Below are positions 1 through 64,000 of a stretch of 64,000 bases of DNA, one piece after another (positions within the stretch are counted from its first letter, which is position 1; each line of letters begins with the position of its first letter). The notes under the pieces are model-generated. The model searched no databases, was not told where the DNA came from, and was given only the letters and a program-made list of their open reading frames with translations. Location: positions 67,697 through 131,696 of the forward strand of contig CAVZVH010000001.1 in NCBI GenBank assembly GCA_963778645.1, in the 5' to 3' direction. This stretch comes from an uncultured Chloroflexia bacterium (GTDB lineage: Bacteria; Chloroflexota; Limnocylindria; Limnocylindrales; CSP1-4). A program made the position numbers and the translations under genes.

Positions 1-238
1 ACGCCCGCAGCAGCTCGGCCTGGTCCCGACACGGCATCGGGGCGACGAGCACCCTCGACATCCCCGCCCACGTGGTCGGGGCATCGATCCGGCGTGTCCG
101 CGCCAGATCGAGCGCGGTCGCGATTCGCAGCGAGCCATCGAGGTGCAGGTGCAGCTCAGCCTTGGGCATCGCCTCGACGAGACGGTGGAGCGATCGGCCG
201 GTCGGCGCGGTGTCGTCGGGGTTCGAGGGGTTCGTCAT
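1..238 (-). CDS. add: Adenosine deaminase, 5' part (runs off window start)
   Basis: Manual translation from ATG at 238: MTNPSNPDDTAPTGRSLHRLVEAMPKAELHLHLDGSLR. PKAELHLHLDGS is the adenosine deaminase N-terminal metal-binding motif. Absent from the ORF track because it is truncated. Confidence 0.9.
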   Translation of the reverse strand, partial: MTNPSNPDDTAPTGRSLHRLVEAMPKAELHLHLDGSLRIATALDLARTRRIDAPTTWAGMSRVLVAPMPCRDQAELLRA

Positions 239-245
239 CCCCCGA

Positions 246-254
246 TGCTACAAT
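246..254 (+). promoter_or_regulatory. Extended -10 promoter (TGcTACAAT), near-leaderless, for the NDUFA9-like gene
   Basis: TG at 246-247 and TACAAT at 249-254, 9 nt before GTG 264; no Shine-Dalgarno in between. Confidence 0.55.
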
Positions 255-263
255 TCCTCGGTC

Positions 264-1268
264 GTGTCCACCATCCTCGTCACGGGCGCCTCCGGCTTCG
301 TCGGCAGCTGGACCCTGCCGGTCCTCCTCGACGCCGGTCACCGCATCGTCGCCCTCGTTCGCACGGACCCGGCCGGTGAACTCGTCCTGGAACGCCTGCC
401 GGCCGCCTGGCGCGACCAAGTCGAGATCCGCAAGGGCGACGTCACCATGCCCGCGACCCTGTCGGCCGCGCTGGCCGGCACCGACGAGGTCCTCCACCTC
501 GTCGCGATCCCGCGGGACTACCGCGGCGGCGCGGACCTGCGCCTCATCAACACCGAGGGCACACGCACCTTGATCGAGGCGATGAAGGCGACCGGCGTCC
601 GACGACTGGTCCACATGGGGGCGATGGGCGTCGAGGACGATCCGGACCTCCACTACGCGAGCTCGAAGGCCAAGGCCGAAGCCCTGGTCGCGGCGTCCGG
701 GCTCGACTGGACGATCCTGAAGCCCTCGCTCCAGTTCGGCGCAGGCGATGGCTTCTTCAACATCATCGCGGACCTCGTGCGGCTGTCGCCAGGCCTGCTC
801 CCGGTGCCGGGGAACGGCGACAGCCGGTTCCAGCCGATCCATGGCGGCGATGTCGGGAAGGCGATCGCGGCCACGTTCGCCGACCCGTCCACGATCGGCG
901 GCACGTTCGAGCTGGGTGGGCCGCGCTACTGGACCTATCGCGAGATCACCCGCGAGGTGCTCTCGGCGATGGGCAAGCGCCGGGTGATCGTCCCGATGCC
1001 CGTGCCGCTGATCCGCCTCGTGGCCGGCAGCGCCGAGTTCCTGCGGATCCCGTTCCCGGTGGCCACCGACCAGCTCCGGCAGCTGCGCCTCGACAACATC
1101 GGCGCGCTGGACGTCATCCCGGCACGGTTCGGGTTCGAGCCGCGGCCGATGGAGGGCGCGCTGGGCTATCTGCGCGCGAAGCCGAGCGACCAGCGGACTC
1201 GCGGCGACGTCTTCGCGGACCAGGCGACGACCGACCGACCCACGGTCGATGGGGTCGCACCCGCGTGA
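264..1268 (+). CDS. NAD(P)-binding atypical SDR, complex I NDUFA9 subunit-like
   Basis: ILVTGASGFVG Rossmann motif, YASSKAKAE, LKPSLQFG and FQPIHGGDV are typical of the NDUFA9/SDR_a8 family. Start moved from 72 to GTG 264. Confidence 0.8.
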   Translation: MSTILVTGASGFVGSWTLPVLLDAGHRIVALVRTDPAGELVLERLPAAWRDQVEIRKGDVTMPATLSAALAGTDEVLHLVAIPRDYRGGADLRLINTEGTRTLIEAMKATGVRRLVHMGAMGVEDDPDLHYASSKAKAEALVAASGLDWTILKPSLQFGAGDGFFNIIADLVRLSPGLLPVPGNGDSRFQPIHGGDVGKAIAATFADPSTIGGTFELGGPRYWTYREITREVLSAMGKRRVIVPMPVPLIRLVAGSAEFLRIPFPVATDQLRQLRLDNIGALDVIPARFGFEPRPMEGALGYLRAKPSDQRTRGDVFADQATTDRPTVDGVAPA

Positions 1269-2284
1269 CCGTGCCCGATCCCCTCGAACCCGGGCAAGAG
1301 CCGAGCCTCGCCATCCCGGGCGACCTCGTGACGGCGGCCCGACCGGCTGCTGCGGCGGTCGTCTGGATCGTGGCCGCGATCGTCATCGCCCTCGGCGCGG
1401 CGGGCCTGGTGGCCGCGATGGCTCCCGGCCCGGATCGCCCGGTCGTGCCGGGTCTCACCTACGAGAACGATGCCGCCGTCGCCGGGCGTCTCGATGCGAT
1501 CGAGACCGACCTTCGCGCGCTGGCCGACGACGTCGACGCCCTCGGATCGCAGGCGAGAGGCGCCCTGGCCGCGATGATCAACGGCGACGCGGACACCGTC
1601 GATGCGGCGATCGCCAAGGGCGACGAGCTGCTGGCCGCGATCGCCGAACAGACGAAGGCGATCCGGGCCGACCTCTCGACCGTCCCGCACGTGCGCGCCC
1701 CCGAGGCCGATCTCCGCGTCTCCCCAGAAGTGCGACGACGGTACGCCCGCCTGCTCCCGGTGCCGACGGCGACCGATGGCCTCGATGCGGCCTGGGTCCA
1801 GTTGACGGTCGGGGCGGCCGCGGCCGGTCGCCTGGCGGCCCAGCTGGCCGAGCACGACCGGCTGGTGGCCGCCGCGGCCGAACAGGGTCGGGCCGCGAAG
1901 TACAAGGCGGCGATCGCGACGCTGGACGAGGCCGCGGCGACGATCGCGGCGAGCCGGGCGTTCCGGGACCGGCTCGTCGCCACGGTCGACGTGACCGTCC
2001 TGGATCAGTGGTTGGAGCGCAACGAGACCTACGACAAGGCGCTCGCCGCGCTGTACCAGGCGCTCGCGTCCGTTGGCGGCAAGGTGACCGACAAGGTCCG
2101 CGAAGCCATCGCGGCGGAGAAGGCCGCCAGGGCGCGGCTACCACCCGATGCCCGCGGGCTCGTGGTGATCATGGCCGACATCGGTCGGGGCAGCCTCAAC
2201 CGCGCCGTGATCGCCATCGAGGGGGCCAAGGCGGAGCTGTCCGAGGCGCTGGAGCCGGAGCCCGAGCCCTCGGCGACGCCCTGA
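1265..2284 (+). CDS. Hypothetical membrane-anchored alpha-helical protein
   Basis: One N-terminal TM segment (VVWIVAAIVIALGAAGLVAAM), then an Ala-rich coiled-coil-like body; GTGA overlap with the upstream gene. Confidence 0.7.
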   Translation: MTVPDPLEPGQEPSLAIPGDLVTAARPAAAAVVWIVAAIVIALGAAGLVAAMAPGPDRPVVPGLTYENDAAVAGRLDAIETDLRALADDVDALGSQARGALAAMINGDADTVDAAIAKGDELLAAIAEQTKAIRADLSTVPHVRAPEADLRVSPEVRRRYARLLPVPTATDGLDAAWVQLTVGAAAAGRLAAQLAEHDRLVAAAAEQGRAAKYKAAIATLDEAAATIAASRAFRDRLVATVDVTVLDQWLERNETYDKALAALYQALASVGGKVTDKVREAIAAEKAARARLPPDARGLVVIMADIGRGSLNRAVIAIEGAKAELSEALEPEPEPSATP

Positions 2285-2396
2285 TCCGGCATCCTCCCCG
2301 CTGACCGGCCGCGGGTACACTGCGCGCAGCCCATCGCGACTGCGAGTCGAGCGGGGGAGCTCGGCCGTACGCGAACGTGTCGGAGGCCCGATCACC

Positions 2397-3911
2397 GTGC
2401 AACTTCGTGTCGTCAACGACCAGCCCTGGGATGTCGCCGCTGATGTCCTCGTCATCCCGATCGTCGACGAGCCGGCCTTCGAGGGACCGCTCGACGAGCT
2501 GGATCGTCGGACCGGGGGTGAACTGCGCTCCCTGGCCGCCTTCGGCGAACTGAAGGCCAAGCGCTACACGACGTCGCTGGCCGCGCCGGGCGAGCTGCCA
2601 GCCGGGCGCGTGCTGGTGGTCGGAGCCGGCGAATCGGCCAAGCTCGACCGGGAGACGGTCGTCCGGATCGGTGCGACGGCCGAGCGCCGCCTCGGCGGTC
2701 GGACGGTCGAGCGCCTGGCCGTCTGGCTGGCACCGCTCATCGACGCGCTGGGCGAGCCCGCCGAGGTCGTGGGCGAGCTCGTCGCGCGCGGGGTCGTCGA
2801 GGGCTCGTACGACCCGAAGTCGATCTACCTCGAGACGGTCGAGGCGGCACCGCCGGAGCTGGACGAGCTGATCCTCGTGGCGCCGGGAGACTCGGACGTC
2901 GGCACGATCGCCGCCGCCGGCGAGCGAGGCGTGATCATGGGCGAGGGCGCGAACCTGGCCCGCACGCTATCGAACCGGGCCGCCAACGACGTCAGTCCGG
3001 ACGTCCTCGCGGACGAGGCCCGCGAGATCGCCCGCCAGCACGGCCTGTGGATCGACGTCATCGACGAGACGCGTGCGGCCGAGCTCGGCATGGGCCTGTT
3101 CCTCGCCGTCGGACGCGGCAGCGACAACCCTCCCCGGATGATCGTCCTTCGCTCCGGGGGCGTGGGTGAGCGCGACGCGATCGATCGGCACCTGGCCCTG
3201 GTCGGCAAGGGCGTCTGCTTCGATTCCGGTGGGATCAGCATCAAGCCATCCGACCGGATGGACGAGATGAAGATGGACAAGACCGGGGCGTGCACCGTGA
3301 TCGCGGCCATCGCGACCGTGGCCCGCCTGGCACCCGGGACGCCTCTGCTCGCTCTCGCGCCGGCGGTCGAGAACATGCCCGGCCCGCACTCGACCCGGCC
3401 CGGCGACGTCGTCAGGGCGCTCAACGGGAAGATGGTGGACATCACGAACACCGACGCCGAAGGGCGACTGATCCTGGGCGATGCGATGACGTACGCGGAG
3501 CAGCTCGGCGCCACCCATGTCGTGGACGTGGCGACGCTGACCGGTGCCGTCGCACGCGCGCTCGGGCACCTCGTGACGGGGGCATTCGGGCAGCCGCAGG
3601 ACTTCTACGACGACGTGATCGCGGCCGCGGACCGGGCCGGCGAGCGCTACTGGCAGCTCCCGCTCATCGACGATTACGTGCCGGACATGGAAAGCTGGTA
3701 TGGCGACCTGCAGAACTCCGGGTCAGCCGAGGGCTCGCTCGTCAAGAGCGGCCTCTTCCTGCGCGAGTTCGTGACGAAGCCGTGGGTCCACCTGGACATC
3801 GCCGGGACCGGCTACTACCGCAAGGCCGTGCCGTTCGCGCCACGCGGCGCGACCGGCGTGTCGCACGCGACGCTCGTCGAGCTGGCGCTGGCGGGCGCCA
3901 GCGGCGACTGA
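2397..3911 (+). CDS. pepA: Leucyl aminopeptidase (M17 family)
   Basis: LVGKGVCFDSGGISIK, MKMDKTG and NTDAEGRLILGDA M17 signatures. Confidence 0.95.
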   Translation: MQLRVVNDQPWDVAADVLVIPIVDEPAFEGPLDELDRRTGGELRSLAAFGELKAKRYTTSLAAPGELPAGRVLVVGAGESAKLDRETVVRIGATAERRLGGRTVERLAVWLAPLIDALGEPAEVVGELVARGVVEGSYDPKSIYLETVEAAPPELDELILVAPGDSDVGTIAAAGERGVIMGEGANLARTLSNRAANDVSPDVLADEAREIARQHGLWIDVIDETRAAELGMGLFLAVGRGSDNPPRMIVLRSGGVGERDAIDRHLALVGKGVCFDSGGISIKPSDRMDEMKMDKTGACTVIAAIATVARLAPGTPLLALAPAVENMPGPHSTRPGDVVRALNGKMVDITNTDAEGRLILGDAMTYAEQLGATHVVDVATLTGAVARALGHLVTGAFGQPQDFYDDVIAAADRAGERYWQLPLIDDYVPDMESWYGDLQNSGSAEGSLVKSGLFLREFVTKPWVHLDIAGTGYYRKAVPFAPRGATGVSHATLVELALAGASGD

Positions 3912-3963
3912 CGGTCCCCGGCCGGCGTCGCGAGCACGCTCGTTAGCCCGGAGGTCTGGGCGC

Positions 3964-4639
3964 ATGGAGTTCGCCGATGTGCCGATCCGGGCCTTCGCGG
4001 TCGTCGCCACCCTGCTGGGTGCCGGGGCCGGGTTCGCCGTGGGCGTCGTGGCCGACCGCCTGGCGACGCTCTGGCCGGAGCACGACGAGGAGCACCCGCC
4101 CGGGCGGAGCCTGGACTGGCGAACGGCCGTCACCGCGCTGGTCGGTGCGGCCGCACTCGGGCTGCTGCCGCTCAGGTTCTGGGCCGATCCCCTGGCGATC
4201 GGCCCTGTTCGGCGCATGGTTCGTCACGCTCATCGTCGGCCTGGCGACCGACCTCGACCAGCGGATGCTGCCCGACGAACTGACCCTGCCGGTCATCCCG
4301 ATCGCGCTGCTCTACGCCGTGAGCGGGCTCAACCCGCTGGTCGGCCCCGATCTGGTCTGGGCGATCGCGGCCGCGGTCATCATCCCGCTCGTGCTGTACC
4401 TGCCCTCGATCCCGTTCGGCGCGGGCGCCTTCGGCATCGGCGATGTCAAGCTGCTGGTCGGTGTCGGGCTGATGGCCGGTGGCGAGCGTGCGCTCGGTGG
4501 CGTCGTGTTCGGATTGATCCTGGCCGGGGTCGTGCTGCTGGCCCTGCTGGCCACGCGGCAGATCAGCCGGCGCTCGTATGTGCCGTTCGGGCCGTTCCTG
4601 ATCCTCGGGGCGTTGTGGGCCGTGCTCATCCGAGCGTGA
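3964..4639 (+). CDS. Prepilin peptidase, A24 family (one apparent frameshift near 4200)
   Basis: Frame 3964 gives the N-terminal TM helices; frame 3977 continues with TDLDQRMLPDELT, GIGDVKL and VPFGPFL (A24 aspartate motifs). Removing one C in ggccctg joins the two frames. Confidence 0.8.
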
Positions 4640-4762
4640 GCGTGCAGCGGGCGCCCGACGCGAACCGCCGTGTGGCCCCTCGGTCCCACGAAGCACCCCG
4701 GACCAACGTCTGGTTGGGTTGCGTGGCCGGGATGGCTAGACTCCCTCGGGTAAGATGCCCGT

Positions 4763-4860
4763 AAGCCGGTGTCGTCCAGCGGTCGTGTGCCCCGGTTTGG
4801 ACGGCGATGAACCGGCGGGCGTAGCCGTCAGACGCTGTGCGGGTCCCCAAGCCCGCCAAC
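4763..4860 (+). other. Candidate structured 5' leader upstream of the M23 peptidase
   Basis: TAAGAT -10 at 4751-4756. Stem 4765-4778 pairs with 4798-4816, with a bulge. Alternative pairing 4814-4820 with 4851-4857. No known RNA family recognised. Confidence 0.35.
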
Positions 4861-4897
4861 GACCCACGGAGTTTGCTCGCACGATGACATCGCCAAC

Positions 4898-6289
4898 GTG
4901 ATAGGCCGCCAGACCGACCGATCGGTCCCCTCGCTCGCGATCGGCTGGGCGTCGGCGCCCGCCCGCCGGCAGCCCGCCCGCCGCCGGATCCTCGCGTCGC
5001 TCCTGCTCGTGCCCCTCGTCCTGGGGTTGCTTGGCGCGCCCGCCAGCACCCCGATCGTGCGCGGCGACGAACTGACCGACGCGAAGGACAAGCAGGCTGA
5101 GCTCGCGAAGGAAGTCAAGAAGCAGAAGGAGCAGGTCAAGGAGCTCAACGCCCTGCAGCGTGGCCTCGCGACCGAGATCTCCAACACCCGCAAGCAGCTG
5201 GCCGGCATCAACGCCGACCTGAGCGCGGTCAAGAAGAAGATCACCAAGATGGGCGCGGCCATCGACAAGGTGAAGGCCAAGTACGCGGACCTGGTCGCGC
5301 AACTCGCGGCGATGGACGCGCAGCTCGTCGCGATCGAGGGCCAGGAGGTCGTCAAGCGGGAAGAGTTGCGCCAACGGAAGCTCCTGCTGGCCGAGCGGAT
5401 CCGGAGCGCCTACGACACGGATCGCACGTCGCTGCTGGAGTCGTTCCTGTCCGGCGGGACGTTCACCGACCTGCTTACCGAGATGAGCGCCTACATCGAT
5501 ATCGGGGAGCAGGACAAGGAACTCGCCCAGCAGATCGCACGCGACCAGGAGGCGCTGGCCGTCCTGCACCAGAACGTGGCCGCCACCCGCGAGCGCACGA
5601 ACGTCCTGCGGCAGGAGACGGCGGCCCAGAAGCGGACCCTCGACGCCAGCATGAAGGCCCTCAAGGCGGCCAAGGCCGAGCTCCGCAAGCTCGAGAAGGA
5701 GACCCAGCGGAACCTCTCGATCCAGCGGGCGACGTTCGCCAAGATCGCGAGGAGCAAGGCGAATGCGGCAAAGGCCCTGAGGATCGCCGCGACGGCGCAG
5801 CGGCAGCTCGCCGCGAAGATCTCCGAGATCGTCCGCAAGCAGACCCAGGCCGGCCGCATCCCATCCGAGTACAACGGGACGCTGTCCTGGCCGATGTCGG
5901 GCAACGTGACCCAGAACTTCGGATGCACCGGGTTCTCATGGGAGCCGCCGCGCGGCGATTGTCCGCACTTCCACTCGGGCATCGACATCGTCGCCCCGGA
6001 GGGCACCAAGGTCCGCGCGTCGGGCGCGGGCGTGGTCGCCTACATCGGGTGGAACTACGCTGACGGCGCCGATCCGGCCTGGATCGTCATCGTCGCGCAC
6101 AGCGAGAGCCTGCAGACGTGGTACGCCCACATGCGGCCCGCCTACCCGGGCGGGATCAGGGCCGGCAGCAACATCAAGGCCGGCCAGGTGATCGGCTACG
6201 AGGGAAACACGGGTCATTCGACCGGCGCCCACCTCCATTGGGCCGTCCGCTACAAGGGCGACTTCGTCAACCCGCGCCTGTTCCTGTAA
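4898..6289 (+). CDS. Coiled-coil M23 family peptidoglycan endopeptidase (EnvC/CwlO-like architecture)
   Basis: Signal or TM segment, long coiled coil, then C-terminal HSGIDI, YAHM and GHSTGAHLHW M23 motifs. Confidence 0.9.
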   Translation: MIGRQTDRSVPSLAIGWASAPARRQPARRRILASLLLVPLVLGLLGAPASTPIVRGDELTDAKDKQAELAKEVKKQKEQVKELNALQRGLATEISNTRKQLAGINADLSAVKKKITKMGAAIDKVKAKYADLVAQLAAMDAQLVAIEGQEVVKREELRQRKLLLAERIRSAYDTDRTSLLESFLSGGTFTDLLTEMSAYIDIGEQDKELAQQIARDQEALAVLHQNVAATRERTNVLRQETAAQKRTLDASMKALKAAKAELRKLEKETQRNLSIQRATFAKIARSKANAAKALRIAATAQRQLAAKISEIVRKQTQAGRIPSEYNGTLSWPMSGNVTQNFGCTGFSWEPPRGDCPHFHSGIDIVAPEGTKVRASGAGVVAYIGWNYADGADPAWIVIVAHSESLQTWYAHMRPAYPGGIRAGSNIKAGQVIGYEGNTGHSTGAHLHWAVRYKGDFVNPRLFL

Positions 6290-6433
6290 CTCGCCTCACG
6301 GGCGCGGCGCCTGTCACGAGACGTTCACGAGACCGATACCTGCCGTTGACCGACGCCTGATGGATGCCGTGCTAGCATCCAACGGCGGGGGCGACCGAAC
6401 GGCGTCCTGGCGACAGGTCAGGGAGGCGCGACC

Positions 6434-7792
6434 GTGAAGCGCACGATGGCGGTCATCCTCGCGGGCGGCGAAGGTGAGCGGCTGTCCATCTTGTCGCAGG
6501 AACGCGCCAAGCCGGCGGTCCCGTTCGGTGGCAAGTACCGGATCATCGACTTCACGCTGTCGAACTGCGTCAACTCCGAGATCGACAACGTCGTCGTCCT
6601 GACGCAGTACAACCCGCGCTCCCTCAACGATCACATCGGCCTGGGCCGGCCATGGGACCTGGACCGCAATCGCGGTGGCGTGAAGCTCCTCCAGCCCTAC
6701 ATCGCGCGCGGCCGCGTGGCGGAGTGGTACCGGGGGACCGCCGACGCGGTCCTGCGCAACATCAATGTCCTCGAGCACGATCCGGGCGACACCGTCGTCG
6801 TCCTCGCCGGCGACCACATCTACAAGATGGACTACCAGCCGTTCCTGGCCGCCCATCGTCGTCACCGCGCCGACGTCACGATCGCCGTCCGGCGCGTGCC
6901 GCTCGCCGAGGCGTCGCGGATGGGGATCCTCGCGATGGACGACCAGAACCGCGTCGTCGAGTGGCAGGAGAAGCCCAAGCAGCCCAAGAGCGACCTCGCC
7001 TCGATGGGCGTCTACGTGTTCTCGAAGAAGGCCCTCCGCACGTGGCTCACCGAGGACAACGTCGACTTCGGTCGCAACGTCATCCCGGCGATGATCGAGG
7101 CTGGCGCCCGGGTCTTCGGCTACCACTACAGCGGCTACTGGCAGGACGTCGGGACCATCCAGTCCTACTGGGAGGCCAACATGGCGCTCCTGGCCGACGA
7201 CCCCGAGCTCGACCTCTACGACAAGGACTGGGTCATCCACACCCGATCCGAGGAACGCGCCCCGGCGAAGGTGGGGCCAACGGCGCAGGTCCATCGGAGC
7301 CTCATCAGCCACGGCTGCGTCATCGACGGCACGGTCGTCAACTCGGTGCTGTCGCCGGGCGTGCGGGTCGGCGTGGGGGCGGTGGTGCGCGACTCGATCG
7401 TCATGTTCGACTCGGTGATCCGCTCGGGGGCGGTGGTCGACCGCTCGATCCTCGACAAGGAGGTCGTGGTCGGCCAGGGAGCCCTGGTCGGCGACGGCCC
7501 ATTCCCGGATCGACCGAACAAGCAGGAGCCGAGCCGGCTGAACACCGGCATCACGGTCGTGGGCAAGCGCGCGGTCATCCCTCGCGGCGTCCGCATCGGT
7601 CGCAACGTGCGGGTCGCGGCCGACATCCGCAGCTCCGACTTCGTGGGCCGCGTGGTGAAGAGTGGCGAGTCGGTCGAGCCGCGGCCGACGGCACGACGTC
7701 GTCCCGCGGCCGGCCCCAAGCCGGTCGCCGTCGCCGCCGAGGGCACGCGTCCGGCCGCGGCGGCCTCGGCCGGCGCAAGGCGAGGCAAGTAG
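6434..7792 (+). CDS. glgC: Glucose-1-phosphate adenylyltransferase
   Basis: [43 protein letters not shown] and YWQDVGT, plus a C-terminal left-handed beta-helix. Confidence 0.95.
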
Positions 7793-7878
7793 CCGCTCGC
7801 CGACGCCGATGGGGCCCGCCGGTCTCCGGGCAGGCTCCTGTGGAACGCCCCTCGGTTCTCGGCTAGACTCCGCGGGCC

Positions 7879-8406
7879 ATGCCATCCGCCGACCACGGCG
7901 CGCCCCTCGTGCGCCCGGCCGACGTCGAGCGATGGCTCGCCGAGCTGGGCCTGGAGGCGCTCGAGCGGGCCGATCGCGACGGGATCGTCTCCTGGGACCT
8001 CGTGCTCGACGGCCGCCGGCGCTTCGATCTCCGCGTGACCGTCATCCTGGATCCCGCGCTCGCGATCATCGCGTGGGGCCACTACGCGCCACCGATCAGC
8101 GACATGTTCCGCAAGTCGTACCGGAAGCTGCTGCGCTGGAATGACGAGTTCCCGTTCGCGAAGTTCAGCATCGGCGAGGATGAGCGACCGCTCCTGGCCG
8201 TGGAGGTGCCGATCGCCGATGCCGACGCCGATCGGCTGGGCCTTGCGTTGGCCCGCATCCTGGGCATGGCCGACCAGCTCCTCGACGAGTCCAGGGACTG
8301 GCTCTTTCTGGGCGGACGGATCCCCGACCCGGGCGAGCGATCCTCGCGGAACGCCGACCTCCTGGCACGGTACGAGGCGCGCATGCCAGAGCTCCTGATC
8401 GGGTGA
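7879..8406 (+). CDS. YbjN domain-containing protein
   Basis: Size and pattern (YRKLLRWNDEFPFAKFSIGEDERPLLAVE) fit the YbjN chaperone-like family. TAGACT -10 at 7864-7869 lies 9 nt before the ATG. Confidence 0.6.
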   Translation: MPSADHGAPLVRPADVERWLAELGLEALERADRDGIVSWDLVLDGRRRFDLRVTVILDPALAIIAWGHYAPPISDMFRKSYRKLLRWNDEFPFAKFSIGEDERPLLAVEVPIADADADRLGLALARILGMADQLLDESRDWLFLGGRIPDPGERSSRNADLLARYEARMPELLIG

Positions 8407-10436
8407 GGAGCGTCCGCCGGACCGTCCCGGTCCTCCTCGCGCTCGTGGCCGCGATCGGCCTCCTGGCCGCGCCAGTCGTCGGTCCCGTTGCCGAGGTTCG
8501 GGCCGCCGCCCCCGACCTGACCATCGTCAGCGAGGCCAGGTACGACGTCCAGCCCTCGAAGCACCGGGTCCGGGTGACGCTCGCCCTGACGCTCACGAAC
8601 CGCCTCAAGGACACAGTGACCAGGCGCTACTACTTCGACAAGGCGTTCCTGGCCGTCCTGCCGGGCACGACGGGTCACGCGCTGAGCTGGGACGGCGCCG
8701 GGACACCGACCGTTGGAGCGACGAAGAGGACCGCCGAGTACACGATCCTCCAGCTCAACCTCCCGAGACGCCTGTACAGCCAGAGCACCGCCCGCTACAC
8801 GCTCCGCTTCGACATCGCCGACAACGGCGGCAAGGCGACCCGCGACGTCCGAATCGGCGATTCGCTCGTGTCCTTCCCGGTCTGGGCATACGCGACCGAC
8901 GACACGCCGGGCAGCTCGGCCACGGTGGTCTTCCCCGCCGGCTTCCAGGTCGAGGTCGAGGCCGGCTCCATCCCCGCCCCGACGACCGACTCGACCGGCC
9001 GGACGATCTTCCGGTCCGGCCGCCTGGACAAGCCGCTGACCTTCTTCGCGTTCCTCGTCGGCGACCGGCCGGGGGCGTATGCCACCCGCACGATCAGCCC
9101 GATCGTGCTCGGACGGCCGGTACCGTTGACGATCCGCTCGTGGCCCGACGACCCGGCCTGGGACAAGCGGGTCGGCGGCCTGGTCGAACGCGCCTTGCCG
9201 GTCCTCGGCGACCAGATCGGCTTGCCATGGCCGCGCGAGGACACGCTCGTCGTGCAGGAGGCCGTGAGCCGCTCGACCGGGGGATATGCCGGGCTCTTCG
9301 ACCCGGCGGCCGGACGGGTCGAGGTCGCCTACTACGCGAGCGATTTCGTCGTCCTGCACGAGGCGGCCCACGGCTGGTTCAACGGCGCGCTGCTCGCGGA
9401 TCGCTGGGCGAACGAGGCGTTCGCGTCGTACTACGGCCTCGAGGCCGCCGCCGTTCTCAAGGTCAAGGCCGTCGGCGACGAGCTGACCGACGCGTTGACG
9501 AAGGCCCGGATCCCGCTCAACGCCTGGGGTTCGGTCGGCCGTGAGACCACGGCCGCCGAGGACTACGCGTATGCCGCCAGCCTGTCGCTGGCACGCGCGG
9601 TCGCAGAGCGGGCCGGCGGGGACGGTCTCCGGGCGGTGTGGTCCGATGCAAGCGAGCGTGTCGGGGCCTACCAGCCGGCTGGTGGCGGTTCCACCGAGCG
9701 GGTGGACGGGCCGCCGGATTGGCGCGGCCTGCTGGACCTGCTGGAGACCAGGAGCGGCAGATCGTTCGACGACTTGTGGCGGACCTGGGTCGCCCGGACC
9801 GAGGACCTGCCGCTGCTCGATGCCCGCCTGGCGGCGCGAACGCGCTACGACGAGGTCGTCGCCCAGGCGACCGACTGGCGGTTGCCGATGCCGATCCGCG
9901 ACGCCCTCCGCGCCTGGCAGTTCGAGGACGCCACGGCCATGCTCGACCTGGCGAGCGGCGTGCTCGACCAGCGGGCCGCCGTCGAGGCGGCGGCATCGGT
10001 TGCCGGTCTCGAGCTACCGGGGGCGCTCCAGACCGCCTTCGAAGGCGACGACGGGTTCGACGACGCGATCGCCGAGGCCGATGCCGAACTCCAGACGATC
10101 GAGCGCTATCAGGCGGCCGTCGCGGCTCGACCGAACGGCGGCGACCTGTTCCTGAGCCTGGGTCTGTGGGACGAGGCCCCGGAAGCCGACCTGGTCGCCT
10201 CACGGGAGGCGTTCTCGCGGGGCGACCTGTCCGCGGCCGCGGCCGCCGCCGGTGAGGCCGAGGCCGCCTGGTCCGGGGCCACTGGCCTCGGGCGCAGTCG
10301 CGTCATCAGCCTGTTGGTACTCGCCGTCGCGGCGCTGATGGCCCTCGTCCTGATCGTTCTTTGGAATCGCGGCCGGCGCCGCCGTCGGATCCACCGGATG
10401 CACGCCCATCGGATCAAGGAGTCGGCCAAGCCATGA
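8403..10436 (+). CDS. Secreted, C-terminally membrane-anchored gluzincin (M1/MA-like) metallopeptidase
   Basis: N-terminal signal peptide; VLHEAAHGWF...WANEAFASY (HEXXH plus downstream Glu); C-terminal TM followed by an Arg-rich stop-transfer segment. Confidence 0.7.
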   Translation: MRSVRRTVPVLLALVAAIGLLAAPVVGPVAEVRAAAPDLTIVSEARYDVQPSKHRVRVTLALTLTNRLKDTVTRRYYFDKAFLAVLPGTTGHALSWDGAGTPTVGATKRTAEYTILQLNLPRRLYSQSTARYTLRFDIADNGGKATRDVRIGDSLVSFPVWAYATDDTPGSSATVVFPAGFQVEVEAGSIPAPTTDSTGRTIFRSGRLDKPLTFFAFLVGDRPGAYATRTISPIVLGRPVPLTIRSWPDDPAWDKRVGGLVERALPVLGDQIGLPWPREDTLVVQEAVSRSTGGYAGLFDPAAGRVEVAYYASDFVVLHEAAHGWFNGALLADRWANEAFASYYGLEAAAVLKVKAVGDELTDALTKARIPLNAWGSVGRETTAAEDYAYAASLSLARAVAERAGGDGLRAVWSDASERVGAYQPAGGGSTERVDGPPDWRGLLDLLETRSGRSFDDLWRTWVARTEDLPLLDARLAARTRYDEVVAQATDWRLPMPIRDALRAWQFEDATAMLDLASGVLDQRAAVEAAASVAGLELPGALQTAFEGDDGFDDAIAEADAELQTIERYQAAVAARPNGGDLFLSLGLWDEAPEADLVASREAFSRGDLSAAAAAAGEAEAAWSGATGLGRSRVISLLVLAVAALMALVLIVLWNRGRRRRRIHRMHAHRIKESAKP

Positions 10437-10569
10437 GGCCGTTCGTGGGGAGACAGCCCGCCTGGCAGGGCGCCGCTCGAGAGCCATACGCTACACTCGC
10501 CGCCACCTCGGAGCCGGAGTCGCCGGCCCATGGCCACGACCCGCGCGAGAGAGGAGCCGATCCCGACTG

Positions 10570-11598
10570 ATGGGCCTGCAGCGTGCACGACCGTCGCACG
10601 AGATCCTCTCCGGTGACTCAGCCGACGTCTACTTCGCCCGCGCCGAAACCATCCTGGAACGCGAAGGCCTCGACCCGGTCGTGACCATGGAGGTGTTCGC
10701 CCGCCAGCATGCCGTGCTCTGCGGCATCGGCGAAGCCCGGAACCTCCTGGGCCACGTCCTCGCGGGGGCGGATGCGGAGCAGACGAGACTCGAAGCCCTC
10801 AAGGACGGCGACGTCATCGAGCCCAAGGAGGTCGTTCTCCGGATCCGAGCGCGCTATCGCACGTTCGGGCTCTACGAAACCGCGATGCTCGGGATGCTCG
10901 CGCAATCGACTGGCTGGGCGACCGCGTCGCGCGAGTGCGTCGACGCCGCGGCCCCGGACCCGGTCATCAGCTTCGGGGCACGGCACATCCACCCGGACAT
11001 CACCGACGTGCTGGACTACGCCGCGATCGTCGGCGGGTGCGTCGGCGCGTCCACGCCCGCCGGTGCTCGTCTGGCCGGCCTGGCGCCGACCGGCACCATG
11101 CCCCATTCGCTCGTCTTGATCTTCGGCGATACCGTCGAGGCGGCCCTCGCGTTCGACCGGCACATCGGACCGGACGTGCCGCGGATCGTGCTCGTTGACA
11201 CCTTCAAGGACGAGGCGGAGGAAGCGTTGCGCGTCGCCCACGCCCTGGGCGAGCGGCTGTACGGCGTCCGCCTGGACACCCCGTCCGAGCGCGGTCGGGT
11301 CACGGCCGAGCTGGTCCACGAGGTCCGCGCGCGTCTTGACCAGGCCGGCTTCGACCACGTGAAGATCGTCATCTCGGGCGGGCTCAACCCGGATCGGATC
11401 ACCTACTTCAAGGAAGCCGGCGCGCCGGTCGATTCGTATGCGGTGGGCTCGTACATCAGCGGCGCGACCCCGATCGATTTCACCGGCGACATCAAGGAGA
11501 TCGACGGCCGTCCGATCGCGAAGCGCGGACGGATCCCGGGCCCGACGAAATCCCCGCGACTGCAGCAGGTCGATCTCGCGGCCTGGCGCGAGGACTGA
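10570..11598 (+). CDS. pncB: Nicotinate phosphoribosyltransferase (short type)
   Basis: DVYF, SFGARH, GTMPHS, LVDTF, VRLDT, ISGGL and YAVGSYI motifs of the NAPRTase B type. Confidence 0.85.
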   Translation: MGLQRARPSHEILSGDSADVYFARAETILEREGLDPVVTMEVFARQHAVLCGIGEARNLLGHVLAGADAEQTRLEALKDGDVIEPKEVVLRIRARYRTFGLYETAMLGMLAQSTGWATASRECVDAAAPDPVISFGARHIHPDITDVLDYAAIVGGCVGASTPAGARLAGLAPTGTMPHSLVLIFGDTVEAALAFDRHIGPDVPRIVLVDTFKDEAEEALRVAHALGERLYGVRLDTPSERGRVTAELVHEVRARLDQAGFDHVKIVISGGLNPDRITYFKEAGAPVDSYAVGSYISGATPIDFTGDIKEIDGRPIAKRGRIPGPTKSPRLQQVDLAAWRED

Positions 11599-11640
11599 TC
11601 GCCCGACGACATCGGACGCGTTCCATGCCACCATCGCCGC

Positions 11641-12051
11641 GTGCACGAACGAGATCCACTCGAGCGAGATCCGAGCGAACCGGGCCCCGACGACGAGCAT
11701 GAGGGTGCGTACGCGCTGTTCCAGCGCGGCCATGAGCTGCTCGAGGGCCGACATCACGCCCAGGCCGCCATCGTCCTGGAGCGGGCGGCCCGCCTGGAAC
11801 CGGGCAAGGCATCGATCCTCGAGGCTCTCGGTCAGGCCTACTACAACTCGGGCCGCCACGAGCGGGCGAGGGCGACGTTCGAGGCGCTCCTGGAGATCGA
11901 CCCGTCGGCCCATTACGCGCATTTCGCACTCGGCCAGAGCCTGAAGCGGCTGGGCCGACGCAACGAGGCGGGCACGCATCTGCGACTCGCGGTCGCGCTG
12001 AGCCCGGAGACGACGCTGTACCGCGAGGCCCTGGCGCGACTCGGTCCGTAG
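11641..12051 (+). CDS. Tetratricopeptide repeat protein
   Basis: Repeated TPR-like helices (LEALGQAYYNSGR; AHFALGQSLKRLGR). Confidence 0.8.
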   Translation: MHERDPLERDPSEPGPDDEHEGAYALFQRGHELLEGRHHAQAAIVLERAARLEPGKASILEALGQAYYNSGRHERARATFEALLEIDPSAHYAHFALGQSLKRLGRRNEAGTHLRLAVALSPETTLYREALARLGP

Positions 12052-12069
12052 GCGCGGCCCGTCGCGACG

Positions 12070-12570
12070 TCACCGGGGCGCGCCGGCCGGAAGAAGTCCG
12101 CGACGCTCCAGTAGCCGGTAGAACGTCCCGCGTTGCGACGGTGTGAAGGCTCGGGTCGGCAGGATGTGGATGATGCCCTTGCCGGCATCGAGCACCAGGA
12201 ACGCCCCGACCTCATCCGCCCGCTGGATGCTCGACCAGGGCCGCCGGTCGTCCGAGATCGCGGAGTGGAACCGGATGCCTTCGTCGTCCGCGGTCATCGT
12301 CTCGTCGAGTCCCTCAGGCCCGATCCTCGTGCGGGCCATCCGCCAGACGAATGGCGCCATGATCCAGCCGGTGATGAGCCCGATCCCGAGCACGACGCCG
12401 ATGATCGAGATCAGGTCGCCGAGCAGGATGACAGCGGCACCACAGACCACGACGACCGCGATGCCGAGGACCTGTGTGAACCACGAGCGTCTGGCGGCCG
12501 CGGTGGACCCTCGGAGCATGTCCGACATCGTGACGTGATACGTCACCTCGACGACGTCGTCAGTGGTCAT
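12070..12570 (-). CDS. YcxB family membrane protein
   Basis: Two TM helices, then DDEGIRFH...PWSSI...FLVL...ILPTRAF, the YcxB-like C-terminal pattern. Start reassigned to ATG 12570 or GTG 12573. Confidence 0.7.
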   Translation of the reverse strand: MTTDDVVEVTYHVTMSDMLRGSTAAARRSWFTQVLGIAVVVVCGAAVILLGDLISIIGVVLGIGLITGWIMAPFVWRMARTRIGPEGLDETMTADDEGIRFHSAISDDRRPWSSIQRADEVGAFLVLDAGKGIIHILPTRAFTPSQRGTFYRLLERRGLLPAGAPR

Positions 12571-13180
12571 CACGCTCGCCTCGATCGCTCGACCCAGAAC
12601 AGGCCGACGATCGACTTCGCATCCACGATCTCGCCAAGCTCGACCGCCGCGAGCGCCGCCTCGAACGGGATCCGCTCGAGCAGCAGGCGCTCGTCTTCGT
12701 CGGGTCCGAGTCGGTCGCCGTGAGCCGGCGCCAGATCCGTCGCGAGGTACAAGTACATGACCTCGGAGGTGAACCCCGGCGTCGTGTAGAAGCGGGTCAG
12801 GAATTGCCATGACCCGGCCCGCATGCCGGTCTCCTCTTCCAGCTCGCGACGCGCCGCGATCGCCGGGTCCTCGGTCGTCCCGTCGTCGGCGACCTCGAGC
12901 GTTCCGGCGGGCAGCTCGAGGAGCGTCTCGCCGACCGCGACCCGGTACTGGCGCACGAGCAGGACGCGATCCTCCGAGTCGATGGCGACGACCGTCACCG
13001 CGCCCGGGTGGCCGGCGATCTCACGCGTTGCTCGCGATCCATCGGACCGCTCGATGGTGTCGACCCGGAACGTCAGGTAGCGGCCCTGGTGAAGGACCTG
13101 GGACTCGACGACGCGCTCGACGAGACCGGCCCCGGAGGGATCCTCCGGGGCCGGTCGGTCGCTGGTGGACGGATCGGTGC

Positions 13181-13184
<4 letters not shown>
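12570..13184 (-). CDS. NUDIX hydrolase (ADP-ribose pyrophosphatase-like)
   Basis: LELPAG...[11 protein letters not shown] Nudix box and HPGAV motif. The frame stays open upstream of GTG 12998 to a CTG at 13184 that overlaps the upstream stop (CTGA). Confidence 0.85.
13124..13156. repeat. Perfect 15-bp inverted repeat (hairpin) just downstream of the ABC ATPase stop
   Basis: gaccggccccggagg - gat - cctccggggccggtc. Confidence 0.85.
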
Positions 13185-14296
<1,112 letters not shown>

Positions 14297-14543
14297 GCCA
14301 GAACCTCCGCTCCCGACCGACCATCGCGGGCTCATGCATCCAGCCACCGAAGTGGAACGTGGACGAGCCCCGTACGTGGGCGGCTCAGGGTCTGCGCATC
14401 GTACGGTCGCCGACACCCACACGCAATACTCGCGTCGCGGGCGATCACAGGCACACGAAGCAGCGGCCTATCCCGGCGTTGTCGGCTGGGCGCTCGTGAC
14501 CCGGTGGGCGGACGGCGCGACTCCGGTGTGGTAGATAGTGCCC

Positions 14544-15350
14544 ATGGGTGATCGACTCGCCGGCCGCGTCATCGTCGTCACGGGTGCCAGTGGCATCGCG
14601 GCCGCCGGGGCTCGGCGCTTTGCGGCCGAGGGCGCGACGGTCGGCATCGTGTCGCGCGATCCGGCCAAGACCGAGGCACTCGCGGCGTCCATCGCCAAGG
14701 CCGGCGGGCGGGCCGAGTGGTCAGCAGCCGATCTCCGGGACGAGGCAGCCACGGTCGCGGCGTTCGCCACGTTGCGCTCTGCATTCGGTCGGTTCGACGG
14801 CCTGTTCGCCGTCGCGGGCGGGTCGGGGCGGAAGTTCGGCGATGGGCCGATCCACGAGATCCAGCTCGAAGGCTGGCAGGAGACGCTCGACCTGAACGGG
14901 ACGCCGGCGTTCATGGCCGCCCGCGAGGTGGTTCGCGTCATGCTCGACACGCCTGAGCGCGATGGGGGAGGGCGCGGATCGATCGTGCTCGTCAGCAGCG
15001 TGCTGGCCAGCCACCAGTCGCCCCGCCTCTTTGCGACCCACGCCTACGCCGCGATCAAGGGTGCGGAGGTCGCGCTGGCCCGGACGATGGCGGCCTACTA
15101 CGCGCCGCATGGGATCCGGGTCAATGCCGTCGAGCCGGGGCTGGTCGCGACTCCGATGTCCGCGCGCGCCGCGGCTGACCCGTTGACGTCCGCCTACGCC
15201 GCGGCCAAGCAGCCCCTCGCCGGCGGGCTCCTCGCCCCGGAGGCCGTCGCCGACGCCGCCCTCTTCCTGCTGTCCGACGAGGCCGGCCAGATCACCGGCC
15301 AGTCCATCGCCGTCGACGGCGGCTGGAGCGTCACCGAAGCCACGGGTTGA
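14544..15350 (+). CDS. SDR family oxidoreductase
   Basis: VTGASGIAAA, YAAIKG (YxxxK), VNAVEPG and GQSIAVDGG. Confidence 0.9.
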   Translation: MGDRLAGRVIVVTGASGIAAAGARRFAAEGATVGIVSRDPAKTEALAASIAKAGGRAEWSAADLRDEAATVAAFATLRSAFGRFDGLFAVAGGSGRKFGDGPIHEIQLEGWQETLDLNGTPAFMAAREVVRVMLDTPERDGGGRGSIVLVSSVLASHQSPRLFATHAYAAIKGAEVALARTMAAYYAPHGIRVNAVEPGLVATPMSARAAADPLTSAYAAAKQPLAGGLLAPEAVADAALFLLSDEAGQITGQSIAVDGGWSVTEATG

Positions 15351-15352
15351 TC

Positions 15353-15766
15353 ATGTTCCGCGGCTTGCGTATGCCGTCGCTCCTGGTCGGGGTGGCAGTC
15401 GTCCTCGGAGCGTGTGTCCCGGAGGCCGGTGCGACCTTCGAGCAAGGGGTCGAGCAGCAGCCCGGCCCGGGCTACATCCATCTCGTGACCCAGCCCGCGA
15501 CCGCCGAGATCGAGCTCACCTTCCGGTTGATCGTCGGAGGGGAGGATTCGAGCCGAACGACGACGATCGCGGCCGGTGAGGTCGTGGACGTCGACTTGAC
15601 CACCCTGCCCGGTGCATACGGCATGCGGATGAACGGGACCGCGTGCGACGGACGGTTCCCCGTCGAGGCCGAGCGCGTCACCGACGTCGTCGTGCGGATC
15701 ACCGCGAACGGCTGCGCGATGTCCGTCGGCGCGATCCGCGACGCCGAGGAGATGCGTCCGCCATGA
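15353..15766 (+). CDS. Small putative lipoprotein
   Basis: Hydrophobic stretch ending in a VLGAC lipobox; small beta-rich domain with two further Cys. Confidence 0.6.
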   Translation: MFRGLRMPSLLVGVAVVLGACVPEAGATFEQGVEQQPGPGYIHLVTQPATAEIELTFRLIVGGEDSSRTTTIAAGEVVDVDLTTLPGAYGMRMNGTACDGRFPVEAERVTDVVVRITANGCAMSVGAIRDAEEMRPP

Positions 15767-15781
15767 GGCCCAACCCGAGGT

Positions 15782-15791
15782 TGTCTAGACA
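15782..15791. promoter_or_regulatory. GntR/HutC-type operator TGTCTAGACA overlapping the -35 (TAGACA) of the leaderless deoC promoter
   Basis: Perfect palindrome matching the HutC-subfamily GTnTAnAC consensus. TAGACA 15786-15791, 17-nt spacer, CATCAT 15809-15814, ATG 15821. Confidence 0.7.
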
Positions 15792-15820
15792 TTTGCGGTC
15801 GCGCCTGCCATCATCGGGCC

Positions 15821-16531
15821 ATGGACGCCCTGACGATCGAAGACCTGACGTACGAGCGGGTCGCCAAGACCATCGACCACTCGCTGCTGCGACCGGAGCT
15901 GACGCTCGACGACGTCATGGAAGGCTGCGCGATCGCGGCTCGCTACGAGGTCGCGTCGGTGTGTGCGCGTCCGACCGATGTCCGGACGTGCCGAGACCTC
16001 CTGGCCGGGTCGGGCGTCGTCGTGGGGACCGTCATCGGCTTCCCGCACGGGGCGCACGCGACCGAGACCAAGGTCTTCGAGGCGGAACGGGCGACTGCCG
16101 ACGGCGCCGTCGAACTCGACATGGTCATCAACATCGGCTGGCTTCGCTCGGGTGAGGACGACCGCGTGGAAGCCGACATCCGATCCGTGACCGAGGCGGC
16201 TCACGCCGGCGGGGCCATCGTCAAGGTCATCCTCGAGAACGCCTACCTGACGAAGGACGAGATCGTGCGTGGCTGCCAGGCGGTCGAACGCGCCGGCGCC
16301 GAGTACGTCAAGACCTCCACCGGGTTCGCGCCATCGGGGGCCACGCTCGATGACCTGCGCCTGATGCGAGCCAGCGTCTCGCCGAGCGTCAAGGTCAAGG
16401 CTGCCGGCGGCGTCCGGACGCTCGATGCGCTCATCGAGGTCATGAACGCGGGCGCTGACCGCTGTGGGGCGACCCGCACGGCCGAGATGCTCGACGAGTT
16501 CCGCGCCCGCAAGACCGCCGCGGCCGGCTGA
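15821..16531 (+). CDS. deoC: Deoxyribose-phosphate aldolase
   Basis: IDHSLL, GFPHG, ELDMVINIG, KVILE, YVKTSTGF and VKAAGGVR. Confidence 0.93.
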   Translation: MDALTIEDLTYERVAKTIDHSLLRPELTLDDVMEGCAIAARYEVASVCARPTDVRTCRDLLAGSGVVVGTVIGFPHGAHATETKVFEAERATADGAVELDMVINIGWLRSGEDDRVEADIRSVTEAAHAGGAIVKVILENAYLTKDEIVRGCQAVERAGAEYVKTSTGFAPSGATLDDLRLMRASVSPSVKVKAAGGVRTLDALIEVMNAGADRCGATRTAEMLDEFRARKTAAAG

Positions 16532-16550
16532 GCGGCCGGTCGTTCCAGGC

Positions 16551-17459
16551 CTAGACGCCCTCTGCGCCGGCCAGCGCCGCCCCGATCCCTCCGGCCAGCG
16601 GGCCGAGCTGCGCCAGCACGATCTCGATCCGCTCCGGCGGGAGCATCCGCGCATGCTCCATGACGTTGGCTCGCAGCGGCTCCAGGATGATGTTGCCAGC
16701 CGCGGCCATGCCGCCCCCGACGACCACCCGATCGGGGGCAAGGACGTTGACGATGTTGGCGATCGCGATCCCCAGGGCGCGGGTCGCCTGGTCCACGGCC
16801 GCGATGCAGCGCTCGTCGCCGGCCACAGCGCCCGCAAAGACTTCCTCCACCGTGGCCTTACCGGCCGCCGTCGTGATGGCCTTGGCCTGGGCCAGGGCTT
16901 CGGTGCAGCCACGATTGCCGCAGCCGCACATCGGCCCATCCTCGAGCACCGTCTGATGGCCGATCTCCCCAGCGGTGCCGGTGCCCAGGTGGAGCATGCC
17001 GTCGATGATCAGCCCACCGCCGATGCCCGTACCGAGCGTCACGAGCGCCATCGTCCGGGCGCCGCGGCCGGCGCCCATCCGCGACTCCGCGAGCGTGTGG
17101 GCTCGCGCGTCGTTGATGAACACGACCGGTCGGCCGAGGCCGTCCTCGAGGCGTGCCTTGAAGGGATAGCCGGTCCATGGTCCCGGGAAGTTGGGAAAGA
17201 GGCGGATCACGCCAGACTCCCGATCGAACAGGCCGGGTACGCCGATGCCGATCGTGGCGATGGGGCCGTGGGCCGCCACCGCCGCCAGCCCGGCCTCGAC
17301 CATGACCGCGACGACCCCATCGGGCCCGCGCTCGGCGTAGGTCGGCACGGTGTCGCGGGCCAGCAACACGGGCTCCTCGCCGCGGTCCGACCGCTCCAGG
17401 ACGGCCACCTTCAGGTTCGTCCCGCCGAGGTCCAGGCCCAGGTGCCGGCTCGCAGTCAC
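16551..17459 (-). CDS. ROK family sugar kinase
   Basis: GLDLGGTN, INDARA, LGTGIGGG, GEIGH and CGCGNRGCTE Zn motif; no HTH. Confidence 0.92.
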   Translation of the reverse strand: MTASRHLGLDLGGTNLKVAVLERSDRGEEPVLLARDTVPTYAERGPDGVVAVMVEAGLAAVAAHGPIATIGIGVPGLFDRESGVIRLFPNFPGPWTGYPFKARLEDGLGRPVVFINDARAHTLAESRMGAGRGARTMALVTLGTGIGGGLIIDGMLHLGTGTAGEIGHQTVLEDGPMCGCGNRGCTEALAQAKAITTAAGKATVEEVFAGAVAGDERCIAAVDQATRALGIAIANIVNVLAPDRVVVGGGMAAAGNIILEPLRANVMEHARMLPPERIEIVLAQLGPLAGGIGAALAGAEGV

Positions 17460-18193
17460 GACATCTCCGCGTGGTCGCCGCGCTGGAGCACGGCCTCGAA
17501 CTCGTAGCGTTCGGCGGCATAGAGGGTCTCGGTGTGTTCGATGGGGATGCCGTCCTGGTCGTCGATGGTCCGTCGCTCGCTGAGGACGACCCCGTCGGGA
17601 TCGAGGCCCAGCAGGCGTCGTTCGATGTCGGTCGCGAGCCGCGCGGAGACCCGTGCCTGGGCTCGGGTCGGGATGCGCCCGAGTCGCTCGAAGGCGTCGT
17701 GGAGCGAACCGCCGGCCAGGTCGTCATCGAGGATGCCGGCGCACGTCGGCGGGGCGACGACGCGCTCGATGGCCATGGGCAGGTCGTCGGCGAGGCGGAG
17801 TCGTTCGACGACGATGGCCCGACTGCCCACCGGCAGGTGGAGCGCGGCGCGGTCCTCGGGGCTCGGTTCGATCCAGCCCGTGTGGAGCATCCGCGACGAG
17901 GCCCGTCGACCCCGCCGACGCATGCTCTCGGTGAACGAGAGCGGCGATCCGAGGAGTCGCGCCACCACGCGCGGAGCCGTGAACGTGCCCTCGCCTCGAC
18001 GCCGCACGAGCAACCGCTCGTTGGCCAACAGCTGGACCGCCTGTCGGACCGTCATCCGGCTCACACCGAAGCGCTCGCAGAGCTCGGCTTCGGACGGCAG
18101 CCGATCGCCCGGTCGCGACGCCGCGACGAGGCGACGAAGGTAGTCGGCGATCTCCAGGTATCGCGGGGTCGTGGCGGCGGTCATCGTGTCCAT
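17456..18193 (-). CDS. GntR family transcriptional regulator, HutC/UTRA subfamily
   Basis: RLPSEAELCERFGVSRMTVRQA wHTH, RRGEGTF and a C-terminal UTRA domain. Confidence 0.93.
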   Translation of the reverse strand: MDTMTAATTPRYLEIADYLRRLVAASRPGDRLPSEAELCERFGVSRMTVRQAVQLLANERLLVRRRGEGTFTAPRVVARLLGSPLSFTESMRRRGRRASSRMLHTGWIEPSPEDRAALHLPVGSRAIVVERLRLADDLPMAIERVVAPPTCAGILDDDLAGGSLHDAFERLGRIPTRAQARVSARLATDIERRLLGLDPDGVVLSERRTIDDQDGIPIEHTETLYAAERYEFEAVLQRGDHAEMS

Positions 18194-18194
18194 G

Positions 18195-18224
18195 TTGACG
18201 GAGTCTTCGGGGCGTGCTTAGGAT
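18195..18224 (+). promoter_or_regulatory. Sigma70-type promoter for the SIS operon
   Basis: TTGACG (18195-18200), 18-nt spacer, TAGGAT (18219-18224); the operator lies at the predicted +1. Confidence 0.65.
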
Positions 18225-18230
18225 GGCACA

Positions 18231-18246
18231 CCTGTCTAGACATCTT
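18231..18246. promoter_or_regulatory. GntR/HutC-type operator (CCTGTCTAGACATCTT) between the divergent gntR and SIS genes
   Basis: Palindrome TGTCTAGACA at 18233-18242; these 16 bp are identical to 52290-52305. Confidence 0.75.
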
Positions 18247-18290
18247 GGGCGACCGCCCGAGGATCCCCTGGGCACCTCTGGAGGACGGTC

Positions 18291-19088
18291 TTGCCCATCG
18301 CCGGCGCGTGGCTCTCCGAGGCCCGAGCAGTCCTCGATCGGATCGAAGCCACCCAGATGCCCGCCATCGCGGAGACCGTGAGCCTCTGCGCACGAGCCAT
18401 CGGCGACGGTGGCCTCGTCCACCTCTTCGGGACAGGCCACTCGCGGATCCCGCTCGAGGAGATGTTCCCGCGGTACGGGTCCTACCCCGGATTCCATCCG
18501 ATCGCCGAGCTCTCGATGACGTTCCACACCCAGGTCGTCGGTGCGAACGGCCAGCGTCAGGCGATGTTCATCGAGCGAACCGAGGGCCTCGCCGAAGTGA
18601 TCCTGGCCAACTTCCAGTTCGGGCCGAGCGACGTGATGATGGTCTTCTCGGCGTCCGGGCTGACCGCCGTCCCGATCGAGATGGCGATGGGCGCGCGAGC
18701 CCGCGGCCTGGTGGTCGTGGCCGTCACCTCGGTCGCCCAGTCGATGGCCGGTGTGCCGGAGCACCCGACCGGCAGCCGCCTGCTGGACCAAGCGGACATC
18801 GTCATCGACCTGTGCACGCCGGCCGGCGACGCGCTTGTGCGCCTGGACGGCCTGGACACGCCGATCGGCCCGGGCTCCACGGTCGCCAACGCCGCGATCG
18901 TCAACGAGATCAAGGTGGGGACCGCGGCGATCCTCCTGCAGCGGGGAGCGCTGCCGCCGGTCCTCACGAGCGCCGCCGTGGTCGGACCGGAGCGCTCGAT
19001 CGAACTGTTCGAGGCGGCGTACCGGGAACACGCTCGCCGGGTCGCTCTGGCGCTCGCCGGGGCCGTGGCGCCAGCTGACGAGGCCTAG
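18291..19088 (+). CDS. SIS domain sugar isomerase-like protein (UPF0309 type)
   Basis: HLFGTGHS, FSASG, VAVTS, IDLCTPAGDA and GPGSTV match the SIS fold; TTG start preceded by GGAGG. Confidence 0.8.
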   Translation: MPIAGAWLSEARAVLDRIEATQMPAIAETVSLCARAIGDGGLVHLFGTGHSRIPLEEMFPRYGSYPGFHPIAELSMTFHTQVVGANGQRQAMFIERTEGLAEVILANFQFGPSDVMMVFSASGLTAVPIEMAMGARARGLVVVAVTSVAQSMAGVPEHPTGSRLLDQADIVIDLCTPAGDALVRLDGLDTPIGPGSTVANAAIVNEIKVGTAAILLQRGALPPVLTSAAVVGPERSIELFEAAYREHARRVALALAGAVAPADEA

Positions 19089-19163
19089 GCTCGTATCATC
19101 ATCGATCATCGATGACAGGCACGATCCGCAAGCGGACGTTCGGGACGCGATGGAGGACTCGCC

Positions 19164-20948
19164 GTGGCCGTGACAGAGGAGATCCTCGGCCAGTTCCTTG
19201 GAGACGACACGTTTCCGGTCGACTGGGACTCGGAGGTCGAGAAGGACTTCTTCTGGGTGTACGACGACCTGCACATCCCGCACCCGGTCAGCCCGATGTT
19301 CTTCGACATCGGTGGTTGGTGGCTCAGCTGCGACCACATGTTCCGCCGCTTCGGGACACCGTTCGCCGTCGACTGGCTGGCCAAGAACGTCAATGGCTAC
19401 GTGTACACGACCGCCATCCCGGCCGATCCGGACCTCCGGATCGAGGGAACCGAGTACAGCTCGCGCTACAGCGCGCGGGTGCCGCGCGACGCCACCTTCG
19501 CCGCCACGATGGGGGCGTATCTCGACGTGGTCCTGCCCGTCTACGGCCGGGACTTCGCCGACTGGTGGCGGGACCGCCTGCGGCCGGAGATGGAGCGCAA
19601 TTTCGCCTTCCTGGAGGCGCGCCTCGACGCCGCCGACGGCATGAGCCTGGCCGACGTGGCCTGCCTGCTCGAGGACGCTATCGACATCCACGATCGTCAC
19701 TGGAAGATCCACTGGATGCTGAACTTCGCCCAGCTGTCCGCGACGCTCCACCTGCGCGCCGTCATGGAGAAGATCCGCGGCACGGTCGACGAGGCGCTGC
19801 TGGGCCGCCTCCAGAACTCGGCATCGGACCGCAACTGGGACTCGATCGAGGCGCTGTGGCGGATGAAGAACGAGGTTCGCGATGATCACGAGCTGCGGGC
19901 GGCGTTCGCATCCGATGCCGCCGCCGAGATCGCCGCGTCGCTCCATGCGAGCGAGCGGGGCCGGCGGTTCATCGCCGAGGCGATCGGGCCGTATCAGCGC
20001 GAATTCGGATGGCATGCGGTCTGGAGCCACGAGTTCATCTTCCCGACGGTCCGCGAGCAGATGGAGCCGGTCCTCGAGCTCATCCGCGGGTACCTGGCCA
20101 GCGACTACGACTTTCCGAGCGCGATCGAGGCGATGCGGATCGACATCGCGGCCGCGTCCGAGGAGATCCTCGACGGGCTGACCGGCGATGCGCTCGAGGA
20201 GATGCGCGCGGCCAACGCCGTCAATCGCAGGATGGCGCCGCTGACGCCCGACCACCACTTCTACATCGACCAGGGCGCCAACGCCCACGTCCGCCTCGTC
20301 CTGCTCGAGGTCGGCCGCAAGCTCGTGGATGCCGGGCGCCTCGATGCGCCCGACGACGTGATGTTCCTTCGCTACAACGAGCTTCGGGGCCTGATCGGCA
20401 GCGCCGAATCGATCGACGCGCGGGCATTCGTCGCCAGCCGCCGCCTCGAGCGCCAGGCCGCCGCTCGCCGACATCCGCGCGACTGGGTCGGCACGGTCAC
20501 CCCATCGCAGCTCGCCTTCCCATACCTCGTCAATTGGGGGTACCCGGATCGCTTCCATCAGACGCAATCGGAGGATGTGCGCCTCATCACGGGGATCGGT
20601 GCGTCCCCGGGCATCGTCGAAGGCATCGCCCGGGTCGTGCGGACCGTCGACGAGTTCGACGAGGTCCGCGACGGCGACATCCTCGTGTGCCAGATGACCA
20701 ACCCGGCCTGGGTGGTCCTGTTCACCAAGATCGCCGGCCTGGTGACCGACACCGGGGGGACGACCTCGCATCCCGCCGTCCTCGCCCGTGAGTTCGGGAT
20801 CCCGGCGGTCATCGGCACATCCGTGGCGACCCAGCGGATCGCCACCGGCGACCGGTTGAGGATCGATGGCGCGGCAGGGCGGGTGGAGGTCATCGGCGAG
20901 GCGCCGGCCGGATCGACGGTCGTGTCGGCGACGGCGATCGGTCGCTGA
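19164..20948 (+). CDS. PEP-utilizing enzyme: substrate-binding domain plus phospho-His swivel, no ATP-grasp (phenylphosphate synthase alpha-like)
   Basis: C-terminal GIGASPGIVEGIARV...TDTGGTTSHPAVLAREFGIPAV phosphohistidine signature. N-terminal EKDFFWVYDDLHIPHP, VNGYVY and DHHFYID resemble PpsA-type proteins (recalled, not searched). Confidence 0.8.
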   Translation: MAVTEEILGQFLGDDTFPVDWDSEVEKDFFWVYDDLHIPHPVSPMFFDIGGWWLSCDHMFRRFGTPFAVDWLAKNVNGYVYTTAIPADPDLRIEGTEYSSRYSARVPRDATFAATMGAYLDVVLPVYGRDFADWWRDRLRPEMERNFAFLEARLDAADGMSLADVACLLEDAIDIHDRHWKIHWMLNFAQLSATLHLRAVMEKIRGTVDEALLGRLQNSASDRNWDSIEALWRMKNEVRDDHELRAAFASDAAAEIAASLHASERGRRFIAEAIGPYQREFGWHAVWSHEFIFPTVREQMEPVLELIRGYLASDYDFPSAIEAMRIDIAAASEEILDGLTGDALEEMRAANAVNRRMAPLTPDHHFYIDQGANAHVRLVLLEVGRKLVDAGRLDAPDDVMFLRYNELRGLIGSAESIDARAFVASRRLERQAAARRHPRDWVGTVTPSQLAFPYLVNWGYPDRFHQTQSEDVRLITGIGASPGIVEGIARVVRTVDEFDEVRDGDILVCQMTNPAWVVLFTKIAGLVTDTGGTTSHPAVLAREFGIPAVIGTSVATQRIATGDRLRIDGAAGRVEVIGEAPAGSTVVSATAIGR

Positions 20949-21006
20949 TATGCGCAGCCGCATCGTCCTGGTCGGCGTCGTCGATCAAGGGCCCTAGACC
21001 CGGCCG

Positions 21007-21879
21007 ATGCGAGCCTTCGCCTACGAGCGTCCGACCCGCCTTGAGGACGCGCTCGAACTGCTCGCCGAGCACGGCCCGGAGGCGAGCCTGCTTGCCGGTG
21101 GGACCGACCTGATCATCCGGCTTCGCGACGGGACGATCCGGCCGAGCGTGGTGGTCGATCTCAAGCGCGTCGCGGAGCTCGACGCGGAGATCGGCGACGC
21201 CGACGGCCATCTGCGGATCGGGGCTCGGACCGTGATGACCGACATCGCCGCGGACGAGCGCATCCGGCGGGACTACCCGGCCCTGGCCGAGGCGGCGTCG
21301 GTCGTGGGATCTGCCCAGATCCGGAACCGCGCGACGCTCGCCGGCAACATCTGCAATGCCTCCCCCGCGGCCGACACGGTTCCCGCGCTCCTGGTCTACG
21401 GCGCCCGGGTCGTCGCGACCGGCCCGGCGGGGACGCGGACGATCCCGATCGACGACGTCTTCGTCCGATCCGGTGTGACCACGCTCGGCCGCCGTGAGCT
21501 CCTTGTGGCCATCGAGCTGCCCGCCCCGACCGACCCACGGGGATCCGTCCATGTCCGACGTACCCGGCGTCGCGGTCACGACCTCGCCTCGGTCACGTTG
21601 ACCTGCGCCGTCCTGGCCGATGGGGTGACCACCTTGGCCTATGGCAGCCTCGGGCCCCGGCCGTTGCTGGTGGTCGACGAGACGGGTCTGCTCGCCGATC
21701 CAGCGGCTCCGGATCTCGCCAAGATGGCGCGGCTCGAAACGCTTTTCGTCGACGCCAGCCCGTCCGCGCGATCGATGCGGGCGAGCCCCGACTACCGCCT
21801 CGCGATGCTCCACGTCCTCGGGCTCCGGGCGGTCGGCATCGCCATCGAGCGACTCGCCCAGGCGACGGCCCCGCGATGA
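21007..21879 (+). CDS. Molybdenum hydroxylase FAD-binding subunit (CoxM/XdhB-like)
   Basis: LLAGGTDL, IRNRATLAGNICNASPAAD and RTRRRGHDLA. Confidence 0.92.
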   Translation: MRAFAYERPTRLEDALELLAEHGPEASLLAGGTDLIIRLRDGTIRPSVVVDLKRVAELDAEIGDADGHLRIGARTVMTDIAADERIRRDYPALAEAASVVGSAQIRNRATLAGNICNASPAADTVPALLVYGARVVATGPAGTRTIPIDDVFVRSGVTTLGRRELLVAIELPAPTDPRGSVHVRRTRRRGHDLASVTLTCAVLADGVTTLAYGSLGPRPLLVVDETGLLADPAAPDLAKMARLETLFVDASPSARSMRASPDYRLAMLHVLGLRAVGIAIERLAQATAPR

Positions 21880-22352
21880 CGACCACTCGCAGGATCGAAA
21901 CGACCGTGAACGGACAACGTCGCGCGATCGACGTCATCGCGCATCACACGCTTCTCGAGGTCCTCCGTGACGACCTCGGCCTGACCGGGACGAAGGAGTG
22001 CTGCCTGGTCGGCGAGTGCGGCGCCTGTACCGTGCTCGTCGATGGGGTCAGCGTGGACTCGTGCCTCATGCTCGCGGTCGAGGCCGACGGCGCGTCGGTC
22101 ACCACGGTCGAGGGTCTCGCCGGCGAGGACGGCCTGCACCCGCTTCAGCAGGCATTCCTCCGGACGGGTGCCGTCCAGTGCGGATTCTGCATCCCCGGTC
22201 AGCTCGTCTCGGCCCACGCCATGCTCGCGCTGATCCCACACCCGACCCGATCCGAGGTCGAGGAGGGCCTCGCCGGCAACCTGTGCCGATGCGCCGGGTA
22301 CGAGCAGATCATCGAAGCCGTCATGTCGGCGGCGGGAGACGAGGAGTCGTGA
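21876..22352 (+). CDS. Molybdenum hydroxylase 2Fe-2S subunit (CoxS-like)
   Basis: GTKECCLVGECGACTV, QCGFCIPG and GNLCRCAGY. Confidence 0.95.
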   Translation: MTTTRRIETTVNGQRRAIDVIAHHTLLEVLRDDLGLTGTKECCLVGECGACTVLVDGVSVDSCLMLAVEADGASVTTVEGLAGEDGLHPLQQAFLRTGAVQCGFCIPGQLVSAHAMLALIPHPTRSEVEEGLAGNLCRCAGYEQIIEAVMSAAGDEES

Positions 22353-24604
22353 GCGACCGAGTGGTCGGCTCGTCCCCGGCTCGCGTGGGCGGGCTCGATC
22401 GGGTCACGGGCCGGCAGGCGTATGTCGCCGATCTGCGACTCGAGGGGGCGCTCCAGGCCAAGCTGGTGAGCCTCGATGTCGCGCGGGCCACGGTCACGCG
22501 GATCGACACGCGTGCCGCGCTCGAGGTCCCGGGCGTCCGCCTGATCCTCACGGCGGCCGACCTGCCCCAGCCGGTCCCGCGCTTCGGTCCGCAGTGGCAG
22601 GACCGGCCGGTCCTCGCGGCCGGCGAGACCCACTACCACGGTGAGCCGATCGCGGCGATCGCAGCGGACACGGTCGACGCGGCGGAGGAGGCGGCTCGTC
22701 GGGTCCGGATCGAGTACGAGGAACTACCGGCGGTCGTCACGATCGCGGCGGCCCTCGCCCCGGACGCGCCGCTCGTCCAGGACCCCGCACTGCGACCGGG
22801 CGATCCGCTGGCGACCACGAACGTCCTTCGCGAGCACCACTACGGCTGGGGCGATGTGGAGGCCGCATCGGCCGACGTCGTGGTCGAGGGGACCTACCGA
22901 TTCCCGATGGTGACCCAGTTCGCGATCGAGCCACACGCCTTCATGGCCGCTCCCGACGGCGACGGGATCGCCATCTGGAGCTCGATCCAGCACCCCAACT
23001 GGCTGCAGCGGGTCATCGCCGGCGTGCTCCATCTGCCCCTCGCCAAGGTCCGGGTCTTCGCACCCGACCCGGGTGGCGGGTTCGGCGGCAAGCAGCACGC
23101 CAAGTACGAGCCGCTCGTCGCGTTCCTGGCCCTGCGGACGGGACGCCCGGTCCGCCTTGTCCTGACGCTCGAGGAGACCTTCCAGGCCGTCCGCCGGGGC
23201 GCATCGGAGATCCGCGTTCGCTCCGGTTTCCGGACGGACGGCAGCCTCGCGTTCCGCGACGTCGTCGCCGACTACCTCATCGGCGCGTACGCCGACATCG
23301 CCGACCGCACCGTCGGCAAGGGCAGCTATACCTCGAATGGGCCGTATCGCACGCCCGCCGTGCGGATCGTGGCGCGCAGCGTCCTCTCCCACACGACGCC
23401 TTCCACCGCCTTCCGTGGCTTCGGGAATCCCCAACAGATCTGGGCGGTCGAATTGAACATGGACGAGGCGGCGCTGGCGCTCGGCATCGATCCGCTCGAT
23501 CTGCGCCTGCGCAACCTGGCCCGCCGCGGGGAAGACTTCATCCCCGGCGATACCCCGGTGGACGGCGATTGGGCGGCGACCGTCGTTCGGGCGGCCGAGC
23601 TGATCGGGTGGGGGAGCCCGTCGGCTCCTGGTCGCGGTCGTGGCCTGGCGGTCGGCCTGAAGTCCGGGCCGACGACGGGGCTGTCGTATTCGACCGTCCG
23701 CCTGCTCGCGGACGGAAGCGTGATCGTGCACGCTGGCACGTCGGACATGGGCCAGGGCGCGCGGACGATCTTCGCCCAGATCGCCGCCGACGAGCTCGGT
23801 GCCCCGATCGACTGGGTGACGATCGTGATGGGCGACACGGCCGTGGTCCCGTATGACCAGCAGACGTCGGCGAGTCGGTCGTCCGTCCTCATGGGCAATT
23901 CGGTCCTTGATGCCTGCCGCCAGGTCCAGGGGAAGATCCAGGCGATGGCCGCCCGGCTGGAGTCGGTCGATGCGTCCGAGATCGTCGTGGATCGCGGCGA
24001 GGTCCGGATCGGGGAGCGGGTGATGCCGATCCGGGACGTCCTGATCCGCGGCCTCGGTCGGCTGGGCGGGGAGGTCATCGGGATCGGGGAGATGCGCAAG
24101 GAGGCCGACCCGGACCATCCGCTCGGCGGGACCGCCGCCTTCTTCGAGTTCAATTGCACCGCCGTCGAGGTGGAGGTCGATCGGGCGACGGGCGACATCG
24201 TCATCGTCCGGCACGTCACCGTCTCGGACGTCGGCAAGGCCCTCAACCCGACCCAGGTCCGCGGCCAGGACGAGGGCGCCGCCGTCATGGGGCTCGGGCA
24301 CACGCTGATGGAGCACTACATCTACGACGACGACGGCCGGATCCGCAACCTCGGCGCGATCGACTACCGGATCCCGACGAGCATGGACCTGCCGTTGCGC
24401 ATGGAGAGCGACATCATCGAGAACGAGGACGGCCCCGGCCCGTACGGCTCGAAAGGGATGAGCGAGGGCGCGCTCCTGTGCGTCGCTCCGGCCGTGGCCG
24501 CGGCCGTCCGCGATGCCACGGGGGTGACGATCCGCGAGTTGCCCCTGACCCCCGAGCGCGTCTGGCGAGCGCTCCGCGAGTCGGGCGCGGGTGACGACGC
24601 ATGA
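22349..24604 (+). CDS. Molybdenum hydroxylase molybdopterin-binding large subunit (xanthine dehydrogenase family)
   Basis: DRVTG...Y, GGGFGGK, AFRGFGNPQ, DMGQG, SASRS and YGSKGMSEG. Start GTG 22349. Confidence 0.92.
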   Translation: MSDRVVGSSPARVGGLDRVTGRQAYVADLRLEGALQAKLVSLDVARATVTRIDTRAALEVPGVRLILTAADLPQPVPRFGPQWQDRPVLAAGETHYHGEPIAAIAADTVDAAEEAARRVRIEYEELPAVVTIAAALAPDAPLVQDPALRPGDPLATTNVLREHHYGWGDVEAASADVVVEGTYRFPMVTQFAIEPHAFMAAPDGDGIAIWSSIQHPNWLQRVIAGVLHLPLAKVRVFAPDPGGGFGGKQHAKYEPLVAFLALRTGRPVRLVLTLEETFQAVRRGASEIRVRSGFRTDGSLAFRDVVADYLIGAYADIADRTVGKGSYTSNGPYRTPAVRIVARSVLSHTTPSTAFRGFGNPQQIWAVELNMDEAALALGIDPLDLRLRNLARRGEDFIPGDTPVDGDWAATVVRAAELIGWGSPSAPGRGRGLAVGLKSGPTTGLSYSTVRLLADGSVIVHAGTSDMGQGARTIFAQIAADELGAPIDWVTIVMGDTAVVPYDQQTSASRSSVLMGNSVLDACRQVQGKIQAMAARLESVDASEIVVDRGEVRIGERVMPIRDVLIRGLGRLGGEVIGIGEMRKEADPDHPLGGTAAFFEFNCTAVEVEVDRATGDIVIVRHVTVSDVGKALNPTQVRGQDEGAAVMGLGHTLMEHYIYDDDGRIRNLGAIDYRIPTSMDLPLRMESDIIENEDGPGPYGSKGMSEGALLCVAPAVAAAVRDATGVTIRELPLTPERVWRALRESGAGDDA

Positions 24605-26731
24605 CGCTGACCCTCGCGCTCGGCGCGCCCTGGTCCGGCACGCTCGACGAGGCCAGGGCGTTGGTCGGCGGCAAGGCGGCGAATCTCGGGGTCATGGCGC
24701 GCGACCTCGGCCTGCCGGTTCCGCCCGGGTTCGTCATCACGACCGACGCCTGCCGGGCTGTGCTGGCCGGCGGCTGGCCGGCCCACCTCGACGAAGAGAT
24801 CCGGGACCGGATGGCCGGCCTCGAGGCGGCCGTCGGTCGCCGGTTCGGGGATGCGCGGGATCCGTTGCTGGTCAGCGTCCGATCCGGAGCCCCAGTGTCG
24901 ATGCCCGGGATGATGGACACGATCCTCGACCTGGGCCTCAACGACGCGACGACCCGTGGCCTCGCGCAGGCCTCCGGCAGCGAGGTCTTCGCTCGCAGCT
25001 GTCGCCAGCGATTCGAGGCGAGTTTCCGTTCGATCGTCGGGGTGGCCGAGGTGCCGGCCGATCCCTGGGCTCAGCTCCGCCTGGCGATCGAGGCGGTCTT
25101 CCGGTCCTGGAACAGCGATCGCGCCCGAGCGTACCGCCGAGGAGGAGGGCATCCCGGACGACCTAGGGACGGCGGTCACGGTCCAGGCGATGGTCTTCGG
25201 CAACCGTGGCCGGAGGTCGGGCACCGGCGTCGTCTTCACGAGGAATCCCGCGACCGGTGAGCCGACCCTCTACGGCGACGTCATGTTCGACGCCCAGGGC
25301 GAGGACGTGGTCGCCGGGACGCATCCGACCGATCCGATCACGGTCCTCGACGAGCGGCTGCCGGAGGTCGCCGCCGACCTGCGGCGATACGCGGACCAGC
25401 TCGAGCGCCACTTCACCGATCTCTGCGACATCGAGTTCACGATCGAACAGGGCCGACTGTGGCTGCTCCAGGTCCGGGTCGGCAAACGGAGCCCGCAGGC
25501 GGCCCTGCGGATCGCGGTCGACATGGCCAGCGACGACACGTTCCCGCTGACCCGGGCGCACGCGGTCGAGCGTGTGGCGTCGCTGCTCGCCGATCCGCCG
25601 TCGGTCGCGACGACCCGCGCCAGCTCCGTCCTGCCGCTCACGACCGGATTGCCGGCCTCGCCCGGGACCGCGAGCGGGCCGATCGTCACGAGCCCCGAGG
25701 CGGCGCAGGAAGCGGCCGAGGGTGGACAGGCGGCGATCCTCGTGCGAGCCGAGACCTCGCCCGACGACGTTCACGGGATGGCTCGCGCGGCTGGGATCCT
25801 GACCTCGCGGGGCGGCCTCGCCAGCCACGCGGCGGTCGTCGCCCGCGGGTGGGGGATCCCGGCCGTCGTCGGGGCGGCCGCGATGACCGTGGGTGACGGC
25901 CGGGTCGTCTTTGGCGGACGGAGCCTCGAGGCCGGAACGGTCATCACGATCGACGGGAGCTCCGGCGAGGTCTTCGAGGGCACGATCCCCGGCACGACCG
26001 AGGTCGTGCCCGAGGCGCGGACGCTGCTCGGCTGGGCGCACGAGCTCGGGATCCTCGTCGCCGACGAAGGGAGCGTCGCCGACCCGTCGAGCCTGTCCGG
26101 TCCGGTGAGCAAGATCACGCCCGATGGCTGCCTCCAGGCCCTGGACATCAAGGGCTTGGCGCCGATCGAGGGCGTCGCGGATGCGGTGCGTTCGACCCCG
26201 GAAACCGTTGGCCCGATCCTCGACCAGCTGGTCGTCGACGGCCTGGTGGAGACCGTCACGGGCGCCTATCGACTCACCGAGCTCGGCACGGACCGGGCGA
26301 GGGGCCTGCGCCGCACCGAACAGGACGCGTGGGGGATCGCCGAGGCCATCGTGGCACTCGACGCGTTCCTGGGGCTCGACCATGCGATGAAGGAGATCGT
26401 GACCGCCTGGCAGCTCCGTGACGATGCGGACGGCCAAGTCATCAACGATCACTCGGACTCGGTCTATGACCAGAGGGTGCTGGACCACCTCGCCGCGATG
26501 CACGCCGATGCGGCGGCCTGGTTCACACGACCGGAGCAGGGCTGTCCGCGACTGGCGGCCTATCGGATCCGCCTCGGCCGGGCGCTCGAGATGGCCCGCG
26601 CCGGCGACCAGCGGTTCGTGGCTTCACCGCGCGTCGACAGCTACCACGGGATCTGGTTCGAGCTCCACGAGGACCTGATCCGTCTCGCCGGGCGGAGCCG
26701 AGAGGAAGAGGTGGCCGCCGGCCGGGCATAG
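24601..26731 (+). CDS. Truncated pyruvate phosphate dikinase-like protein (ATP-grasp plus His swivel) fused to a wHTH/helical C-terminal domain; apparent frameshift near 25140
   Basis: GGKAANL, VSVRSGAPVSMPGMMDTIL, QAMVFGN, QGEDVVAG, DIEFTIE and GGLASHAAVVARGWG. The pyruvate-binding barrel is absent, replaced by about 200 aa ending DSYHGIWFELHEDL. Confidence 0.85.
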
Positions 26732-26776
26732 CAGGTCGCCGGGCGGTCCCACGGGCCCTAGTGGCGGGCTCAGTCC

Positions 26777-27236
26777 TCAGCTCACCGCTTTCTTCACGAG
26801 CGTCACGATCCTTGCCTCGTCGGCGGCGGTCAACTTCGTGAGAGCGAAGGACGTCGGCCACATGGTGCCTTCGTCGAGGTTTGCGTCGTCGTTGAAGCCG
26901 AACGTCGCATACCGCGACTTGAACTTGTCCGCGCTTGTGAAGAAGCAGACGATCTTGCCGTCCTTGGCATATCCGGGCATCCCGTACCAGGTCTTCGGCG
27001 AGAGGGCTGGCGCGTTGGCTTTGATGAGGGCATGGAGCCGCTCGGCCATGACCCGATCCGATTCTCGGCATCTCGGCGATCTTCTCGAGCACGTCGCGTT
27101 CTCCGTCCGCCGCGCCCGCCCGCGGGCCCCGGCGCGCGGCCGCCTTCTGCTCCTTGGCGCGCTCCTTGATCGCGGCTCGTTCCTCGTCGGTGAAGATCGC
27201 GGTGGTGGTCTTGGCGGACTTCTTCGTGTCGTTCAT
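26777..27236 (-). CDS. DUF1801/YdhG-like protein (apparent frameshift near 27060)
   Basis: [16 protein letters not shown]-terminus joins MAERLHALI...[20 protein letters not shown]...YATFGF in the next frame. Confidence 0.8.
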
Positions 27237-27421
27237 TGGAGGTTTCCTCCTCGGCGAGTCTTGATCTGTCGCTCCTGATGGTAGGGAGCCGCCGCCGCGG
27301 CGGCTTCTTCAAAACTGCTCGATCGTGACCGGCGCGAGATGCCCGGATGCTCGGGGTCGAAGGCATACCGACGATCTACGATCGACGCACCACCGGATCT
27401 CGACGAGGAGGTGCACGCGCG

Positions 27422-28669
27422 ATGTTCACGGCCACCAAGGACCTGATGCTCCCGGCGACCGTTACTGGTTCGTGGCCGCGGCCACGCTGGTACGACGGCG
27501 GCCTCTGGGGCCGCCCGCTCGACACGGCGCTGCTCGACGTCCGCTTCCGTGAGCAGTTCCTCGACGCGCACGCCACCGTGATCGCCGAGCAGGAGCGCGC
27601 GGGGCTCGACATCCTCACGAATGGCGACTACCACCTCGACGAGGACTTCGCCGGCCGCTCGTGGCACCACTATCCGTTGCAGCGCTGGAAGGGGTTCGAG
27701 CACGAGGAACTCCAGTACGAAGGCTCGCGCGACCGCCTGCTCGAGTTCCCGCCAGGCACCCTGATGAACGAGATCGAGACGACGTGGCGGTGGCCGCGCG
27801 TCGTCGGCAAGGTCGAACACGACCCTCGCAATCCGCTCGAGTACGCCAAGCTCTGGCGGATCGCCCAGGCACGCGCGGGCTCGGGCAAGCCGGTCAAGTT
27901 CGGAACCTGCTCGTCGCAAGTGCTGTCGATCTTCCTCGATAGCCATACGGCCGAATACGACCTGGAGGACAAGAAGCAGCTGATCTGGGACATGGCCGGC
28001 GCGATGAACATCGAGCTTCGTCAGCTCGCGGCCGCCGGGGCCAAGGTCATCCAGATCGAGGAGCCGACGATCCATTTCGTGGCGTGCTTCTATCCCGACC
28101 AGACGGAGTTGCTCGACTTCCTCGTCGACGCGTTCAACCACGAGGTGGACGGCCTCGACGATGTCGAGCTGTGGATCCACACCTGCTGGGGCAACCCGAA
28201 CATGCAGAAGGTCTACACCGGCGAGTCGTACGAGAAGTCGATCGACATCTACCTGGAGCGCCTCAAGGGCGACGTCTGGACCATCGAGGCGACCGAGAAC
28301 GAGCTGGCCGAGATCGACCTGTTCAAACCGTATGCCGGCCGGCTGCAGAAGAAGGTCGCCGTCGGCGTTGTCAACCACCGCACGCTTCAGGCCGACATGG
28401 CGCCGGTCGTCGCCGGGCGGGTGCGGCGCGCATTGGAGGTGATCCCGGCGGACAAGCTGATCCTCTCCACCGATTGCGGGTTCGGCCGGCAGGGGTTCAA
28501 CCGGACGGTCGCGTTCTACAAGACGACGGCGATCGCGCAGGCGCGAAATATCGTCCTGAAGGAGCTCGGGCTGGAGGAGCGCTACGTGCCGGCGGCCGAC
28601 CCGTCCCTGCAGACCGACGTGCTCCCGGACCGCGAGCCTCTGACGCACCTGCCGTCACCCTGGAAGTAG
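27422..28669 (+). CDS. Cobalamin-independent methionine synthase II family (MetE C-terminal-like) Zn enzyme
   Basis: TVTGSWPRP, LDILTNGD, IQIEEP, HTCWGN (His/Cys Zn ligands) and STDCGFG; GAGGAGG RBS before ATG 27422. Confidence 0.85.
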   Translation: MFTATKDLMLPATVTGSWPRPRWYDGGLWGRPLDTALLDVRFREQFLDAHATVIAEQERAGLDILTNGDYHLDEDFAGRSWHHYPLQRWKGFEHEELQYEGSRDRLLEFPPGTLMNEIETTWRWPRVVGKVEHDPRNPLEYAKLWRIAQARAGSGKPVKFGTCSSQVLSIFLDSHTAEYDLEDKKQLIWDMAGAMNIELRQLAAAGAKVIQIEEPTIHFVACFYPDQTELLDFLVDAFNHEVDGLDDVELWIHTCWGNPNMQKVYTGESYEKSIDIYLERLKGDVWTIEATENELAEIDLFKPYAGRLQKKVAVGVVNHRTLQADMAPVVAGRVRRALEVIPADKLILSTDCGFGRQGFNRTVAFYKTTAIAQARNIVLKELGLEERYVPAADPSLQTDVLPDREPLTHLPSPWK

Positions 28670-28757
28670 CGGCACCCACTCACGCGGACGCAACCGAGCC
28701 CATCACGCGAGGAGTCGGGCCCGCGTCAACTCGTGCAAGTCGCGTCTAGAGGGAGAG

Positions 28758-29656
28758 ATGGGTAGGACGACACTCGGAGCAGTTTCGGCCGCGATCCTTC
28801 TCCTCGTCGCGGCCTGCGTGGCGCCCGTCCCTCCGTCGGGGAGCCCATCGACGCGTCTTAGCCCGACACCGTCCGGGCCGGCCGTGACGCCGACGGCGAT
28901 CTCCTGCGCTCGCTCCGTCGCCGTCGCCGTCGCCGACTGTGGCCCCCATCAGTGAGATCGAGCCCGTCGACGGGAACGTCCTCCCGATCGCGGCGCGGGA
29001 TGGCGCACCAGGACTGGTCTCATGCAGCGGACTCGGACCGTTCCGTGTCGAGCTCCTCAGGGGGCCATTCGGTGCCGAAGGCCTCGTGGGACCTGAGTAC
29101 GACGCCATGCGCCAAGTCATCGCTCAGTACAGCTGGCCGGGTGATCCGGAGACCGAGGCCCTCTCTCGCGCCACCTACAAGGTCGTGTCCCGGGACGACA
29201 CGACGGTGGAGTTTCTTGGTAGCGTCGGCAGGCCGGAGGGCAAGTTCACCTGGGTGACGGTGGCATTCCGAGATGGCGTGTGGCAGTACGGCGGCTTCGA
29301 TGGCGCGTGCCTCCTCACCGGGGCTCCTGGCGATGGCTGGGGCAGCGCCATCCTGGGACCTCGACCCGGCCTTCAAGAACCCGACCGCCGAGACGCGGAA
29401 GCTCCACCTTCTCGTGCGCGAGGCCGAGTGCGTGACTGAGGTGCCGGTCGCGGGCCGCCTGTCGCCTGCCTGGGTCTTCTACGACCAGGACAAGGTCCGG
29501 ATCCAGGTGTTCCTCCGTTCGGCCAGGGCCAGCGGATCGTGCGACGACGTCCCTCTGACGCCGGTGACCGTCATCCTCCCCGAACCGCTCGGTGGACGCG
29601 TCCTGAAGGACGTCACGAGCCACGATCTGTGCAACAACCAGTGCGCCGGTGGCTAG
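28758..29656 (+). CDS. Putative lipoprotein of unknown function, split by two apparent frameshifts (near 28945 and 29350)
   Basis: LLVAAC lipobox and Pro/Ser linker; three overlapping ORFs join into one protein with several Cys. Could be a pseudogene. Confidence 0.55.
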
Positions 29657-29668
29657 GCGGACCGTCAT

Positions 29669-30562
29669 TTAGCGGCCCTTCGCGTACCCCGTCGCGGTCA
29701 GCTTGTCCCAGAGGGTCCCGGCATTGTTGTTCTGGATGTGATCCATCATGTAGCCCTGCCCGACGTCGACCGGCCCGAAGGCGTCGTCGAACCGGACGCG
29801 CGCGATCGTCTCCTCGCGCGTCCAGCCCTTCGCGACCGCGTCTGCGACGGCGGCCTTCCACTGATGCAGGACGGACCGCTGCGTATCGACGTAGGCGATC
29901 GTCTGGACGGGACCGTGGCCCGGGATCAGGTGGTCGACGTCGAGCTGGCGGATCCGCTCGAGCGCATCCAGCCATTGGTCGACGTTCGAGGTCATCAGCC
30001 ACGTCTGGCACTCGGCGAAGATCGTGTCGCCGGTAAAGACGGCCCGCTCCTCGGGCACGTGCACCGCGAGCTGGCCGGGTGTGTGCCCCGGCGTGTGGAG
30101 CAGGTGAAAGGTGTGATCGCCGACGCGCAGCGTCAGGTCGCCCGTGAAGACCACCGTCCCCTTGTTCGGGTCCTGGTAGTAGACCTCGCGATCGGGAATC
30201 AGCGGCGCCGCCTCGGGGTCGTCGGTCGGGATCGCCTCGAGGGCATACGCGAACGGATCGAGGGCCGCATTCGGGTCCATGAAGTTGTCGTACAGCCCCT
30301 GGTGATTGACGACCGGCACGCCCTTGTACCAGTAGTTCCCGAAGATGTGATCGACGTGGTGCTCGGTGTTGATGAGGTAGCGGATCGGGCCGTGCGACTC
30401 CGCCTCCGCCCGCATCGCGACCGCCCGTGTCGGCAGCTGGGGCGTGTCGATGGCCACGACCCCATCGGCGGTCACGACGAAGCTCGGGTTGCACCCGCGG
30501 AGCTTGGTCGTCGTGTAGATGTTCGGCGTGACGCGTTCGAGGTCCAGGGTGGCAACCGCCAT
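29669..30562 (-). CDS. Metallo-beta-lactamase fold hydrolase (cyclase-like)
   Basis: IDTP, TEHHVDHIFGN, TPGHT, FTGDT and IPGHG. Confidence 0.88.
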   Translation of the reverse strand: MAVATLDLERVTPNIYTTTKLRGCNPSFVVTADGVVAIDTPQLPTRAVAMRAEAESHGPIRYLINTEHHVDHIFGNYWYKGVPVVNHQGLYDNFMDPNAALDPFAYALEAIPTDDPEAAPLIPDREVYYQDPNKGTVVFTGDLTLRVGDHTFHLLHTPGHTPGQLAVHVPEERAVFTGDTIFAECQTWLMTSNVDQWLDALERIRQLDVDHLIPGHGPVQTIAYVDTQRSVLHQWKAAVADAVAKGWTREETIARVRFDDAFGPVDVGQGYMMDHIQNNNAGTLWDKLTATGYAKGR

Positions 30563-30580
30563 GCGACGAGACTCCTCGGG

Positions 30581-31366
30581 CTACTGGGTCGCGGTGAGAC
30601 CGCCGTCGATCCCGAGGACCTGGCCGGTCACGAATGAGGCGGCGTCCGAGCACAGGAAGATGGCCGGTCCGACGAGGTCGCTGGTCTCGCCGACGCGGCC
30701 GAGCGGGATGCGGTTCACGATGCCGGCCTTGAAGGCCGGGTCCTCGAGCAGCATCGCGACCTGCGGCGTGTCGACGAACGTCGGCATGATGGCGTTGACC
30801 CGGATCCCATGCTTCGCCCATTCGGTCGCCCATTGCCGGGTGAGCGAACTGATCGCTCCCTTCGCGGCCACATACGCGGAATAGCCGGCGTTGATCCCCA
30901 GGTTCGCGCGCACCGACGAGATGTTGAGGATCCGCCCGCCGTGACCCTGCGCGATGAGCTGACGGACGACGGCCTGGGTCGGCACGACCGTGCTTCGTAC
31001 GTTGAGCTCCATGATCCAGTCCCAGTCGGATCGGGGGTAGCCCTCGGCGGGATGGAGCGCCTTGCCGGCACCGCCGCCGACCGCATTGACGAGGATGTCG
31101 ATGCGACCGAACCGATCCACGGTCTCCCGGACCATCCGATCGCCGTCGGGCTCGCTGGTCACGTCCGCGACCACCGTGACGCCCTCGGATCCGGTCGCCT
31201 CCACGCGCTGGGTCGTCGCATCCAGGGTGTCGCGGGTCCGCCCGGCCACCGCGACGCGAGCACCCGCGCCAGCGAGGGCCACGGCCATGTCGGACCCGAT
31301 GCCCCCGCCGCCACCGGCGACGATGGCGACCAGCCCGTCGAGGCTGAAGATGTCGAGTTGGCCCAA
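30581..31366 (-). CDS. SDR oxidoreductase (gluconate 5-dehydrogenase/KduD-like)
   Basis: VAGGGGGIG, YVAAKG, VNAIMPT and GQVLGIDGG; TTG start at 31366 with AGAGGAG RBS. Confidence 0.88.
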   Translation of the reverse strand: MGQLDIFSLDGLVAIVAGGGGGIGSDMAVALAGAGARVAVAGRTRDTLDATTQRVEATGSEGVTVVADVTSEPDGDRMVRETVDRFGRIDILVNAVGGGAGKALHPAEGYPRSDWDWIMELNVRSTVVPTQAVVRQLIAQGHGGRILNISSVRANLGINAGYSAYVAAKGAISSLTRQWATEWAKHGIRVNAIMPTFVDTPQVAMLLEDPAFKAGIVNRIPLGRVGETSDLVGPAIFLCSDAASFVTGQVLGIDGGLTATQ

Positions 31367-31451
31367 TCCGTGCTCCTCTGCGCCTTCATCGATTATCGAA
31401 CGTTGGGCTGGCCGATGCACGAGCACGCGGCAGGATCGGCCCGTTCGGTCG

Positions 31452-31470
31452 TACCATAGAAAACGGTTGC
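31452..31470 (+). promoter_or_regulatory. -10 box (TACCAT) followed by a LacI-type operator GAAAACGGTTGC
   Basis: TACCAT 31452-31457; 31459-31470 fits the LacI consensus GnAAnCGnTTnC. A LacI gene lies in the downstream operon. Confidence 0.6.
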
Positions 31471-31505
31471 TGTCGCGACGAACACACGAGTCCGGAGTGA
31501 GTGAG

Positions 31506-32453
31506 ATGGCGCTGAACCTGGACGGTCTGATCCCGGCCACCGTGCTCCCGATGGCGGCCGACGGCAGCATCGACGAACCGGCCCTGCGCTCGTACATCGC
31601 GTGGATCGTCGAGCAGGGGCCGGTGGCGCTGGCGATCAATGTCGACACCGGCGAAGGGCCTCATCTCACCCACGACGAGAGGGTCCGGATCCTGCAGATC
31701 GTCGACGACGTCACTGACGTTCCGATCGTCGCCGGGCTCGCCGGACCGTCGACCGATGCGGCAGTCCGCCAGGCCGCGGAGTTCAAGGCAGCCGGCGCCG
31801 ACGCGCTCCTCGTCTTCCCGATCCCGGCGTACCTGAGCGAGCCGCTCGACGTGCGGGTCCCGGTGCGCTACCACGAGGCCATCGCCGAGGTTGGCCTGCC
31901 GCTCATCCTGTTCCAACTGCAACCCGCACTCGCCGGTCTGAACTTCGAGCCCGAGACGTTGCGGGCGATGGCCGAGGTCGACGGCGTCATCGCCATCAAG
32001 GAAGCGTCGTTCGATGCTCGGCGGTTCGTCGATACCGCGAACCTCCTCGCCGAGCTGCCCCGGCCGATCACGCTGCTGACCGGCAACGACAACTTCATCC
32101 TCGAGTCGTTCATGCTCGGGGCGACCGGCGCGCTCATCGGTTTCGGCGCGGTGATGACCCGCGAGCAGGTCCAGATGATCGAAGCGTGGCAGGCCGGCCG
32201 GATCGACGAGGCCCGGGCGCTCGGCAAGCGGGTCCAGCGGCTCGCCGACGTCGTGTTCGCGAAGCCCGTCGGCGACTACCGCGTGCGCCTCAAGGAGTGC
32301 CTGCGACTGCTGGGCGTCCTCGACGCGGCCCATGTCCGGCGCCCGTTGATGCCGATCAGCGAAGACGAGCGGGCGTACCTCGTCTGGGTCCTCTCGGAAG
32401 TCGGGCTGCTGTCCGGTGCGCCCGCCGCATCCCCCGCGTTCGCGCGACCCTAA
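31506..32453 (+). CDS. DapA/NanA-like class I aldolase family protein (non-canonical active site)
   Basis: GLIPATVLP, NVDTGEG, GADALLVFP, IAIKEAS (Schiff-base Lys) and LLTGND. Confidence 0.85.
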   Translation: MALNLDGLIPATVLPMAADGSIDEPALRSYIAWIVEQGPVALAINVDTGEGPHLTHDERVRILQIVDDVTDVPIVAGLAGPSTDAAVRQAAEFKAAGADALLVFPIPAYLSEPLDVRVPVRYHEAIAEVGLPLILFQLQPALAGLNFEPETLRAMAEVDGVIAIKEASFDARRFVDTANLLAELPRPITLLTGNDNFILESFMLGATGALIGFGAVMTREQVQMIEAWQAGRIDEARALGKRVQRLADVVFAKPVGDYRVRLKECLRLLGVLDAAHVRRPLMPISEDERAYLVWVLSEVGLLSGAPAASPAFARP

Positions 32454-32476
32454 CCACCGAGTCGGAGGGAGGAGCC

Positions 32477-34090
32477 ATGGCCACCGAGCCCGCAGATGTC
32501 CTGGTCATCGGTGCGGGCGCGTCCGGCGGCGTCGTGGCCCTTCGGCTCGCCCAGGCCGGGTTCGGCGTCGTCTGCCTCGAGCAGGGTGGGTGGCTCGACC
32601 GCGCGGACTATCCGGGCAACAAGCTCGACTGGGAGCTGAAGGCACGCAAAGACTGGGCGACCAGCCCGAACATCCGCAGGCTCACGCAGGACTACCCGAT
32701 CGTCGAGGACGACACCCCGGTCTCGCCGCTCATGTACAACGCGGTCGGCGGCTCCACGATCATCTTCGCCGGCGCCTGGCCTCGGGCACTCCCCTCGGAC
32801 TTCCGTGTCCGCTCGCTCGACGGCGTCGCCGACGACTGGCCGATCGACTACTTCGAGCTGCTGCCGTACTTCTACCGGACCGACCGAGACTTCGGCGTGT
32901 CCGGCCTGCCGGGCGATCCGGCCTATCCGCCGGACACCGAGGACGCGCCGATGCCGCCGCTCCCGATCGGGTCGGCCGGGCTGAAGGTGGCCCGAGCGCA
33001 AACGAAGCTGGGCTGGCACTGGTGGCCGGAGTTCAACTCGATCAACTCGACGCCGTATGACGGCCGTCGACCGTGCGTCCAGCGGAGCACCTGCCAGTCG
33101 GGCTGCAACGAGGGTGCCAAGGCGTCGACCGACCTGACCCACTGGCCGAAGGCGCTCGCCCTGGGCGCGCGACTCGTGACGGGCGCACGCGTTCGCCGGA
33201 TCGAGACCGACGCACGAGGCCTCGCGACCGGCGCGACCTGGATCGACCAGGACGGCGGCGAACACTACGAACCGGCCAAGGTGGTCGTCGTCGCGGCCAA
33301 CGCCATCGGCACTCCCCGGCTGCTGCTGCTCTCGGCGAGCCCGAAGCACCCCGACGGGTTGGCGAACTCGTCCGGCCTCGTCGGGAAGCGGCTGATGATG
33401 CATCCCTTCGCCAACGTCGCCGGCCTGTTCGAGGAGCCGCTGATGAGCTGGCAGGGCCAGTTCGGCGACCTCATCGAGTCGCTCGAGTTCTACGAGACCG
33501 ACGAGAAGCGTGGCTTCGTCCGTGGCGCCCGATGGGGCCTGGCCCCGACCGGCGGGCCGATCAACACCGCACTCCCGAGCCGGGCCGGCGAGCAGGCCTG
33601 GGGCCGCGAGCACCACACGCATGTCAAGACCCATCTCGGCCACGGCGCGAACTGGGGTCTCTTCGCCGAGGACCTGCCCGACGAGGCGAACCAGGTCACG
33701 ATCGCACCGACGGTCACCGACTCGTCCGGCATCCCGGCGCCCGAGGTCCACTACCGGATGTCCGACAATTCGCGCCGGATGCTCGATTTCCACATCGAAC
33801 GGGCGAAGGAGTCGATGGACGCCGCAGGCGCCTACAAGGTCGAGGTCGACCGCCTGATGCGCTACTCGGGCTGGCATCTGCTGGGTACCGCCCGGATGGG
33901 CGACGACCCGGAGACGTCGGTGCTCGACCGCTGGAACCGCGCCCACGACGTCCCGAACCTGTACGTCGTCGACGGCTCGTGCTTCGTTACGTCGACGGGC
34001 GTGAACCCGACGTCGACGATCGTCGCGATCGCCCTGCGAGCGGCCGATCACATGATCGAGACGCGTTTCGAGCAGCAGGTCCCGGCATGA
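32477..34090 (+). CDS. GMC family FAD oxidoreductase
   Basis: VIGAGASG, VGGSTIIF, Cys-rich CVQRSTCQSGC, NAIGTPRLLL, HLLGTARMG and NLYVVDGS..NPTSTI. Confidence 0.93.
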   Translation: MATEPADVLVIGAGASGGVVALRLAQAGFGVVCLEQGGWLDRADYPGNKLDWELKARKDWATSPNIRRLTQDYPIVEDDTPVSPLMYNAVGGSTIIFAGAWPRALPSDFRVRSLDGVADDWPIDYFELLPYFYRTDRDFGVSGLPGDPAYPPDTEDAPMPPLPIGSAGLKVARAQTKLGWHWWPEFNSINSTPYDGRRPCVQRSTCQSGCNEGAKASTDLTHWPKALALGARLVTGARVRRIETDARGLATGATWIDQDGGEHYEPAKVVVVAANAIGTPRLLLLSASPKHPDGLANSSGLVGKRLMMHPFANVAGLFEEPLMSWQGQFGDLIESLEFYETDEKRGFVRGARWGLAPTGGPINTALPSRAGEQAWGREHHTHVKTHLGHGANWGLFAEDLPDEANQVTIAPTVTDSSGIPAPEVHYRMSDNSRRMLDFHIERAKESMDAAGAYKVEVDRLMRYSGWHLLGTARMGDDPETSVLDRWNRAHDVPNLYVVDGSCFVTSTGVNPTSTIVAIALRAADHMIETRFEQQVPA

Positions 34091-34650
34091 CCGCCGGATC
34101 GAGGCCCTCCACGACACCGGTCGACCCGCTCGCGAGCCTCGACGCCGCGGAGCGGGCGACGCTCAGCGCGATCGCCGACCGGCTCATCCCCGCCGCGCAC
34201 GGGATGCCGTCGGCGGCCGATGTCCTCGGCGACGATCGGCTGCGGTTCGTCCTGAACGCCCGGCCTGACCTCATCGAGCCGCTTCGAGGGGCGCTCCGGC
34301 GCGAGCTCGGCGACGACGTCGGGGCGCGCCTCGATGCCCTCGGCCGGGACGAGCCGTCGACGCTCGGAGCGTTGCAGCTGGTGATCGTCGCCGGTTACTA
34401 CACCGACCGTCGGATCCGGGAGCTGATCGGGTACCCCGGGCAGATGGCAGTCGAGCTGCGGTCGTGGGAGTACCCGGCATATCTCGAGGAAGGACTGATC
34501 GACGCTGTGCTCGCTCGCGGGCCGGTATGGCGGGATCCGGCGACCGGGCAGCGGGCTGTCGCCACGGGCGCGCCGCGGACCTACGCGGAGCGCTGGGCGA
34601 CGGACGCTGGGTCGCCCGAAGGAGGACGAGATGGCCCCGATCGCACCTGA
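34087..34650 (+). CDS. Gluconate 2-dehydrogenase subunit 3-like partner of the GMC enzyme
   Basis: ERATLSAIADRLIP and GYYTD...LIGYPG patterns; ATGA-coupled to the GMC gene. Confidence 0.7.
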   Translation: MTAGSRPSTTPVDPLASLDAAERATLSAIADRLIPAAHGMPSAADVLGDDRLRFVLNARPDLIEPLRGALRRELGDDVGARLDALGRDEPSTLGALQLVIVAGYYTDRRIRELIGYPGQMAVELRSWEYPAYLEEGLIDAVLARGPVWRDPATGQRAVATGAPRTYAERWATDAGSPEGGRDGPDRT

Positions 34651-36106
34651 GACGGAGTCTGCGGCACCGAGCTGGCTCGGGTCCTTCGTCGAGACGTGGG
34701 AACCGGGCACGGGCGCGCCGATCGAGGACCGCGAGCCGGCGACCGGCCGACTCATCACGACCGTCGCCGGCAGCACCCCGGACGACGTCGCCCGCGCCGC
34801 CGCCCGCGCCGCCGAGGCGCAGCCTGCCTGGGCCGCGACGAACTACCAGGAGCGGGCGCGCGTCCTGCGCCGGGCGGCCGAGATCTACGACGCCAACCGC
34901 GACGAGTTCGGCAGGTGGACGCAGCGCGAGACCGGAGCCTCCCACAGCAAGATGCACCATGAGTCGAACTTCGCCTACCACGAGATCCTCAACGCGGCGA
35001 CCCTCCCGTCACAGGCCTACGGCTCGCTCATGCCATCGGCGGTCAGGGGCCGGCTCTCGATGGTCCGACGGGTGCCCGCCGGGCTCATCGGTGCCATCAC
35101 GCCGTGGAACTCGCCATCGGTGTTGGGCATGCGCGTGGTCGCGCCGGCGTTGGCGCTCGGCAATGCGGTCGTGCTCAAGCCGGACCCGCAGACACCCGTC
35201 GTCGGCGGCGCGATGTTCGCCGCGGTCTTCCGGGAGGCGGGCTTGCCGGAAGGCCTGCTCCAGGTCGTGATCGGCGGCGCCGACGTCGGCGAGGCCCTGG
35301 TGACCGACCCCAACGTCTCGGTCGTCTCGTTCACCGGGTCGACCACCGTCGGCCGGCGGGTCGGCCAGTTGGCCGGGGGCCTGCTCAAGAAGGTCTCGCT
35401 GGAGCTCGGTGGCAACAACGCGTTCATCGTCCTCGACGACGCCGACCTCGACGCGGCTACGGCGGCTGGTGCCTTCTCCGCGTTCCAGTTCCAGGGCCAG
35501 GTCTGCTTCGCGGCCGGCCGGCACCTCGTCCACCACAGCCTCGCCGACTCGTACATCTCGGCTCTCACCGAGAAGGCGAGGGGCCTGCGGACGGGCGATC
35601 CGTATCGCGAGGATGTCCAGATGGGCCCGATCGTCAACGAGAAGCAGATCGCCCGCGTCGATGGGATCGTCCAGCGCTCGATCTCGGCTGGGGCCGTCGT
35701 GAACGAGGGCGCCACCTTCGAGGGTCTGTTCTACCGACCGACGGTCCTCACCTCGGTCACCCCGGACATGCCGGCGTTCACCGACGAGATCTTCGGCCCG
35801 GTCGCGCCGATCACGGTCTTCGAGACCGACGAGGACGCGATCGCCCTGGCCAACGCGAGCAGCTACGGGCTCGTGGCGTCGATCTACACGCGCTCGATCT
35901 CGCGCGGGCTCGCGTTCGCCGACCGGATGCGCACCGGCATGGTCCACATCAACGACGGCACGCTCAACGACGAGGCGATCATCCCGTTCGGCGGGATGGG
36001 CGACTCCGGCAATGGCAGCCGGTACGGCGGCGAGGCCAGTCTCGACACGTTCACCGAGTGGCAGTGGGTCACGGTGCGCGACGAACAGCCGACCTTCCCG
36101 TTCTGA
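34631..36106 (+). CDS. Aldehyde dehydrogenase (benzaldehyde dehydrogenase-like)
   Basis: ITPWN, LKPDPQTP, FTGST, LELGGN, QGQVC, EIFGPV and PFGGMGDSGNG. Confidence 0.92.
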   Translation: MAPIAPETESAAPSWLGSFVETWEPGTGAPIEDREPATGRLITTVAGSTPDDVARAAARAAEAQPAWAATNYQERARVLRRAAEIYDANRDEFGRWTQRETGASHSKMHHESNFAYHEILNAATLPSQAYGSLMPSAVRGRLSMVRRVPAGLIGAITPWNSPSVLGMRVVAPALALGNAVVLKPDPQTPVVGGAMFAAVFREAGLPEGLLQVVIGGADVGEALVTDPNVSVVSFTGSTTVGRRVGQLAGGLLKKVSLELGGNNAFIVLDDADLDAATAAGAFSAFQFQGQVCFAAGRHLVHHSLADSYISALTEKARGLRTGDPYREDVQMGPIVNEKQIARVDGIVQRSISAGAVVNEGATFEGLFYRPTVLTSVTPDMPAFTDEIFGPVAPITVFETDEDAIALANASSYGLVASIYTRSISRGLAFADRMRTGMVHINDGTLNDEAIIPFGGMGDSGNGSRYGGEASLDTFTEWQWVTVRDEQPTFPF

Positions 36107-36123
36107 TCGACGGGATCGCACGC

Positions 36124-37194
36124 GTGACGTCCATCACCGACGTGGCTAGGCTGGCCGGGGTCTCGACGGCCACGGTCTCGCGGGTCGTGTCGGCGGCGCC
36201 ATACGCGGTCAGCGCCGCGACCCGCGCGCGCGTGCTCGACGCGGCGCGCACCCTCGATTACGTCCCCAACGCCCTCGCGCGCGGGATGCTCAAGAGCCAC
36301 ATCCCGGTCGTCGGCGTGGTCGTCCACGACATCACGGACCCGTACTTCTCGGAGGTCGTGCGTGGCGTCGAAGACGCGGCCGCCGTCGGCGGATCGCTCG
36401 TCATCACGTGCAGCTCCGATCGGATCGCGGAGCGAGAGAACTCGTACGTCCGCCTGCTCCGCTCGATGCGCGTGGCGACCCTCATCTTCGCGGGCAGCGG
36501 GCTCGACGATCCGGCGGCCAACGCCGAGATGCGCAGGCATGTCGCCGCGATGCGCGGCTACGGGGCGGCCGTCGTCCACTTGTCGCCGCACGCCTTCGGG
36601 CAGGCAGAGGTCGGCGTCGATAACGTCGGCGGCATCGCCAGCGTCGTGGCCGAGCTCGTCCGGCTGGGGCACCGGCAGATCGCGTTCCTGGCTGGCCCGA
36701 CCTCGCTGTACGTCGCGCGCCAGCGACTGGAGGGGTACCGGCGCGGCCTGGCCGAGGCCGACATCCCCTTCGATGAGGCCCTGGTCGTGAGCACCGGGTT
36801 CAACCGCGACGGCGGCGCGCTCGGCATCGACACCTTGCTGGCCGGTGTAGCGCCGTTCACGGCGGTCTGCTCGGCCAATGACCTGCTCGCGCTGGGCGCG
36901 CTGCAGCGCCTGGCGGAGCTCGGCATCAAGGTGCCGCGAGAGGTCTCGGTCGCGGGCTTCGACGACATCCAGACCGCGGCGATGGCGACGCCCGGGCTGT
37001 CGACCGTCCGGCTGCCGCTCCACGAGATCGGCCGCCGCGGCTTCGCGTTCGCCGAACGACAGCTGGCCGGTGCCCGACCGCGTCGGGAGGTGCTCCCGAC
37101 CGAGTTGGTCATGCGCGAGTCGACCGCCCAGGCGCCGGCCTCGGCGCTGCCCCGAGCCGCAGCCCATCGGCGCGCGGCGGCAGGGGCCGCCTGA
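36124..37194 (+). CDS. LacI family transcriptional regulator
   Basis: SITDVARLAGVSTATVSRV, LDYVPNALAR, NDLLALG and VAGFDD; GTG start at 36124. Confidence 0.93.
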   Translation: MTSITDVARLAGVSTATVSRVVSAAPYAVSAATRARVLDAARTLDYVPNALARGMLKSHIPVVGVVVHDITDPYFSEVVRGVEDAAAVGGSLVITCSSDRIAERENSYVRLLRSMRVATLIFAGSGLDDPAANAEMRRHVAAMRGYGAAVVHLSPHAFGQAEVGVDNVGGIASVVAELVRLGHRQIAFLAGPTSLYVARQRLEGYRRGLAEADIPFDEALVVSTGFNRDGGALGIDTLLAGVAPFTAVCSANDLLALGALQRLAELGIKVPREVSVAGFDDIQTAAMATPGLSTVRLPLHEIGRRGFAFAERQLAGARPRREVLPTELVMRESTAQAPASALPRAAAHRRAAAGAA

Positions 37195-37949
37195 TGGGTG
37201 GGGCACTAGCCGACCGGGTGGTGCTGGTGACCGGCAGCAGCCGGGGGATCGGGGCCGAGGTCGCGGTCAAGGCGGCGACCGAAGGCGCGGTGGTGGCGGT
37301 CCACTACCACGGGTCTGGCGACGCCGCCGAGGAGACCCTCGCGCGCGTGCGCCTCGCTGGCGCGGACGGTGCGACCTTCGCCGCCGACGTCGCCGACGGC
37401 CGCCAGGCGGAGGACCTCGTCGAGGCGGTCATCGGTCGGTTCGGACGGGTGGACGGGCTCGTGAACAATGCGGGCCGGACACTGGTCGGTCCGTTCCTCG
37501 AGGTCGCGCCGGCCGAGTGGGACGAGGTCATCCGCACCGACCTGACGGCCGCTTTTCACACGTGCCGCGCCGTGCTGCCCTCGATGGTCGAGCGCGGCAG
37601 CGGGGGCATCGTCAACATCGCGTCGCGCCTCGGCCAGGTCGGTGTCGCGGAGACCGCTGCCTACAGTGCGGCCAAGGCGGGGCTCATCGGCCTGACACGA
37701 GCCCTGGCTCGCGAGTTCGGGCCCCTCGGGATCCGCGTGAACGCGGTCGCGCCGGGCATGACGATCACGGGGATGACGACCGAGCTCGCCGACAGCGAGG
37801 AGGGCCGACGGCGGCTGCGCGACATGCCGCTCGGGCGGTTCGGTCGCGCGGATGAGGTCGCGGACGCCGTGATCTTCCTGCTGTCCGATGCCTCGTCGCT
37901 GTTCCTTGGTCAGACCCTCAACCCGAATGCCGGAGGCTACATGCCGTGA
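37194..37949 (+). CDS. SDR oxidoreductase (FabG-like)
   Basis: TGSSRGIG, NNAG, YSAAKAG and VNAVAPG. Confidence 0.92.
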   Translation: MGGALADRVVLVTGSSRGIGAEVAVKAATEGAVVAVHYHGSGDAAEETLARVRLAGADGATFAADVADGRQAEDLVEAVIGRFGRVDGLVNNAGRTLVGPFLEVAPAEWDEVIRTDLTAAFHTCRAVLPSMVERGSGGIVNIASRLGQVGVAETAAYSAAKAGLIGLTRALAREFGPLGIRVNAVAPGMTITGMTTELADSEEGRRRLRDMPLGRFGRADEVADAVIFLLSDASSLFLGQTLNPNAGGYMP

Positions 37950-39505
37950 CCACGATCGTCGACGTTCGGGAGGCGGTCGGTCTGGTCCGCGACGGTAGCA
38001 CCGTGGTCATCGGCGGTTCCGGGGCGGGCCACGCGCTGCCGCAGCGCTTCATCGACGAGCTGGCGACGGCCTTTGCCGAGGAGGGCCGGCCGCGCGACCT
38101 GACCACGGTCCGGGTCGTGGGCATCGGCGACTTCGCGGACCGTGGCTTCTCGCAGCTCGGCCTGTCCGGGCTCATGAGGCGGACGATCGGCAGCAACATC
38201 GGGAACGAGCCCCGTCTTGGCGCGCTCGTCGAGGCCAACGAGATCGAGTCCTATTCGTTCCCCCAGGGCGTGCTGTCCCAGCTCATGCGCGAGATCGCCG
38301 CCGGGCGGCCCGGCGTCCTCACCCAGGTCGGGCTCGGCACGTACGTGGATCCGCGTCAGACCGGCGGCAAGCAAAACGCGAGGACGACCGAGGATCTCGT
38401 CGAGGTCGTCACGATCCGGGGCCGGGAATGGTTGCTCTTCCACGCCTTCCCCATCGATGTCGCCGTCATCCGGGGCACGAGTGCCGACGAGGACGGCAAT
38501 CTGACGATGGAGGGCGAGGCGATCCAGGGCGAGATGCTGGCCATGGCGATGGCCGCCCGGAACAGTGGCGGCATCGTCATCGCCCAGGTCCGACAACTCG
38601 CCACGCGAGGGAGCGTTCGGATGCGGGACGTGAAGGTGCCGGGTGCCCTGATCGACCACGTGTACATCGACCCGGACCAGTGGCAGACGTACATCACGCA
38701 GGACTCGCCCTACTACGCCGGGGCGCTGCGCCGACCGGTCCGGCCGGAACCGCCCTTGCCGCTCGACGTCCGCAAGATCATCGCGCGCCGCTCATTGCTG
38801 GAGTTCCCGCCCGGCGCCATCTGCAATCTCGGCTTCGGGATCAGTCAGCTCATCGGCCGGGTCGCCTGGGAGGAGGGGATCACCGACCAACTGGTGCTGA
38901 CCGTCGAGCAGGGCATCTTCGGTGGCGTCCCGGTGGCCGGCAACGAGGGGGGAGCCGGGTTCAACTACCAGGCCATGATCGACCAGCCCTACATGTTCGA
39001 CTTCTACGACGGCGGCGGGCTGGACATCGCGAGCCTGTCGTTCGCCGAGGTGGACGCGGAGGGCAACGTGAACGTCCACGCCTTCGAGGGGCGGGTCCGC
39101 GGCCCGGGCGGGTTCCCCAACATCAGCGCCCGGACCGCCAAGATCAACTTCGTCGGCACCCTGACCGCGCGCGGTCTCGAGATCGATATCGACGGCGGGG
39201 TTCGGATCGCCAGCGAAGGCCGCCTCGGCAAGTTCGTGCCGGAGGTGCGCGAGATCTCGTTCAACGGTCGGCTGGCCCGCGAGCGCGGGCAACAGGTGCG
39301 CTACATCACCGAGCGTGCCGTCTTCGCGCTGGAGGACGACGGCCTCGTCCTGATCGAGGTCGCGCCCGGCATCGATGTCGAGCGCGACGTCCTGGGCCAG
39401 ATGGGCTTCCGGCCGCGTGTCGCCGATGACCTGCGGACTATGGACCCGCGGCTGTATTCGACGGGACCGATGGGGCTCGCGGCGGACTTCGCGGGCGCCC
39501 GGTGA
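37946..39505 (+). CDS. Family I CoA-transferase, fused alpha/beta (YdiF/propionate CoA-transferase type)
   Basis: [28 protein letters not shown] (catalytic Glu), GPGGFPNI and YITERAVF. Confidence 0.9.
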
Positions 39506-40283
39506 GCGGCCTGATCGCACTCGAGCTCGGACGGGTCGCGCACCTCGAGCTGGTCAACCCGCCGCTGAACCTGGTCACGCGCGACCTGCTCGACGAGCTG
39601 GAAGCGGCGCTCGATGTGCTCGCGGCAGCCTCCCCGGGCGACGTCCGCGCGGTGGTCCTGAGCGGGCGCGGGCAGCGCGCGTTCTCCGCGGGATCGCACG
39701 TCGGCGAGTTCGAGGCCCAGCGCGGCCCCGGCGGCCGGCAGCGGCACGAGCTCGAGGCAGGCGTCGCGCGGCGCCTGGCCGAACTGCCGATGCCGACCAT
39801 CGCCGCGATCGAGGGCAACGCGCTCGGTGGCGGGCTGGAGCTCGCGCTGTGCTGCGACATCCGGATCGCGTCGGACCGTGCCCGGCTCGGCCTGCCGGAG
39901 GTGCGCCTGGCTGTCATCCCTGGCGCCGGAGGCACGCAGCGGCTCCCGCGGGTCGTGGGATCGGCCTGGGCGCGGGAGATGATCCTGACCGGGCGTGTGC
40001 TGACCGCGGCCGAGGCCGAGCGGATCGGCCTCGTCGCACGAGGTCGTGCCGGCTGGCGACGCCGTCGCGCGCGCCCAGGCCATCGGCGAGGAGATCGCCG
40101 CCCGTGGCCCGCTCGCCGTCCGCGAGGCAAAACGACTGATCGACCTCGCGACCGAGGTCGACCTGGACGCCGGCCTGGCGGCCGAGTTGGACGCGTCGGA
40201 ACGGATCTTCGCCAGCGAGGACATGCTCGAGGGCGCTCAGGCGTTTCTCGGCAAGCGACGACCCGGAGTATCGCGGCCGTTGA
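39502..40283 (+). CDS. Enoyl-CoA hydratase/isomerase (apparent frameshifts near 40037 and 40265)
   Basis: [25 protein letters not shown] and [21 protein letters not shown]; the C-terminus continues in another frame ([16 protein letters not shown]). Confidence 0.88.
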
Positions 40284-40307
40284 GGCCGACCTGGAGGTGG
40301 TTTGTCC

Positions 40308-41351
40308 ATGAGCGACGTCGGACGGTTCGGGGTCTTCCTGCCGTCGTACATCTGGGAGGGCGACGGTCCGGAGCGCGCGCGCGGGATCAAGGCGTTCGCG
40401 CGGACGGTGGAGGAGCTCGGGTTCGACTCGCTGTTCATCACCGACCACCTGCTGGCGGCCAGGCGGTTCTATTCGGTCTCGTTCCTGGAGCCCCTCGCGG
40501 CGCTCGCCGTCGCGGCCGGCGTGACGGAGCGGGTCCGCCTGGGCACCTCGATCCTGATCATGCCGCTGCGCAACCCCGTGCTGCTGGCCAAGGAGCTGGC
40601 GACGCTCCAGTTCCTGTCCGAGAACCGGATGATCCTCGGTGCCGGCGTGGGCTGGAACGAGGCCGAGTACGAGGCGGTCGGGGTCCACAAGTCGGAGCGC
40701 GGCAAGCGCACCGACGAGATGCTGGACATCCTGCTGCCGCTGCTGGAAGGGGAAAGGGTCACCTACCACGGCCGGTACTACTCGGTCGACGACCTGTTCA
40801 TCGAGCCGATCGCGTCGCAGCGCCCCGAGGTGTGGATCGGCGGTGGCTCGCAGCTGGCCGACGAGAAGTCCCCGGACCTGCCCCGGTTCGTGGAGGCGGT
40901 CAAGGCCCGCGTCCTGCGAACCGATGGCTGGATCCCGCGCCCGACCTGCCCGCCCGACGACATCGCCCGCGACTGGGTCGAGCTCCAGGCCTACTACCGC
41001 GAGCACGGTCGCGACCCGCGCGAGTGCGTCGTCGCCCACGAGAACTTCCTGCACCTCGTCCTGACCAACGACCCGGTGAAGGCGCGGGAGGAACAGCACC
41101 GCGCGTTCCTCAAGGTGATGAGCGCCGAGCGCGGCGAGCACTACCTCGAATCGGTCTATCTGTTCGGGACGCCTGACGAGGTGATCGCGTCGCTCCAGGC
41201 CCGGGTGGATGCCGGGGTGGAGTACTTCGTCCTGCACACGATGACGCCGGATCCCGCCCAGCTCCAGCACTGGGTCGACGAGATCATCCCCAACATCACG
41301 TTCCCCGCGACGGCTGGGCCGGTCCGGCGGGTGTCCCCGGCGTTGCGGTGA
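40308..41351 (+). CDS. LLM class flavin-dependent oxidoreductase (possibly F420-dependent)
   Basis: [42 protein letters not shown] and PEVWIGG. Confidence 0.88.
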
Positions 41352-42208
41352 CCCAGCGGGTCGGCCTCATCGGGAAGCCGCTGAAGCGACGCCACTCGCA
41401 GGTGATGCACGACGCCGCGTTCGACGCGGCCGGGATCGACGCGCGCTACGTCCTGCTCGAGCTCGAGCCGGATGCCGTCGAGGAGGCGGTGCGCGAGGCG
41501 CGCGGGCCCGACTGGCTCGGTCTCGGCGTGACCGCCCCGTACAAGCGGCTGGTCGCGGGCCTCGTCGACGAGGTCGAGGCCGACGCCGGCGACGATCGGT
41601 GCGGTCAACAACGTCGTCGCGGACCGAGACCGGCGGCCTCGTCGGGTTCAACACGGACGCGCCCGGCTTCCAGGTCGGCGTGGAGCTTGCGATGGGCCGG
41701 CCGCTCGCTGGAGCCGAGGTCGTCGTCGCCGGGGCCGGCGGCGCCGCCCACGCCGTCGTGTTCGCCTGTCTTCGTGCCGGTGCTCGGCTGGTGACCGTCG
41801 GGAATCGGACGCCCGCGTCCGCGACCACGCTCGTGGAACGCTTCGTCGACGTCGGGACGGGGTCTCGGTCGGCCGTCGCGCTCGCGGACCCCGCCTTCGA
41901 GACCGCGCTGCGGTCCGCGGACCTGGCGGTCAATGCCACGACGGTCGGGATGCTCGATCCGGGCGCGACCATCCCGGTCGACGCTGCTGCCGGCGACGGC
42001 GACCGTCTTCGACCTCGTCTACGTGCCGCCGGAGACGCCGTTGCTCCAGGCGGCGCGGGCGCGTGGCCTGCGCGCGGCGAACGGGTCGGAGATGCTGATC
42101 GCCCAGGCCGCCATCGCGTTCGAGCGCTGGACCGGCGTCGCCGGCATGGCGGACGTCATGCGCGTGGCCGTCGCGCCGCTGCTCGCCGACGCTGCGGCGC
42201 GCGCCTGA
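41348..42208 (+). CDS. aroE: Shikimate/quinate dehydrogenase-like protein (apparent frameshifts near 41590 and 41985)
   Basis: MHDAAF, VTAPYK, GAVNN, GFNTD, GAGGAA, VNAT, DLVY.P and NGSEMLIAQAAIAFERWTG across three frames. Confidence 0.8.
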
Positions 42209-42212
42209 CCCG

Positions 42213-43041
42213 ATGCGGCTCGCCACGATCGTCGGTCCGCATGGCCCCGGGGTGGGGATCGTCCGCGACGACCGTGTCCTCGAGCTCGAGCCGTTCGTCG
42301 ACATGCGCAGGTTCGCCATGACCCCCGACGGCATCGACTGGGCGCGCGACTGGGCCAGGTCCCGACCGAACAACGCCTGGTTGCCGCTCGCCGACGTGGC
42401 CCTCGGCCCGGCCGTGCCAGACCCGGGCGCGATCTACACCGTCGGCCTCAACTACGACGGCCCGGGTGCGGCCGGGCGCCCGGATGCGCCGCTCATCTAC
42501 GGCAAGGCGGCGAGCGCCGTCGCCGAGCATGGGGCGACGCTGTCGTGGGACCGGACACTGACCGCCAACGTGGACCCGGAGGTCGAGCTGGGCGTGGTCA
42601 TCGGCGCGACCGCCGCGAACGTCGGTGTCGAGGCCGCGATGGACCACGTCTTCGGCTTCACGTGCATGAACGACGTCTCGTCGCGCGACCCGTGGCTCGA
42701 CGGCGACCAGTGGCTTCTGGGCAAGTCGATGCCCGGCTTCTGCCCTGTCGGGCCGTGGATCGTCACCGCCGACGAGCTCGACCCGGCGGACCTGCGTCTC
42801 GGCTGCTCGATCGGTGGCGTCGCCATCCAGGACGGCACGACCGCGGACATGCGGTTCGCGAGTCGCCGAGATCGTGTCCTTCCTGAGTCATCACGCCACG
42901 CTGCGCCCCGGAGACCTGATCGCGACGGGGACCCCGACCCGCCTGGCCGCGCCCCTGGGACCGGACCGGCATCTCGAATCGGGCGACGTCGTGACGGTCT
43001 GGATCGAACGCATCGGGGAGCTCACCACCACCATCGCCTGA
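42213..43041 (+). CDS. Fumarylacetoacetate hydrolase family protein (apparent frameshift near 42860)
   Basis: VGLNY, DPEVELGVVIG, NDVSSRD, GKSMPGFCPVGP and LRPGDLIATGTP. Confidence 0.88.
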
Positions 43042-43062
43042 CCGCAGCCAGGAGGAGGCACC

Positions 43063-43851
43063 ATGAAACCGCCCACCGTGTTCCTCGGCGAGATGACCAG
43101 TCCGGAGGTGGAGGCCTTCCTGCGCGAGCACCAGACCGTCATCGTGCCGACCGGCTCGACCGAGCAGCACGGCCCGCACGGCCCGCTCCTGACCGATGCC
43201 CTGATCCCGCAGGAGGTGGCCCGTCGCGTCGCGCCCCGGGTAGGCGCCGTGGTCGCGCCGACGATCAACTACGCGCTGTCCTATCCGCACGTCGGCTTCA
43301 CGGGCGTGGTGCACATCCGGATCCCGACGTTCATGACGCTCATCGAGGACCTGTGCGCCTCGCTCGCGTCGATCGGCTTCCGGCGGATCGTCTTCCTGAA
43401 CGGGCACTACGACAACACGTACGCGATCGCCTACGCCTGCGCGACGGCCGCTGAGCGGATGCCGGCCGGCACGCGCGCCTTCCCGATCAACTACTGGGAC
43501 GGCATGACGGCCACCGAGGCGGCCGAGTACTTCGGCCCCGCGACCGGGCTGCACGCGAACCGTGCGGAGACGTCGGCGGTGCTCGCGATCGACCCGGCCC
43601 TGGTGGACCTGGATCGCGCGAACGCCGAGATGCCGCCGTTCCCCGAGGTCACGAGTCCGGCCCCGGTCCATACCGCCTTCTTCTTCTCGGCGCCCGGATC
43701 GGTCCATCGTGCGACGCGCTCCGGGACCTGGGGCGACGCGCGCGAGGCGACGGTCGAATTCGGCGAGCGTTACCTCGAAGTCGTGACCGAGGCGACGATC
43801 CGCATGGTCGACGACATCGAGCGGACGTTCGAGGCGATGCCACCGCGCTGA
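43063..43851 (+). CDS. Creatininase family amidohydrolase
   Basis: PTGSTEQHGPH, TD, NGHYDN and HANRAETS. Confidence 0.9.
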   Translation: MKPPTVFLGEMTSPEVEAFLREHQTVIVPTGSTEQHGPHGPLLTDALIPQEVARRVAPRVGAVVAPTINYALSYPHVGFTGVVHIRIPTFMTLIEDLCASLASIGFRRIVFLNGHYDNTYAIAYACATAAERMPAGTRAFPINYWDGMTATEAAEYFGPATGLHANRAETSAVLAIDPALVDLDRANAEMPPFPEVTSPAPVHTAFFFSAPGSVHRATRSGTWGDAREATVEFGERYLEVVTEATIRMVDDIERTFEAMPPR

Positions 43852-43867
43852 CGTCTCGCCGCCGTCG

Positions 43868-44998
43868 TCATGGCTCGGCCGCGAACCAGGCCCCGCCGCG
43901 CATGACCCGCTGGACCGAGAGATCGGCGTCGAGCTCCACGAGGTCGGCACGCTGGCCGACCGCGATCCGGCCACGATCGGTGACCCCGAGCAGGGCGAGC
44001 GGGTTGCGGCTCGCGGCCGCGACGGCCGCCGGCAGCGGGACGCCGGACGCCACGAGGTTCCTGACCGCGGTGTCGAGGGCGATGACGGATCCCGCCAGCG
44101 TGGACGTCCCGGCGAGGGTGACCCGCGCGCCCACGACCTCCACGTCCAGGTCGCCGATCCGCCCACGTCCCTCGCCGTTCCCGGCGAGCGCCAGCGCGTC
44201 GCTGACGAGCACGAGTCGGTCGACCGGCTTCAGCCGCGTGATGAGCGGCCACAGCGCGCGATCGACGTGGATCCCATCGGCGATGAGCTCGACGTAGACC
44301 GCGTCATCGAGCAGTGCGGCCACGGCGACGCCTGGGGCCCGATGGTCGACGCCGCTCATCGCGTTGAAGAGGTGCGTCGTGGAGGTCGCGCCGGCCTCGT
44401 ACCCGGCCCGCGCTTCCGCATCCGTGGCCGCCGAGTGGCCGATCGAGACCGCCGCCCCACGGTCGCGCAGCCAGCGGATGAGCTCGAGCGCGCCGGGAAG
44501 CTCGGGCGCGATGGTGACCAGCCGGAGTCCGTCGATGAGCGGCTCGAGGTCGGCGACCGGCACGTCACCCGGGACCAGGAGGTGGGCCGGATCATGTGCC
44601 CCGTGTCGTGCGGCGGCGAGGAACGGCCCCTCCAGGTTGAAGCCTAGCGGCTCGGCCCCGTTGGCCGGAGCGGCCGGCAGCCACTCCCGAACCATCTCTG
44701 CAAAGGCGACGAGCGACGGAAGGGGCGCGGTCACGGCGGTCGGCAGGAACGCGGTCACTCCCCGTCGCAGGAGGCTCCTGGCCATGCCGTCGAGCGCGGC
44801 CGGGTCGCCCATCGCGTCGTGGCCGCCCCAGCCGTGGACGTGCACGTCGACAAACCCGGGGCTGAGATATGGAGCGTCGGCGCCCGACTCCTCGTCGAGC
44901 TCGATCGCGGCGATCCACCCGCGTTCGATGGTGATGTGCCCGTCCACGACCCGATCGTCGAGGACCAGGCGACCGCGGACTGCCTTCCGCTCGGTCAT
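43868..44998 (-). CDS. nagA: N-acetylglucosamine-6-phosphate deacetylase
   Basis: PGFVDVHVHG, LEGPF, TIAPE, GHS, HLFNAM, ADGIH, SDA and LAGS. Confidence 0.88.
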   Translation of the reverse strand: MTERKAVRGRLVLDDRVVDGHITIERGWIAAIELDEESGADAPYLSPGFVDVHVHGWGGHDAMGDPAALDGMARSLLRRGVTAFLPTAVTAPLPSLVAFAEMVREWLPAAPANGAEPLGFNLEGPFLAAARHGAHDPAHLLVPGDVPVADLEPLIDGLRLVTIAPELPGALELIRWLRDRGAAVSIGHSAATDAEARAGYEAGATSTTHLFNAMSGVDHRAPGVAVAALLDDAVYVELIADGIHVDRALWPLITRLKPVDRLVLVSDALALAGNGEGRGRIGDLDVEVVGARVTLAGTSTLAGSVIALDTAVRNLVASGVPLPAAVAAASRNPLALLGVTDRGRIAVGQRADLVELDADLSVQRVMRGGAWFAAEP

Positions 44999-45014
44999 CG
45001 GGCGACCGTGACGG

Positions 45015-45092
45015 TCACGCGTCGCGTGCGCCGCTGCCGTCGAGGGCGAGACCGAGGTGGCGGCTGGTCGGCTCGCGGTCGATCGCGTCCAT
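45015..45092 (-). pseudogene. 25-codon mini-ORF, probable internally deleted ROK kinase remnant
   Basis: Manual translation MDAIDREPTSRHLGLALDGSGARDA*; TGATG-coupled to the permease; SRHLGL matches the start of the ROK kinase at 17459 (MTASRHLGLDLGG). Confidence 0.45.
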
Positions 45093-46078
45093 CAGGCTTC
45101 GCCGGTCACCCGAGCGTACAGCGCGGCGACGGCGACGATGATCGAGCCGAACAGCACCTGGCGCACGGCTTCGGGATACCCGAGTGCGGTGAGCAGCGCG
45201 CTGATGATCGTCAGGATCAGCGCCCCGACGATCGTCCCGCCAAGGCCGCCTCGTCCACCGAAGATCGACGTCCCGCCGATGACCGCCGCGGCGACCGACG
45301 GCAGGACTAGCGAATTGGCGAGCGTCACGCTGGCGACGTTCGTGAGTCCGGAGAGAAGGAACCCGGCCACGGCTGCCATCAAGGCCGACACCACGTAGAG
45401 GACGACCAGGACCTGCCAGCTGCGCGCGCCCGACAGGCGCGCCGCGACCGGGTTGTCGCCGATCGCGTACAGCATCCGGCCGTACCCGCTCCGACGTAGG
45501 GCGACAAGGATCAGCACGATGAGCGGCACGAACACGATGAAGCTGAACGGGAGCAGCAGGCCCAGTCGCTCCGAGCCGAGGGTACGAAGCTCGGGCGGGA
45601 CACCAGTCGAGCTCTGGACCATAAGGATCTGCCAGGCGTTGGCCAACCCGAGCACGACGAAGCTCACGCCCAGCGACATGATCAACGGATGGACCCGGAA
45701 GATGCCGACGCCGATCCCGGTCAGGAGGCCCGCCAGCGTGGCCGCCGCCAGGGCCACGAGCAGCCCGACCTCCAGTCCTGGGCCGCTCACCAGGGAGGCG
45801 ACCACGAATCCAGACATGGAGGCGACGGCGCCGACCGAGAGATCGATCCCGCCCGTCAGCATCGTCAGCGTCTGGCAGCCTGCGAGGATCGCGAGCGGGA
45901 CCGCTGCACGCAGCATGACGCCCGCCCAGTCCGCGCTGACGACACCCGGTCGGACGATCGCGTAGGCGCCGACCAGGAGTAGGAGGAGGACGGACAACGG
46001 GATGATCGGCCGCTCGCGCAAGAGGCGGCGCCAGGTCGTCGCGGTTCGCCAGTCAGGGGCACTGGTCACCGGAGTCAT
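45092..46078 (-). CDS. Monosaccharide ABC transporter permease (RbsC-like)
   Basis: GGIDLSVG, YAIGDNPVAARLSG and AAVIGGTSIFGGRG; start MTPVTS at 46078. Confidence 0.92.
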   Translation of the reverse strand: MTPVTSAPDWRTATTWRRLLRERPIIPLSVLLLLLVGAYAIVRPGVVSADWAGVMLRAAVPLAILAGCQTLTMLTGGIDLSVGAVASMSGFVVASLVSGPGLEVGLLVALAAATLAGLLTGIGVGIFRVHPLIMSLGVSFVVLGLANAWQILMVQSSTGVPPELRTLGSERLGLLLPFSFIVFVPLIVLILVALRRSGYGRMLYAIGDNPVAARLSGARSWQVLVVLYVVSALMAAVAGFLLSGLTNVASVTLANSLVLPSVAAAVIGGTSIFGGRGGLGGTIVGALILTIISALLTALGYPEAVRQVLFGSIIVAVAALYARVTGEA

Positions 46079-47079
46079 CGCCGACTCCGGCGCCATTGCA
46101 GAAGGCTGCCGAACATCACGACGCCGATCAGGATCAGGCCTTGGCTGACGAGGGAGAGGTTCGGGTCGAGGCTCATGAAGGCCATGTCGATCTGGACCAG
46201 CTGGAGGAGGAGCACGGCCACGATCGGGCCGAACACGCCGCCCCGACCACCTGCAAGGCTGACTCCACCGAGGACGACGGCGGCAACACTCATGAGGGTG
46301 TAGGGACCCGGGACCGGGTTCCCGATCCCGGTGCTCGCGGTGAGCGCGAGACCTGCGAAGGCCGAGAACAGGCCCGTCAAGGCGTAGGCGATGATCTTCG
46401 TCCGACCGACCGAGACGCCACTTCGGAAGGCCGCAAGCTGGTAGCTCCCGATGGCGTAGATCGAGAGTCCAAGCCGCGACCGTCGGAGCGGGATCCAGAT
46501 GACGGCCACGATCACGAGCAGGACGACCGTGGCCTTGGGGATCCAATCGACGCCGACCGACCCCAGGACCAGCTCCTTGAGCCACAGCGCGGAGCCGCCC
46601 GCTGGCGTCTTGAGGACCAGGAGCGCACTGCCGCCCCAGACGAACGCCATCGCCAGCGTGACCACGATGTCCGGGACCCGCGTGGCGACGATCAAGCTGC
46701 CGTTGATCGCGCCGAGCAGGAGTCCGAAGACCAGCGTGGCGAGCACGATGGCGACGGCGAACTCCTCGCTCTGGCCCTCCATGTTTGCCGCTGCGAACAC
46801 GCTCGTCAGGGCCATCATCGATCCGATCGAGAGATCGATGCCCCCAGCGATGACGCAGATCGCCTGGGCCACCGCCGCCAAGGCGAGCGGCAGCACCGAG
46901 ATGGCCAGGGCCTGGATCCCGGCGGCGCCGTAGTTCGAGTTGATCAGCCGGGTATAGATGAGCAAGAGCGCGAGGAGACCCAGGAGCGCCAGCGTCCAGC
47001 CGTTCCGGCGGACCCACGCGAGCAGCGCGACGGTCGGGCTGCTCCGGGTGTCGTCGAATGCGGGAGCCATCGCGCTCAT
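46075..47079 (-). CDS. Monosaccharide ABC transporter permease
   Basis: GGIDLSIG, YAIGS...AFRSG and AAVVLGGVSLAGGRG. Confidence 0.92.
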   Translation of the reverse strand: MSAMAPAFDDTRSSPTVALLAWVRRNGWTLALLGLLALLLIYTRLINSNYGAAGIQALAISVLPLALAAVAQAICVIAGGIDLSIGSMMALTSVFAAANMEGQSEEFAVAIVLATLVFGLLLGAINGSLIVATRVPDIVVTLAMAFVWGGSALLVLKTPAGGSALWLKELVLGSVGVDWIPKATVVLLVIVAVIWIPLRRSRLGLSIYAIGSYQLAAFRSGVSVGRTKIIAYALTGLFSAFAGLALTASTGIGNPVPGPYTLMSVAAVVLGGVSLAGGRGGVFGPIVAVLLLQLVQIDMAFMSLDPNLSLVSQGLILIGVVMFGSLLQWRRSRR

Positions 47080-48683
47080 CGGCCGTCCGCCGGCCGGCTG
47101 GGCGGTTGATGGGTGTCACCCGATGCCCCGGCAGCGTCGCTGGCGACCCCCGCCGCGACGACCTCCGCCGCCACTTCCTCGGGCATCGCCGCGTCGGATC
47201 GGAGGTTGTAGGCGGCGCGCAGCAATGTCGATTCGTCTGCGTCTGCGGCATCGACCTCGGCGACCACGCGACCTCCGAAGATCACGATCGTGCGGTCGCA
47301 CACGAGCTGCACCTCCTTGAGCTCTGAGGTGTACAGGAGGATCGCGGCTCCGGCACCGGCGAGGTCCCGGAGCAGGACGTAGATCTGCTGTTTCGTCCGG
47401 ATGTCGATGCCGCGCGTCGGGTCGAAACACAGCATCGTATGCACGCCGCCGGCGACCCAGCGCGCGATGGTCACCTTTTGCTGGTTGCCACCGGACAGCC
47501 GCCGTACTTCGCCCCCGGCCCGGGCGTCGATCTGCAGCTTCTCGACGGCGCCCTTCACCCGCTTGCGCTCCGCGCCAAGATCGATCAGGCCCCACTGGCG
47601 GATACGCGCGGTGACCGGGAGGGTGATGTTCTCGGTCACGGAGCGTTGCGGGAGCAGCGCTTCCGCCCGGTCGGCCGCGACGTAGACGATGCCGGCCCGG
47701 ATGGCATCCGCGGGATGGCGGAATGAGACGGGGGATCCGTCAGCGAACAGCTCGCCCCCGCTCGGTCGCTCGGACCCCGCCAGGATGTCGAACAGCTCGT
47801 CCTGCCCCTGCCCCTCGAGGGCGACGACACCGAGCACCTCGCCCGGGTACAGCTCGAACGACACGTCCTGCAGCTTCGTGTCGGAGCTGAGCGCCCGGGC
47901 CGACAGGCGCGGTGTGAGCCCGCTCGCTCGCTCGATCGGCGCTGCCCCGTCGCTCATGCGGGAGTGGAGCTCCTGGACGATCCGGCCGAGCATGAGCTCG
48001 ACGATCCGCTCTTCGGAGCCTTCATTCACGTCGACGACGCCGACGGTCTCGCCTTCTCGCAGGACAGTCGCGCGATCGCAGACCGCCGCGATCTCGATCA
48101 TGCGGTGCGAGATGAAGATCACGGATCGGTCCCCGCCGCGCTGCCGGCCGACCACCTCGAGGACCCGCTCGGTCAGGTTCGCTGGAAGCGCGGCCGTCAT
48201 CTCGTCGAGCATCAATACATCGGGCTCGATGGCGAGGGCGCGGGCGAGGTCGATGATTCGCAGCGAGGCGAGCGGCAGCTGCCTGGCCACAGACGATAGG
48301 TCGACATTCCCGAGGCCGAGCTCGTTGAGCCAGTGACGGAAGGGCTCGATCGGCGTGTCCGTGAGCCGCAGGTTCGAGCGGATGTCGAGGTCCGAGACGA
48401 GCGCCGGCTCCTGGTAGACGGAGACCAGGCCGCCCCGTCGGGCGTCGGCCGGCGAATGGACGGTGCGCTCTCGGCCGCGAACGAGGATACGGCCGCTGTC
48501 CGGCCGGACGTTGCCTGTGAGGATCTTGACCAGCGTGCTCTTGCCCGCGCCGTTGGCGCCCATGAGCGCGTGGACCTCGCCCGGGCGGACCGCCAGCGAC
48601 GCGGAACGGAGCGCGACCACCGCGCCGTACGACTTCGCGATGCCGGTCGCCTCGAGCAGGAGATCAGTGGCGGTCAGGGTCAT
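47076..48683 (-). CDS. Monosaccharide ABC transporter ATP-binding protein (RbsA-like, two domains)
   Basis: GANGAGKST, LDEMT, LSGGNQQK and DPTRGID. Confidence 0.93.
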   Translation of the reverse strand: MTLTATDLLLEATGIAKSYGAVVALRSASLAVRPGEVHALMGANGAGKSTLVKILTGNVRPDSGRILVRGRERTVHSPADARRGGLVSVYQEPALVSDLDIRSNLRLTDTPIEPFRHWLNELGLGNVDLSSVARQLPLASLRIIDLARALAIEPDVLMLDEMTAALPANLTERVLEVVGRQRGGDRSVIFISHRMIEIAAVCDRATVLREGETVGVVDVNEGSEERIVELMLGRIVQELHSRMSDGAAPIERASGLTPRLSARALSSDTKLQDVSFELYPGEVLGVVALEGQGQDELFDILAGSERPSGGELFADGSPVSFRHPADAIRAGIVYVAADRAEALLPQRSVTENITLPVTARIRQWGLIDLGAERKRVKGAVEKLQIDARAGGEVRRLSGGNQQKVTIARWVAGGVHTMLCFDPTRGIDIRTKQQIYVLLRDLAGAGAAILLYTSELKEVQLVCDRTIVIFGGRVVAEVDAADADESTLLRAAYNLRSDAAMPEEVAAEVVAAGVASDAAGASGDTHQPPSRPADGR

Positions 48684-48712
48684 CGGTCCCCGCGTCAATG
48701 CACCGGTGTGAG

Positions 48713-48745
48713 TCGAGGGATGCCGGCGGTGCCGGCATCCCTCGA
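48713..48745. terminator. Perfect 15-bp hairpin between the SBP and ATPase genes (partial terminator or mRNA stabiliser)
   Basis: tcgagggatgccggc - ggt - gccggcatccctcga. Confidence 0.7.
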
Positions 48746-48773
48746 AACGGACGACCGATTTTCGGGTCGGTGG

Positions 48774-49955
48774 TTACTCGCCTGGGCCCTTGCAGGCGAT
48801 GGCCTGCTCAGGCGTGTAGGTGGTCCATCCGTCGATCGTCACGCTCAGTGGCCAGAGCGGGTTGAGCCCCTCGACCTGCTGCCATGACGCCAATAGCGCC
48901 TTGCCCTCGTCGGTGATGTTGTCGGCCAGGACGGGCTTGAGCAGGACCGTATTGGGGTAGGGAGCCGAGGCATCGGCCTGGACGGTCTCGCCGCTCAGGA
49001 CCTTCAGCGCCAGGTTGACGCCCGCACCGCCGACGGCGGCCGTGTTTGTCACCGCTGCGCCCTGCAGGCCAGCATAGTTGGTGGCGTCACCCAGATAGTT
49101 GGCGAACGCACCGAGATCCGCACCGACGATCGGCTTGTACTCCTTGCCGGCTGCCTTCACGGCATCGACGACCTGTGAGTCCATGCCGGACGTCCAGATG
49201 CCGTTCACCGTGTCGTACTGGCCGCTCGAGATGAACTCGTTGGCCAGGTTCGTTGCGGTCGTTGGGTTCCAATCGGTATGGACGCCCTCGTTGTTCGGGA
49301 CGACTTCGATGCCCGGGGTCTCGGAAAGTGCCCGTTCGAAGCCGGTATGACGGTCGGTGTCGGCCGGATGGCCGGCGATACCACGCGTGTACCACACCTT
49401 GCCCGTGCCACCGATCTGGTCGAACAGCCACTTGGCTCCGAGGTACGCGTACTCCACCTGGTTGTTGTAGAACTTCCAGGTCTCCGGGTCCTCGACGTAC
49501 GCGTCGACGGCGACCATCAGGATGCCGGCCGCCTGGGCCTCGTCGATGGCCGCTTGAAGCGCGGTCGCGTGGCTTGGGTTGAAGACGATCGCGTCGGGGT
49601 CGTTGGCGATGAGCGTCCGCAGGTCCGCGAGCTGCTGCGCCGTGTCGGCGTCGCGCGCGATCATGTCGACCTTCGACACCTGGCCGGACGCCAGCGCCTC
49701 GGCCTTGGCCGTGCAGTTCTGCTCTTCTCGGAACCCGTTGCCGGTGCCACCGGTGTTCGAGAAGCCGATCGTGTACTGCGTGGCCGCGCTCGGGGCGGCA
49801 GACGATGCTGCCGCGCTTGGTGCCGCCGCGCTCGCGCTTGGTGCCGCGACGCTCGGCGCGGCGGATGATCCGCCACTGCTGCAGGCCACCGCGACCATCG
49901 CGACGGCTGTGAAGACCACGAGCCATTTGGCCCGGGTCGTGCCCTTTCCTGTCAT
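48774..49955 (-). CDS. Sugar ABC transporter substrate-binding lipoprotein (periplasmic binding protein type 1)
   Basis: AVAC lipobox, SAAAPS linker, IGFSN, DPDAIVFNP and VAVDA; GAGGAGGAG RBS before ATG 49955. Confidence 0.92.
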   Translation of the reverse strand: MTGKGTTRAKWLVVFTAVAMVAVACSSGGSSAAPSVAAPSASAAAPSAAASSAAPSAATQYTIGFSNTGGTGNGFREEQNCTAKAEALASGQVSKVDMIARDADTAQQLADLRTLIANDPDAIVFNPSHATALQAAIDEAQAAGILMVAVDAYVEDPETWKFYNNQVEYAYLGAKWLFDQIGGTGKVWYTRGIAGHPADTDRHTGFERALSETPGIEVVPNNEGVHTDWNPTTATNLANEFISSGQYDTVNGIWTSGMDSQVVDAVKAAGKEYKPIVGADLGAFANYLGDATNYAGLQGAAVTNTAAVGGAGVNLALKVLSGETVQADASAPYPNTVLLKPVLADNITDEGKALLASWQQVEGLNPLWPLSVTIDGWTTYTPEQAIACKGPGE

Positions 49956-50132
49956 GTGCACTCCTCCTCGAAAATGGCGCGCTCGTCGGCATCGCCGACG
50001 GGCTGTGCGCTCGCATGAACACTGCCCCGCTCACCGGGGTGTGTGCGTCGCATTATGTCGGGGTCACCTCCTCGCGTCCCTCGACCGTTCCATGATCCGT
50101 CGTGCGGATGCGGAAACGAGCCTTCGCCTCGG

Positions 50133-51047
50133 TCACTTGATGTATGGCCGCAGGACGTCGCGCGCGATCAGGAAGCCCTGCTTCACACGCTCGTCGGTGC
50201 CCTCGAACACGCGGTCTTCGTGCTCGATGATGATGTCGCCGTCGTAGCCGGTCCGATAGAGCGCCGAGAACAGGGCGCCCCATTCGACCTCGCCGAGACC
50301 CGGGATGCGGGGGATCTGCCAGCCGATCCCGGCCGACAGGATGCCGCGCTCGTACAACCCGTCACGGTCGATCATCAGGTCCTTGGCCTGCACGTGCAGG
50401 ATGTGCGGCCCGAACTCGCCGATGAAGCGGGGGATCTCGATCATCTGGAGGATGAGGTGGGACGGGTCGAAGTTGAGCCCGATCGTGCCGCCCCAGGTTT
50501 CGAGGATCCGGCGCCAGATGCGCGGGGTGGTGGCGAGGTTGTGGCCGCCCGGCCACTCGTCGTACGAGAACAGCATCGGGCAGTTCTCGAGGGTGATCTG
50601 GCGACCGTGATCCTGCGCGAAGGTGACGATGTCCGGCCAGACTCGGAGCGCCTCCGCCCAGTTGTCGTCCTGGTTCTTCGACCCGTCCGCGCCCATGAAC
50701 GTGTTGACGTATGAGACGCCCATCGCCTCGGCGGCTTGGATGACGCGCTTGAGGTGCCCGATGACCTCGGCCCGATGTTCCGGATCGGGGTGGAGCGGGT
50801 TCGGGTAGTAGCCCAGGCCGGAGATCGAGAGGCCCTTGGCCGTGATCGCATCGACGATCTCGGTGGCCTGACTCGCGGAGAGGTTCGCGACGTCGATGTG
50901 GGACGTGCCGGCATACCGTCGCGTCGTGCCGGTCGTGCGCGGCCAGCAGGCGATCTCGACGCTGTCGAATCCATTGGCCGCCGTCCAGTCGACGACGTCG
51001 CTGAGCGGGGTCTCGGGGAATGGGGCGGTCAGCAGGCCTAGCTTCAT
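50133..51047 (-). CDS. Sugar phosphate isomerase/epimerase (xylose-isomerase-like TIM barrel)
   Basis: VEIACWP, ITLENCP, GLNFDPSH, HVQAKD, PGLGEVEW and IIEHED. Confidence 0.88.
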   Translation of the reverse strand: MKLGLLTAPFPETPLSDVVDWTAANGFDSVEIACWPRTTGTTRRYAGTSHIDVANLSASQATEIVDAITAKGLSISGLGYYPNPLHPDPEHRAEVIGHLKRVIQAAEAMGVSYVNTFMGADGSKNQDDNWAEALRVWPDIVTFAQDHGRQITLENCPMLFSYDEWPGGHNLATTPRIWRRILETWGGTIGLNFDPSHLILQMIEIPRFIGEFGPHILHVQAKDLMIDRDGLYERGILSAGIGWQIPRIPGLGEVEWGALFSALYRTGYDGDIIIEHEDRVFEGTDERVKQGFLIARDVLRPYIK

Positions 51048-52246
51048 CGGGTTGGCGCCCCCAGCCCGGTCGCACCGACCGGAACGGGCTCGCGAACGAC
51101 GTCCACCCAGCGGCCGAGGCGGGCGCTCTCGGCCACGGCATCGTTGACGAGCATCTCGTCGTGGCCGTCCGCGAAGGTGGGATAGGCCGGTCGCGCGGCG
51201 GGTCGGCCGGCCGCGATATCGGCGTAGACCGCACGGAAGTGGGCGGCGAACGTGTCCCCGAACCCTTCGACGTGACCGCCCGGCAGCGCGGCGGCGGCTC
51301 GGCCGGCCGGACCCATGAGCGCCGGGTTCTTGATGAGGATCTCATTGGGCCGCTCGCGATGACCGATCCACAGTTGATCGGGTTGCTCCGAATCCCAGGC
51401 GACCGACGCCAGCGATCCGTCGACCTCGTACTGGAGCGAGTTCTTCCGCCCGGCGCTGATCTGGCTGATGCTCACCGCGCCACGGGCGCCGTTCTCGAAG
51501 CGGAGCAGGATCGTGGCGGTGTCCTCGGTCGCGATGTCGCGGGTGACCGTCTCGGTCGCGACCTCGGTGGAGTACGTCTCGACCGGGCCGGTCGGCTCGC
51601 GACGAGCCGCCACGAACGTGGCGAGCTCGGCCATGACCGCGGCGATGCGCTGCCCGGTGATGAAGCTGGTGAGGTCCAGCCAGTGCGACCCGATGTCGCC
51701 GACCGCGCGGAGCGCGCCGCCACGCTCGGGCTGCAGCCGCCAGTTCCAGTCCGACTCGAGCAGGAGCCAGTCCTGGAAGTAGCGTCCGGTCACCAGGCGG
51801 ACGTCGCCGATCTCGCCGGACGTCACGACCTCGTGCGCGTGCTGGTTCAGCGGGTAGTAGCGGATATTGAAGTTCGCGGCGTTCACGAGGCCGGTCGCGG
51901 CGGCGGCGGCCACGAGTTCCGCGGACTCCGTCGCCGACATCGCCAGCGGCTTCTCGCAGATGACGTGACGGCCGGCGGCCAGCACGGCCTTCGCCTGGGG
52001 CAGGTGGAGGTCGTTCGGGGAGGTCACGTGCACCGCGTCGACCGACGGATCGTCGAGGAGCTGGTCGAGGGACGGATAGGCGCGCGGCACGCCCAGCACC
52101 TCCGCCCGCGTCTCGCCACGCTCCGGCGTGCTGCCGAGGACACCGCGCACCTGGACGCCGATCCGGCGCAACGCCTCGACGTGGACGGTGCCGATGAAGC
52201 CGGTACCGATCACGGCAGCTCCGATGTCGGCGATGCTTCGCGTCAT
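51044..52246 (-). CDS. Gfo/Idh/MocA family NAD-dependent oxidoreductase
   Basis: VIGTGFIG, VHVTSPNDLH, HVICEKP and DIGSHWLD. Confidence 0.93.
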   Translation of the reverse strand: MTRSIADIGAAVIGTGFIGTVHVEALRRIGVQVRGVLGSTPERGETRAEVLGVPRAYPSLDQLLDDPSVDAVHVTSPNDLHLPQAKAVLAAGRHVICEKPLAMSATESAELVAAAAATGLVNAANFNIRYYPLNQHAHEVVTSGEIGDVRLVTGRYFQDWLLLESDWNWRLQPERGGALRAVGDIGSHWLDLTSFITGQRIAAVMAELATFVAARREPTGPVETYSTEVATETVTRDIATEDTATILLRFENGARGAVSISQISAGRKNSLQYEVDGSLASVAWDSEQPDQLWIGHRERPNEILIKNPALMGPAGRAAAALPGGHVEGFGDTFAAHFRAVYADIAAGRPAARPAYPTFADGHDEMLVNDAVAESARLGRWVDVVREPVPVGATGLGAPTR

Positions 52247-52289
52247 ACCCGGTCCACCACCTTGTCAGCGGCCTCCGCGTGCGATCGAG

Positions 52290-52306
52290 CCTGTCTAGAC
52301 ATCTTA
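52290..52306. promoter_or_regulatory. GntR/HutC-type operator adjoining the TAAGAT -10 of the minus-strand Gfo operon
   Basis: CCTGTCTAGACATCTT (52290-52305) is identical to 18231-18246; minus-strand TAAGAT at 52306-52301. Confidence 0.72.
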
Positions 52307-52403
52307 GACGGTTGCCGAGACGGGGGAACGTCCAGGATGTCACCGAGCGATGGGACGACCATGGGTCGGTTGCTCCTCCCCCACCGGTGTCGCCAATGGA
52401 CGT

Positions 52404-52428
52404 ACTTTGACATGTCGAGTGCAAAAGT
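52404..52428. promoter_or_regulatory. AT-rich imperfect inverted repeat, candidate ROK repressor site
   Basis: ACTTTG-acatgtcgagtg-CAAAAGT upstream of the ROK regulator; AT-rich against the GC background. Confidence 0.4.
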
Positions 52429-52469
52429 CAACCGATGAACGGACGAAGAGTCGGTATCATGGCGCTGTC

Positions 52470-53753
52470 ATGAACCTGCCGATGCACGCGCCACTCGCGG
52501 ACGAGGCGCTCGACGCGCTCGTCATGGTGCTCGATGAGGTTCGGCTCGGCCGGTCGAGGTCGCGTCCCGAGCTCGTCGCACGGACCGGCCTGGGGCGAGC
52601 GATCGTGGCCCAGCGCGTCGGTGAGCTCCTCGATCGCGGCCTGGTCACCGAGGGCGAGGTCGGCCCGAGCACGGGCGGACGACCGCCACGCCAGCTGACG
52701 TTCCGTGCCGATGCGGGCCATGTGCTCGTCGCCGACCTCGGAGCGACGAGCATCGACGTGGCCGTCACGAGCCTGGACGGACGGATCCTCGGACATCATG
52801 ACGAGCCGGCCGAGATCGAGGCCGGACCGGATCGCTGCCTGGACCGGGTCGACGCGCTCTTCGAGTCGCTGCTGACGACCGCGCAGGCGATCCCGGGCCG
52901 CCTGTGGGGCGTGGGCATCGGCGTCCCGGGCCCGGTCGAATTCGGATCCGGCCGGCCGATCTCGCCGCCCATCATGCCCGGCTGGGACGGCTACCCGATC
53001 CGAGAACGGTTCGCCGATCGCTATGACGCGCCGGTCTGGGTCGACAACGACGTCAACCTGCTGGCCCTCGGCGAGTGGCGGTCGGGGGTCGCGGCCGGCC
53101 ACGACAACGTCGTCGTCGTGAAGGTCGGCACGGGCATCGGCGCCGGGATCATCTCCGACGGCCACCTGCATCGGGGCGCGCAGGGCAGCGCCGGCGACGT
53201 CGGCCACATCCAGGTCGTCGACGACCCTGCGGTCGTTTGCCGGTGCGGCAACCTGGGCTGCCTGGAGGCCCTGGCAGGCGGGGCGGCGCTCGGGCGGGCG
53301 GGCGAGGCGGCCGCGGCCGACGGACGCTCGCCGCGACTCCGCGTGGCGCTCGACCAGCACGGCAAGGTCACGGCCCAGGACGTGGCGAGGGCAGCGTCGT
53401 TCGGTGATCCGGTCGCAGTCGCCCTGCTCCAGGGGGCGGGCCGACGGATCGGCTCGATGCTCGCGAGCGTCGTCAACTTCTTCAACCCCTCGCTCGTCGT
53501 GATCGGCGGCGGCGTGGCCAACAGCCCGGACCAGTTCCTTGCCTCGATCCGCGAGACGGTCTATCGCCGCTCCCTGCCGCTCGCCACGCGCGACCTGCTC
53601 ATCCAGCGATCGTCGCTCGGTGGTCTCGCCGGGGTGATCGGCGCGTCGTCGATGGTCGTGGACCAGCTGTTCGCGCGCGATTCGATCGGCCACTGGATCG
53701 AGGCCGGCGACCCGGCCGGCTCGCCGGACGTGGCCATCGGGCGGGCGAGTTGA
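52470..53753 (+). CDS. ROK family transcriptional regulator (HTH plus ROK)
   Basis: SRPELVARTGLGRAIV HTH, STGGRPP, VDNDVN and CRCGNLGCLE; TATCAT -10 at 52455-52460 before ATG 52470. Confidence 0.92.
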   Translation: MNLPMHAPLADEALDALVMVLDEVRLGRSRSRPELVARTGLGRAIVAQRVGELLDRGLVTEGEVGPSTGGRPPRQLTFRADAGHVLVADLGATSIDVAVTSLDGRILGHHDEPAEIEAGPDRCLDRVDALFESLLTTAQAIPGRLWGVGIGVPGPVEFGSGRPISPPIMPGWDGYPIRERFADRYDAPVWVDNDVNLLALGEWRSGVAAGHDNVVVVKVGTGIGAGIISDGHLHRGAQGSAGDVGHIQVVDDPAVVCRCGNLGCLEALAGGAALGRAGEAAAADGRSPRLRVALDQHGKVTAQDVARAASFGDPVAVALLQGAGRRIGSMLASVVNFFNPSLVVIGGGVANSPDQFLASIRETVYRRSLPLATRDLLIQRSSLGGLAGVIGASSMVVDQLFARDSIGHWIEAGDPAGSPDVAIGRAS

Positions 53754-53783
53754 TGGAGCGGAGTTGACGGCGACCGGGAACGC

Positions 53784-54758
53784 ATGACCATCGTCCGGAC
53801 GGTCCTCGGAGATATCGATCCGGCCGAGCTCGGGGTCACATATGCCCACGAGCACCTGGTCATCGACGGCGGCGCGCCCGTTCGGATGAACCCGGACTTC
53901 GATCTCGGCGACATCGAGCGCATGGCCGCCGAGGTGGCCGAGGCGGTCGGGTTCGGGCTGCGGGGCGTCGTGGACGCGATGCCGTGCGACTGCGGGCGGA
54001 ACGTGATCAAGCTCGCCGAGCTGAGCCAACGGTCGGGCATCCACATCATCGGTCCGACGGGGCTCCATCACGGGCGGTATTACGGTCCGGACCACTGGAG
54101 CGCCCGACTTCCGGTCGACGAGATCGCCGAACGTTTCACGCTCGACGTGACGGTCGGCATCGACGCCGACGACTACGCCGGGCCCGACGTCCACCGAACC
54201 GAGCATCGCGCCGGCGTCATCAAGATCGCTGGGAGCGAAGGCGGTCCGTCACCGCGCGACCGCCGGGTCTTCGAGGCCGCCGCGACGACCCACCTGGCCA
54301 CCGGTGCCCCGATCCTCACCCATTGCGAGGGTGGCACGGGCGCGCTGATCCAGATCCGCGCCCTGGCGGACATGGGCGTGCCGCCGTCGCACGTGTCGCT
54401 CAGCCACGTCGACAAGGTCGTCGACCGTGGCTACCACCGGGAGCTGCTCGGGACGGGCGCCTTCGCCGAGTACGACGGCTCGTTCCGCTGGGGCGACGCC
54501 GAGAACGGCACGCTCCAGTTGCTCGAATGGGCGCTCGAGGACGACCACATCGGTGGCATCCTGCTGGGCATGGATGCCGCGCGACAGGGCTACTACCACG
54601 CCTACGGCGGATCACCCGGTCTGGCCTGGCTGCTGGACGGGTTCGCCGAGCTGATGCGCGAGCGAGGACTCGACGAGGCGACCCAACGGCGACTGTTCGT
54701 CGACAACCCGGCCCGCGCCTTCACATTCGCGCGGCCTCCCTCCGACACGCCGGCATGA
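53784..54758 (+). CDS. Phosphotriesterase family amidohydrolase (PTE/Php-like)
   Basis: TVLGDI, YAHEHL, GVIKIA, ILTHCE, LSHVD and LLGMDAAR. Confidence 0.88.
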   Translation: MTIVRTVLGDIDPAELGVTYAHEHLVIDGGAPVRMNPDFDLGDIERMAAEVAEAVGFGLRGVVDAMPCDCGRNVIKLAELSQRSGIHIIGPTGLHHGRYYGPDHWSARLPVDEIAERFTLDVTVGIDADDYAGPDVHRTEHRAGVIKIAGSEGGPSPRDRRVFEAAATTHLATGAPILTHCEGGTGALIQIRALADMGVPPSHVSLSHVDKVVDRGYHRELLGTGAFAEYDGSFRWGDAENGTLQLLEWALEDDHIGGILLGMDAARQGYYHAYGGSPGLAWLLDGFAELMRERGLDEATQRRLFVDNPARAFTFARPPSDTPA

Positions 54759-55832
54759 ACGGACCGATCCGCCCGGCCGACCGACCGGGCGGCCTGCTCA
54801 CGAGCGTCGTCGGTTCGCACGCCCGTCCGTCCTGGTTCGTGGCGGGCATCGAGGCCGCCGAACGCGGCGCGTTCGGCCCGGTCGACCTCGCCGAGATGCT
54901 CGACGACGGCGTGGACCTCGCCATCCGGGATCAGGAGACCGCTGGCATCGACGTCGTCAGCGACGGCGAGATGCGCCGGGCCGGCTTCTTCACCGCCGAG
55001 TTCTATCGCCACTTGACCGGCGTCCGGGCGCGCCCGTCCGACCGGCGGCTCGGTGCCGGGGGCCACGACCAGCAACACCGATTCGACGTCCTCGAACCGA
55101 TCGCCGCGCCCGACGGCCTCGGGGTCGTCGAGGAGTTCCGGTTCGCCGTGACCCGTGCCTCGAGACCCCTGAAGGTCACGATCCCCGGTCCCTACACGCT
55201 GTCGGGCCGGCTGTCGTACGGGCCGGACCAGGTGTACCGCCAGCGCAATGACGCCGCCGAGGCGTTCGTGCCGATCCTCCGGGCGGAGCTGGAAGGACTC
55301 GTCGACGCGGGCGCGACGTTCATCCAGATCGACGACCCGTCGCCGGCCATCCATCCCGAGGCCCCGTCCGACTTCGCCGCCCTGTTCAACGCCTCGGTCG
55401 AGCCGGTCGTCGGGCGGGTCAGGCTCGGCGCCCACCTGTGCTTCGGGAACTACCTCGGGCGGCCGTTGTCGCGCCGGACCTACCGACCCGTGCTCGACGC
55501 GATGCTCGGCTTCCGGGTGGACGAACTGGTCCTGGAGTTCGCCAACCGCGAGATGGCCGAGGTCGCGATCCTGGGCGAGATCGCGGCCGCTGGTCGCGAC
55601 GTCGCAGCGGGCGTCGTCGACGTCAAGAACTACCATCTCGAGTCGGCCGACGAGGTCGCCGAGCGGATCGACCAGGTGCTGGCCGCGGGCGTGCCGGCGG
55701 AACGCCTGGCCCTCGTGCCGGACTGCGGGTTCAGCCAGACCGCACGCTGGGCGACGACGGCCAAGCTGCGCGCGCTGGTGGCCGGGCGCGACCTGGTGCT
55801 TGGCCGGACGGGCAGAACCGCACGGGCGATGA
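54755..55832 (+). CDS. Cobalamin-independent methionine synthase II family protein (second paralog)
   Basis: TSVVGSHARP, DVVSDGEMRR, IQIDDP, HLCFGN, LEFANR and PDCGF. The stop at 55830-55832 is reached only after removing one G near 55811; as given, the frame reads through into the amidase. Confidence 0.82.
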
Positions 55833-57145
55833 CGGCCACGCCCACCGACGCGGGCGTGCTGGAGGCCGCTGGTCGCGTCCAGCTCGGCGAGTGGACCTCG
55901 GTCGCGCTCACGGAAGCGTGCCTCGAGCGGATCGAGGCGCTCGAGCCCGCGGTTCGAGCCTGGGCACATCTGGACGCGGCGGCGGCCCTGGCAGAGGCGG
56001 CCGATCGCGACGCGGACGTCCGTGCCGGTCGGCCGCTCGGGCCGCTCCACGGCGTGCCGATCGGGATCAAGGACCTCATCGACGTCGCCGGGATGCCGAC
56101 GACGGCCGGCGCCGCCACATTCGCGCACACCGCGACCGACGCGAGACGCGACGCTCGTCGCGCGGCTGCGGGCGGCCGGCGCGGTGATCGTCGGCAAGAC
56201 CCATGCCACCCAGTTCGCCTATCGCGACCCGGCGCCCACCCGCAATCCCTGGTCCCTCGGACACACGCCGGGCGGGTCGTCGTCGGGATCGGCAGCCGCG
56301 GTCGCTGCCCGGATGATCCCAGCCGCGATCGGCACCCAGACCGTCGGCTCGATCCTGCGCCCCGCCGGCGTACTGCGGAGTCGTCGGGCTGAAGGGCTCC
56401 TACGGCGCCGTGCCACTCGACGGCGTGGTGCCGCTCGCCCGCTCGCTCGACCATGCCGGACCGATCGCCCGGTCGGTGGCGGACGTGGCGCTGCTCGAGC
56501 GCGTGCTGACCGGCGGAGCCGCTCGAGGTCGAGCCGGTCGTGGCGCCCCGGCTCGGCGTGATCCGCGCAATCGCTCGATCGGGCGGAGCCCGGGCTCCGC
56601 CGCCACCTGGACGAGGTCATCGAACGGTTGACCGATGCCGGGGCGAGCGTCGTCGACGTCGAGCTGCCGGAACCGTTCGCGGGAGCTGCCCGAGGCGGGC
56701 GCGGTGCTCCTCGAGGCCGGCGCGGCCGCCGTCCACGCCGAGATGTTCGCCGCCCACGCCGCCGAGTACGGTCCGACGATCCGGGACCTCGTCCTCGCCG
56801 GGCTGGCACGATCGGCCAAGGAGTCGGACGCCGCACAGCGGGTCCGCGTGGCGCGCCCGCACAGGCCTTCGAGCCGATCGTCGCGGCGCACGATGCGCTG
56901 GTGCTCGCCGGTCGCACCGTCATCGGCCCCCGTCCTGACCGAGGGGACCGGCGACGGCTCCCTGTGCGCCCCGTGGAGCACGATCGGCGTGCCGGCGATC
57001 GCCCTACCGACCGGGGTCGATGCGGCATGGGCTGCCGTTCGCCGTCCAGCTCGTCGGGCAGCATCGACGAGCGGGCCACGGCTGCTCGGTGTCGGCCGCC
57101 TGGTGCGAGCGAGTCATCGGGTTCGACGCCCGACCCGGGATGTAG
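55829..57145 (+). CDS. Amidase signature family protein, multiply frameshifted (sequencing error or pseudogene)
   Basis: [21 protein letters not shown]...[14 protein letters not shown] and [12 protein letters not shown]; fragments continue over several frames to [12 protein letters not shown]. Confidence 0.75.
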
Positions 57146-57161
57146 TGCGCGCCCGCCGATG

Positions 57162-58199
57162 TCAGCTGCGCGGCGGCGCCGTGCTCTCCCGGATCACGAG
57201 CTCGGTGGCGAGCTCCACGCGGGTCTGCCCGGGCTGCTCGCCACGGGCCATCGCGAGGACGAGCTCCGCGGCGGCGACGGCCATCTCCACGAGCGGCTGT
57301 CGAACGGTCGTCAATGGCGGGCCGACCCATTGCGCGACCGGTAGATCGTCGAAGCCGACGACGCTCAGGTCCTCGGGGATGTGCAACCTCGCTTCCCGCG
57401 CGGCCTGGTACACGCCGAGCGCCTGCAAGTCGTTGCCCGCGATGATGGCCGTGGGCGGGTCCGGCCGACGCAGGAGGGCACGACCCTTCTTGACGCCTTC
57501 CTCCACCTGGAACGGTCCGTGGCTGATGAGCTCGGGTTCGATCGGGACCGCAGCCGCGTCCATCGCCGCCCGATAGCCGTCCATCCGGGCGCGGCTGCAC
57601 AGGATCCCAGCGGGACCGCCGATGACCGCGATCCGGCGATGGCCCAGGCCGAGCAGGTGCCGCGTGGCGGCGAGACCGCCGTTCCAGTTCGTCGCACCGA
57701 TCGATGACGTGTCATGCAGCGGCTCGCCGGTGGGATCGACCACGACGAAGGGGATGCCGCGGGTCTTCAGCTGGGTCCGGACCGATTCGCTCAGGTCGGA
57801 GAAGACCGCGATGACGCCGGTCGGCCGGCGAGCGAGCGCGCCCTCGATCCAGCCACGCCCCGGCGTCCGCCGCCCGTGCAGCTCCGAGAGGACCACGGCC
57901 ATGTGCTGCTGGCCGGCCACCCGCTCGACGCCCCGGACGATCTCGAGCGCCCACTCGCTCTCGAGCTCGTGGAAGATCAACTCCAGGATCGGGGCGGCGC
58001 GGGATGCCCGGTCGGATCGCCGATATCCTTGCTCGCGGATGGCCGCCTCGACGCGGAGTCGCGTTTCGGGCGCCACGTCCGATCGGCCGTTGATCACCTT
58101 GGAAACGGTCGGCACGGACACCCCGGCCTGCGCCGCGATGTGCGCGATCGTCGGTCGGCCGGAAGCTCGCCGCTTGGTCCCGATGGTCGGGCTGGTCAT
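57162..58199 (-). CDS. LacI family regulator (BxlR-like)
   Basis: TIAHIAAQAGVSVPTVSKVING, GNDLQALG, VVGFDD and LTTVRQP; leaderless start (TACACT 58211-58206, 6 nt, ATG 58199). Confidence 0.92.
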   Translation of the reverse strand: MTSPTIGTKRRASGRPTIAHIAAQAGVSVPTVSKVINGRSDVAPETRLRVEAAIREQGYRRSDRASRAAPILELIFHELESEWALEIVRGVERVAGQQHMAVVLSELHGRRTPGRGWIEGALARRPTGVIAVFSDLSESVRTQLKTRGIPFVVVDPTGEPLHDTSSIGATNWNGGLAATRHLLGLGHRRIAVIGGPAGILCSRARMDGYRAAMDAAAVPIEPELISHGPFQVEEGVKKGRALLRRPDPPTAIIAGNDLQALGVYQAAREARLHIPEDLSVVGFDDLPVAQWVGPPLTTVRQPLVEMAVAAAELVLAMARGEQPGQTRVELATELVIRESTAPPRS

Positions 58200-58211
58200 G
58201 GACGGAGTGTA

Positions 58212-58224
58212 CCGAAAGTTTCGG
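58212..58224. promoter_or_regulatory. LacI-family (BxlR-type) operator CCGAAAGTTTCGG
   Basis: Palindrome CGAAA-G-TTTCG immediately upstream of the regulator's -10. Confidence 0.7.
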
Positions 58225-58315
58225 CCGCGTTGCCGGCCGAAATCTTGCGCCCGGGTCTTGACGCGGTGGTTGCCGTTCCGTACCGTTCGACACCGAAAGC
58301 AATCGTCAGATTGCG

Positions 58316-58326
58316 CGAAACTTTCG
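58316..58326. promoter_or_regulatory. Second BxlR-type operator CGAAACTTTCG
   Basis: Reverse complement of the first site's core, upstream of the SBP gene. Confidence 0.68.
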
Positions 58327-58429
58327 ATGCACAGGAGGACACGCGACGCGGGCCACGGCCGAGGCCGACGGGTCCGCCAGGAGGAGATCGCTGACCGAAC
58401 CGCGCCGCAGCGTGCGGGAGGAGTGACGT

Positions 58430-59788
58430 ATGACAGGAGGGCGAGTCGTGTCAATGCATCGGCGTCTGTTCGGGCTCCTGGCCGTGATGGCCCTGGTGCT
58501 CGCGGCATGTAGTGGGGGCGGTTCCGCGAGTCCAAGCGCAGCGGCCACGACCGCCCCATCGGTGGCGGCACCCAGTGCGGCCGCGTCCCCATCGGAGGCG
58601 GCCGCCGAGCCGGTCACCATCGAGTGGTGGAACCTCCAGGTGAACGACCCGGGGAAGGGCTTCCTCAAGACCCTGGCCGATGAGTACATGGCCGCGCATC
58701 CCAACGTCACGATCAACGAGACGGTCCTCGAGAACGAGGCCCTCAAGACGAAGATCGCGACCGCGATGCAGGCGGGCACGCCGCCGGACATCTTCCAGTC
58801 GTGGGGCGGGGGCGGTCTCGGCGAACAGGTCGCCGCCGGCCTGGTCAAGGACATCACCACGGACGTCTCGTCCTGGGCGGACACGATGAACCCCGCCGCG
58901 ATGGGCATCTACCAGGTCGATGGCAAGCAGTACGGCATTCCGTACAACTTCGGGATGGTCGGCTTCTGGTACAACAAGGCGCTCTTCACCCAGGCCGGGA
59001 TCACCGCCCCGCCGACCACGTGGGACGAGCTGCTGGCCGATGTCGGCAAGCTCAAGGACGCGAAGATCACTCCGATCGCCCTCGGTGGCAAGGACAAGTG
59101 GCCCGGGATGTTCTGGTGGGCCTACCTGTCGATCCGGCAGGGTGGCCAGGCCGCCCTCGATCCCGCGATCAAGGACGGCGCCTGGGACGCGCCGGCGTTC
59201 GTCGACGCCGGGACCCAGCTCAAGGCGCTCATCGACATGGAGCCCTACCAGGACGGGTTCCTCGCCGCGACCTACCCGAACGAGTCGGCGGCCATGGGTA
59301 ACGGCAAGGCCGCCATGGAGCTGATGGGCCAGTGGGCCCCTGGCGCGCAGGCCGGCGAGAGCGCGAGCAAGAAGGGGATCGGTGAGGACCTCGCGTGGTT
59401 CCCGTTCCCGACGCTCACCGGCGGAGCCGGACAGCCGACCGATGCGTTCGGTGGGACCGACGGCTGGGCGATCGGCAAGGATGCCCCGGCCGAGGCCGTC
59501 GACTTCGTGAAGTTCCTCGCCAGCATCGACGTCGCCAAGCGTTGGGCGGCACTCAACGACGGCACGCTCCCCGCAACCAACGGTGCCGAGACGGCCGTCA
59601 CCGACCCGTACCTCAAGACGGTGCTGGAGAACCGGTCCAAGGCCACGTTCGCACAACTCTATCTCGACCAGGCGACCACGCCGGCCCTGGGCGCAGCCAT
59701 CAACGACGCGATCGCCGAGCTCTATGCCGGCACGGCCGCCCCCGCGGACGTCGCCACGACCATCGCCGAGGCCGCCAAGACCCAGTGA
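58430..59788 (+). CDS. Oligosaccharide ABC transporter substrate-binding lipoprotein (BxlE-like)
   Basis: LAAC lipobox, VTIEWW, PPDIFQSWGG, YGIPY and PTTWDEL; the start may be 58453. Confidence 0.92.
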   Translation: MTGGRVVSMHRRLFGLLAVMALVLAACSGGGSASPSAAATTAPSVAAPSAAASPSEAAAEPVTIEWWNLQVNDPGKGFLKTLADEYMAAHPNVTINETVLENEALKTKIATAMQAGTPPDIFQSWGGGGLGEQVAAGLVKDITTDVSSWADTMNPAAMGIYQVDGKQYGIPYNFGMVGFWYNKALFTQAGITAPPTTWDELLADVGKLKDAKITPIALGGKDKWPGMFWWAYLSIRQGGQAALDPAIKDGAWDAPAFVDAGTQLKALIDMEPYQDGFLAATYPNESAAMGNGKAAMELMGQWAPGAQAGESASKKGIGEDLAWFPFPTLTGGAGQPTDAFGGTDGWAIGKDAPAEAVDFVKFLASIDVAKRWAALNDGTLPATNGAETAVTDPYLKTVLENRSKATFAQLYLDQATTPALGAAINDAIAELYAGTAAPADVATTIAEAAKTQ

Positions 59789-59810
59789 GCGGACCCCTCG
59801 GCACAGGTTT

Positions 59811-59841
59811 CGAATGGGCCGGCATCACGCCGGCCCATTCG
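59811..59841. terminator. Perfect 13-bp hairpin between the SBP and permease genes
   Basis: cgaatgggccggc - atcac - gccggcccattcg. Confidence 0.7.
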
Positions 59842-59858
59842 CCATCCTTGCCCCACCG

Positions 59859-60794
59859 ATGACCGCGTCCGCGATCGCCCGCTCCGGACCCTCGCGTCGC
59901 CGATCCTCGAGGCTCACGACGGCCGCGTTCTTCGTGCTGCCGGCGTTGTTCGTCTACGCCGTCTTCGTCGTCATCCCCGTGGTCCAGGCCGTCTACTACA
60001 GCGGGTTCAAATGGAACGGGCTCAAGCCGCTCACCGACTTCGTCGGGCTGGCCAACTACGAGCGCGCCCTGTCGGACCCGGTGTTCCACTCCGCGATCGC
60101 GCACAACGCCTTCTTCGTCACGCTGTCGCTGGCCATCCAGATCCCGTTCGCATTGGGTCTGGCGCTGATGCTCAACGGCCGGTTCCGCGGCCGCGCGATC
60201 TTCCGACTGATCTTCTTCGCGCCGTACGTCCTCTCCGAAGTCATCACCGCGGCGATCTGGCAACTCCTCCTCCTGCCAGACTCGCTCGTGGACCAGGCCC
60301 TCGCGGGCATGGGGCTCGGCGCGCTCACGCAGCTGTGGCTGGCCGATCGCTCGGTCGTCCTGTTCACGCTCTTCGTGGTGATCTCGTGGAAGTACTTCGG
60401 CTTCCACATGATCCTGCTCCTGGCCGGGCTCCAGGGGATCCCCCGCGAGCTCGAGGAGGCCGCAGCCATCGATGGCGCCTCGCGTCGCCAGGCGATCCGC
60501 TACGTGACGCTGCCCCTGCTCGGTCCGACGCTGCGGGTGTCGGTGTTCCTCGCGATCATCGGGGCGCTACAGCTGTTCGACCTGATCTGGGTCATGACCG
60601 GCGGGGGACCGGCGAATGCCTCGAACACGATGGCGACCTACCTGTTCGATTGGGGCTTCCGCCGGTTCCAGCTGGGCTACGGCAGCGCGGTCGCGGTCAT
60701 CCTCTTCGGCCTCTCGTTCCTCATCGCCCTCGCGTACCAGCGCTTCGTGCTGCGCCGCGACACCGAGGGCGCCATCACGACCGCCGGTGGGTAG
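59859..60794 (+). CDS. Carbohydrate ABC permease (BxlF/MalF-like)
   Basis: FVGLANY, WKYFGFHMILLLAGLQGIP and EEAAAIDGA (EAA motif). Confidence 0.93.
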   Translation: MTASAIARSGPSRRRSSRLTTAAFFVLPALFVYAVFVVIPVVQAVYYSGFKWNGLKPLTDFVGLANYERALSDPVFHSAIAHNAFFVTLSLAIQIPFALGLALMLNGRFRGRAIFRLIFFAPYVLSEVITAAIWQLLLLPDSLVDQALAGMGLGALTQLWLADRSVVLFTLFVVISWKYFGFHMILLLAGLQGIPRELEEAAAIDGASRRQAIRYVTLPLLGPTLRVSVFLAIIGALQLFDLIWVMTGGGPANASNTMATYLFDWGFRRFQLGYGSAVAVILFGLSFLIALAYQRFVLRRDTEGAITTAGG

Positions 60795-61671
60795 CGTCGT
60801 GGCCACGGCGTCCGCGGACGCCGTCGGCCGTCCGATGACCCGTCGCGTCAGGGCCCTCGCCGTGCGATCGGCTCGCTACGTCGTGTTCGTCGTCGTGGCC
60901 GGGGTCATCGTGATCCCGTTGGCCTACGCGATCCTCGGTGGCTTCCGTGACAACGGCCAGATCGGGAACGCGCCGCTCGGCTGGCCCGATCCGTGGGTGC
61001 CGACGAACTACACCGAGGTGCTGGCGTCTGGCGATTTCTGGCGGCAGCTCTTCAACAGCGCGCTGATCGCCGCGGTCTCCACGTTCTCGGTCGTGGCCCT
61101 TTCGGCCCTGGCCGCATTCGCGTTCGCTCGGTTGACGTTCCCCGGTCGGGAGGCCCTGTTCACGTTCTTCGCCCTTGGGTTACTGTTCCCGACCGCGGTC
61201 GCGATCCTGCCGTTGTACATCCTCGTCCGAGGCATCGGCCTGCTGGACAATCCCCTCGGGGTGGCGATCCCGCAAGCGGCATTCCAGCTCCCGCTGACGA
61301 TCCTCATCCTCCGCCCGTTCTTCCGGAGCATCCCGGCCGAACTCGAGGACGCCGCGCTCATCGATGGCTGTGGGCCGGTCGGGTTCTTCTGGCGGGTCCT
61401 GCTGCCGCTGTCGCGGCCGGCCCTCGCGACCGTGGCCGTCCTCGCCGTGGTGACGAGTTGGAATGCGTTCCTGCTCCCACTCGTGGTCCTCTCGAGCGCC
61501 GACCAGTGGACGCTGTCGCTCGGTGTGACGAACTTCACCACCCAGTACACGAGCGATACGGCGCGGATCCTCGCGTTCACGGTGCTCGCGATGGTCCCGG
61601 CGCTGATCTTCTACGCCATCGCCGAGCGCCAGCTCGTCGGCGGACTCACCTCCGGAGCGGTGAAGGGCTGA
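60787..61671 (+). CDS. Carbohydrate ABC permease (BxlG/MalG-like)
   Basis: FNSALIA, IPAELEDAALIDGC and WNAFLLPL; the start may be 60799 or 60835. Confidence 0.93.
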   Translation: MGSVVATASADAVGRPMTRRVRALAVRSARYVVFVVVAGVIVIPLAYAILGGFRDNGQIGNAPLGWPDPWVPTNYTEVLASGDFWRQLFNSALIAAVSTFSVVALSALAAFAFARLTFPGREALFTFFALGLLFPTAVAILPLYILVRGIGLLDNPLGVAIPQAAFQLPLTILILRPFFRSIPAELEDAALIDGCGPVGFFWRVLLPLSRPALATVAVLAVVTSWNAFLLPLVVLSSADQWTLSLGVTNFTTQYTSDTARILAFTVLAMVPALIFYAIAERQLVGGLTSGAVKG

Positions 61672-61673
61672 GC

Positions 61674-64000
61674 ATGTCGACCGAAGCCCTCCGCGAGGCA
61701 CCCTATCGCGATCCATCGCGCTCGCTCGATGAGCGCGTCACCGATCTCCTGGTGCGGATGACCCGGCGCGAGAAACTCGCGCAGATCGGATCGTTGTGGG
61801 CGTTCGAGGTGGTGGCGGACGATGGACTCGACGTCGAGCGTCTCGCGGCGCTCGCCGGTGACGGGCTTGGCGAGCTCACGCGCCTCGCCGGTTCGACCAA
61901 CCTGCTTCCGGCCAAGGTCGCGGCAACGGCGAACGCGATCCAGCGCTACCTCGTCGAGGAAACGCGTCTCGGGATCCCGGCGATCGTCCACGAGGAATGT
62001 CTGCACGGCTTGCTCGCCCGGGCCGCACCGACCTTCCAGCAGTCGATCGGGGCCGCAGCGACCTTCGACCCGGACGTCGTGACGGCGGTCGTATCGACCA
62101 TCCGACGCCGGATGCTCCTGACCGGGGCTCGCCACGCCCTTGGCCCGGTCTTCGACATCGCGCGCGACCCGCGCTGGGGCCGGATCGAGGAGACCTATGG
62201 GGAGGACCCGTACATCGCGGCGGCCTTCGGTTGTGCGTATGTCGCGGCCCTCCAGGGTGACGACCTCGCGACCGGGGTCCTGGCGACGGGCAAGCACATG
62301 GTCGGACACGGGCTCGCCGAGGGGGGCCTCAACCAGGCCCCAGCCCACGTCGGCGGGCGCGAGCTCCGCGACGAACAGCTCCTCCCATTCGAGGCCGCCG
62401 TCCGACAGGCCGGTCTCGCCTCGATCATGCCCGCCTACTGCGACGTCGACGGTGTGCCCTGCCATGCATCGCGAGAGCTCCTCGAGGACACGCTCCGCAC
62501 CGAGTGGGGTTTCGACGGGATCGTCGCCTCCGACTACATCGCTGTCGAGATGCTCGCCACGGCCCACCGGCTCACCGAGGACCTGGGCGAAGCCGCCCGA
62601 CTCGCCCTCGTCGCGGGCGTCGACTCCGAGTTGCCGCGCACGGCTGCGTACGGCGAGCCACTCCTCGCCGCGCTCGAGGACGGCTCGGTGGACGAGGCCG
62701 TCGTGGACGCTGCGGTCGCCCGGATGCTGCGGATGAAATTCCGTCTCGGGTTGTTCGACCGGCCGTATGTGTCGATCCCGTCCGACGCCGAGCTCGACGC
62801 GCTCGCGGCCGACGAGGCGCTGGCTGCGAGGGAACTGGCGCGACGCTCGATCGTTCTTGTCACCAACGACGGCGTGCTCCCCCTGGCGTCAGCGTTGACT
62901 CGGATCGCCGTCGTCGGTCCGCTCGCGGACAGCGCGCGCGACCTGCTCGGCGACTACAGCTATCTCGTGCACATCGAGACAATGCGGGAGATGCGCGAGC
63001 AGGGGAACGCCCTCGGCGTCGAGGGCGGGCGTGAGATCGCCCCGGCCGATGTGCTCGCCGACCAGCGGACGATCCTGCGAGCGATCGCGGATCGGTGGCC
63101 CTCCGCGAGCGTCGCCCATGCCCGCGGTTGCGGACTGACGGACGGCTCGGACGCGGACATCGCGGAGGCCGTCGAGATTGCTCGCGATGCCGAGGTCGCG
63201 ATCGTCGTTGTGGGCGAGCGGTCGGGACTCACCGACGATTCCACGACCGGGGAGTTCCGGGACCGGCGTGACCTCGGGTTGATCGGTCGCCAACAGGAGC
63301 TGCTCGATCGAGTCGTCGCAACGGGTAAGCCCGTGATCCTCGTCGTCGTCAGCGGTCGACCACTGGCGATCGAGCGGGCTGCCGCGCAGTGCGCCGCGAT
63401 CGTGCTCGCCTGGGTGCCGGGCGACGCCGGGCCGGACGCGATCGCCGACGTCCTCGCCGGAGCGGTGAACCCGGGCGGCAAGCTACCCGTCACCGTGCCG
63501 CGGAACGTCGGCCAGGTCCCGCTGACCTACCGTCACCATCCCACCGGCGGCCACTCGCAACCCAAGGGCGATTACGTGGACGGGCCGACCTCGCCGCTCT
63601 GGCCGTTCGGGTTCGGGCTCTCGTACACGAGCTTCGAGGTCTCGGCCCTGCGGGTCGCGTCGCCGACGCTGCCGACCCACGGTGGCGAGCTCGTGGTCCG
63701 GGTCGATGTCGCCAACACCGGGGCCTGCACGGGCGATGAGGTCGTCCAGCTCTACACCCGGGACGAGGCGGCTTCGGTCGCACGGCCCGTCCGCGAACTC
63801 CTCGGGTTCCGCCGCGTCACCCTCTCACCCGGTGAACGTCGGACGATCGCGTTCACGGTCGCCGCCGAGCAGTTCGCCTTCACCGGGGCCGACCATCGTC
63901 GCGTCGTGGAGCCCGGTCGGGTCACCCTGGCCGCCGGCACGTCGTCGACGGACCTGCCGGTGCGCACCACGATCGAGCTGGTCGGCCAGGAGGCCGATCT
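61674..64000 (+). CDS. GH3 beta-glycosidase (beta-xylosidase BxlA-like), 3' end outside the window
   Basis: Manual translation from ATG 61674: MSTEALREAPYRDP...EETRLGIPAIVHEECLHG, RDPRWGRIEETYGEDP, GKHMVGHG, GFDGIVASDY (nucleophile Asp), NPGGKLPVT and PFGFGLSYT. No stop before the window end. Confidence 0.93.
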   Translation, partial: MSTEALREAPYRDPSRSLDERVTDLLVRMTRREKLAQIGSLWAFEVVADDGLDVERLAALAGDGLGELTRLAGSTNLLPAKVAATANAIQRYLVEETRLGIPAIVHEECLHGLLARAAPTFQQSIGAAATFDPDVVTAVVSTIRRRMLLTGARHALGPVFDIARDPRWGRIEETYGEDPYIAAAFGCAYVAALQGDDLATGVLATGKHMVGHGLAEGGLNQAPAHVGGRELRDEQLLPFEAAVRQAGLASIMPAYCDVDGVPCHASRELLEDTLRTEWGFDGIVASDYIAVEMLATAHRLTEDLGEAARLALVAGVDSELPRTAAYGEPLLAALEDGSVDEAVVDAAVARMLRMKFRLGLFDRPYVSIPSDAELDALAADEALAARELARRSIVLVTNDGVLPLASALTRIAVVGPLADSARDLLGDYSYLVHIETMREMREQGNALGVEGGREIAPADVLADQRTILRAIADRWPSASVAHARGCGLTDGSDADIAEAVEIARDAEVAIVVVGERSGLTDDSTTGEFRDRRDLGLIGRQQELLDRVVATGKPVILVVVSGRPLAIERAAAQCAAIVLAWVPGDAGPDAIADVLAGAVNPGGKLPVTVPRNVGQVPLTYRHHPTGGHSQPKGDYVDGPTSPLWPFGFGLSYTSFEVSALRVASPTLPTHGGELVVRVDVANTGACTGDEVVQLYTRDEAASVARPVRELLGFRRVTLSPGERRTIAFTVAAEQFAFTGADHRRVVEPGRVTLAAGTSSTDLPVRTTIELVGQEAD

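Follow-up and report, generated by a model that had tools for sequence, protein, structure and literature searches.

Three copies of a 10-bp perfect palindrome, TGTCTAGACA, in the 64,000-nucleotide stretch of uncultured Chloroflexia DNA analysed here (the window) very likely serve, judging from their sequence and conservation, to bind a single local GntR repressor of the HutC type. We hold with good confidence that the GntR protein encoded at 17456-18193 on the minus strand represses through these three TGTCTAGACA operators, and that the arrangement arose by the splitting of an ancestral operon and the replacement of its regulator. The analysis shows the sites, the gene families, their synteny and conservation, the joint loss of motif and gntR, the tree and the deletion remnant; physical binding by GntR, repression, the effector and the substrate are what we infer from this picture. 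The switch itself is of an ordinary type; here its evolutionary history is clear.

Copies and placement of the palindrome

The palindrome, to which no strand is assigned, occupies positions 15782-15791 (site 1), 18233-18242 (site 2) and 52292-52301 (site 3). The earlier note had reported these three copies and their intergenic location. An exhaustive count over the 4,023,255-bp assembly returned only these three, all inside the window, and gene calls from codon-position GC and Pfam place all of them between genes. The number expected genome-wide is 0.84 from base composition and 0.12 under a third-order Markov model, and the probability of at least three copies is 0.05 to 0.0003, depending on the background model. 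Shuffling the window 100 times with dinucleotides preserved yielded 0.00 copies, and three positions drawn at random would lie within a 36.5-kb span with a probability of ~2.5e-4. The 16 identical base pairs noted for sites 2 and 3 are confirmed as the 16-mer CCTGTCTAGACATCTT (18231-18246 and 52290-52305). The 8-mer GTCTAGAC has nine copies in the assembly. In the window, looser matches that allow the 8-mer one mismatch show no enrichment, with 18 found and 19.5 expected, and genome-wide no further convincing sites were seen beyond the three.

Promoters at the three sites

A scan of 15600-19300 for sigma-70-like promoters found only two (0.1 expected), both on the plus strand. The predicted deoC promoter, TAGACA-17-(TG)CATCAT (15786-15814), has its -35 hexamer inside site 1, and the predicted SIS promoter, TTGACG-18-TAGGAT (18195-18224), places site 2 at about +1; the scan thus agrees with the placements proposed previously. 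The tgccatcat block of the deoC promoter is kept in the related genomes G020 and G019, where site 1 is kept at the same place; site 1 also lies upstream of deoC in many Acidimicrobiia loci. The deoC ATG comes just 7 nt downstream of the -10, so the mRNA may be leaderless or have a short leader. The SIS promoter is kept in G020, G017 and G019. On the opposite strand, site 2 lies directly downstream of a putative -10-like hexamer for gntR, CAAGAT (18242-18247, minus strand), read from the sequence, whose nAnnAT bases are kept in the same three genomes. At site 3 no full promoter passing the scan was found, only the -10-like hexamer TAAGAT (52306-52301, minus strand). This hexamer shares one base with the palindrome, in keeping with the claim that site 3 abuts the -10 of the Gfo operon, and site 3 would span about -7 to +3 of the putative promoter. 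Sites 2 and 3 probably have the 16-mer in common because CAAGAT and TAAGAT are counterparts.

A GntR dimer on each site would block RNA polymerase. At site 1 the repressor would cover the -35 of the deoC promoter. At site 2 it would cover the region around +1 of SIS, just past the -10 of the divergent gntR-ROK kinase promoter, a placement from which autoregulation of gntR is proposed. At site 3 it would cover the -10 and the start of the operon for Gfo, the TIM-barrel enzyme, the ABC transporter and nagA. As NagR and DasR suggest by analogy, the repressor may come off the DNA when its UTRA domain takes up a phosphorylated sugar intermediate, probably the product of the ROK kinase.

Genes of the proposed regulon

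The deoC gene (15821-16531, plus strand; Pfam DeoC) encodes a member of the deoxyribose-phosphate aldolase family that scores 222.6 bits against TIGR00126, above the equivalog cut-off of 117.3. An SDR oxidoreductase gene (14538-15350, plus strand; Pfam adh_short_C2, 1e-51) precedes deoC in the same orientation in almost all related loci, and the order SDR-site-DeoC is conserved in Acidimicrobiia loci; as it is located before site 1, this gene is probably not under the TGTCTAGACA operator. A ROK-family sugar kinase gene (16551-17459, minus strand; Pfam ROK, 1.6e-55) overlaps gntR by 4 bp, a layout that implies co-transcription, and its product falls under every cut-off of the NCBIfam equivalogs. 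The divergent gene encodes a SIS_2/UPF0309 protein (18291-19088, plus strand; Pfam SIS_2, 3.6e-40; NF002805, 270 bits).

The Gfo operon is on the minus strand. Its first gene encodes a Gfo/Idh/MocA oxidoreductase (51044-52246; Pfam) whose best NCBIfam match, levoglucosan dehydrogenase, is far under the cut-off. It is followed by a xylose-isomerase-like TIM-barrel enzyme (50133-51047; Pfam AP_endonuc_2, 2.3e-31) with a weak PDB match to 2-hydroxy-3-keto-glucal hydratase (8e-6), a sugar-binding protein (48774-49961; Peripla_BP_4, YtfQ/RbsB-like), an ABC ATPase with two ATP-binding cassettes (47076-48698; Pfam ABC_tran in two stretches) and two ABC permeases (45092-47079; BPD_transp_2, from Pfam and tblastn synteny). 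The last gene encodes a nagA-type N-acetyl-amino-sugar-6-phosphate deacetylase (43868-44998; TIGR00221, 240.3 bits, above the cut-off of 225.65). In place of a nagB-type deaminase, which was not found in the operon, there are a UPF0309 SIS protein, DERA, Gfo and the TIM-barrel enzyme.

The GntR protein and its predicted DNA recognition

GntR comprises an N-terminal winged helix-turn-helix (PF00392, 4.2e-18, residues 12-71) and a C-terminal UTRA effector-binding domain (PF07702, 2.8e-30, residues 94-231). The nearest solved structures are NagR/YvoA (1e-35) and DasR (3e-27). The 8-mer GTCTAGAC, a palindrome of the GT-N-TA-N-AC type, lies 40 bp upstream of gntR. GntR is the only HutC protein with an SRMT-R recognition helix in the assembly; as this is 82% complete, another regulator may lie outside it.

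NagR (YvoA) of Bacillus subtilis (PDB 2wv0, 4wwc) has the same winged helix-turn-helix and UTRA architecture, and its recognition helix, SRMTVRQA, is identical in GntR. The base-contacting Arg48 and Gly69 of NagR are conserved as R46 and G67 and are invariant in the orthologue alignment. The dre operators of NagR have the same GTCTAGAC-type core and stand on amino-sugar gene promoters, including that of nagA (PMC4333415). The two differ at NagR Arg38, which reads G-5 of the operator (PMC4333415) and which is Ala36, nearly invariant among the orthologues, in GntR; this alanine matches the T instead of G at -5 (TGGTCTAGACCA in NagR, TGTCTAGACA here). The base-contact residues are consistent with the family, in a variant form. 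GntR is not a NagR orthologue, as the NCBIfam equivalog cut-offs are unreached, and NagR targets nagP/nagAB, whereas the genes here encode Gfo, the TIM-barrel enzyme, DERA, a NagS-like SIS protein and an ABC transporter.

DasR of Streptomyces coelicolor (PDB 4zs8) is a HutC repressor of amino-sugar metabolism, as proposed here for GntR, and is released by amino-sugar phosphates from dre, a 16-bp palindrome centred on TCTAGA. In contrast to this global regulator with many targets, three sites are seen here; an assembly-wide count gave no copy of the DasR core GGTCTAGACC, and none of the dre consensus TGGTCTAGACCA with GG at -5/-4. The operator of BguR from Streptococcus pneumoniae, AAAAATGTCTAGACAAATTT, supported by promoter truncation (PMC3585215), has the exact TGTCTAGACA as its core and overlaps a -35 as site 1 does; the predicted GmuR operator has the same likeness of core. 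BguR, too, is of the GntR type and represses a single sugar operon locally. It acts, however, on a single site at a beta-glucoside PTS operon, whereas three promoters of a split, ABC-transporter-based pathway are involved here, in another phylum.

The palindrome in related genomes

The relatives examined are uncultured, Limnocylindrales-like Chloroflexota of the same genus (G-numbered genomes). Ten of them (G005, G010, G051, G066, G024, G015, G001, G044, G046 and G072) carry Gfo, TIM-barrel enzyme, DeoC, SIS, ABC transporter, ROK kinase, GntR and NagA in a single operon, with the palindrome upstream of Gfo. The proposal that the distant operons hold the genes of one pathway is thereby supported, since the loci of the window are fragments of one ancestral operon. 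Across the genus, 17 other genomes have the exact TGTCTAGACA upstream of Gfo, and further ones have GTCTAGAC-core variants there. In the single-operon relatives, two TCTAGA units spaced 9 bp apart stand in tandem at this site, an arrangement only partly accounted for by one dimer. Three relatives (G020, G017 and G019) are split as the window is, with three sites each at the orthologous promoters, diverged flanking intergenic DNA, and site spacings of 2.4-2.5 kb and 37-51 kb, as in the window.

An in-operon gntR occurs together with the GTCTAGAC core in 13 genomes. In five genomes gntR is deleted, and the motif is absent or decayed to TCTGGA/TCCAGA. G042, with an in-operon gntR and no motif, is the single exception. 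This co-loss has a Fisher p of 1.8e-4, uncorrected for phylogeny; the counts are not phylogenetically independent, as gntR may have been deleted only two or three times among the five genomes that lack it. Beyond the genus, TGTNTANACA lies at most 170 bp upstream of gntR in 28 of 30 loci with GntR orthologues (57-94% identity, mostly Acidimicrobiia). It has 51 matches in 334 kb, mostly at gntR/SIS and deoC promoters, and the Acidimicrobiia sites also bear the AAA flank. G047 has a 91% orthologue of the window GntR with no palindrome beside it. Footprinting in relatives thus finds the sites kept at orthologous promoters, including those upstream of gntR orthologues, and the decay upon gntR loss together with the motif at gntR in another phylum bears out the core of the regulon.

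Probable replacement of the regulator

In the tree the split-type GntR forms a clade (100/99 support) within one dominated by Acidimicrobiia, and the in-operon GntR falls in a separate clade (100/99). The two types are only 43-46% identical. At the place of the in-operon kinase, the window retains a remnant of a deleted ROK kinase copy (45015-45092, minus strand), which begins with MDAIDREPTSRHLGLALDG and then meets an early stop. It matches the N-terminus of the G005 in-operon kinase, MDASDRPLSSRHLGLDLG, and shows the same overlap of permease stop and ATG. Because of the Acidimicrobiia-type clade and this remnant, the native regulator was probably replaced by a foreign GntR, with retention of the operator.

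The ancestor would have possessed a single operon, Gfo-TIM-DeoC-SIS-SBP-ABC-permease-permease-ROK kinase-GntR-NagA, with a single operator. An Acidimicrobiia-type module (deoC / ROK kinase-gntR / SIS, with its own operators) would have been acquired in this lineage, the native deoC-SIS and ROK kinase-gntR copies would then have been deleted, and the foreign GntR would now hold the native operon via the retained operator. In such a split regulon, a paralogous repressor of foreign origin would have taken over the native operator once the native regulator was lost.

The distance between the two GntR types and the deletion of the in-operon kinase-gntR pair could also mean that site 3 is left over from the deleted regulator. 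The present GntR would then act on sites 1 and 2 only, giving two regulons, with the Gfo operon now constitutive or under the neighbouring ROK regulator alone. We consider this unlikely. All split-type genomes keep site 3 without a mismatch although Gfo identity drops to 76% and the flanks have diverged, whereas the motif has decayed at similar divergence in gntR-less genomes without a replacement. Moreover, both GntR types have the SRMT-R-A helix with Ala at the position of NagR Arg38, and the Acidimicrobiia-type GntR is itself associated with TGTCTAGACA.

The neighbouring ROK regulator

A NagC/Mlc-like ROK transcription regulator gene lies beside site 3 (52471-53753, plus strand; Pfam ROK, NagC and Mlc alignments), its start probably the ATG at 52471 after a TATCAT -10. 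In the majority of the genus's genomes it is oriented divergently to the Gfo operon, and in Acidimicrobiia a ROK regulator gene is found inside the SIS-ABC operon, so that the ROK regulator might be thought to bind the palindromes in place of GntR. This is quite improbable. Where gntR is deleted and a second gntR is absent the palindrome has decayed, even with the ROK regulator remaining, as it does adjacent to the operon in four of the five genomes (G012, G049, G045 and G056). Conversely, the motif stands upstream of Gfo with no adjacent regulator in loci L040, L041, L042, L044 and L045, and at gntR/SIS in fetched Acidimicrobiia stretches that have no ROK regulator gene. The 10-mer also agrees with the HutC consensus and with an operator already known for a GntR-type regulator, and the ROK regulator has a different conserved element: the 26-bp TACTTTGACATGTCGAGTGCAAAAGT (52403-52428, plus strand), beside its gene, is single-copy in the genome and is kept throughout the genus, also in genomes that have lost the palindrome. 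This element is separate from the GntR operator and is a candidate site for the ROK regulator.

That the palindromes are no regulator sites, and simply resemble promoter elements (TAGACA as a -35) or survive by chance in CTAG-poor sequence, is less probable still: base composition alone predicts ~0.8 copies genome-wide, part of the motif doubles as the -35 hexamer at site 1 and six other GTCTAGAC 8-mers in the assembly are likewise mostly intergenic by look, but the three copies cluster within 36.5 kb, their position relative to the promoter varies (-35, +1, -10/+1) unlike that of a pure promoter element, and exact orthologous positions are held in ~20 genomes of two phyla in co-occurrence with gntR.

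Extent of the proposed regulon and a possible substrate

With the palindromes taken as GntR operators, the single regulon put forward in the earlier note is supported for deoC, gntR-ROK kinase, SIS and the Gfo/isomerase/ABC/nagA operon. There are no grounds for extending it to the PEP-utiliser/molybdenum-hydroxylase operon, an older separate unit that stands alone in the single-operon relatives. There the PEP-utiliser gene has no SIS gene within 1.5 kb upstream, and GTCTAGAC was not found in the fetched loci. The suggested aglycone hydroxylation step is therefore without basis, and the pathway order given with it was speculation, the SIS protein being only a distant NagS/UPF0309 relative.

More tentatively, the operator might mark a new amino-sugar catabolic route, along with the repressor takeover, in Limnocylindrales-like Chloroflexota and Acidimicrobiia. 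In such a route the Gfo and TIM-barrel enzymes would begin by oxidising and rearranging an imported N-acetyl amino sugar or its glycoside; the ROK kinase would then phosphorylate it, the NagS-like SIS lyase would act on it together with NagA, and the DERA-type aldolase would make the final cleavage. The nearest solved relative of the SIS protein is NagS (SCO4393; PDB 9eol, 2.5e-30, 109 bits), a GlcNAc-6-phosphate dehydratase, and the SIS protein co-occurs with NagA as in the NagS-NagA toxicity route. Homologues ~30% identical outside Streptomycetaceae are reported to be without NagS activity (PMC12680351). Compared with the marks of NagS (at least ~59% identity and divergent linkage to dmdR1), the SIS protein falls short in identity and has gntR as its neighbour. 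Unlike NagS, it belongs to a catabolic operon with a DERA-type aldolase. If the proposed route is true, chemistry toxic in Streptomyces would here be put to productive use.

Three predicted operators of one GntR regulon

The window contains exactly three copies of the 10-bp palindrome TGTCTAGACA, at 15782 (site 1, deoC), 18233 (site 2, gntR/SIS) and 52292 (site 3, Gfo), and sites 2 and 3 have the 16-mer CCTGTCTAGACATCTT in common. No copy arose in 100 dinucleotide-preserving shuffles of the window, and a scan of the whole assembly (4.02 Mb, 68.6% GC, 42 contigs) found TGTCTAGACA only at these three sites, confirming the palindromes described in the earlier note. Base composition predicts 0.84 copies genome-wide and a third-order Markov model 0.12, and the probability that three random positions share a 36.5 kb span is ~2.5e-4. 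The 8-mer core occurs nine times in the assembly, and the DasR-type GGTCTAGACC is absent from all 4.02 Mb. Looser matches to the palindrome are not enriched in the window, indicating three strong sites with no halo of weak ones.

Genome comparison lends good support to these palindromes as the predicted operators of one GntR regulon. This much of the earlier proposal stands, as a prediction of binding, minus the molybdenum operon and the pathway order that accompanied it. For an uncultured soil lineage of Chloroflexota this constitutes a well-supported and testable regulon with three defined sites and one regulator. The type of switch, a HutC repressor acting on a GT-N-TA-N-AC palindrome, is well-known textbook material; further interest comes from the split-operon history, the probable replacement of the regulator and an uncharacterised amino-sugar pathway.

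The promoter context is that expected of a repressor at all three sites. Between 15600 and 19300, where 0.1 promoter-like sites would be expected, a consensus scan gave only two, each touching a palindrome: a predicted deoC promoter (15786-15814, plus strand, TAGACA-17-CATCAT) whose -35 element lies within site 1, and a predicted SIS promoter (18195-18224, plus strand, TTGACG-18-TAGGAT) that places site 2 at about +1. On the minus strand, a -10-like hexamer precedes site 2 (CAAGAT) and site 3 (TAAGAT), each overlapping the palindrome by one base. The 16 bp shared by these sites are thus accounted for as a block of -10 element plus operator, serving gntR and the Gfo operon. At site 3 the consensus scan gave no scan-grade promoter.

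A genome-wide search for additional regulon members (≤1 mismatch) yielded 10 matches, comprising the three real sites and seven others, none of them near sugar genes. The best near-match outside the regulon, TGTCTAGACG (9/10 bases, C26:489484), lies in the 86-bp gap between divergent genes for an HhH-GPD glycosylase-like protein and an RlpA/DPBB-like secreted protein, with no obvious link to sugar metabolism. Another match, on contig C15, lies beside SCO1 and multicopper-oxidase genes, and further ones fall in low-GC contigs. Contigs C30 (119.5 kb, 52.5% GC, almost devoid of high-GC3 genes) and C15 (15.1 kb, 64.1% GC) are clearly off the 68.6% genome mean and probably represent binning contamination in the MAG.

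Gene content and resemblance to known HutC systems

Gene calls by codon-position GC, annotated with Pfam and NCBIfam, uphold the gene annotation first read from the sequence. The left locus comprises an SDR gene (14538-15350, plus strand), deoC (15821-16531, plus strand), which passes the TIGR00126 equivalog, a ROK kinase gene (16551-17459, minus strand), the HutC-type gntR (17456-18193, minus strand; 245 aa, GntR and UTRA domains) and, beyond site 2, a gene for a SIS_2/UPF0309 protein (18291-19088, plus strand). A 139-aa protein encoded between SDR and site 1 matched no Pfam or NCBIfam family. Downstream of the SIS gene follow genes for a PEP-utiliser protein and for the three subunits of a molybdenum hydroxylase. 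On the minus strand, at a distance of 34 kb, the right locus opens with a Gfo/Idh/MocA gene (51044-52246), followed by genes for a xylose-isomerase-like TIM-barrel enzyme, a sugar-binding protein, an ABC ATPase and two permeases and then by nagA (43868-44998, passing TIGR00221). Site 3 is flanked by Gfo and a divergent gene for a NagC/Mlc-like ROK regulator.

The solved structures nearest to this GntR are NagR/YvoA (1e-35) and DasR. The exact 10-mer found here forms the core of the BguR operator, for which promoter-truncation reporter assays give support, and the predicted site of GmuR resembles it (PMC3585215). In the NagR-DNA complex, Arg48 and Arg38 read G-4 and G-5, respectively, and Gly69 anchors the wing (PMC4333415). 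The counterparts of Arg48 and Gly69, R46 and G67, are invariant, whereas the Arg38 position is occupied by a nearly invariant Ala36; correspondingly, the operator here has T rather than G at -5 (TGTCTAGACA vs TGGTCTAGACCA). The different GntR type encoded within the Gfo operon of relatives has the same recognition helix and the same Ala, making it plausible that both types read one operator.

Proposed assignment of the palindrome to GntR

The ROK regulator gene adjacent to site 3 presents a second candidate for the protein that reads the palindrome. A Gfo orthologue is present in 49 of 61 genomes, and co-loss was counted over the Gfo operons that were readable in full. The in-operon gntR occurs together with the core GTCTAGAC 5' of Gfo in 13 genomes. 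Five genomes have lost gntR (G012, G049, G060, G056 and G045; in the first two the kinase now abuts nagA), and in all five the motif is absent or decayed (e.g. catctggaccgtccagg, catccagatcgtctgga), with the ROK regulator gene still adjacent in four. One exception, G042, retains gntR and lacks the motif. With the four split-type genomes, which carry the genes in two distant loci and include that of the window, scored as gntR-positive, the association gives p = 1.8e-4 (Fisher's exact test), although the counts are not phylogenetically independent. The decay of the operator after loss of the regulator amounts to a natural experiment. Conversely, the motif is found upstream of Gfo even in genomes with no adjacent ROK regulator gene.

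The ROK regulator has a candidate autoregulatory site of its own, the 26-bp element TACTTTGACATGTCGAGTGCAAAAGT (52403-52428); ~25 bp further downstream come a TATCAT -10 and the regulator's probable start (ATG 52471), and the ORF start called at 52350 probably lies too far 5'. The element is unique in the window's genome and is conserved in the genus, including members in which the GntR palindrome has been lost. Given the co-loss, the motif without an adjacent ROK gene and this separate element, the palindrome tracks gntR and not the ROK regulator. Within the assembly, no other HutC protein has this recognition helix.

Conservation of the sites within and beyond the genus

The relatives compared are MAGs labelled 'uncultured Chloroflexia' or Limnocylindrales. 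In a pattern search of 76 other genomes (60 of the genus and 16 of the sister family), the exact 10-mer was found in 17, all of the genus, with one to four copies each, and a reversed-control pattern gave nearly none. Three sites spaced as in the window (2.4-2.5 kb, then 37-51 kb) occur in the other split-type genomes, G020, G017 and G019, although the intergenic DNA around the sites has diverged. In G020 and G019 the sites that were fetched are located 5' of deoC, between gntR and SIS, and 5' of Gfo. In G017 two were fetched, at gntR/SIS and at Gfo, and the third has the spacing of the deoC site.

Genomes with a single copy carry it upstream of Gfo, at the head of an operon encoding Gfo, the TIM-barrel enzyme, DeoC, SIS, the sugar-binding protein, the ABC ATPase, two permeases, the ROK kinase, GntR and NagA. 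The genes that are scattered in the window are therefore contiguous in relatives under one operator, which is strong genomic evidence for one pathway and one regulator. Because relatives keep a single operon, ~15 genes with no known pathway role can be grouped as one functional unit.

In single-operon relatives (L001, L004, L006, L039-L048) the Gfo operator consists of two TCTAGA units in tandem, ATCTAGAC-TGTCTAGACA, spaced 9 bp apart. The additional, first unit could possibly be a second operator, but it also reads as a -10 element (TAGACT or TAGAAT). At this spacing two HutC dimers would not fit next to each other, and the window counterpart of the first unit has degenerated to TCTAAGA.

A scan of GTDB genomes with an alignment of GntR homologues returned 80 loci. 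Thirty loci, mostly from Acidimicrobiia, encode a GntR at 57-94% identity in a module arranged as SDR-[site]-DeoC / ROK kinase-GntR / [site] / SIS-(ROK regulator)-sugar-binding protein-ABC-permeases-(Gfo-TIM). The motif TGTNTANACA lies ≤170 bp 5' of gntR in 28 of the 30, and its 51 matches in 334 kb are mostly at gntR/SIS and deoC promoters, often AAA-flanked. In four Acidimicrobiia loci (L068, L069, L075 and L083) gntR is preceded by a pair of palindromes 16-24 bp apart (TGTATAGACA + TGTCTAGACA), which suggests cooperative or double operators in this lineage.

Probable replacement of the regulator

The window's GntR shares 43-46% identity with the in-operon GntR of its own genus and 57-68% with Acidimicrobiia proteins. 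In a maximum-likelihood tree, the split-type GntR clade (100/99) falls within an Acidimicrobiia-dominated clade (100/99), and the in-operon GntR belongs to a separate clade (100/99) with Anaerolineae and Thermoleophilia. No HutC paralogue was found at the end of the window's Gfo operon. Between the second permease and nagA, where relatives have the ROK kinase and gntR, there is just a remnant of the N-terminus of a deleted in-operon ROK kinase (45015-45092, minus strand, ~25 codons); it reads MDAIDREPTSRHLGLALDG and then a stop, the G005 counterpart is MDASDRPLSSRHLGLDLG, and the stop/start overlap is identical.

A likely history is that a foreign deoC / kinase-gntR / SIS module was acquired together with its own operators, that the redundant native copies were lost thereafter, and that the native Gfo operator was retained because the new repressor reads it. 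Such retention of an operator when a foreign paralogue replaces the regulator would provide a second natural experiment. Genome G047 (L057 / L062) encodes a 91% orthologue of the window's GntR together with its ROK kinase; the pair is divergent from ROK regulator-PTE, and the DNA between them lacks the palindrome. G047 also has an intact single operon with in-operon gntR and motif, and may represent an intermediate or rearranged state of the replacement.

Pathway and substrate

NagA and a ROK kinase, taken with a NagC-like regulator and a NagR-like repressor, point towards an N-acetyl amino sugar, a reading that leaves the DERA-type aldolase unexplained. The SIS protein is distantly related to NagS (PDB 9eol, 2.5e-30), and distant homologues of this sort are reported to lack GlcNAc-6P dehydratase activity (PMC12680351). 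NCBIfam and PDB matches gave no substrate assignment: Gfo is nearest to levoglucosan and scyllo-inositol dehydrogenases and the TIM-barrel enzyme weakly matches a 3-keto-glucal hydratase, all below cut-offs; by sequence, both weakly resemble enzymes of an oxidation-elimination route. The order of steps proposed earlier is speculative and was abandoned. That a NagS-like SIS protein, NagA and a DERA-type aldolase are encoded in linkage may be a sign that the recently described NagS reaction has a counterpart in catabolism.

The PEP-utiliser/molybdenum hydroxylase operon

The PEP-utiliser/molybdenum hydroxylase operon, previously counted in the regulon, was rejected as a member and is regarded as an older unit in its own right. 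Single-operon genomes have orthologous clusters (81-86% identity) with no SIS gene ≤1.5 kb upstream of the PEP-utiliser gene, and the loci fetched contain no GTCTAGAC. Linkage to SIS varies: in G019 a distance of 1.4 kb separates the SIS gene from the PEP-utiliser gene, in L087 SIS is convergent with nagA with nothing between, and in L088 the molybdenum genes are in opposite orientation. The gap in the window is 75 bp, no terminator was found in it, and read-through from SIS into these genes is possible in the window's genome.

The SIS-to-nagA block (19164-43851) holds the PEP-utiliser/molybdenum hydroxylase genes, other catabolic genes and a creatininase gene. In single-operon relatives about 20-27 kb separate nagA from the PEP-utiliser gene beyond it, and the creatininase gene stays beside nagA. 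The block is probably syntenic with these relatives; thus it was probably the foreign deoC/gntR/SIS module that came in, next to the PEP-utiliser gene, and not the block that was inserted into the regulon.

Follow-up and report, generated by a model that had tools for sequence, protein, structure and literature searches.

A candidate split dikinase with a VadK-type ATP-binding half is encoded together with a three-subunit molybdenum hydroxylase in Limnocylindria

Five genes (positions 19164-26731) of the window, the 64,000-nucleotide stretch of DNA from an uncultured soil Chloroflexia bacterium analyzed here, encode a PEP-utilizer, the FAD, 2Fe-2S, and molybdenum (Mo) subunits of a xanthine dehydrogenase (XDH) family enzyme, and a protein related to pyruvate-phosphate dikinase (PPDK). 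On balance, and with reserve, we favor the view that these five core genes specify a split ATP-dependent dikinase and a three-subunit Mo hydroxylase, which together degrade a phenolic compound or a hydroxylated N-heteroaromatic, phosphorylation being the first step. What we observed are the domains of the proteins, conservation, gene co-occurrence, and the replacement of a partner; which way the phosphoryl group flows, in what order the reactions proceed, and what class of substrate is used are our inferences. Similar pairings of a dikinase with a Mo enzyme are known, one of them with genetic proof; in the present pairing, the ATP-binding half would be provided by a protein related to VadK, a regulator of Mycobacterium tuberculosis. 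The original prediction had presented the gene set as undescribed, a statement that does not hold in full since two-component dikinases are known and since the need of a 3-hydroxypyridine Mo hydroxylase for PEP-utilizing and PPDK-like proteins has been published. A literature search retrieved no paper joining phenylphosphate synthase with a xanthine dehydrogenase family gene cluster.

The core genes are preceded by a gene for a SIS protein, and the six genes (18291-26731; SIS, PEP-utilizer, FAD, 2Fe-2S, Mo, and PPDK-like) are located on the same strand (Table 1). The gene content, domains, and orientation originally proposed from the sequence were confirmed for all six genes by a Pfam and NCBIfam domain scan. 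The gene overlaps previously claimed could also be read in the sequence (ATGA at 21876, GTGA at 22349, and ATGA at 24601).

Table 1. Features of the gene cluster and of its surroundings (positions in the window).
Feature	Position	Strand	Basis
GntR+UTRA regulator	17456-18193	-	domain scan
Promoter-like site TTGACG-18-TAGGAT	18195-18224	+	sequence read
SIS_2 sugar-isomerase-like gene	18291-19088	+	PF13580, NF002805
Putative acceptor (H-type) subunit of split small-molecule dikinase (PEP-utilizer), 594 aa	19164-20948	+	PF00391, RPH likeness
FAD-binding medium subunit, XDH family, 290 aa	21007-21879	+	PF00941, PF03450
Small subunit, two [2Fe-2S] clusters; ATG overlaps the FAD subunit stop	21876-22352	+	PF00111, PF01799
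Large (Mo) subunit, molybdopterin-binding, 751 aa; GTG start overlapping the 2Fe-2S subunit stop	22349-24604	+	PF01315, PF02738, PF20256
VadK-type truncated PPDK with C-terminal domain of ca. 235 aa	24601-26731	+	PPDK_N (split over two frames), PF00391
C-terminal tail, predicted winged helix and helical bundle	26021-26731	+	AF2, alignment
MBL-fold metallohydrolase	29669-30562	-	PF00753
SDR oxidoreductase, encoded beside the MBL protein	30581-31648	-	PF13561

To judge from its sequence and from a structural model, the 594-residue PEP-utilizer is an acceptor subunit of the kind found in rifampin phosphotransferase (RPH), PpsA, CreH, and HpeH. Pfam assigned PF00391 to residues 502-572 only, corresponding to a C-terminal swivel domain, and the Pfam and NCBIfam scan detected no PPDK_N (ATP-grasp) domain in this protein. 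The swivel contains the motif GGTTSH, in which His536 is located about 58 residues from the C-terminus, and the His motif is retained in 72 of 75 relatives. The NCBIfam matches (PRK08296, RedH, PigC, and RPH) align over residues 160-577, approximately the C-terminal two thirds of the protein. RPH structures were the top PDB matches by sequence (5FBS and 5HV1) and the top folds (5FBU, 5FBT, and 5HV1; E values of about 1e-13) retrieved with an AF2 model of modest quality (pLDDT 61). The arrangement expected of an acceptor subunit, an RPH-type binding domain followed by a swivel His near the C-terminus, is therefore present. Since the protein is devoid of an ATP-grasp domain, a second protein must supply this activity. 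An ATP-grasp partner encoded outside the window had been named as an observation that would count against a partnership with the PPDK-like protein; a scan of the window's genome for other PPDK_N proteins returned the housekeeping PPDK only.

The PPDK-like protein is a truncated PPDK of the VadK type, as it combines an ATP-grasp domain with a swivel His, and Pfam did not detect the PEP/pyruvate barrel (PF02896) in it. Its swivel motif, GGLASH, is extended to GGLASHAAV in 47 of 48 orthologs and reads GGMASHAAV in the remaining one. In the window, the gene runs through two frames (24601-25260 and 24956-26731), which separately score 211 and 290 bits against NF004531/PRK05878, for a cut-off of 456. 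An intact ortholog (L001:16156-18285), which is 77-78% identical to the window's protein and 44% identical to a 506-residue short PPDK of Diaphorobacter, reached 492 bits. The canonical second subunit, an ATP-grasp protein lacking a swivel, is not what was found, since PPDK_N is accompanied by a PF00391 domain and by a 235-residue tail. The ATP-grasp protein of the window may act otherwise than HpeI, CreI, and PpsB because, unlike these, it has a swivel of its own.

The tail, modeled by AF2 with a pLDDT of 90, contains the invariant motifs NDH.D..YD and SPRVD.YH..WFELHED. Sequence comparison identifies it as the likely fused counterpart of a small protein whose gene adjoins that of a short PPDK in other organisms. 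The tail of the L001 ortholog, about 65% identical to that of the window, matched a 206-residue protein of Diaphorobacter (41% identity, E 5e-37) and a 201-residue protein of M. avium plasmid pP7a (38% identity, E 4e-35), each encoded beside a short PPDK. The window's own tail matched both small proteins at 32-34% (tblastn). The best 120 matches of a tail query of a large protein database were mostly fragments of the same fused protein. A 205-residue DUF4202 protein of Thermomicrobium roseum was rejected as a counterpart of the tail, the similarity being insignificant. In Diaphorobacter and M. avium, proteins of 304 and 296 residues are encoded beside the PEP-utilizer; as equivalents of a P-loop protein of Limnocylindria they were considered and rejected, both being DUF7065 proteins. 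The 'ppdK' gene of Novosphingobium plasmid pNL1 encodes a full-length PPDK and was also discarded as a relevant short PPDK.

The five core genes were found together in all 51 related loci with sufficient flanking sequence, two of which belong to Actinomycetota, and their linkage was seen across three different arrangements, including divergent and inverted ones. This linkage is far beyond chance. In a 401-genome sample of the phylum, one and the same set of 14 genomes, belonging to the window's class, contained the PEP-utilizer ortholog and the PPDK tail. The co-occurrence search suggested with the original prediction thus found homologues of both phosphotransferases together elsewhere. PEP-utilizer, short PPDK, and tail-like protein also recur together in Diaphorobacter, in the M. 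avium plasmid, and in G372. In orthologous PEP-utilizer and XDH operons of T. roseum and of two other Chloroflexota families (G111 and G007), the position of the PPDK-like protein is occupied by a plain ATP-grasp subunit, which has 323 residues in T. roseum and carries neither a His domain nor a winged helix. The Mo subunits of these Thermomicrobium-type operons are only 36-37% identical to that of the window. Replacement of the partner by an ATP-grasp-only subunit supports complementation of the two proteins. With the conserved pair, its co-occurrence, the single ATP-grasp candidate, and partner replacement, the proposal that the two partial phosphotransferases complement each other is plausible.

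In the reaction scheme that we favor, the 594-residue acceptor would bind the small molecule in its RPH-like domain and carry the phosphoryl group on the swivel His536. The ATP-grasp site of the VadK-type short PPDK would load this residue directly; alternatively, the short PPDK may phosphorylate its own swivel His first and then transfer the phosphoryl group to the acceptor. If the Cre and Hpe pathways and 3hpd genetics are taken as a guide, the Mo enzyme would act on the phosphorylated compound rather than on the free one. The phosphate would be removed later, perhaps by the often-linked MBL hydrolase. The gene for the latter is located near the cluster in 33 of the 51 complete loci, in three different arrangements and with 68-94% identity, and its product is a possible downstream or dephosphorylating enzyme. 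In relatives, an SDR gene adjoins the MBL gene (some of the SDR matches being weak).

A His-to-His relay is conceivable because, in the sequences compared, both swivel His are conserved. As a tentative extension, which we regard as doubtful in its full form, VadK-type PPDKs and their Rv1126c-like domain may provide the phosphodonor in a PTS-like relay from His to His, the RPH-type acceptor O-phosphorylating a (hetero)aromatic compound for a Mo hydroxylase or a Rieske oxygenase. The VadK-type protein would use ATP to phosphorylate itself and would then donate the phosphoryl group to the acceptor's swivel His. The Mo hydroxylase, or the Rieske oxygenase in other bacteria, would work on the phosphorylated form.

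VadK of Mycobacterium tuberculosis (Rv1127c) autophosphorylates its His with ATP and Mg, co-purifies with its operonic partner Rv1126c, and has been described as a regulatory His kinase of the methylcitrate cycle that binds metabolic enzymes (PMC13400623). This report raises the alternative that the VadK-like protein of the window is a regulator, namely an ATP-sensing His kinase with a winged helix controlling transcription, the Mo enzyme, or the PEP-utilizer. PDB analogues were retrieved for the winged-helix part of the tail only and include the DNA-binding Sso10a, IdeR, MntR, and MarR-like proteins, as would suit this role, in addition to O-methyltransferases. Most relatives have a dedicated GntR/FCD regulator inside the cluster, and a separate regulator gene is missing in six loci as it is in the window, which would also agree with this role. 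However, Thermomicrobium-type operons hold a plain ATP-grasp subunit in the same position, the acceptor subunit would otherwise have no ATP-grasp partner here, and winged helices also serve as dimerization modules, as in the matched O-methyltransferases. We therefore consider a regulatory function improbable.

The promoter previously claimed upstream from the SIS gene is present where stated, and is the sole site of this type in 10 kb, for 0.4 expected. It is followed by a perfect palindrome, TGTCTAGACA, at positions 18233-18242. The promoter-like site and the palindrome (18195-18242) belong to the divergon formed by the SIS and GntR-UTRA genes and not to the conserved dikinase-Mo part of the cluster. 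SIS, ROK, GntR, and DeoC genes adjoin the cluster in 2-4 of 80 loci (L012, L061, and, in part, L044 and L067). In L012, a transaldolase-like gene on the minus strand is located between SIS and the PEP-utilizer; the SIS gene is directly upstream in the window only for want of this gene and does not belong to the conserved cluster. The co-regulation with sugar genes that had been proposed is therefore not conserved. These genes are lineage-specific neighbors and, consequently, a nucleoside or glycoside aglycone is unsupported as a substrate.

These observations bear on the order of the reactions. In the original prediction, the Mo enzyme hydroxylated first, the dikinase phosphorylated the new hydroxyl, and ROK, SIS, and DeoC handled the glycone of a nucleoside or glycoside. 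The cluster does start 76 bp after SIS, with no terminator-like site in between and a single promoter-like site upstream, and the RPH-like PigC and RedH act on oxo or enol groups, as judged from family names. Against this order, the sugar genes are rarely adjacent and are separated from the cluster by the minus-strand gene in L012, and most relatives have their own regulator within the cluster. Furthermore, hydroxylation of 3-hydroxypyridine in Ensifer adhaerens HP1 provides a precedent: HpdA is inactive without orf9 and orf10, encoding a 'pyruvate-phosphate dikinase' and a 'PEP-utilizing protein', respectively, and the authors detected no phosphorylated intermediate (bioRxiv 10.1101/2020.01.08.898148). 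The inactivity of this hydroxylase in the absence of the kinase genes does not fit a purely downstream kinase. In the Hpe system, the carboxylase, which is next in the pathway, accepts the phosphorylated substrate only. Both precedents suggest phosphorylation before the Mo step, and the order initially proposed appears quite improbable.

Decay of the locus was also considered. In comparison to six relatives, the PPDK-like gene contains one extra base in CCGAGGAGGAGGG, near positions 25138-25142, and neither the GntR/FCD nor the P-loop gene is present anywhere in the assembly (82% complete). If the frameshift were real, the lost genes might mark a non-functional remnant. This is unlikely, since the frame is otherwise uninterrupted and the motifs are conserved, the housekeeping PPDK is frame-broken in this assembly too, and the compact form of the cluster, without the GntR/FCD or P-loop gene, recurs in six other loci. 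Apparent frameshifts occur at 0.22-0.44 per kb here versus 0.04 in loci from other MAGs and none in four loci from finished genomes. In view of this abundance of apparent frameshifts in the assembly, the extra base is probably an assembly error and not the mark of a pseudogene. The overlapping ORFs at 50133/51044, 58427/59511/60598, and 7867/8184 were rejected as additional frameshifts, as they are separate genes (Pfam) with long open upstream frames.

The Mo enzyme has the domain composition of the three-subunit XDH family (Mo, FAD, and two [2Fe-2S] domains; Pfam), and the eight cluster Cys are present in the small subunit. By alignment, the Mo active site appears intact: the Gln of QHP214 and the catalytic Glu of SEG705 align with residues that we take to be Gln197 and Glu730 of R. 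capsulatus XdhB. No NCBIfam equivalog cut-off was reached by the Mo subunit. Xanthine dehydrogenase proper was rejected because the Mo subunit has Gln and Lys where xanthine dehydrogenase binds purines with Glu (bovine 802) and Arg (bovine 880). The subunit reads GGGFGGKQ versus GGKE in XDH, with Lys at the position of XdhB Arg310, and scored 453 bits against NF043082 for a cut-off of 780. 4-Hydroxybenzoyl-CoA reductase (4-HBCR) was rejected too, since the [4Fe-4S] loop is absent, the only Cys of the FAD subunit being Cys116 and Cys200; scores were 417 bits against TIGR03194 (cut-off 995) and 122 against TIGR03195 (cut-off 405). A reductive, 4-HBCR-like enzyme removing an aryl-O-phosphate or hydroxyl, with phosphate as the better leaving group, is very unlikely: the closest solved chain by sequence is 4-HBCR alpha (306 bits versus 242 for XDH), and phenylphosphate synthase and 4-HBCR act in the same anaerobic phenol pathway, but the FAD subunit lacks the [4Fe-4S] insertion, both TIGR cut-offs are missed widely, and no carboxylase, CoA-ligase, or benzoyl-CoA reductase gene was found among the scanned neighbors.

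Mo hydroxylases are thought to require only water and an electron acceptor. If pairing with an ATP-driven dikinase is obligate, some of these enzymes would act on phosphorylated substrates, a chemistry that, to our knowledge, has not been described; 3-hydroxypyridine is one genetic case already showing a requirement for kinase genes. VadK is needed for the virulence of M. tuberculosis, and we know of no phosphoacceptor for it. A VadK relative fused to the putative equivalent of Rv1126c, and encoded beside a small-molecule acceptor, provides a direct hypothesis for the role of this kinase family. Should the relay operate, hydroxylation would be ATP-coupled and VadK would gain a concrete biochemical role. 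The idea is testable at the bench since T. roseum, which is harmless, carries an orthologous operon.

Two-component small-molecule dikinases have been characterized (PMC12167813), namely PpsAB of Thauera aromatica, CreHI of Corynebacterium glutamicum, and HpeHI of Rhodococcus rhodochrous, of which rifampin phosphotransferase is a one-chain relative. The 594-residue protein of the window has the architecture of their H or A subunits and is likewise encoded in a catabolic operon. The reaction that defines the class converts ATP, a phenolic substrate, and H2O to an aryl phosphate, AMP, and Pi by way of a beta-phosphoryl-His. Their partner is an ATP-grasp-only protein of about 320-360 residues, whereas the partner in the window is derived from PPDK, with its own swivel His and a fused domain comprising a winged helix and a helical part. 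The enzyme associated with the dikinase is a Mo hydroxylase here, in contrast to a P450 or to a carboxylase of the biotin or UbiD type in the PpsAB, CreHI, and HpeHI systems, and a HAD-type phosphatase (HpeD) is not encoded in the cluster.

The 3hpd cluster resembles that of the window, by annotation, in the association of Mo hydroxylase genes with PEP-utilizing and PPDK-like genes, and includes a GntR regulator. The CODH-like HpdA consists of four components (HpdA1-4), has a separate SRPBCC subunit, and is encoded with maleamate-pathway genes, whereas the enzyme of the window has three subunits. SRPBCC, 2,5-dihydroxypyridine dioxygenase, and maleamate genes were not found among the neighbors scanned over 13 to 32 kb.

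T. roseum, which has been cultured, belongs to the same broader lineage. The megaplasmid cluster of strain DSM 5159 (TRD_RS09580-09650) encodes an orthologous PEP-utilizing enzyme (48% identity) and, as in the window, XDH-family FAD, Mo, and FeS subunits, together with a GntR regulator, all in one operon. It differs by the 323-residue ATP-grasp-only subunit, by the DUF4202 protein, and by additional cyclase, FAH, ABM, UPF0261 (MarK-like), and PEP-hydrolase-like genes and an ABC transporter. VadK, which has been described without a small-molecule acceptor subunit, is like the PPDK-like protein of the window a truncated PPDK that has an ATP-grasp domain and a swivel His but lacks the PEP/pyruvate barrel. 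The fused tail corresponds by position to the VadK partner Rv1126c, the homologues compared being the M. avium and Diaphorobacter proteins. Unlike VadK, the protein of the window is fused to a putative counterpart of this partner and is encoded inside an operon for a Mo hydroxylase and a PEP-utilizer.

Six genes, all in the same orientation, occupy positions 18291-26731 of the window, which has a G+C content of 70% and whose nearest relatives are Chloroflexota MAGs labelled Limnocylindria/CSP1-4. Domain scans confirmed the domains originally assigned to each of the six products, and the ATGA, GTGA and ATGA overlaps between genes were all found, as was the promoter-like sequence TTGACG-18-TAGGAT (18195-18224).

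Co-oriented genes at 18291-26731 and the domain evidence for each product.
Product	Position	Strand	Evidence
SIS_2 protein	18291-19088	+	Domain search
PEP-utilizer, 594 aa	19164-20948	+	Sole Pfam domain: C-terminal PEP-utilizers swivel domain
FAD subunit, xanthine dehydrogenase (XDH)-family enzyme	21007-21879	+	Domain search
2Fe-2S subunit, XDH-family enzyme	21876-22352	+	Domain search
Mo subunit, XDH-family enzyme	22349-24604	+	Domain search
PPDK-like protein	24601-26731	+	PPDK_N and swivel domain, without the PEP/pyruvate barrel

To define the conserved part of the cluster, we collected 80 loci encoding relatives of the 594-aa PEP-utilizer (67-88% identity), 51 of which had enough flanking sequence for analysis. 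The FAD, FeS and Mo subunits and the PPDK-like protein were encoded beside the PEP-utilizer in all 51, with no member absent. The core genes were co-linear, divergent (L043-45, L050) or arranged with the PPDK-like gene inverted downstream (L069 and L075 from Actinomycetota; also L080). Since the arrangement varies while the set stays together, selection, and not common ancestry alone, is the likelier reason for the linkage. An MBL-fold hydrolase gene, mostly with an SDR gene alongside, adjoined the cluster in 33 loci, in three different positions. A MetE-like (Meth_synt_2) gene encoding 440 residues follows the PPDK-like gene of the window (27347-28669), as it does in seven of the 51 loci. On another contig of the same assembly, C3 (3.6 kb), a second, diverged PPDK tail (54% identity) precedes a MetE-like gene (57-75% identity) at 168-2106, an order that mirrors window positions 26021-28669; this copy probably belongs to another strain or organism that was binned along with the first.

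The original prediction tied the cluster to the sugar genes encoding the ROK kinase, the SIS protein and DeoC. This connection was not retained, as these genes adjoin the cluster only in L012 and L061, and in part in L044 and L067. Upstream from the SIS gene, a GntR/UTRA regulator gene and a ROK kinase gene are oriented divergently, with a DeoC-like gene further up. Just past the -10 element of the SIS promoter lies a perfect 10-bp palindrome, TGTCTAGACA (18233-18242), similar to the operators of DasR/NagR-type regulators (HutC subfamily of GntR), which fits the divergent regulator and kinase genes. The operator likeness and these neighbours suggest that the SIS/GntR-UTRA/ROK region is a predicted amino-sugar module with no connection to the dikinase-Mo cluster. 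In the close relatives L012 (8791-9984) and L061, a gene for a 397-aa transaldolase-like protein lies on the minus strand between the SIS and PEP-utilizer genes. The window has only positions 19089-19163 in its place, and the SIS gene therefore ends just 76 bp before the PEP-utilizer gene.

Two further genes are common in the relatives: a GntR/FCD regulator gene between the PEP-utilizer and FAD genes (39 of 51 loci) and, between the GntR/FCD and FAD genes, a gene whose 295-aa product belongs to no Pfam family and contains the P-loop-like motif GGESNHGKS (37 of 51 loci; e.g. L002:12498-13382). Both are absent from the window and from six other loci, indicating that they are accessory, and the P-loop protein was not found anywhere in the window's assembly. 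Lacking these two genes and the transaldolase-like gene, the window has a compacted version of the locus. A Thr residue stands two positions before the catalytic His of the PEP-utilizer (GGTTSH), and Ala at that place in the PPDK-like protein; on this basis, we speculate that the P-loop protein might be a PDRP/PSRP-like regulator.

The C-terminal two thirds of the PEP-utilizer align with rifampin phosphotransferase (RPH), PigC/RedH and the PRK08296 group, and RPH structures are its best solved sequence relatives. They were also the sole strong fold matches (E ~1e-13) of an AlphaFold model built from 18 sequences with moderate confidence (pLDDT 61). The histidine of the GGTTSH motif is kept in 72 of 75 relatives. 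The protein thus has the architecture of PpsA, CreH and HpeH, the acceptor subunits of two-component small-molecule dikinases, which operate through a beta-phosphoryl-histidine mechanism yielding AMP and Pi (PMC12167813).

With 492 bits, the intact ortholog of the PPDK-like protein in L001 (16156-18285) exceeded the cut-off (456) of NCBIfam NF004531, which we take to be the model of the mycobacterial short PPDK. [quoted passage not shown] All 48 orthologs of the VadK-like protein carry the swivel motif GG[LM]ASHAAV. The last 235 residues form a tail, modelled with a pLDDT of 90 as a winged helix followed by a helical bundle; PDB analogues were found only for the winged helix. Two plasmid-encoded proteins resemble the L001 tail, one of 206 residues from Diaphorobacter (41% identity) and one of 201 residues from M. 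avium (38% identity). Both are encoded by genes that immediately adjoin the gene of a short PPDK, in a group that also includes a gene for a PEP-utilizing enzyme. Rv1126c, encoded by the gene adjoining vadK, raises the solubility of VadK, and its removal from VadK takes 2 M NaCl (PMC13400623). Because the tail homologues adjoin short PPDKs and Rv1126c binds VadK, the Limnocylindria protein appears to be a VadK-type kinase fused to its binding partner, the relation to Rv1126c being drawn by proxy. In both plasmid modules, the gene immediately next to that of the PEP-utilizer encodes a DUF7065 protein of about 300 residues (Diaphorobacter, L094:8236-9150; M. avium, L096:9413-10303), an accessory distinct from the P-loop protein of Limnocylindria. 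The Diaphorobacter module of PEP-utilizer, short PPDK and tail-like protein is surrounded by Rieske dioxygenase genes instead of XDH genes.

In the window, the PPDK-like gene is spread over two reading frames. Alignment with six relatives located a single surplus base in CCGAGGAGGAGGG near 25138-25142; aside from this base, the reading frame is uninterrupted and no conserved motif is lost. The frameshift was also recovered, at about 25118, by a simple GC3-phase hidden Markov model. The housekeeping full-length PPDK gene of the same assembly (contig C20, ~68.1-70.9 kb, outside the window) is likewise broken into two frames. With the same model, apparent frameshifts in large contigs of the assembly amounted to 0.22-0.44 per kb, clustered in some regions, compared to 0.12 per kb in long-read MAG loci, 0.04 per kb in other same-clade MAG loci and none in four finished-genome loci. 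The assembly thus seems to carry many indel errors, and the combined observations point to an assembly error in the PPDK-like gene.

The original prediction that the two phosphotransferases form a pair is supported by their distribution. In a 401-genome sample of the phylum, 14 genomes of the window's class encode an ortholog of the PEP-utilizer, and these same 14 encode one of the PPDK tail; both are absent from the other genomes listed for the class. The only PPDK_N proteins of the window's genome are the VadK-like protein and the housekeeping PPDK; apart from the latter, an alternative ATP-grasp partner encoded outside the window was not found. The best available evidence for the role of the VadK-like protein is partner replacement. 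The megaplasmid of the cultured bacterium Thermomicrobium roseum encodes a PEP-utilizer ortholog (48% identity) in an operon with XDH-family FAD, Mo and FeS genes, a GntR regulator gene and a gene whose 323-aa product is a plain ATP-grasp-only protein like HpeI and PpsB, an arrangement also found in two other Chloroflexota families (L098, L099). Since a canonical ATP-grasp subunit fills in these operons the slot held by the VadK-like protein in Limnocylindria, the latter would supply ATP-grasp activity to the acceptor subunit. The phosphoryl group could then pass from the VadK-like His to the acceptor His, or the acceptor swivel domain could dock directly on the ATP-grasp domain; conservation of both histidines makes a His-to-His relay possible. 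A UPF0261 (Tm-1-like) gene adjoins the cluster in T. roseum (L093:4490-6593, where a PEP-hydrolase-like gene follows it), L069 (6581-7948) and L075 (7746-9083). The UPF0261 protein MarK was recently shown to be an ATP-dependent aromatic kinase (PMC12624787), and by analogy these three loci may hold two different aromatic kinases.

The Mo enzyme missed every equivalog cut-off. The solved chain closest to its Mo subunit is 4-hydroxybenzoyl-CoA reductase alpha (306 bits, versus 242 for XDH). With just two cysteines, however, the FAD subunit lacks this reductase's [4Fe-4S] loop. The Mo subunit retains the catalytic Glu and the Gln adjacent to Mo=O, and the purine-binding Glu and Arg of XDH are replaced by Gln and Lys. 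Judged from these residues, the enzyme looks like a competent hydroxylase.

The cluster was initially proposed to phosphorylate the hydroxylated product of the Mo enzyme, but precedents favour the opposite order. In the Hpe pathway, the carboxylase works on its substrate in the phosphorylated form only, and the phosphatase step follows. The enzyme downstream of CreHI is a P450. CreHI has the same role, according to the preprint on the 3-hydroxypyridine degradation (3hpd) cluster of Ensifer adhaerens HP1 (bioRxiv 10.1101/2020.01.08.898148). In this strain, the Mo hydroxylase HpdA converts 3-hydroxypyridine only with orf9 (annotated as PPDK) and orf10 (PEP-utilizing protein), and knock-out of either abolished growth, an observation left unexplained by the authors (bioRxiv 10.1101/2020.01.08.898148). 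By analogy with these three systems, a small molecule would first be phosphorylated by the dikinase pair, the phosphorylated compound would then undergo Mo-dependent hydroxylation, and dephosphorylation would come later, with the linked MBL-fold hydrolase as a candidate.

The gene set had been considered undescribed; two-component dikinases are however known, and their pairing with a Mo hydroxylase has one genetically studied case. Both this 3hpd case and the present cluster combine two-component dikinase-type genes with a Mo hydroxylase, the relation to Orf9 and Orf10 being one of annotation only. What is new here is the use as donor subunit of a truncated PPDK of the VadK type that has a swivel domain itself, the fusion of a partner protein to this subunit, and the wide conservation of the pairing in Limnocylindria and some Actinomycetota.

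Follow-up and report, generated by a model that had tools for sequence, protein, structure and literature searches.

A predicted split dikinase component of the RPH/PpsA superfamily encoded beside a molybdenum hydroxylase and a VadK-like ATP-grasp protein

Results

Genes and features of the locus

The gene under study, whose product we call P0001, lies in a window of 64,000 nucleotides (the whole stretch of DNA that was analysed) and is followed on the same strand by three genes for an XDH-family molybdenum hydroxylase and by one for a truncated PPDK of the VadK type, hereafter the partner, whose start overlaps the stop codon of the large hydroxylase subunit in an arrangement of translational coupling (Table 1). 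The P0001 reading frame is real and intact, with GGAGGA placed 8 nt upstream of its start codon. No terminator-like site was found between positions 17400 and 27400, and the single sigma-70-like promoter match detected, where 0.4 would be expected, could possibly mark the start of this string of plus-strand genes.

Upstream of the SIS gene lie genes for a ROK kinase, a GntR/UTRA protein and DeoC. Genomic context was compared in 81 loci encoding relatives at 67% identity or more (67-88% identical orthologues), more distant context being taken from encoding-contig, plasmid and genome searches, and an SIS gene adjoins the P0001 homologue in 3 of these 81 loci (L001, L015 and L063). The SIS, ROK kinase, GntR/UTRA and DeoC genes are outside the conserved module, and a sugar pathway built on them was rejected because such neighbours occur in those 3 loci only. 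Downstream of the partner, an open reading frame of 146 amino acids (26838-27278) gave no Pfam match, and further on the minus strand carries MBL and SDR genes, which are paired in many related loci.

Table 1. Features of the P0001 locus, with positions counted from the first letter of the window
Feature	Position	Strand	Remarks
Sigma-70-like promoter match, TTGACG-18-TAGGAT	18195-18224	+	Divergent region between GntR/UTRA and SIS genes; consensus match only
SIS_2 sugar-isomerase-domain protein	18291-19088	+	NF002805, 269 bits; 76 nt upstream of P0001 gene
P0001 open reading frame	19164-20948	+	594 aa, GTG start; 'A' component of predicted split dikinase
Swivel (PEP-utilizers mobile) domain of P0001	20667-20879	+	aa 502-572
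His536 codon of P0001, predicted catalytic	20769-20771	+	Within T528-D-T-G-G-T-T-S-H536
FAD-binding medium subunit, XDH-family Mo hydroxylase	21007-21879	+	290 aa
[2Fe-2S] small subunit	21876-22352	+	Start overlaps preceding stop codon
Molybdopterin-binding large subunit	22349-24604	+	751 aa; GGGFGGK and catalytic-Glu motif SKGMSEG
Truncated PPDK, VadK/Rv1127c type, fused to C-terminal winged-helix-containing domain (partner)	24601-26731	+	ATP-grasp and own swivel His
MBL-fold hydrolase	29669-30580	-	Frequent companion of the module
SDR oxidoreductase	30581-31660	-	Stop-to-stop ORF limits; SDR domain from aa 111 of frame

Domains and fold of P0001

All the motifs quoted in the original prediction, in which P0001 was a phenylphosphate-synthase-alpha-like protein without an ATP-grasp, are present, namely EKDFFWVYDDLHIPHPVSP (residues 26-44), KNVNGYVY (74-81), DHHFYID (363-369) and GGTTSHPAVLARE (531-543), which includes His536. 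The lack of an ATP-grasp was likewise borne out by a Pfam search, which returned the PEP-utilizers mobile domain alone (E 3e-25) and no PPDK_N, while precomputed Pfam annotation added PF27448 (Rph_4th). This layout is that of rifampin phosphotransferase (RPH) and PpsA, with a helical acceptor-binding domain (Rph_4th) followed by a C-terminal swivel bearing His536, the ATP-grasp being absent. The residues leading to His536 conform to the phosphohistidine motif T/S-x-x-G-G-x-x-x-H, and His536, Gly531, Ala538 and Arg542 are invariant in both alignments made (A1 and A2).

The AF2 model of P0001 (pLDDT 85.8, pTM 0.86) was compared with solved structures by Foldseek, in which RPH was the sole full-length PDB match, over about 600 aligned columns. 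Entries 5fbu, 5fbt and 5hv1 gave E-values of about 4e-18 to 2e-17 and TMq of 0.62-0.63 at 19-20% identity, the best being 5fbu (E 3.7e-18, TMq 0.62), and the matches ranked after RPH covered the swivel domain only. By this comparison, P0001 has the fold of the substrate-binding and swivel domains of RPH (PDB 5fbt, 5hv1), the only solved protein to match it as a whole, with which it shares the arrangement of substrate-binding domain and swivel histidine and a presumed His-mediated phosphotransfer; RPH was also reported as the sole full-length PDB match of HpeH (PMC12167813). RPH differs from P0001 in being a single chain with a fused N-terminal ATP-grasp and in its antibiotic resistance context. 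A split rifamycin-type phosphotransferase giving antibiotic resistance, which this best structural match and NCBIfam RPH matches over the C-terminal third of P0001 might suggest, is nevertheless hardly credible given the low identity to RPH, scores of 83-114 bits on the RPH models against cut-offs of 999-1700, and an operon context of catabolic type that has no resistance or biosynthetic genes.

Molybdenum hydroxylase and partner genes

The hydroxylase genes directly downstream of P0001 (21007-24604) had been missed in the first reading of the sequence. The solved structure nearest to the large subunit is the alpha subunit of 4-hydroxybenzoyl-CoA reductase (1rm6, E 4e-90). Despite this best PDB match, we judged 4-hydroxybenzoyl-CoA reductase unlikely as the function of the enzyme, because the FAD subunit, with 2 Cys only, lacks the Cys-rich 4Fe-4S insert and the catalytic Glu motif of the large subunit is intact.

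The original prediction also held that the window contains no PpsB-type gene, a statement which has to be amended, since the partner is a PPDK_N gene of the same gene string, albeit of the VadK type rather than a stand-alone PpsB, and frameshifted. Its reading frame is lost near 25135-25150, the window having a single base more there than the related locus L001. The intact orthologue P0126 reaches 482 bits on the truncated-PPDK model NF004531 (cut-off 456) and keeps the swivel histidine, in likeness to VadK of M. tuberculosis (Rv1127c), which autophosphorylates on a histidine (PMC13400623). A swivel histidine of its own is not needed for a simple PpsB role. Unlike M. tuberculosis VadK (Rv1127c, with Rv1126c), the partner is fused to a winged-helix domain and sits in an operon with a dikinase and a molybdenum hydroxylase. 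The winged-helix-like domain gave a weak HVO_A0261_N match, and free-standing homologues of it adjoin A-type genes in loci L138 and L004 and on a Diaphorobacter plasmid. The VadK-like protein is the obvious candidate for the ATP-binding partner of P0001.

Relation to phenolic dikinases

P0001 aligns over its full length with a PpsA-type protein (26% identity, E 1e-39), with the motif pairs FWVYDDLHIPHP and FWFFDGMHNPEP, VNGYVY and VNGYLY, and DHHFYID and ENHNFYVE in register. Known two-component phenolic dikinases are PpsAB (Thauera aromatica, phenol), CreHI (Corynebacterium glutamicum, 4-cresol), HpeHI (Rhodococcus rhodochrous, hydroxyphenylethanones) and AcvAB (Sphingobium SYK-6), and like their A proteins P0001, the predicted A protein of a split enzyme, joins an RPH-like acceptor domain to a C-terminal swivel histidine and lacks an ATP-grasp; the motifs FW.(F/Y)D..H.P.P, NGY.Y and (D/E)(H/N)H.FY(I/V)(D/E) are common to P0001 and the PpsA/CreH/HpeH type. 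However, the identity of P0001 to the PpsA type compares with about 45% among the characterised members, and P0001 lacks their N-terminal GWEE(M/L)YP segment. It also has Thr-Ser-His (T534-S535-H536) in place of the Met-(Ser/Cys)-His of characterised phenolic dikinases, Met two residues ahead of the catalytic His having been reported for HpeH, CreH, PpsA and RPH (PMC12167813). The systems differ further in the partner, here a VadK-type truncated PPDK with its own swivel His, and in the companion enzyme, an XDH-family molybdenum hydroxylase where phenolic dikinases have a UbiD carboxylase, a P450 or a biotin carboxylase.

Sequence membership in the PpsA/CreH/HpeH clade was judged by whether scores exceeded the cut-offs set by curation for the NCBIfam models PRK08296.1-2 to -5. 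P0001 scored 172 bits on NF006153 (PRK08296 group; cut-off 578), 156 on NF006151 (cut-off 693), 121 on NF006150 (cut-off 650) and 113 on NF006152 (cut-off 723), whereas the PpsA-type proteins of L124, L126 and L132 scored 617-1068 bits on these four models (825-1068 on NF006153), each passing 2-4 cut-offs. The NF006153 cut-off was passed in one of 14 control genomes, a set that includes C. glutamicum. An IQ-TREE phylogeny of 52 sequences, in which proteins were labelled PpsA/CreH/HpeH-type by features described in the literature, by NCBIfam scores and by a stand-alone PPDK_N gene nearby, not by comparison with named reference sequences, placed P0001 outside the PpsA-type clade (SH-aLRT 100%) and in a superclade of its own (SH-aLRT 100%), to which the PpsA-type clade is joined by a long branch. 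The phylogeny that had been proposed as a check thus returned PpsA-type proteins as relatives but not as the clade of P0001. From the original assignment to the PpsA family, full-length homology and the shared layout stand, while membership in the narrow sense does not: judged by its sequence, P0001 belongs to the wider RPH/PpsA dikinase superfamily, outside the PpsA/CreH/HpeH family proper.

The absence of a UbiD-family carboxylase, claimed for the window, extends to the whole genome (4.0 Mb, 82% complete), in which PF01977 gave 0 matches; the same search was positive in 9 of 14 control genomes. The search for ppsB and ppc genes that had been suggested for the rest of this 82% complete genome also yielded no stand-alone PpsB ATP-grasp subunit, PPDK_N being found in a full-length housekeeping PPDK on C20 and in the VadK-like gene of the operon. 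The reading of P0001 as a true phenylphosphate synthase alpha subunit, whose ppsB and ppc genes would lie elsewhere in the genome, could appeal to the same domain layout, to the three aligned motifs, to the incompleteness of the genome and to an adjoining Mo subunit whose nearest structure, 4-hydroxybenzoyl-CoA reductase, belongs to the anaerobic phenol route. It is extremely unlikely in view of the missing UbiD and stand-alone PPDK_N genes, scores far under the family cut-offs, the different clade, Thr instead of Met two residues before the catalytic His, and an FAD subunit that lacks the 4Fe-4S insertion expected of 4-hydroxybenzoyl-CoA reductase. Since the genome (82% complete) has no UbiD match and P0001 falls outside the PpsA clade and in an operon of another kind, P0001 has no part in anaerobic phenol carboxylation, as had been foreseen, and we keep the reading that its acceptor is most probably something other than phenol. 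A PpsA-like protein without ppc genes is less new than the first reading implied, however, because aerobic non-phenol members are known (CreHI, HpeHI, AcvAB) and a pair linked to a molybdenum hydroxylase is known genetically (3hpd orf9/orf10).

In this last system, from Ensifer adhaerens HP1, the XDH-family 3-hydroxypyridine dehydrogenase works only with an adjacent 'PPDK' (orf9) and 'PEP-utilizing mobile subunit' (orf10), knock-out of either orf9 or orf10 led to loss of growth on 3-hydroxypyridine, and a phosphorylated intermediate was not detected (bioRxiv 10.1101/2020.01.08.898148). Compared by description only, the 3hpd cluster (HpdA1-4, orf9, orf10) resembles our locus in that an XDH-family molybdenum hydroxylase, here of three subunits, adjoins a PEP-utilizer/PPDK-like pair, here P0001 and the VadK-like protein. 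Clusters of the 3hpd type are reported in Blastococcus, Amycolatopsis, Pseudonocardia and Gaiella, and the same lineages carry close P0001 relatives. The 3hpd cluster has a GntR regulator. HpdA has a separate SRPBCC subunit and lies beside maleamate-pathway genes, neither of which was found in the operon context of P0001: tblastn with the Amycolatopsis COXG found no SRPBCC/CoxG subunit in the genome at 1e-8, and none of the maleamate-pathway genes (hpdBCDE) was seen among those neighbours in the window that have an annotation. Ensifer gave no match among the best 60 of 248 plasmid records. The Diaphorobacter plasmid cluster was considered as a 3hpd homologue and rejected: besides a VadK-like gene, the free-standing winged-helix-type gene and a distant A-type protein, it encodes Rieske oxygenases in place of a Mo enzyme.

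Linkage and partner exchange in related loci

In nearly all of about 100 related loci long enough to show neighbours, a P0001-like gene stands beside an XDH-family Mo enzyme, and in the 81 closer ones the FAD, FeS, Mo and VadK-like genes are present wherever the contig is long enough, in colinear, divergent or inverted arrangements. A gene for an XDH-family large subunit comes directly after a homologue of 44% identity, and the megaplasmid of Thermomicrobium roseum has a homologue of 48% identity clustered with genes for XDH subunits and a PpsB-type ATP-grasp. The clusters of Amycolatopsis sp. Hca4 and Georgenia soli combine the A protein with PPDK_N, XDH, FAH, ABM, His_Phos_1, ALDH and MBL genes; the MBL protein of the window is 67-71% identical to theirs and is a candidate (aryl-)phosphate ester hydrolase. 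For P0001 orthologues in the range of 48-60% identity, the ATP-grasp partner is a separate PpsB-type protein and a phosphatase accompanies the pair, an arrangement also seen in the Cre and Acv/Hpe pathways. On these sequence comparisons, the P0001 clade is a distinct one, encoded next to pterin-dependent oxidoreductases.

Close inspection of 24 loci gave 16 in which the partner is of the PpsB type and a VadK-like gene is missing, and 7 in which the VadK-like gene occurs without PpsB. One truncated contig has neither and none has both, the two partners being mutually exclusive in this set. This replacement of one by the other in homologous clusters suggests how VadK-like kinases may act biochemically.

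Genes for a GntR-FCD regulator and a 300-amino-acid protein are present in 60 of the 81 relatives and absent from the window and from the genome (82% complete). The 300-amino-acid protein was considered as a divergent ATP-grasp and rejected, as it did not resemble PPDK_N proteins. The window also lacks the FAH, ABM and phosphatase genes that PpsB-type clusters carry, and because all these genes are missing the local pathway may be reduced or decaying. Orthologues above 739 bits occur in 22 of 301 sampled Chloroflexota genomes and in 13 of 401 sampled Actinomycetota genomes, and the P0001-type protein is abundant in soil metagenomes; the distribution is patchy, since two genomes of the same genus lack the gene. 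That the operon is a decaying remnant, in which P0001 has no current role in the organism, would agree with these two genomes, with the missing GntR-FCD, 300-amino-acid and accessory enzyme genes and with the frame break of the partner. We nevertheless find it improbable, because neither P0001 nor any of the three hydroxylase genes is broken and their GC3 (0.84-0.90) is of coding type, because P0001 is 86-90% identical to many relatives, and because five loci that also lack the two inserted genes (L001, with its partner at 15296-17443, L022, L023, L031 and L035) have an intact partner. Moreover, several other gene pairs of the window and many related proteins from long-read MAGs have similar frame breaks, an indication of indels in the assembly.

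Discussion

We consider it fairly probable that P0001 is the phosphohistidine-carrying and acceptor-binding ('A') part of a split ATP-dependent small-molecule dikinase of the RPH/PpsA superfamily, acting in a molybdenum hydroxylase pathway. In such a reaction, ATP would be presented by the ATP-grasp partner, which here would be the VadK-like truncated PPDK and in the orthologous clusters of Actinomycetota and Thermomicrobium a stand-alone PpsB-type protein, and His536 of the swivel would be phosphorylated. The swivel would then carry the phosphoryl group to the helical Rph_4th domain and transfer it to the hydroxyl of a small, probably hydroxy-(hetero)aromatic, acceptor, presumably the substrate of the hydroxylase itself. 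The resulting phospho-ester would be handled by the co-encoded hydroxylase and later hydrolysed, possibly by the linked MBL hydrolase, a step that in related clusters may fall to a His_Phos_1 or HD phosphatase. The absence here of genes that related clusters carry, the frameshift of the partner in the assembly, its own swivel histidine and the lack of a phosphorylated intermediate in the 3hpd work are points against this explanation.

The last point and the presence of two swivel histidines in the module also speak for a regulatory or maturation device, in which a phosphorelay made up of P0001 and the VadK-like::winged-helix protein would switch the molybdenum hydroxylase or the transcription of the operon on and off instead of phosphorylating a catabolic substrate. 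VadK offers a precedent, being described as a kinase with a regulatory function that autophosphorylates and binds enzymes of metabolism, and proposed as a regulator of methylcitrate-cycle enzymes in M. tuberculosis (PMC13400623), and the winged-helix-like domain of the partner, with its free-standing homologues near A-type genes, fits the same picture. We hold such a phosphorelay to be unlikely, though less so than decay of the operon, as the plain PpsB-type ATP-grasp and dedicated phosphatase (His_Phos_1 or HD) of orthologous clusters fit a phosphorylated metabolite, and P0001 retains the large acceptor domain that binds a small-molecule substrate in RPH and HpeH.

Returning to the split dikinase, we tentatively put forward a broader idea, which we regard as possible and still doubtful, under the name of phosphorylation-assisted molybdenum hydroxylation. 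VadK-type truncated PPDKs, with a winged-helix partner or domain, would be interchangeable with PpsB as phosphoryl donors of RPH-like dikinases, and the clade would place a phosphate for a time on the hydroxyl of a hydroxy-N-heteroaromatic or phenolic substrate, making the ring or the side chain open to attack by a pterin enzyme. This enzyme would be an XDH-family Mo hydroxylase in aerobes and an AOR-family W/Mo enzyme in anaerobes and archaea, and the phosphate would be removed afterwards. If true, this would provide the VadK family, whose namesake is required for M. tuberculosis virulence, with a definite biochemical function. The P0001 locus also offers a testable explanation for the dependence of 3-hydroxypyridine dehydrogenase on a 'PEP-utilizing protein' and a 'PPDK'. 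It is a recent insight that split His-swivel dikinases open pathways of aromatic catabolism (cresol, acetovanillone, hydroxyacetophenone), and the P0001 clade would add to them a widespread module linked with molybdenum hydroxylases. For annotation, P0001-type proteins should be named neither pyruvate, water dikinase nor phenylphosphate synthase.

Domain layout of P0001

The gene for P0001, a protein of 594 aa, starts with a GTG codon with GGAGGA 8 nt upstream, in a window of ~70% G+C. The nearest database proteins carry the names Chloroflexi bacterium CSP1-4 and Candidatus Limnocylindrales, so the host is a Limnocylindria-type Chloroflexota MAG (4.0 Mb, 42 contigs, 82% complete), which holds no P0001 paralogue. 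All four motifs quoted in the original prediction were found (aa 26-44, 74-81, 363-369 and 531-543), and its assertion that the protein lacks an ATP-grasp agrees with the Pfam-A search, where the sole domain is the PEP-utilizers mobile (swivel) domain (aa 502-572, E 3e-25); precomputed annotation of identical or near-identical database proteins adds PF27448 'Rph_4th'. The phosphohistidine signature T/S-x-x-G-G-x-x-x-H appears as T528...G531-G532...H536, with residue 536 as the catalytic-type histidine, and G531 and H536 are invariant across both family alignments.

The AlphaFold2 model of P0001, for which 25 homologues were used as input, was confident (pLDDT 85.8, pTM 0.86). Foldseek searches against the PDB returned rifampin phosphotransferase (RPH; 5fbu, 5fbt and 5hv1) as the sole full-length match (E 4e-18 to 2e-17, TMq 0.62-0.63, ~600 aligned columns, 19-20% identity), every non-RPH match being confined to the swivel domain. 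The same RPH-like structural result was obtained by Dexter et al. (PMC12167813) for HpeH, the A component of hydroxyphenylethanone dikinase. Taken together, the RPH match and the phosphohistidine signature indicate that P0001 combines the substrate-binding and swivel domains of RPH without an ATP-grasp, the layout of the A components PpsA, CreH and HpeH.

Relation to the PpsA family

Proteins of the PpsA/CreH/HpeH type were sought in 401 sampled Actinomycetota genomes, the group being recognised by published features and not by named reference sequences. Its members (L123-L128, L130 and L132; ~600-650 aa) have Met at -2 and Ser or Cys at -1 ahead of the histidine (GGMMSHAAIV) and carry motifs matching those given for PpsA in the original prediction (FWFFDGMHNPEP, VNGYLY and ENHNFYVEHW); in L124 and L125 a stand-alone 365-aa PPDK_N gene lies directly 3' of the PpsA-type gene. 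On NCBIfam PRK08296.1-2 to -5 their scores are 617-1068 bits, with two to four of the four cut-offs exceeded by each member; on one of these models P0001 reaches 172 bits, the cut-off being 578. A full-length alignment of P0001 with one PpsA-type protein (26% identity, E 1e-39) has the three motifs of the original prediction in register. A maximum-likelihood tree built from 52 family members gave 100% SH-aLRT both to the PpsA-type clade and to the P0001 superclade; long branches separate the two, and between them lie RPH-like fusion proteins and further two-component forms. P0001 is therefore homologous to PpsA yet outside the PpsA family proper, so that the proposed membership stands as homology and not as family placement. 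The accompanying proposal that P0001 does not act in anaerobic phenol carboxylation was supported by the UbiD (PF01977) search, which gave 0 matches in the whole host genome (82% complete) and was positive in 9 of 14 control genomes.

A molybdenum hydroxylase operon with a VadK-like gene

The four genes downstream of P0001 share its strand, and no terminator-like site was found within 17400-27400.

P0001 gene, downstream operon and neighbouring MetE-like gene in the window
Feature	Position	Strand	Remark
P0001 gene	19164-20948	+	
FAD subunit, XDH-family hydroxylase	21007-21879	+	
[2Fe-2S] subunit, XDH-family hydroxylase	21876-22352	+	
Molybdopterin (Mo) subunit, XDH-family hydroxylase	22349-24604	+	
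VadK-like gene	24601-26731	+	start overlaps stop codon of Mo subunit
MetE-like protein	27347-28669		Meth_synt_2 catalytic domain only

The Mo subunit retains the GGGFGGK and catalytic-Glu motifs, and among solved structures 4-hydroxybenzoyl-CoA reductase is closest to it (1rm6, E 4e-90). A reductive role like that of this enzyme is unlikely, because the FAD subunit has just two cysteines and no 4Fe-4S insertion. The MetE-like gene, located between the VadK-like gene and an MBL/SDR pair, recurs at ~90% identity beside the module in several relatives, among them L013, L023, L030 and L058.

The VadK-like gene encodes, in order, PPDK_N, a swivel His and an extra C-terminal domain. Its intact orthologue P0126 (715 aa) scores 482 bits, against a cut-off of 456, on NF004531, the NCBIfam model for truncated mycobacterial-type PPDK, a protein recently named VadK that autophosphorylates on a His (PMC13400623). 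The earlier statement that the window has neither UbiD nor a PpsB-type gene thus needs correction: no UbiD match was found, but this PPDK_N gene lies in the same operon. Overall, the original prediction was largely correct in what it observed and partly correct in what it concluded. The only other PPDK_N domain in the host genome belongs to the housekeeping PPDK.

On the best-supported interpretation, P0001 and the Mo hydroxylase work in a single pathway, P0001 as the A component of a split small-molecule dikinase, and the VadK-like protein would fill the ATP-grasp role held by PpsB-type proteins in sister clusters. The main rival to this interpretation, a regulatory phosphorelay instead of substrate phosphorylation, draws support from the presence of a second swivel His and from the winged-helix domain of the VadK-like protein. 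For the split dikinase, the rationale is modelled on the logic of the Cre pathway ('phosphorylate, oxidise, dephosphorylate') and is chemically sensible but unproven: phosphorylation of a ring hydroxyl would remove its electron donation or protect it, the Mo-OH nucleophile would then hydroxylate the ring or oxidise a side chain, and a phosphatase or MBL hydrolase would finally release the product.

The VadK-like gene is broken into two frames near 25135-25150, where the window has one additional base relative to the related locus L001 in a GAGGAGGAGGG stretch; either an assembly indel or genuine pseudogene formation may account for the break. The split between frames could mean that the local operon is decaying. 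Comparable frame breaks, both at other places in the window and in long-read MAGs of relatives, suggest assembly error, with indels frequent in this assembly. Overlapping high-GC3 ORF pairs in different frames occur at 50133-52264, 58427-61671 and 30581-32453, the full-length PPDK on host contig C20 (68187-69651) is likewise matched in two frames, and the related 'MFD' MAG proteins P0141 and P0164 are visibly frameshifted. At the start of host contig C3 (2-798) lies a further copy, incomplete and again in two frames, of the VadK-like C-terminal half (54-64% identity).

Conservation of the module and exchange of the partner

At 81 loci with 67-88% identical P0001 orthologues, mostly from Limnocylindria and some labelled Actinomycetota, the A gene has the FAD, FeS, Mo and VadK-like genes with it wherever a contig extends far enough, in colinear or divergent arrangements or with the VadK-like gene inverted. 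The upstream SIS, ROK, GntR-UTRA and DeoC genes, present in only 3 of the 81, were rejected as module parts. Orthologues are patchily distributed: among the genomes sampled, 22 of 301 from Chloroflexota and 13 of 401 from Actinomycetota have one, and the Actinomycetota sample shows a sharp score gap (orthologues >739 bits, then <=315 bits).

At 60 of the 81 loci, genes for a GntR-FCD regulator and a 300-aa protein separate the A and FAD genes; both are absent from the window and the host genome. No Pfam or NCBIfam model matches the 300-aa protein (L014:11488-12387, L138:3803-4702), whose sequence includes a P-loop-like motif (GGESNHGKS / SGEANHGKT); a 37%-identical homologue adjoins the A homologue on the archaeal-type contig L138. 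The 300-aa protein may act in the system as a kinase or as a regulator.

Among more distant relatives, a 44%-identical P0001 homologue is followed by an XDH-family large subunit, and a 48%-identical one lies in a full cluster on the Thermomicrobium roseum megaplasmid (NC_011961, 47285-72952) with an ABC transporter, a Tm-1-like/UPF0261 and PEP-hydrolase-like pair, GntR, a cyclase, a PpsB-type ATP-grasp, an HD-type protein, FAH, ABM and the FAD, Mo and FeS subunits. As a cultured carrier, T. roseum would be a good experimental system. The UPF0261 and PEP-hydrolase pair recurs in the Blastococcus-labelled L074 and beside P0182. In the cultured Actinomycetota Amycolatopsis sp. Hca4 and Georgenia soli, the clusters combine the A gene with GntR-FCD, a stand-alone PPDK_N (273-274 aa), XDH subunits (accompanied by COXG in Amycolatopsis), FAH, ABM, a His_Phos_1 phosphatase, ALDH and MBL; between G. 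soli and the window, identity is 64% for the Mo subunit and 71% for MBL.

Across 24 loci, the PpsB-type gene occurs without a VadK-like gene in 16 and the VadK-like fusion without PpsB in 7, the window included; none has both, and the one with neither is a truncated contig. Aerobic two-component dikinases on non-phenol substrates are already established (CreHI, HpeHI and AcvAB), so the enzyme kind itself is known; this partner exchange and the hydroxylase linkage are informative and previously unremarked.

On anaerobe and archaeal-type contigs, P0001 homologues (37-39% identity) adjoin AOR-family W/Mo oxidoreductases. These low-GC contigs have AOR-family enzymes and a ferredoxin in place of the XDH family (L138:5373-7217 and 10201-12579; L137:2512-3462), along with genes for a cupin, a cyclase (PF04199) and DUF1097. 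The VadK-like C-terminal domain also has free-standing homologues of ~200 aa, with the motif INDH.D.AYD...SYH.(I/V)W(F/Y)..HED, which adjoin A-type genes on an archaeal-type contig (L138:7228-7851), on an anaerobe contig (L004:296-904 and 1966-2556) and on a Diaphorobacter plasmid (L140:10899-11519), the plasmid carrying a separate VadK-like gene besides.

Comparison with known systems

In Ensifer adhaerens HP1, an XDH-family 3-hydroxypyridine dehydrogenase needs two adjacent genes, orf9 ('pyruvate-phosphate dikinase') and orf10 ('PEP-utilizing protein mobile subunit'), to turn over its substrate, and knock-out of either abolishes growth on 3-hydroxypyridine, a result left unexplained by the authors, who detected no intermediate (bioRxiv 10.1101/2020.01.08.898148). 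By its published gene labels, not its sequences, this system resembles the P0001 operon in pairing an XDH-family enzyme with a PPDK/PEP-utilizer pair, and by this analogy the study would bear directly on the module. The 3-hydroxypyridine cluster was reported in Blastococcus, Amycolatopsis, Pseudonocardia, Gaiella and others (bioRxiv 10.1101/2020.01.08.898148), lineages in which we found P0001 relatives.

Truncated PPDKs may serve other aromatic dikinase systems too, since a cre-like cluster on the Rhodococcus opacus B4 plasmid pROB02 (L163), with a cytochrome P450, ferredoxin, ferredoxin reductase, ALDH, ADH and an FCD regulator, also encodes a truncated-type 'pyruvate, phosphate dikinase' (570 aa) and a PEP-utilizing enzyme of 794 aa.
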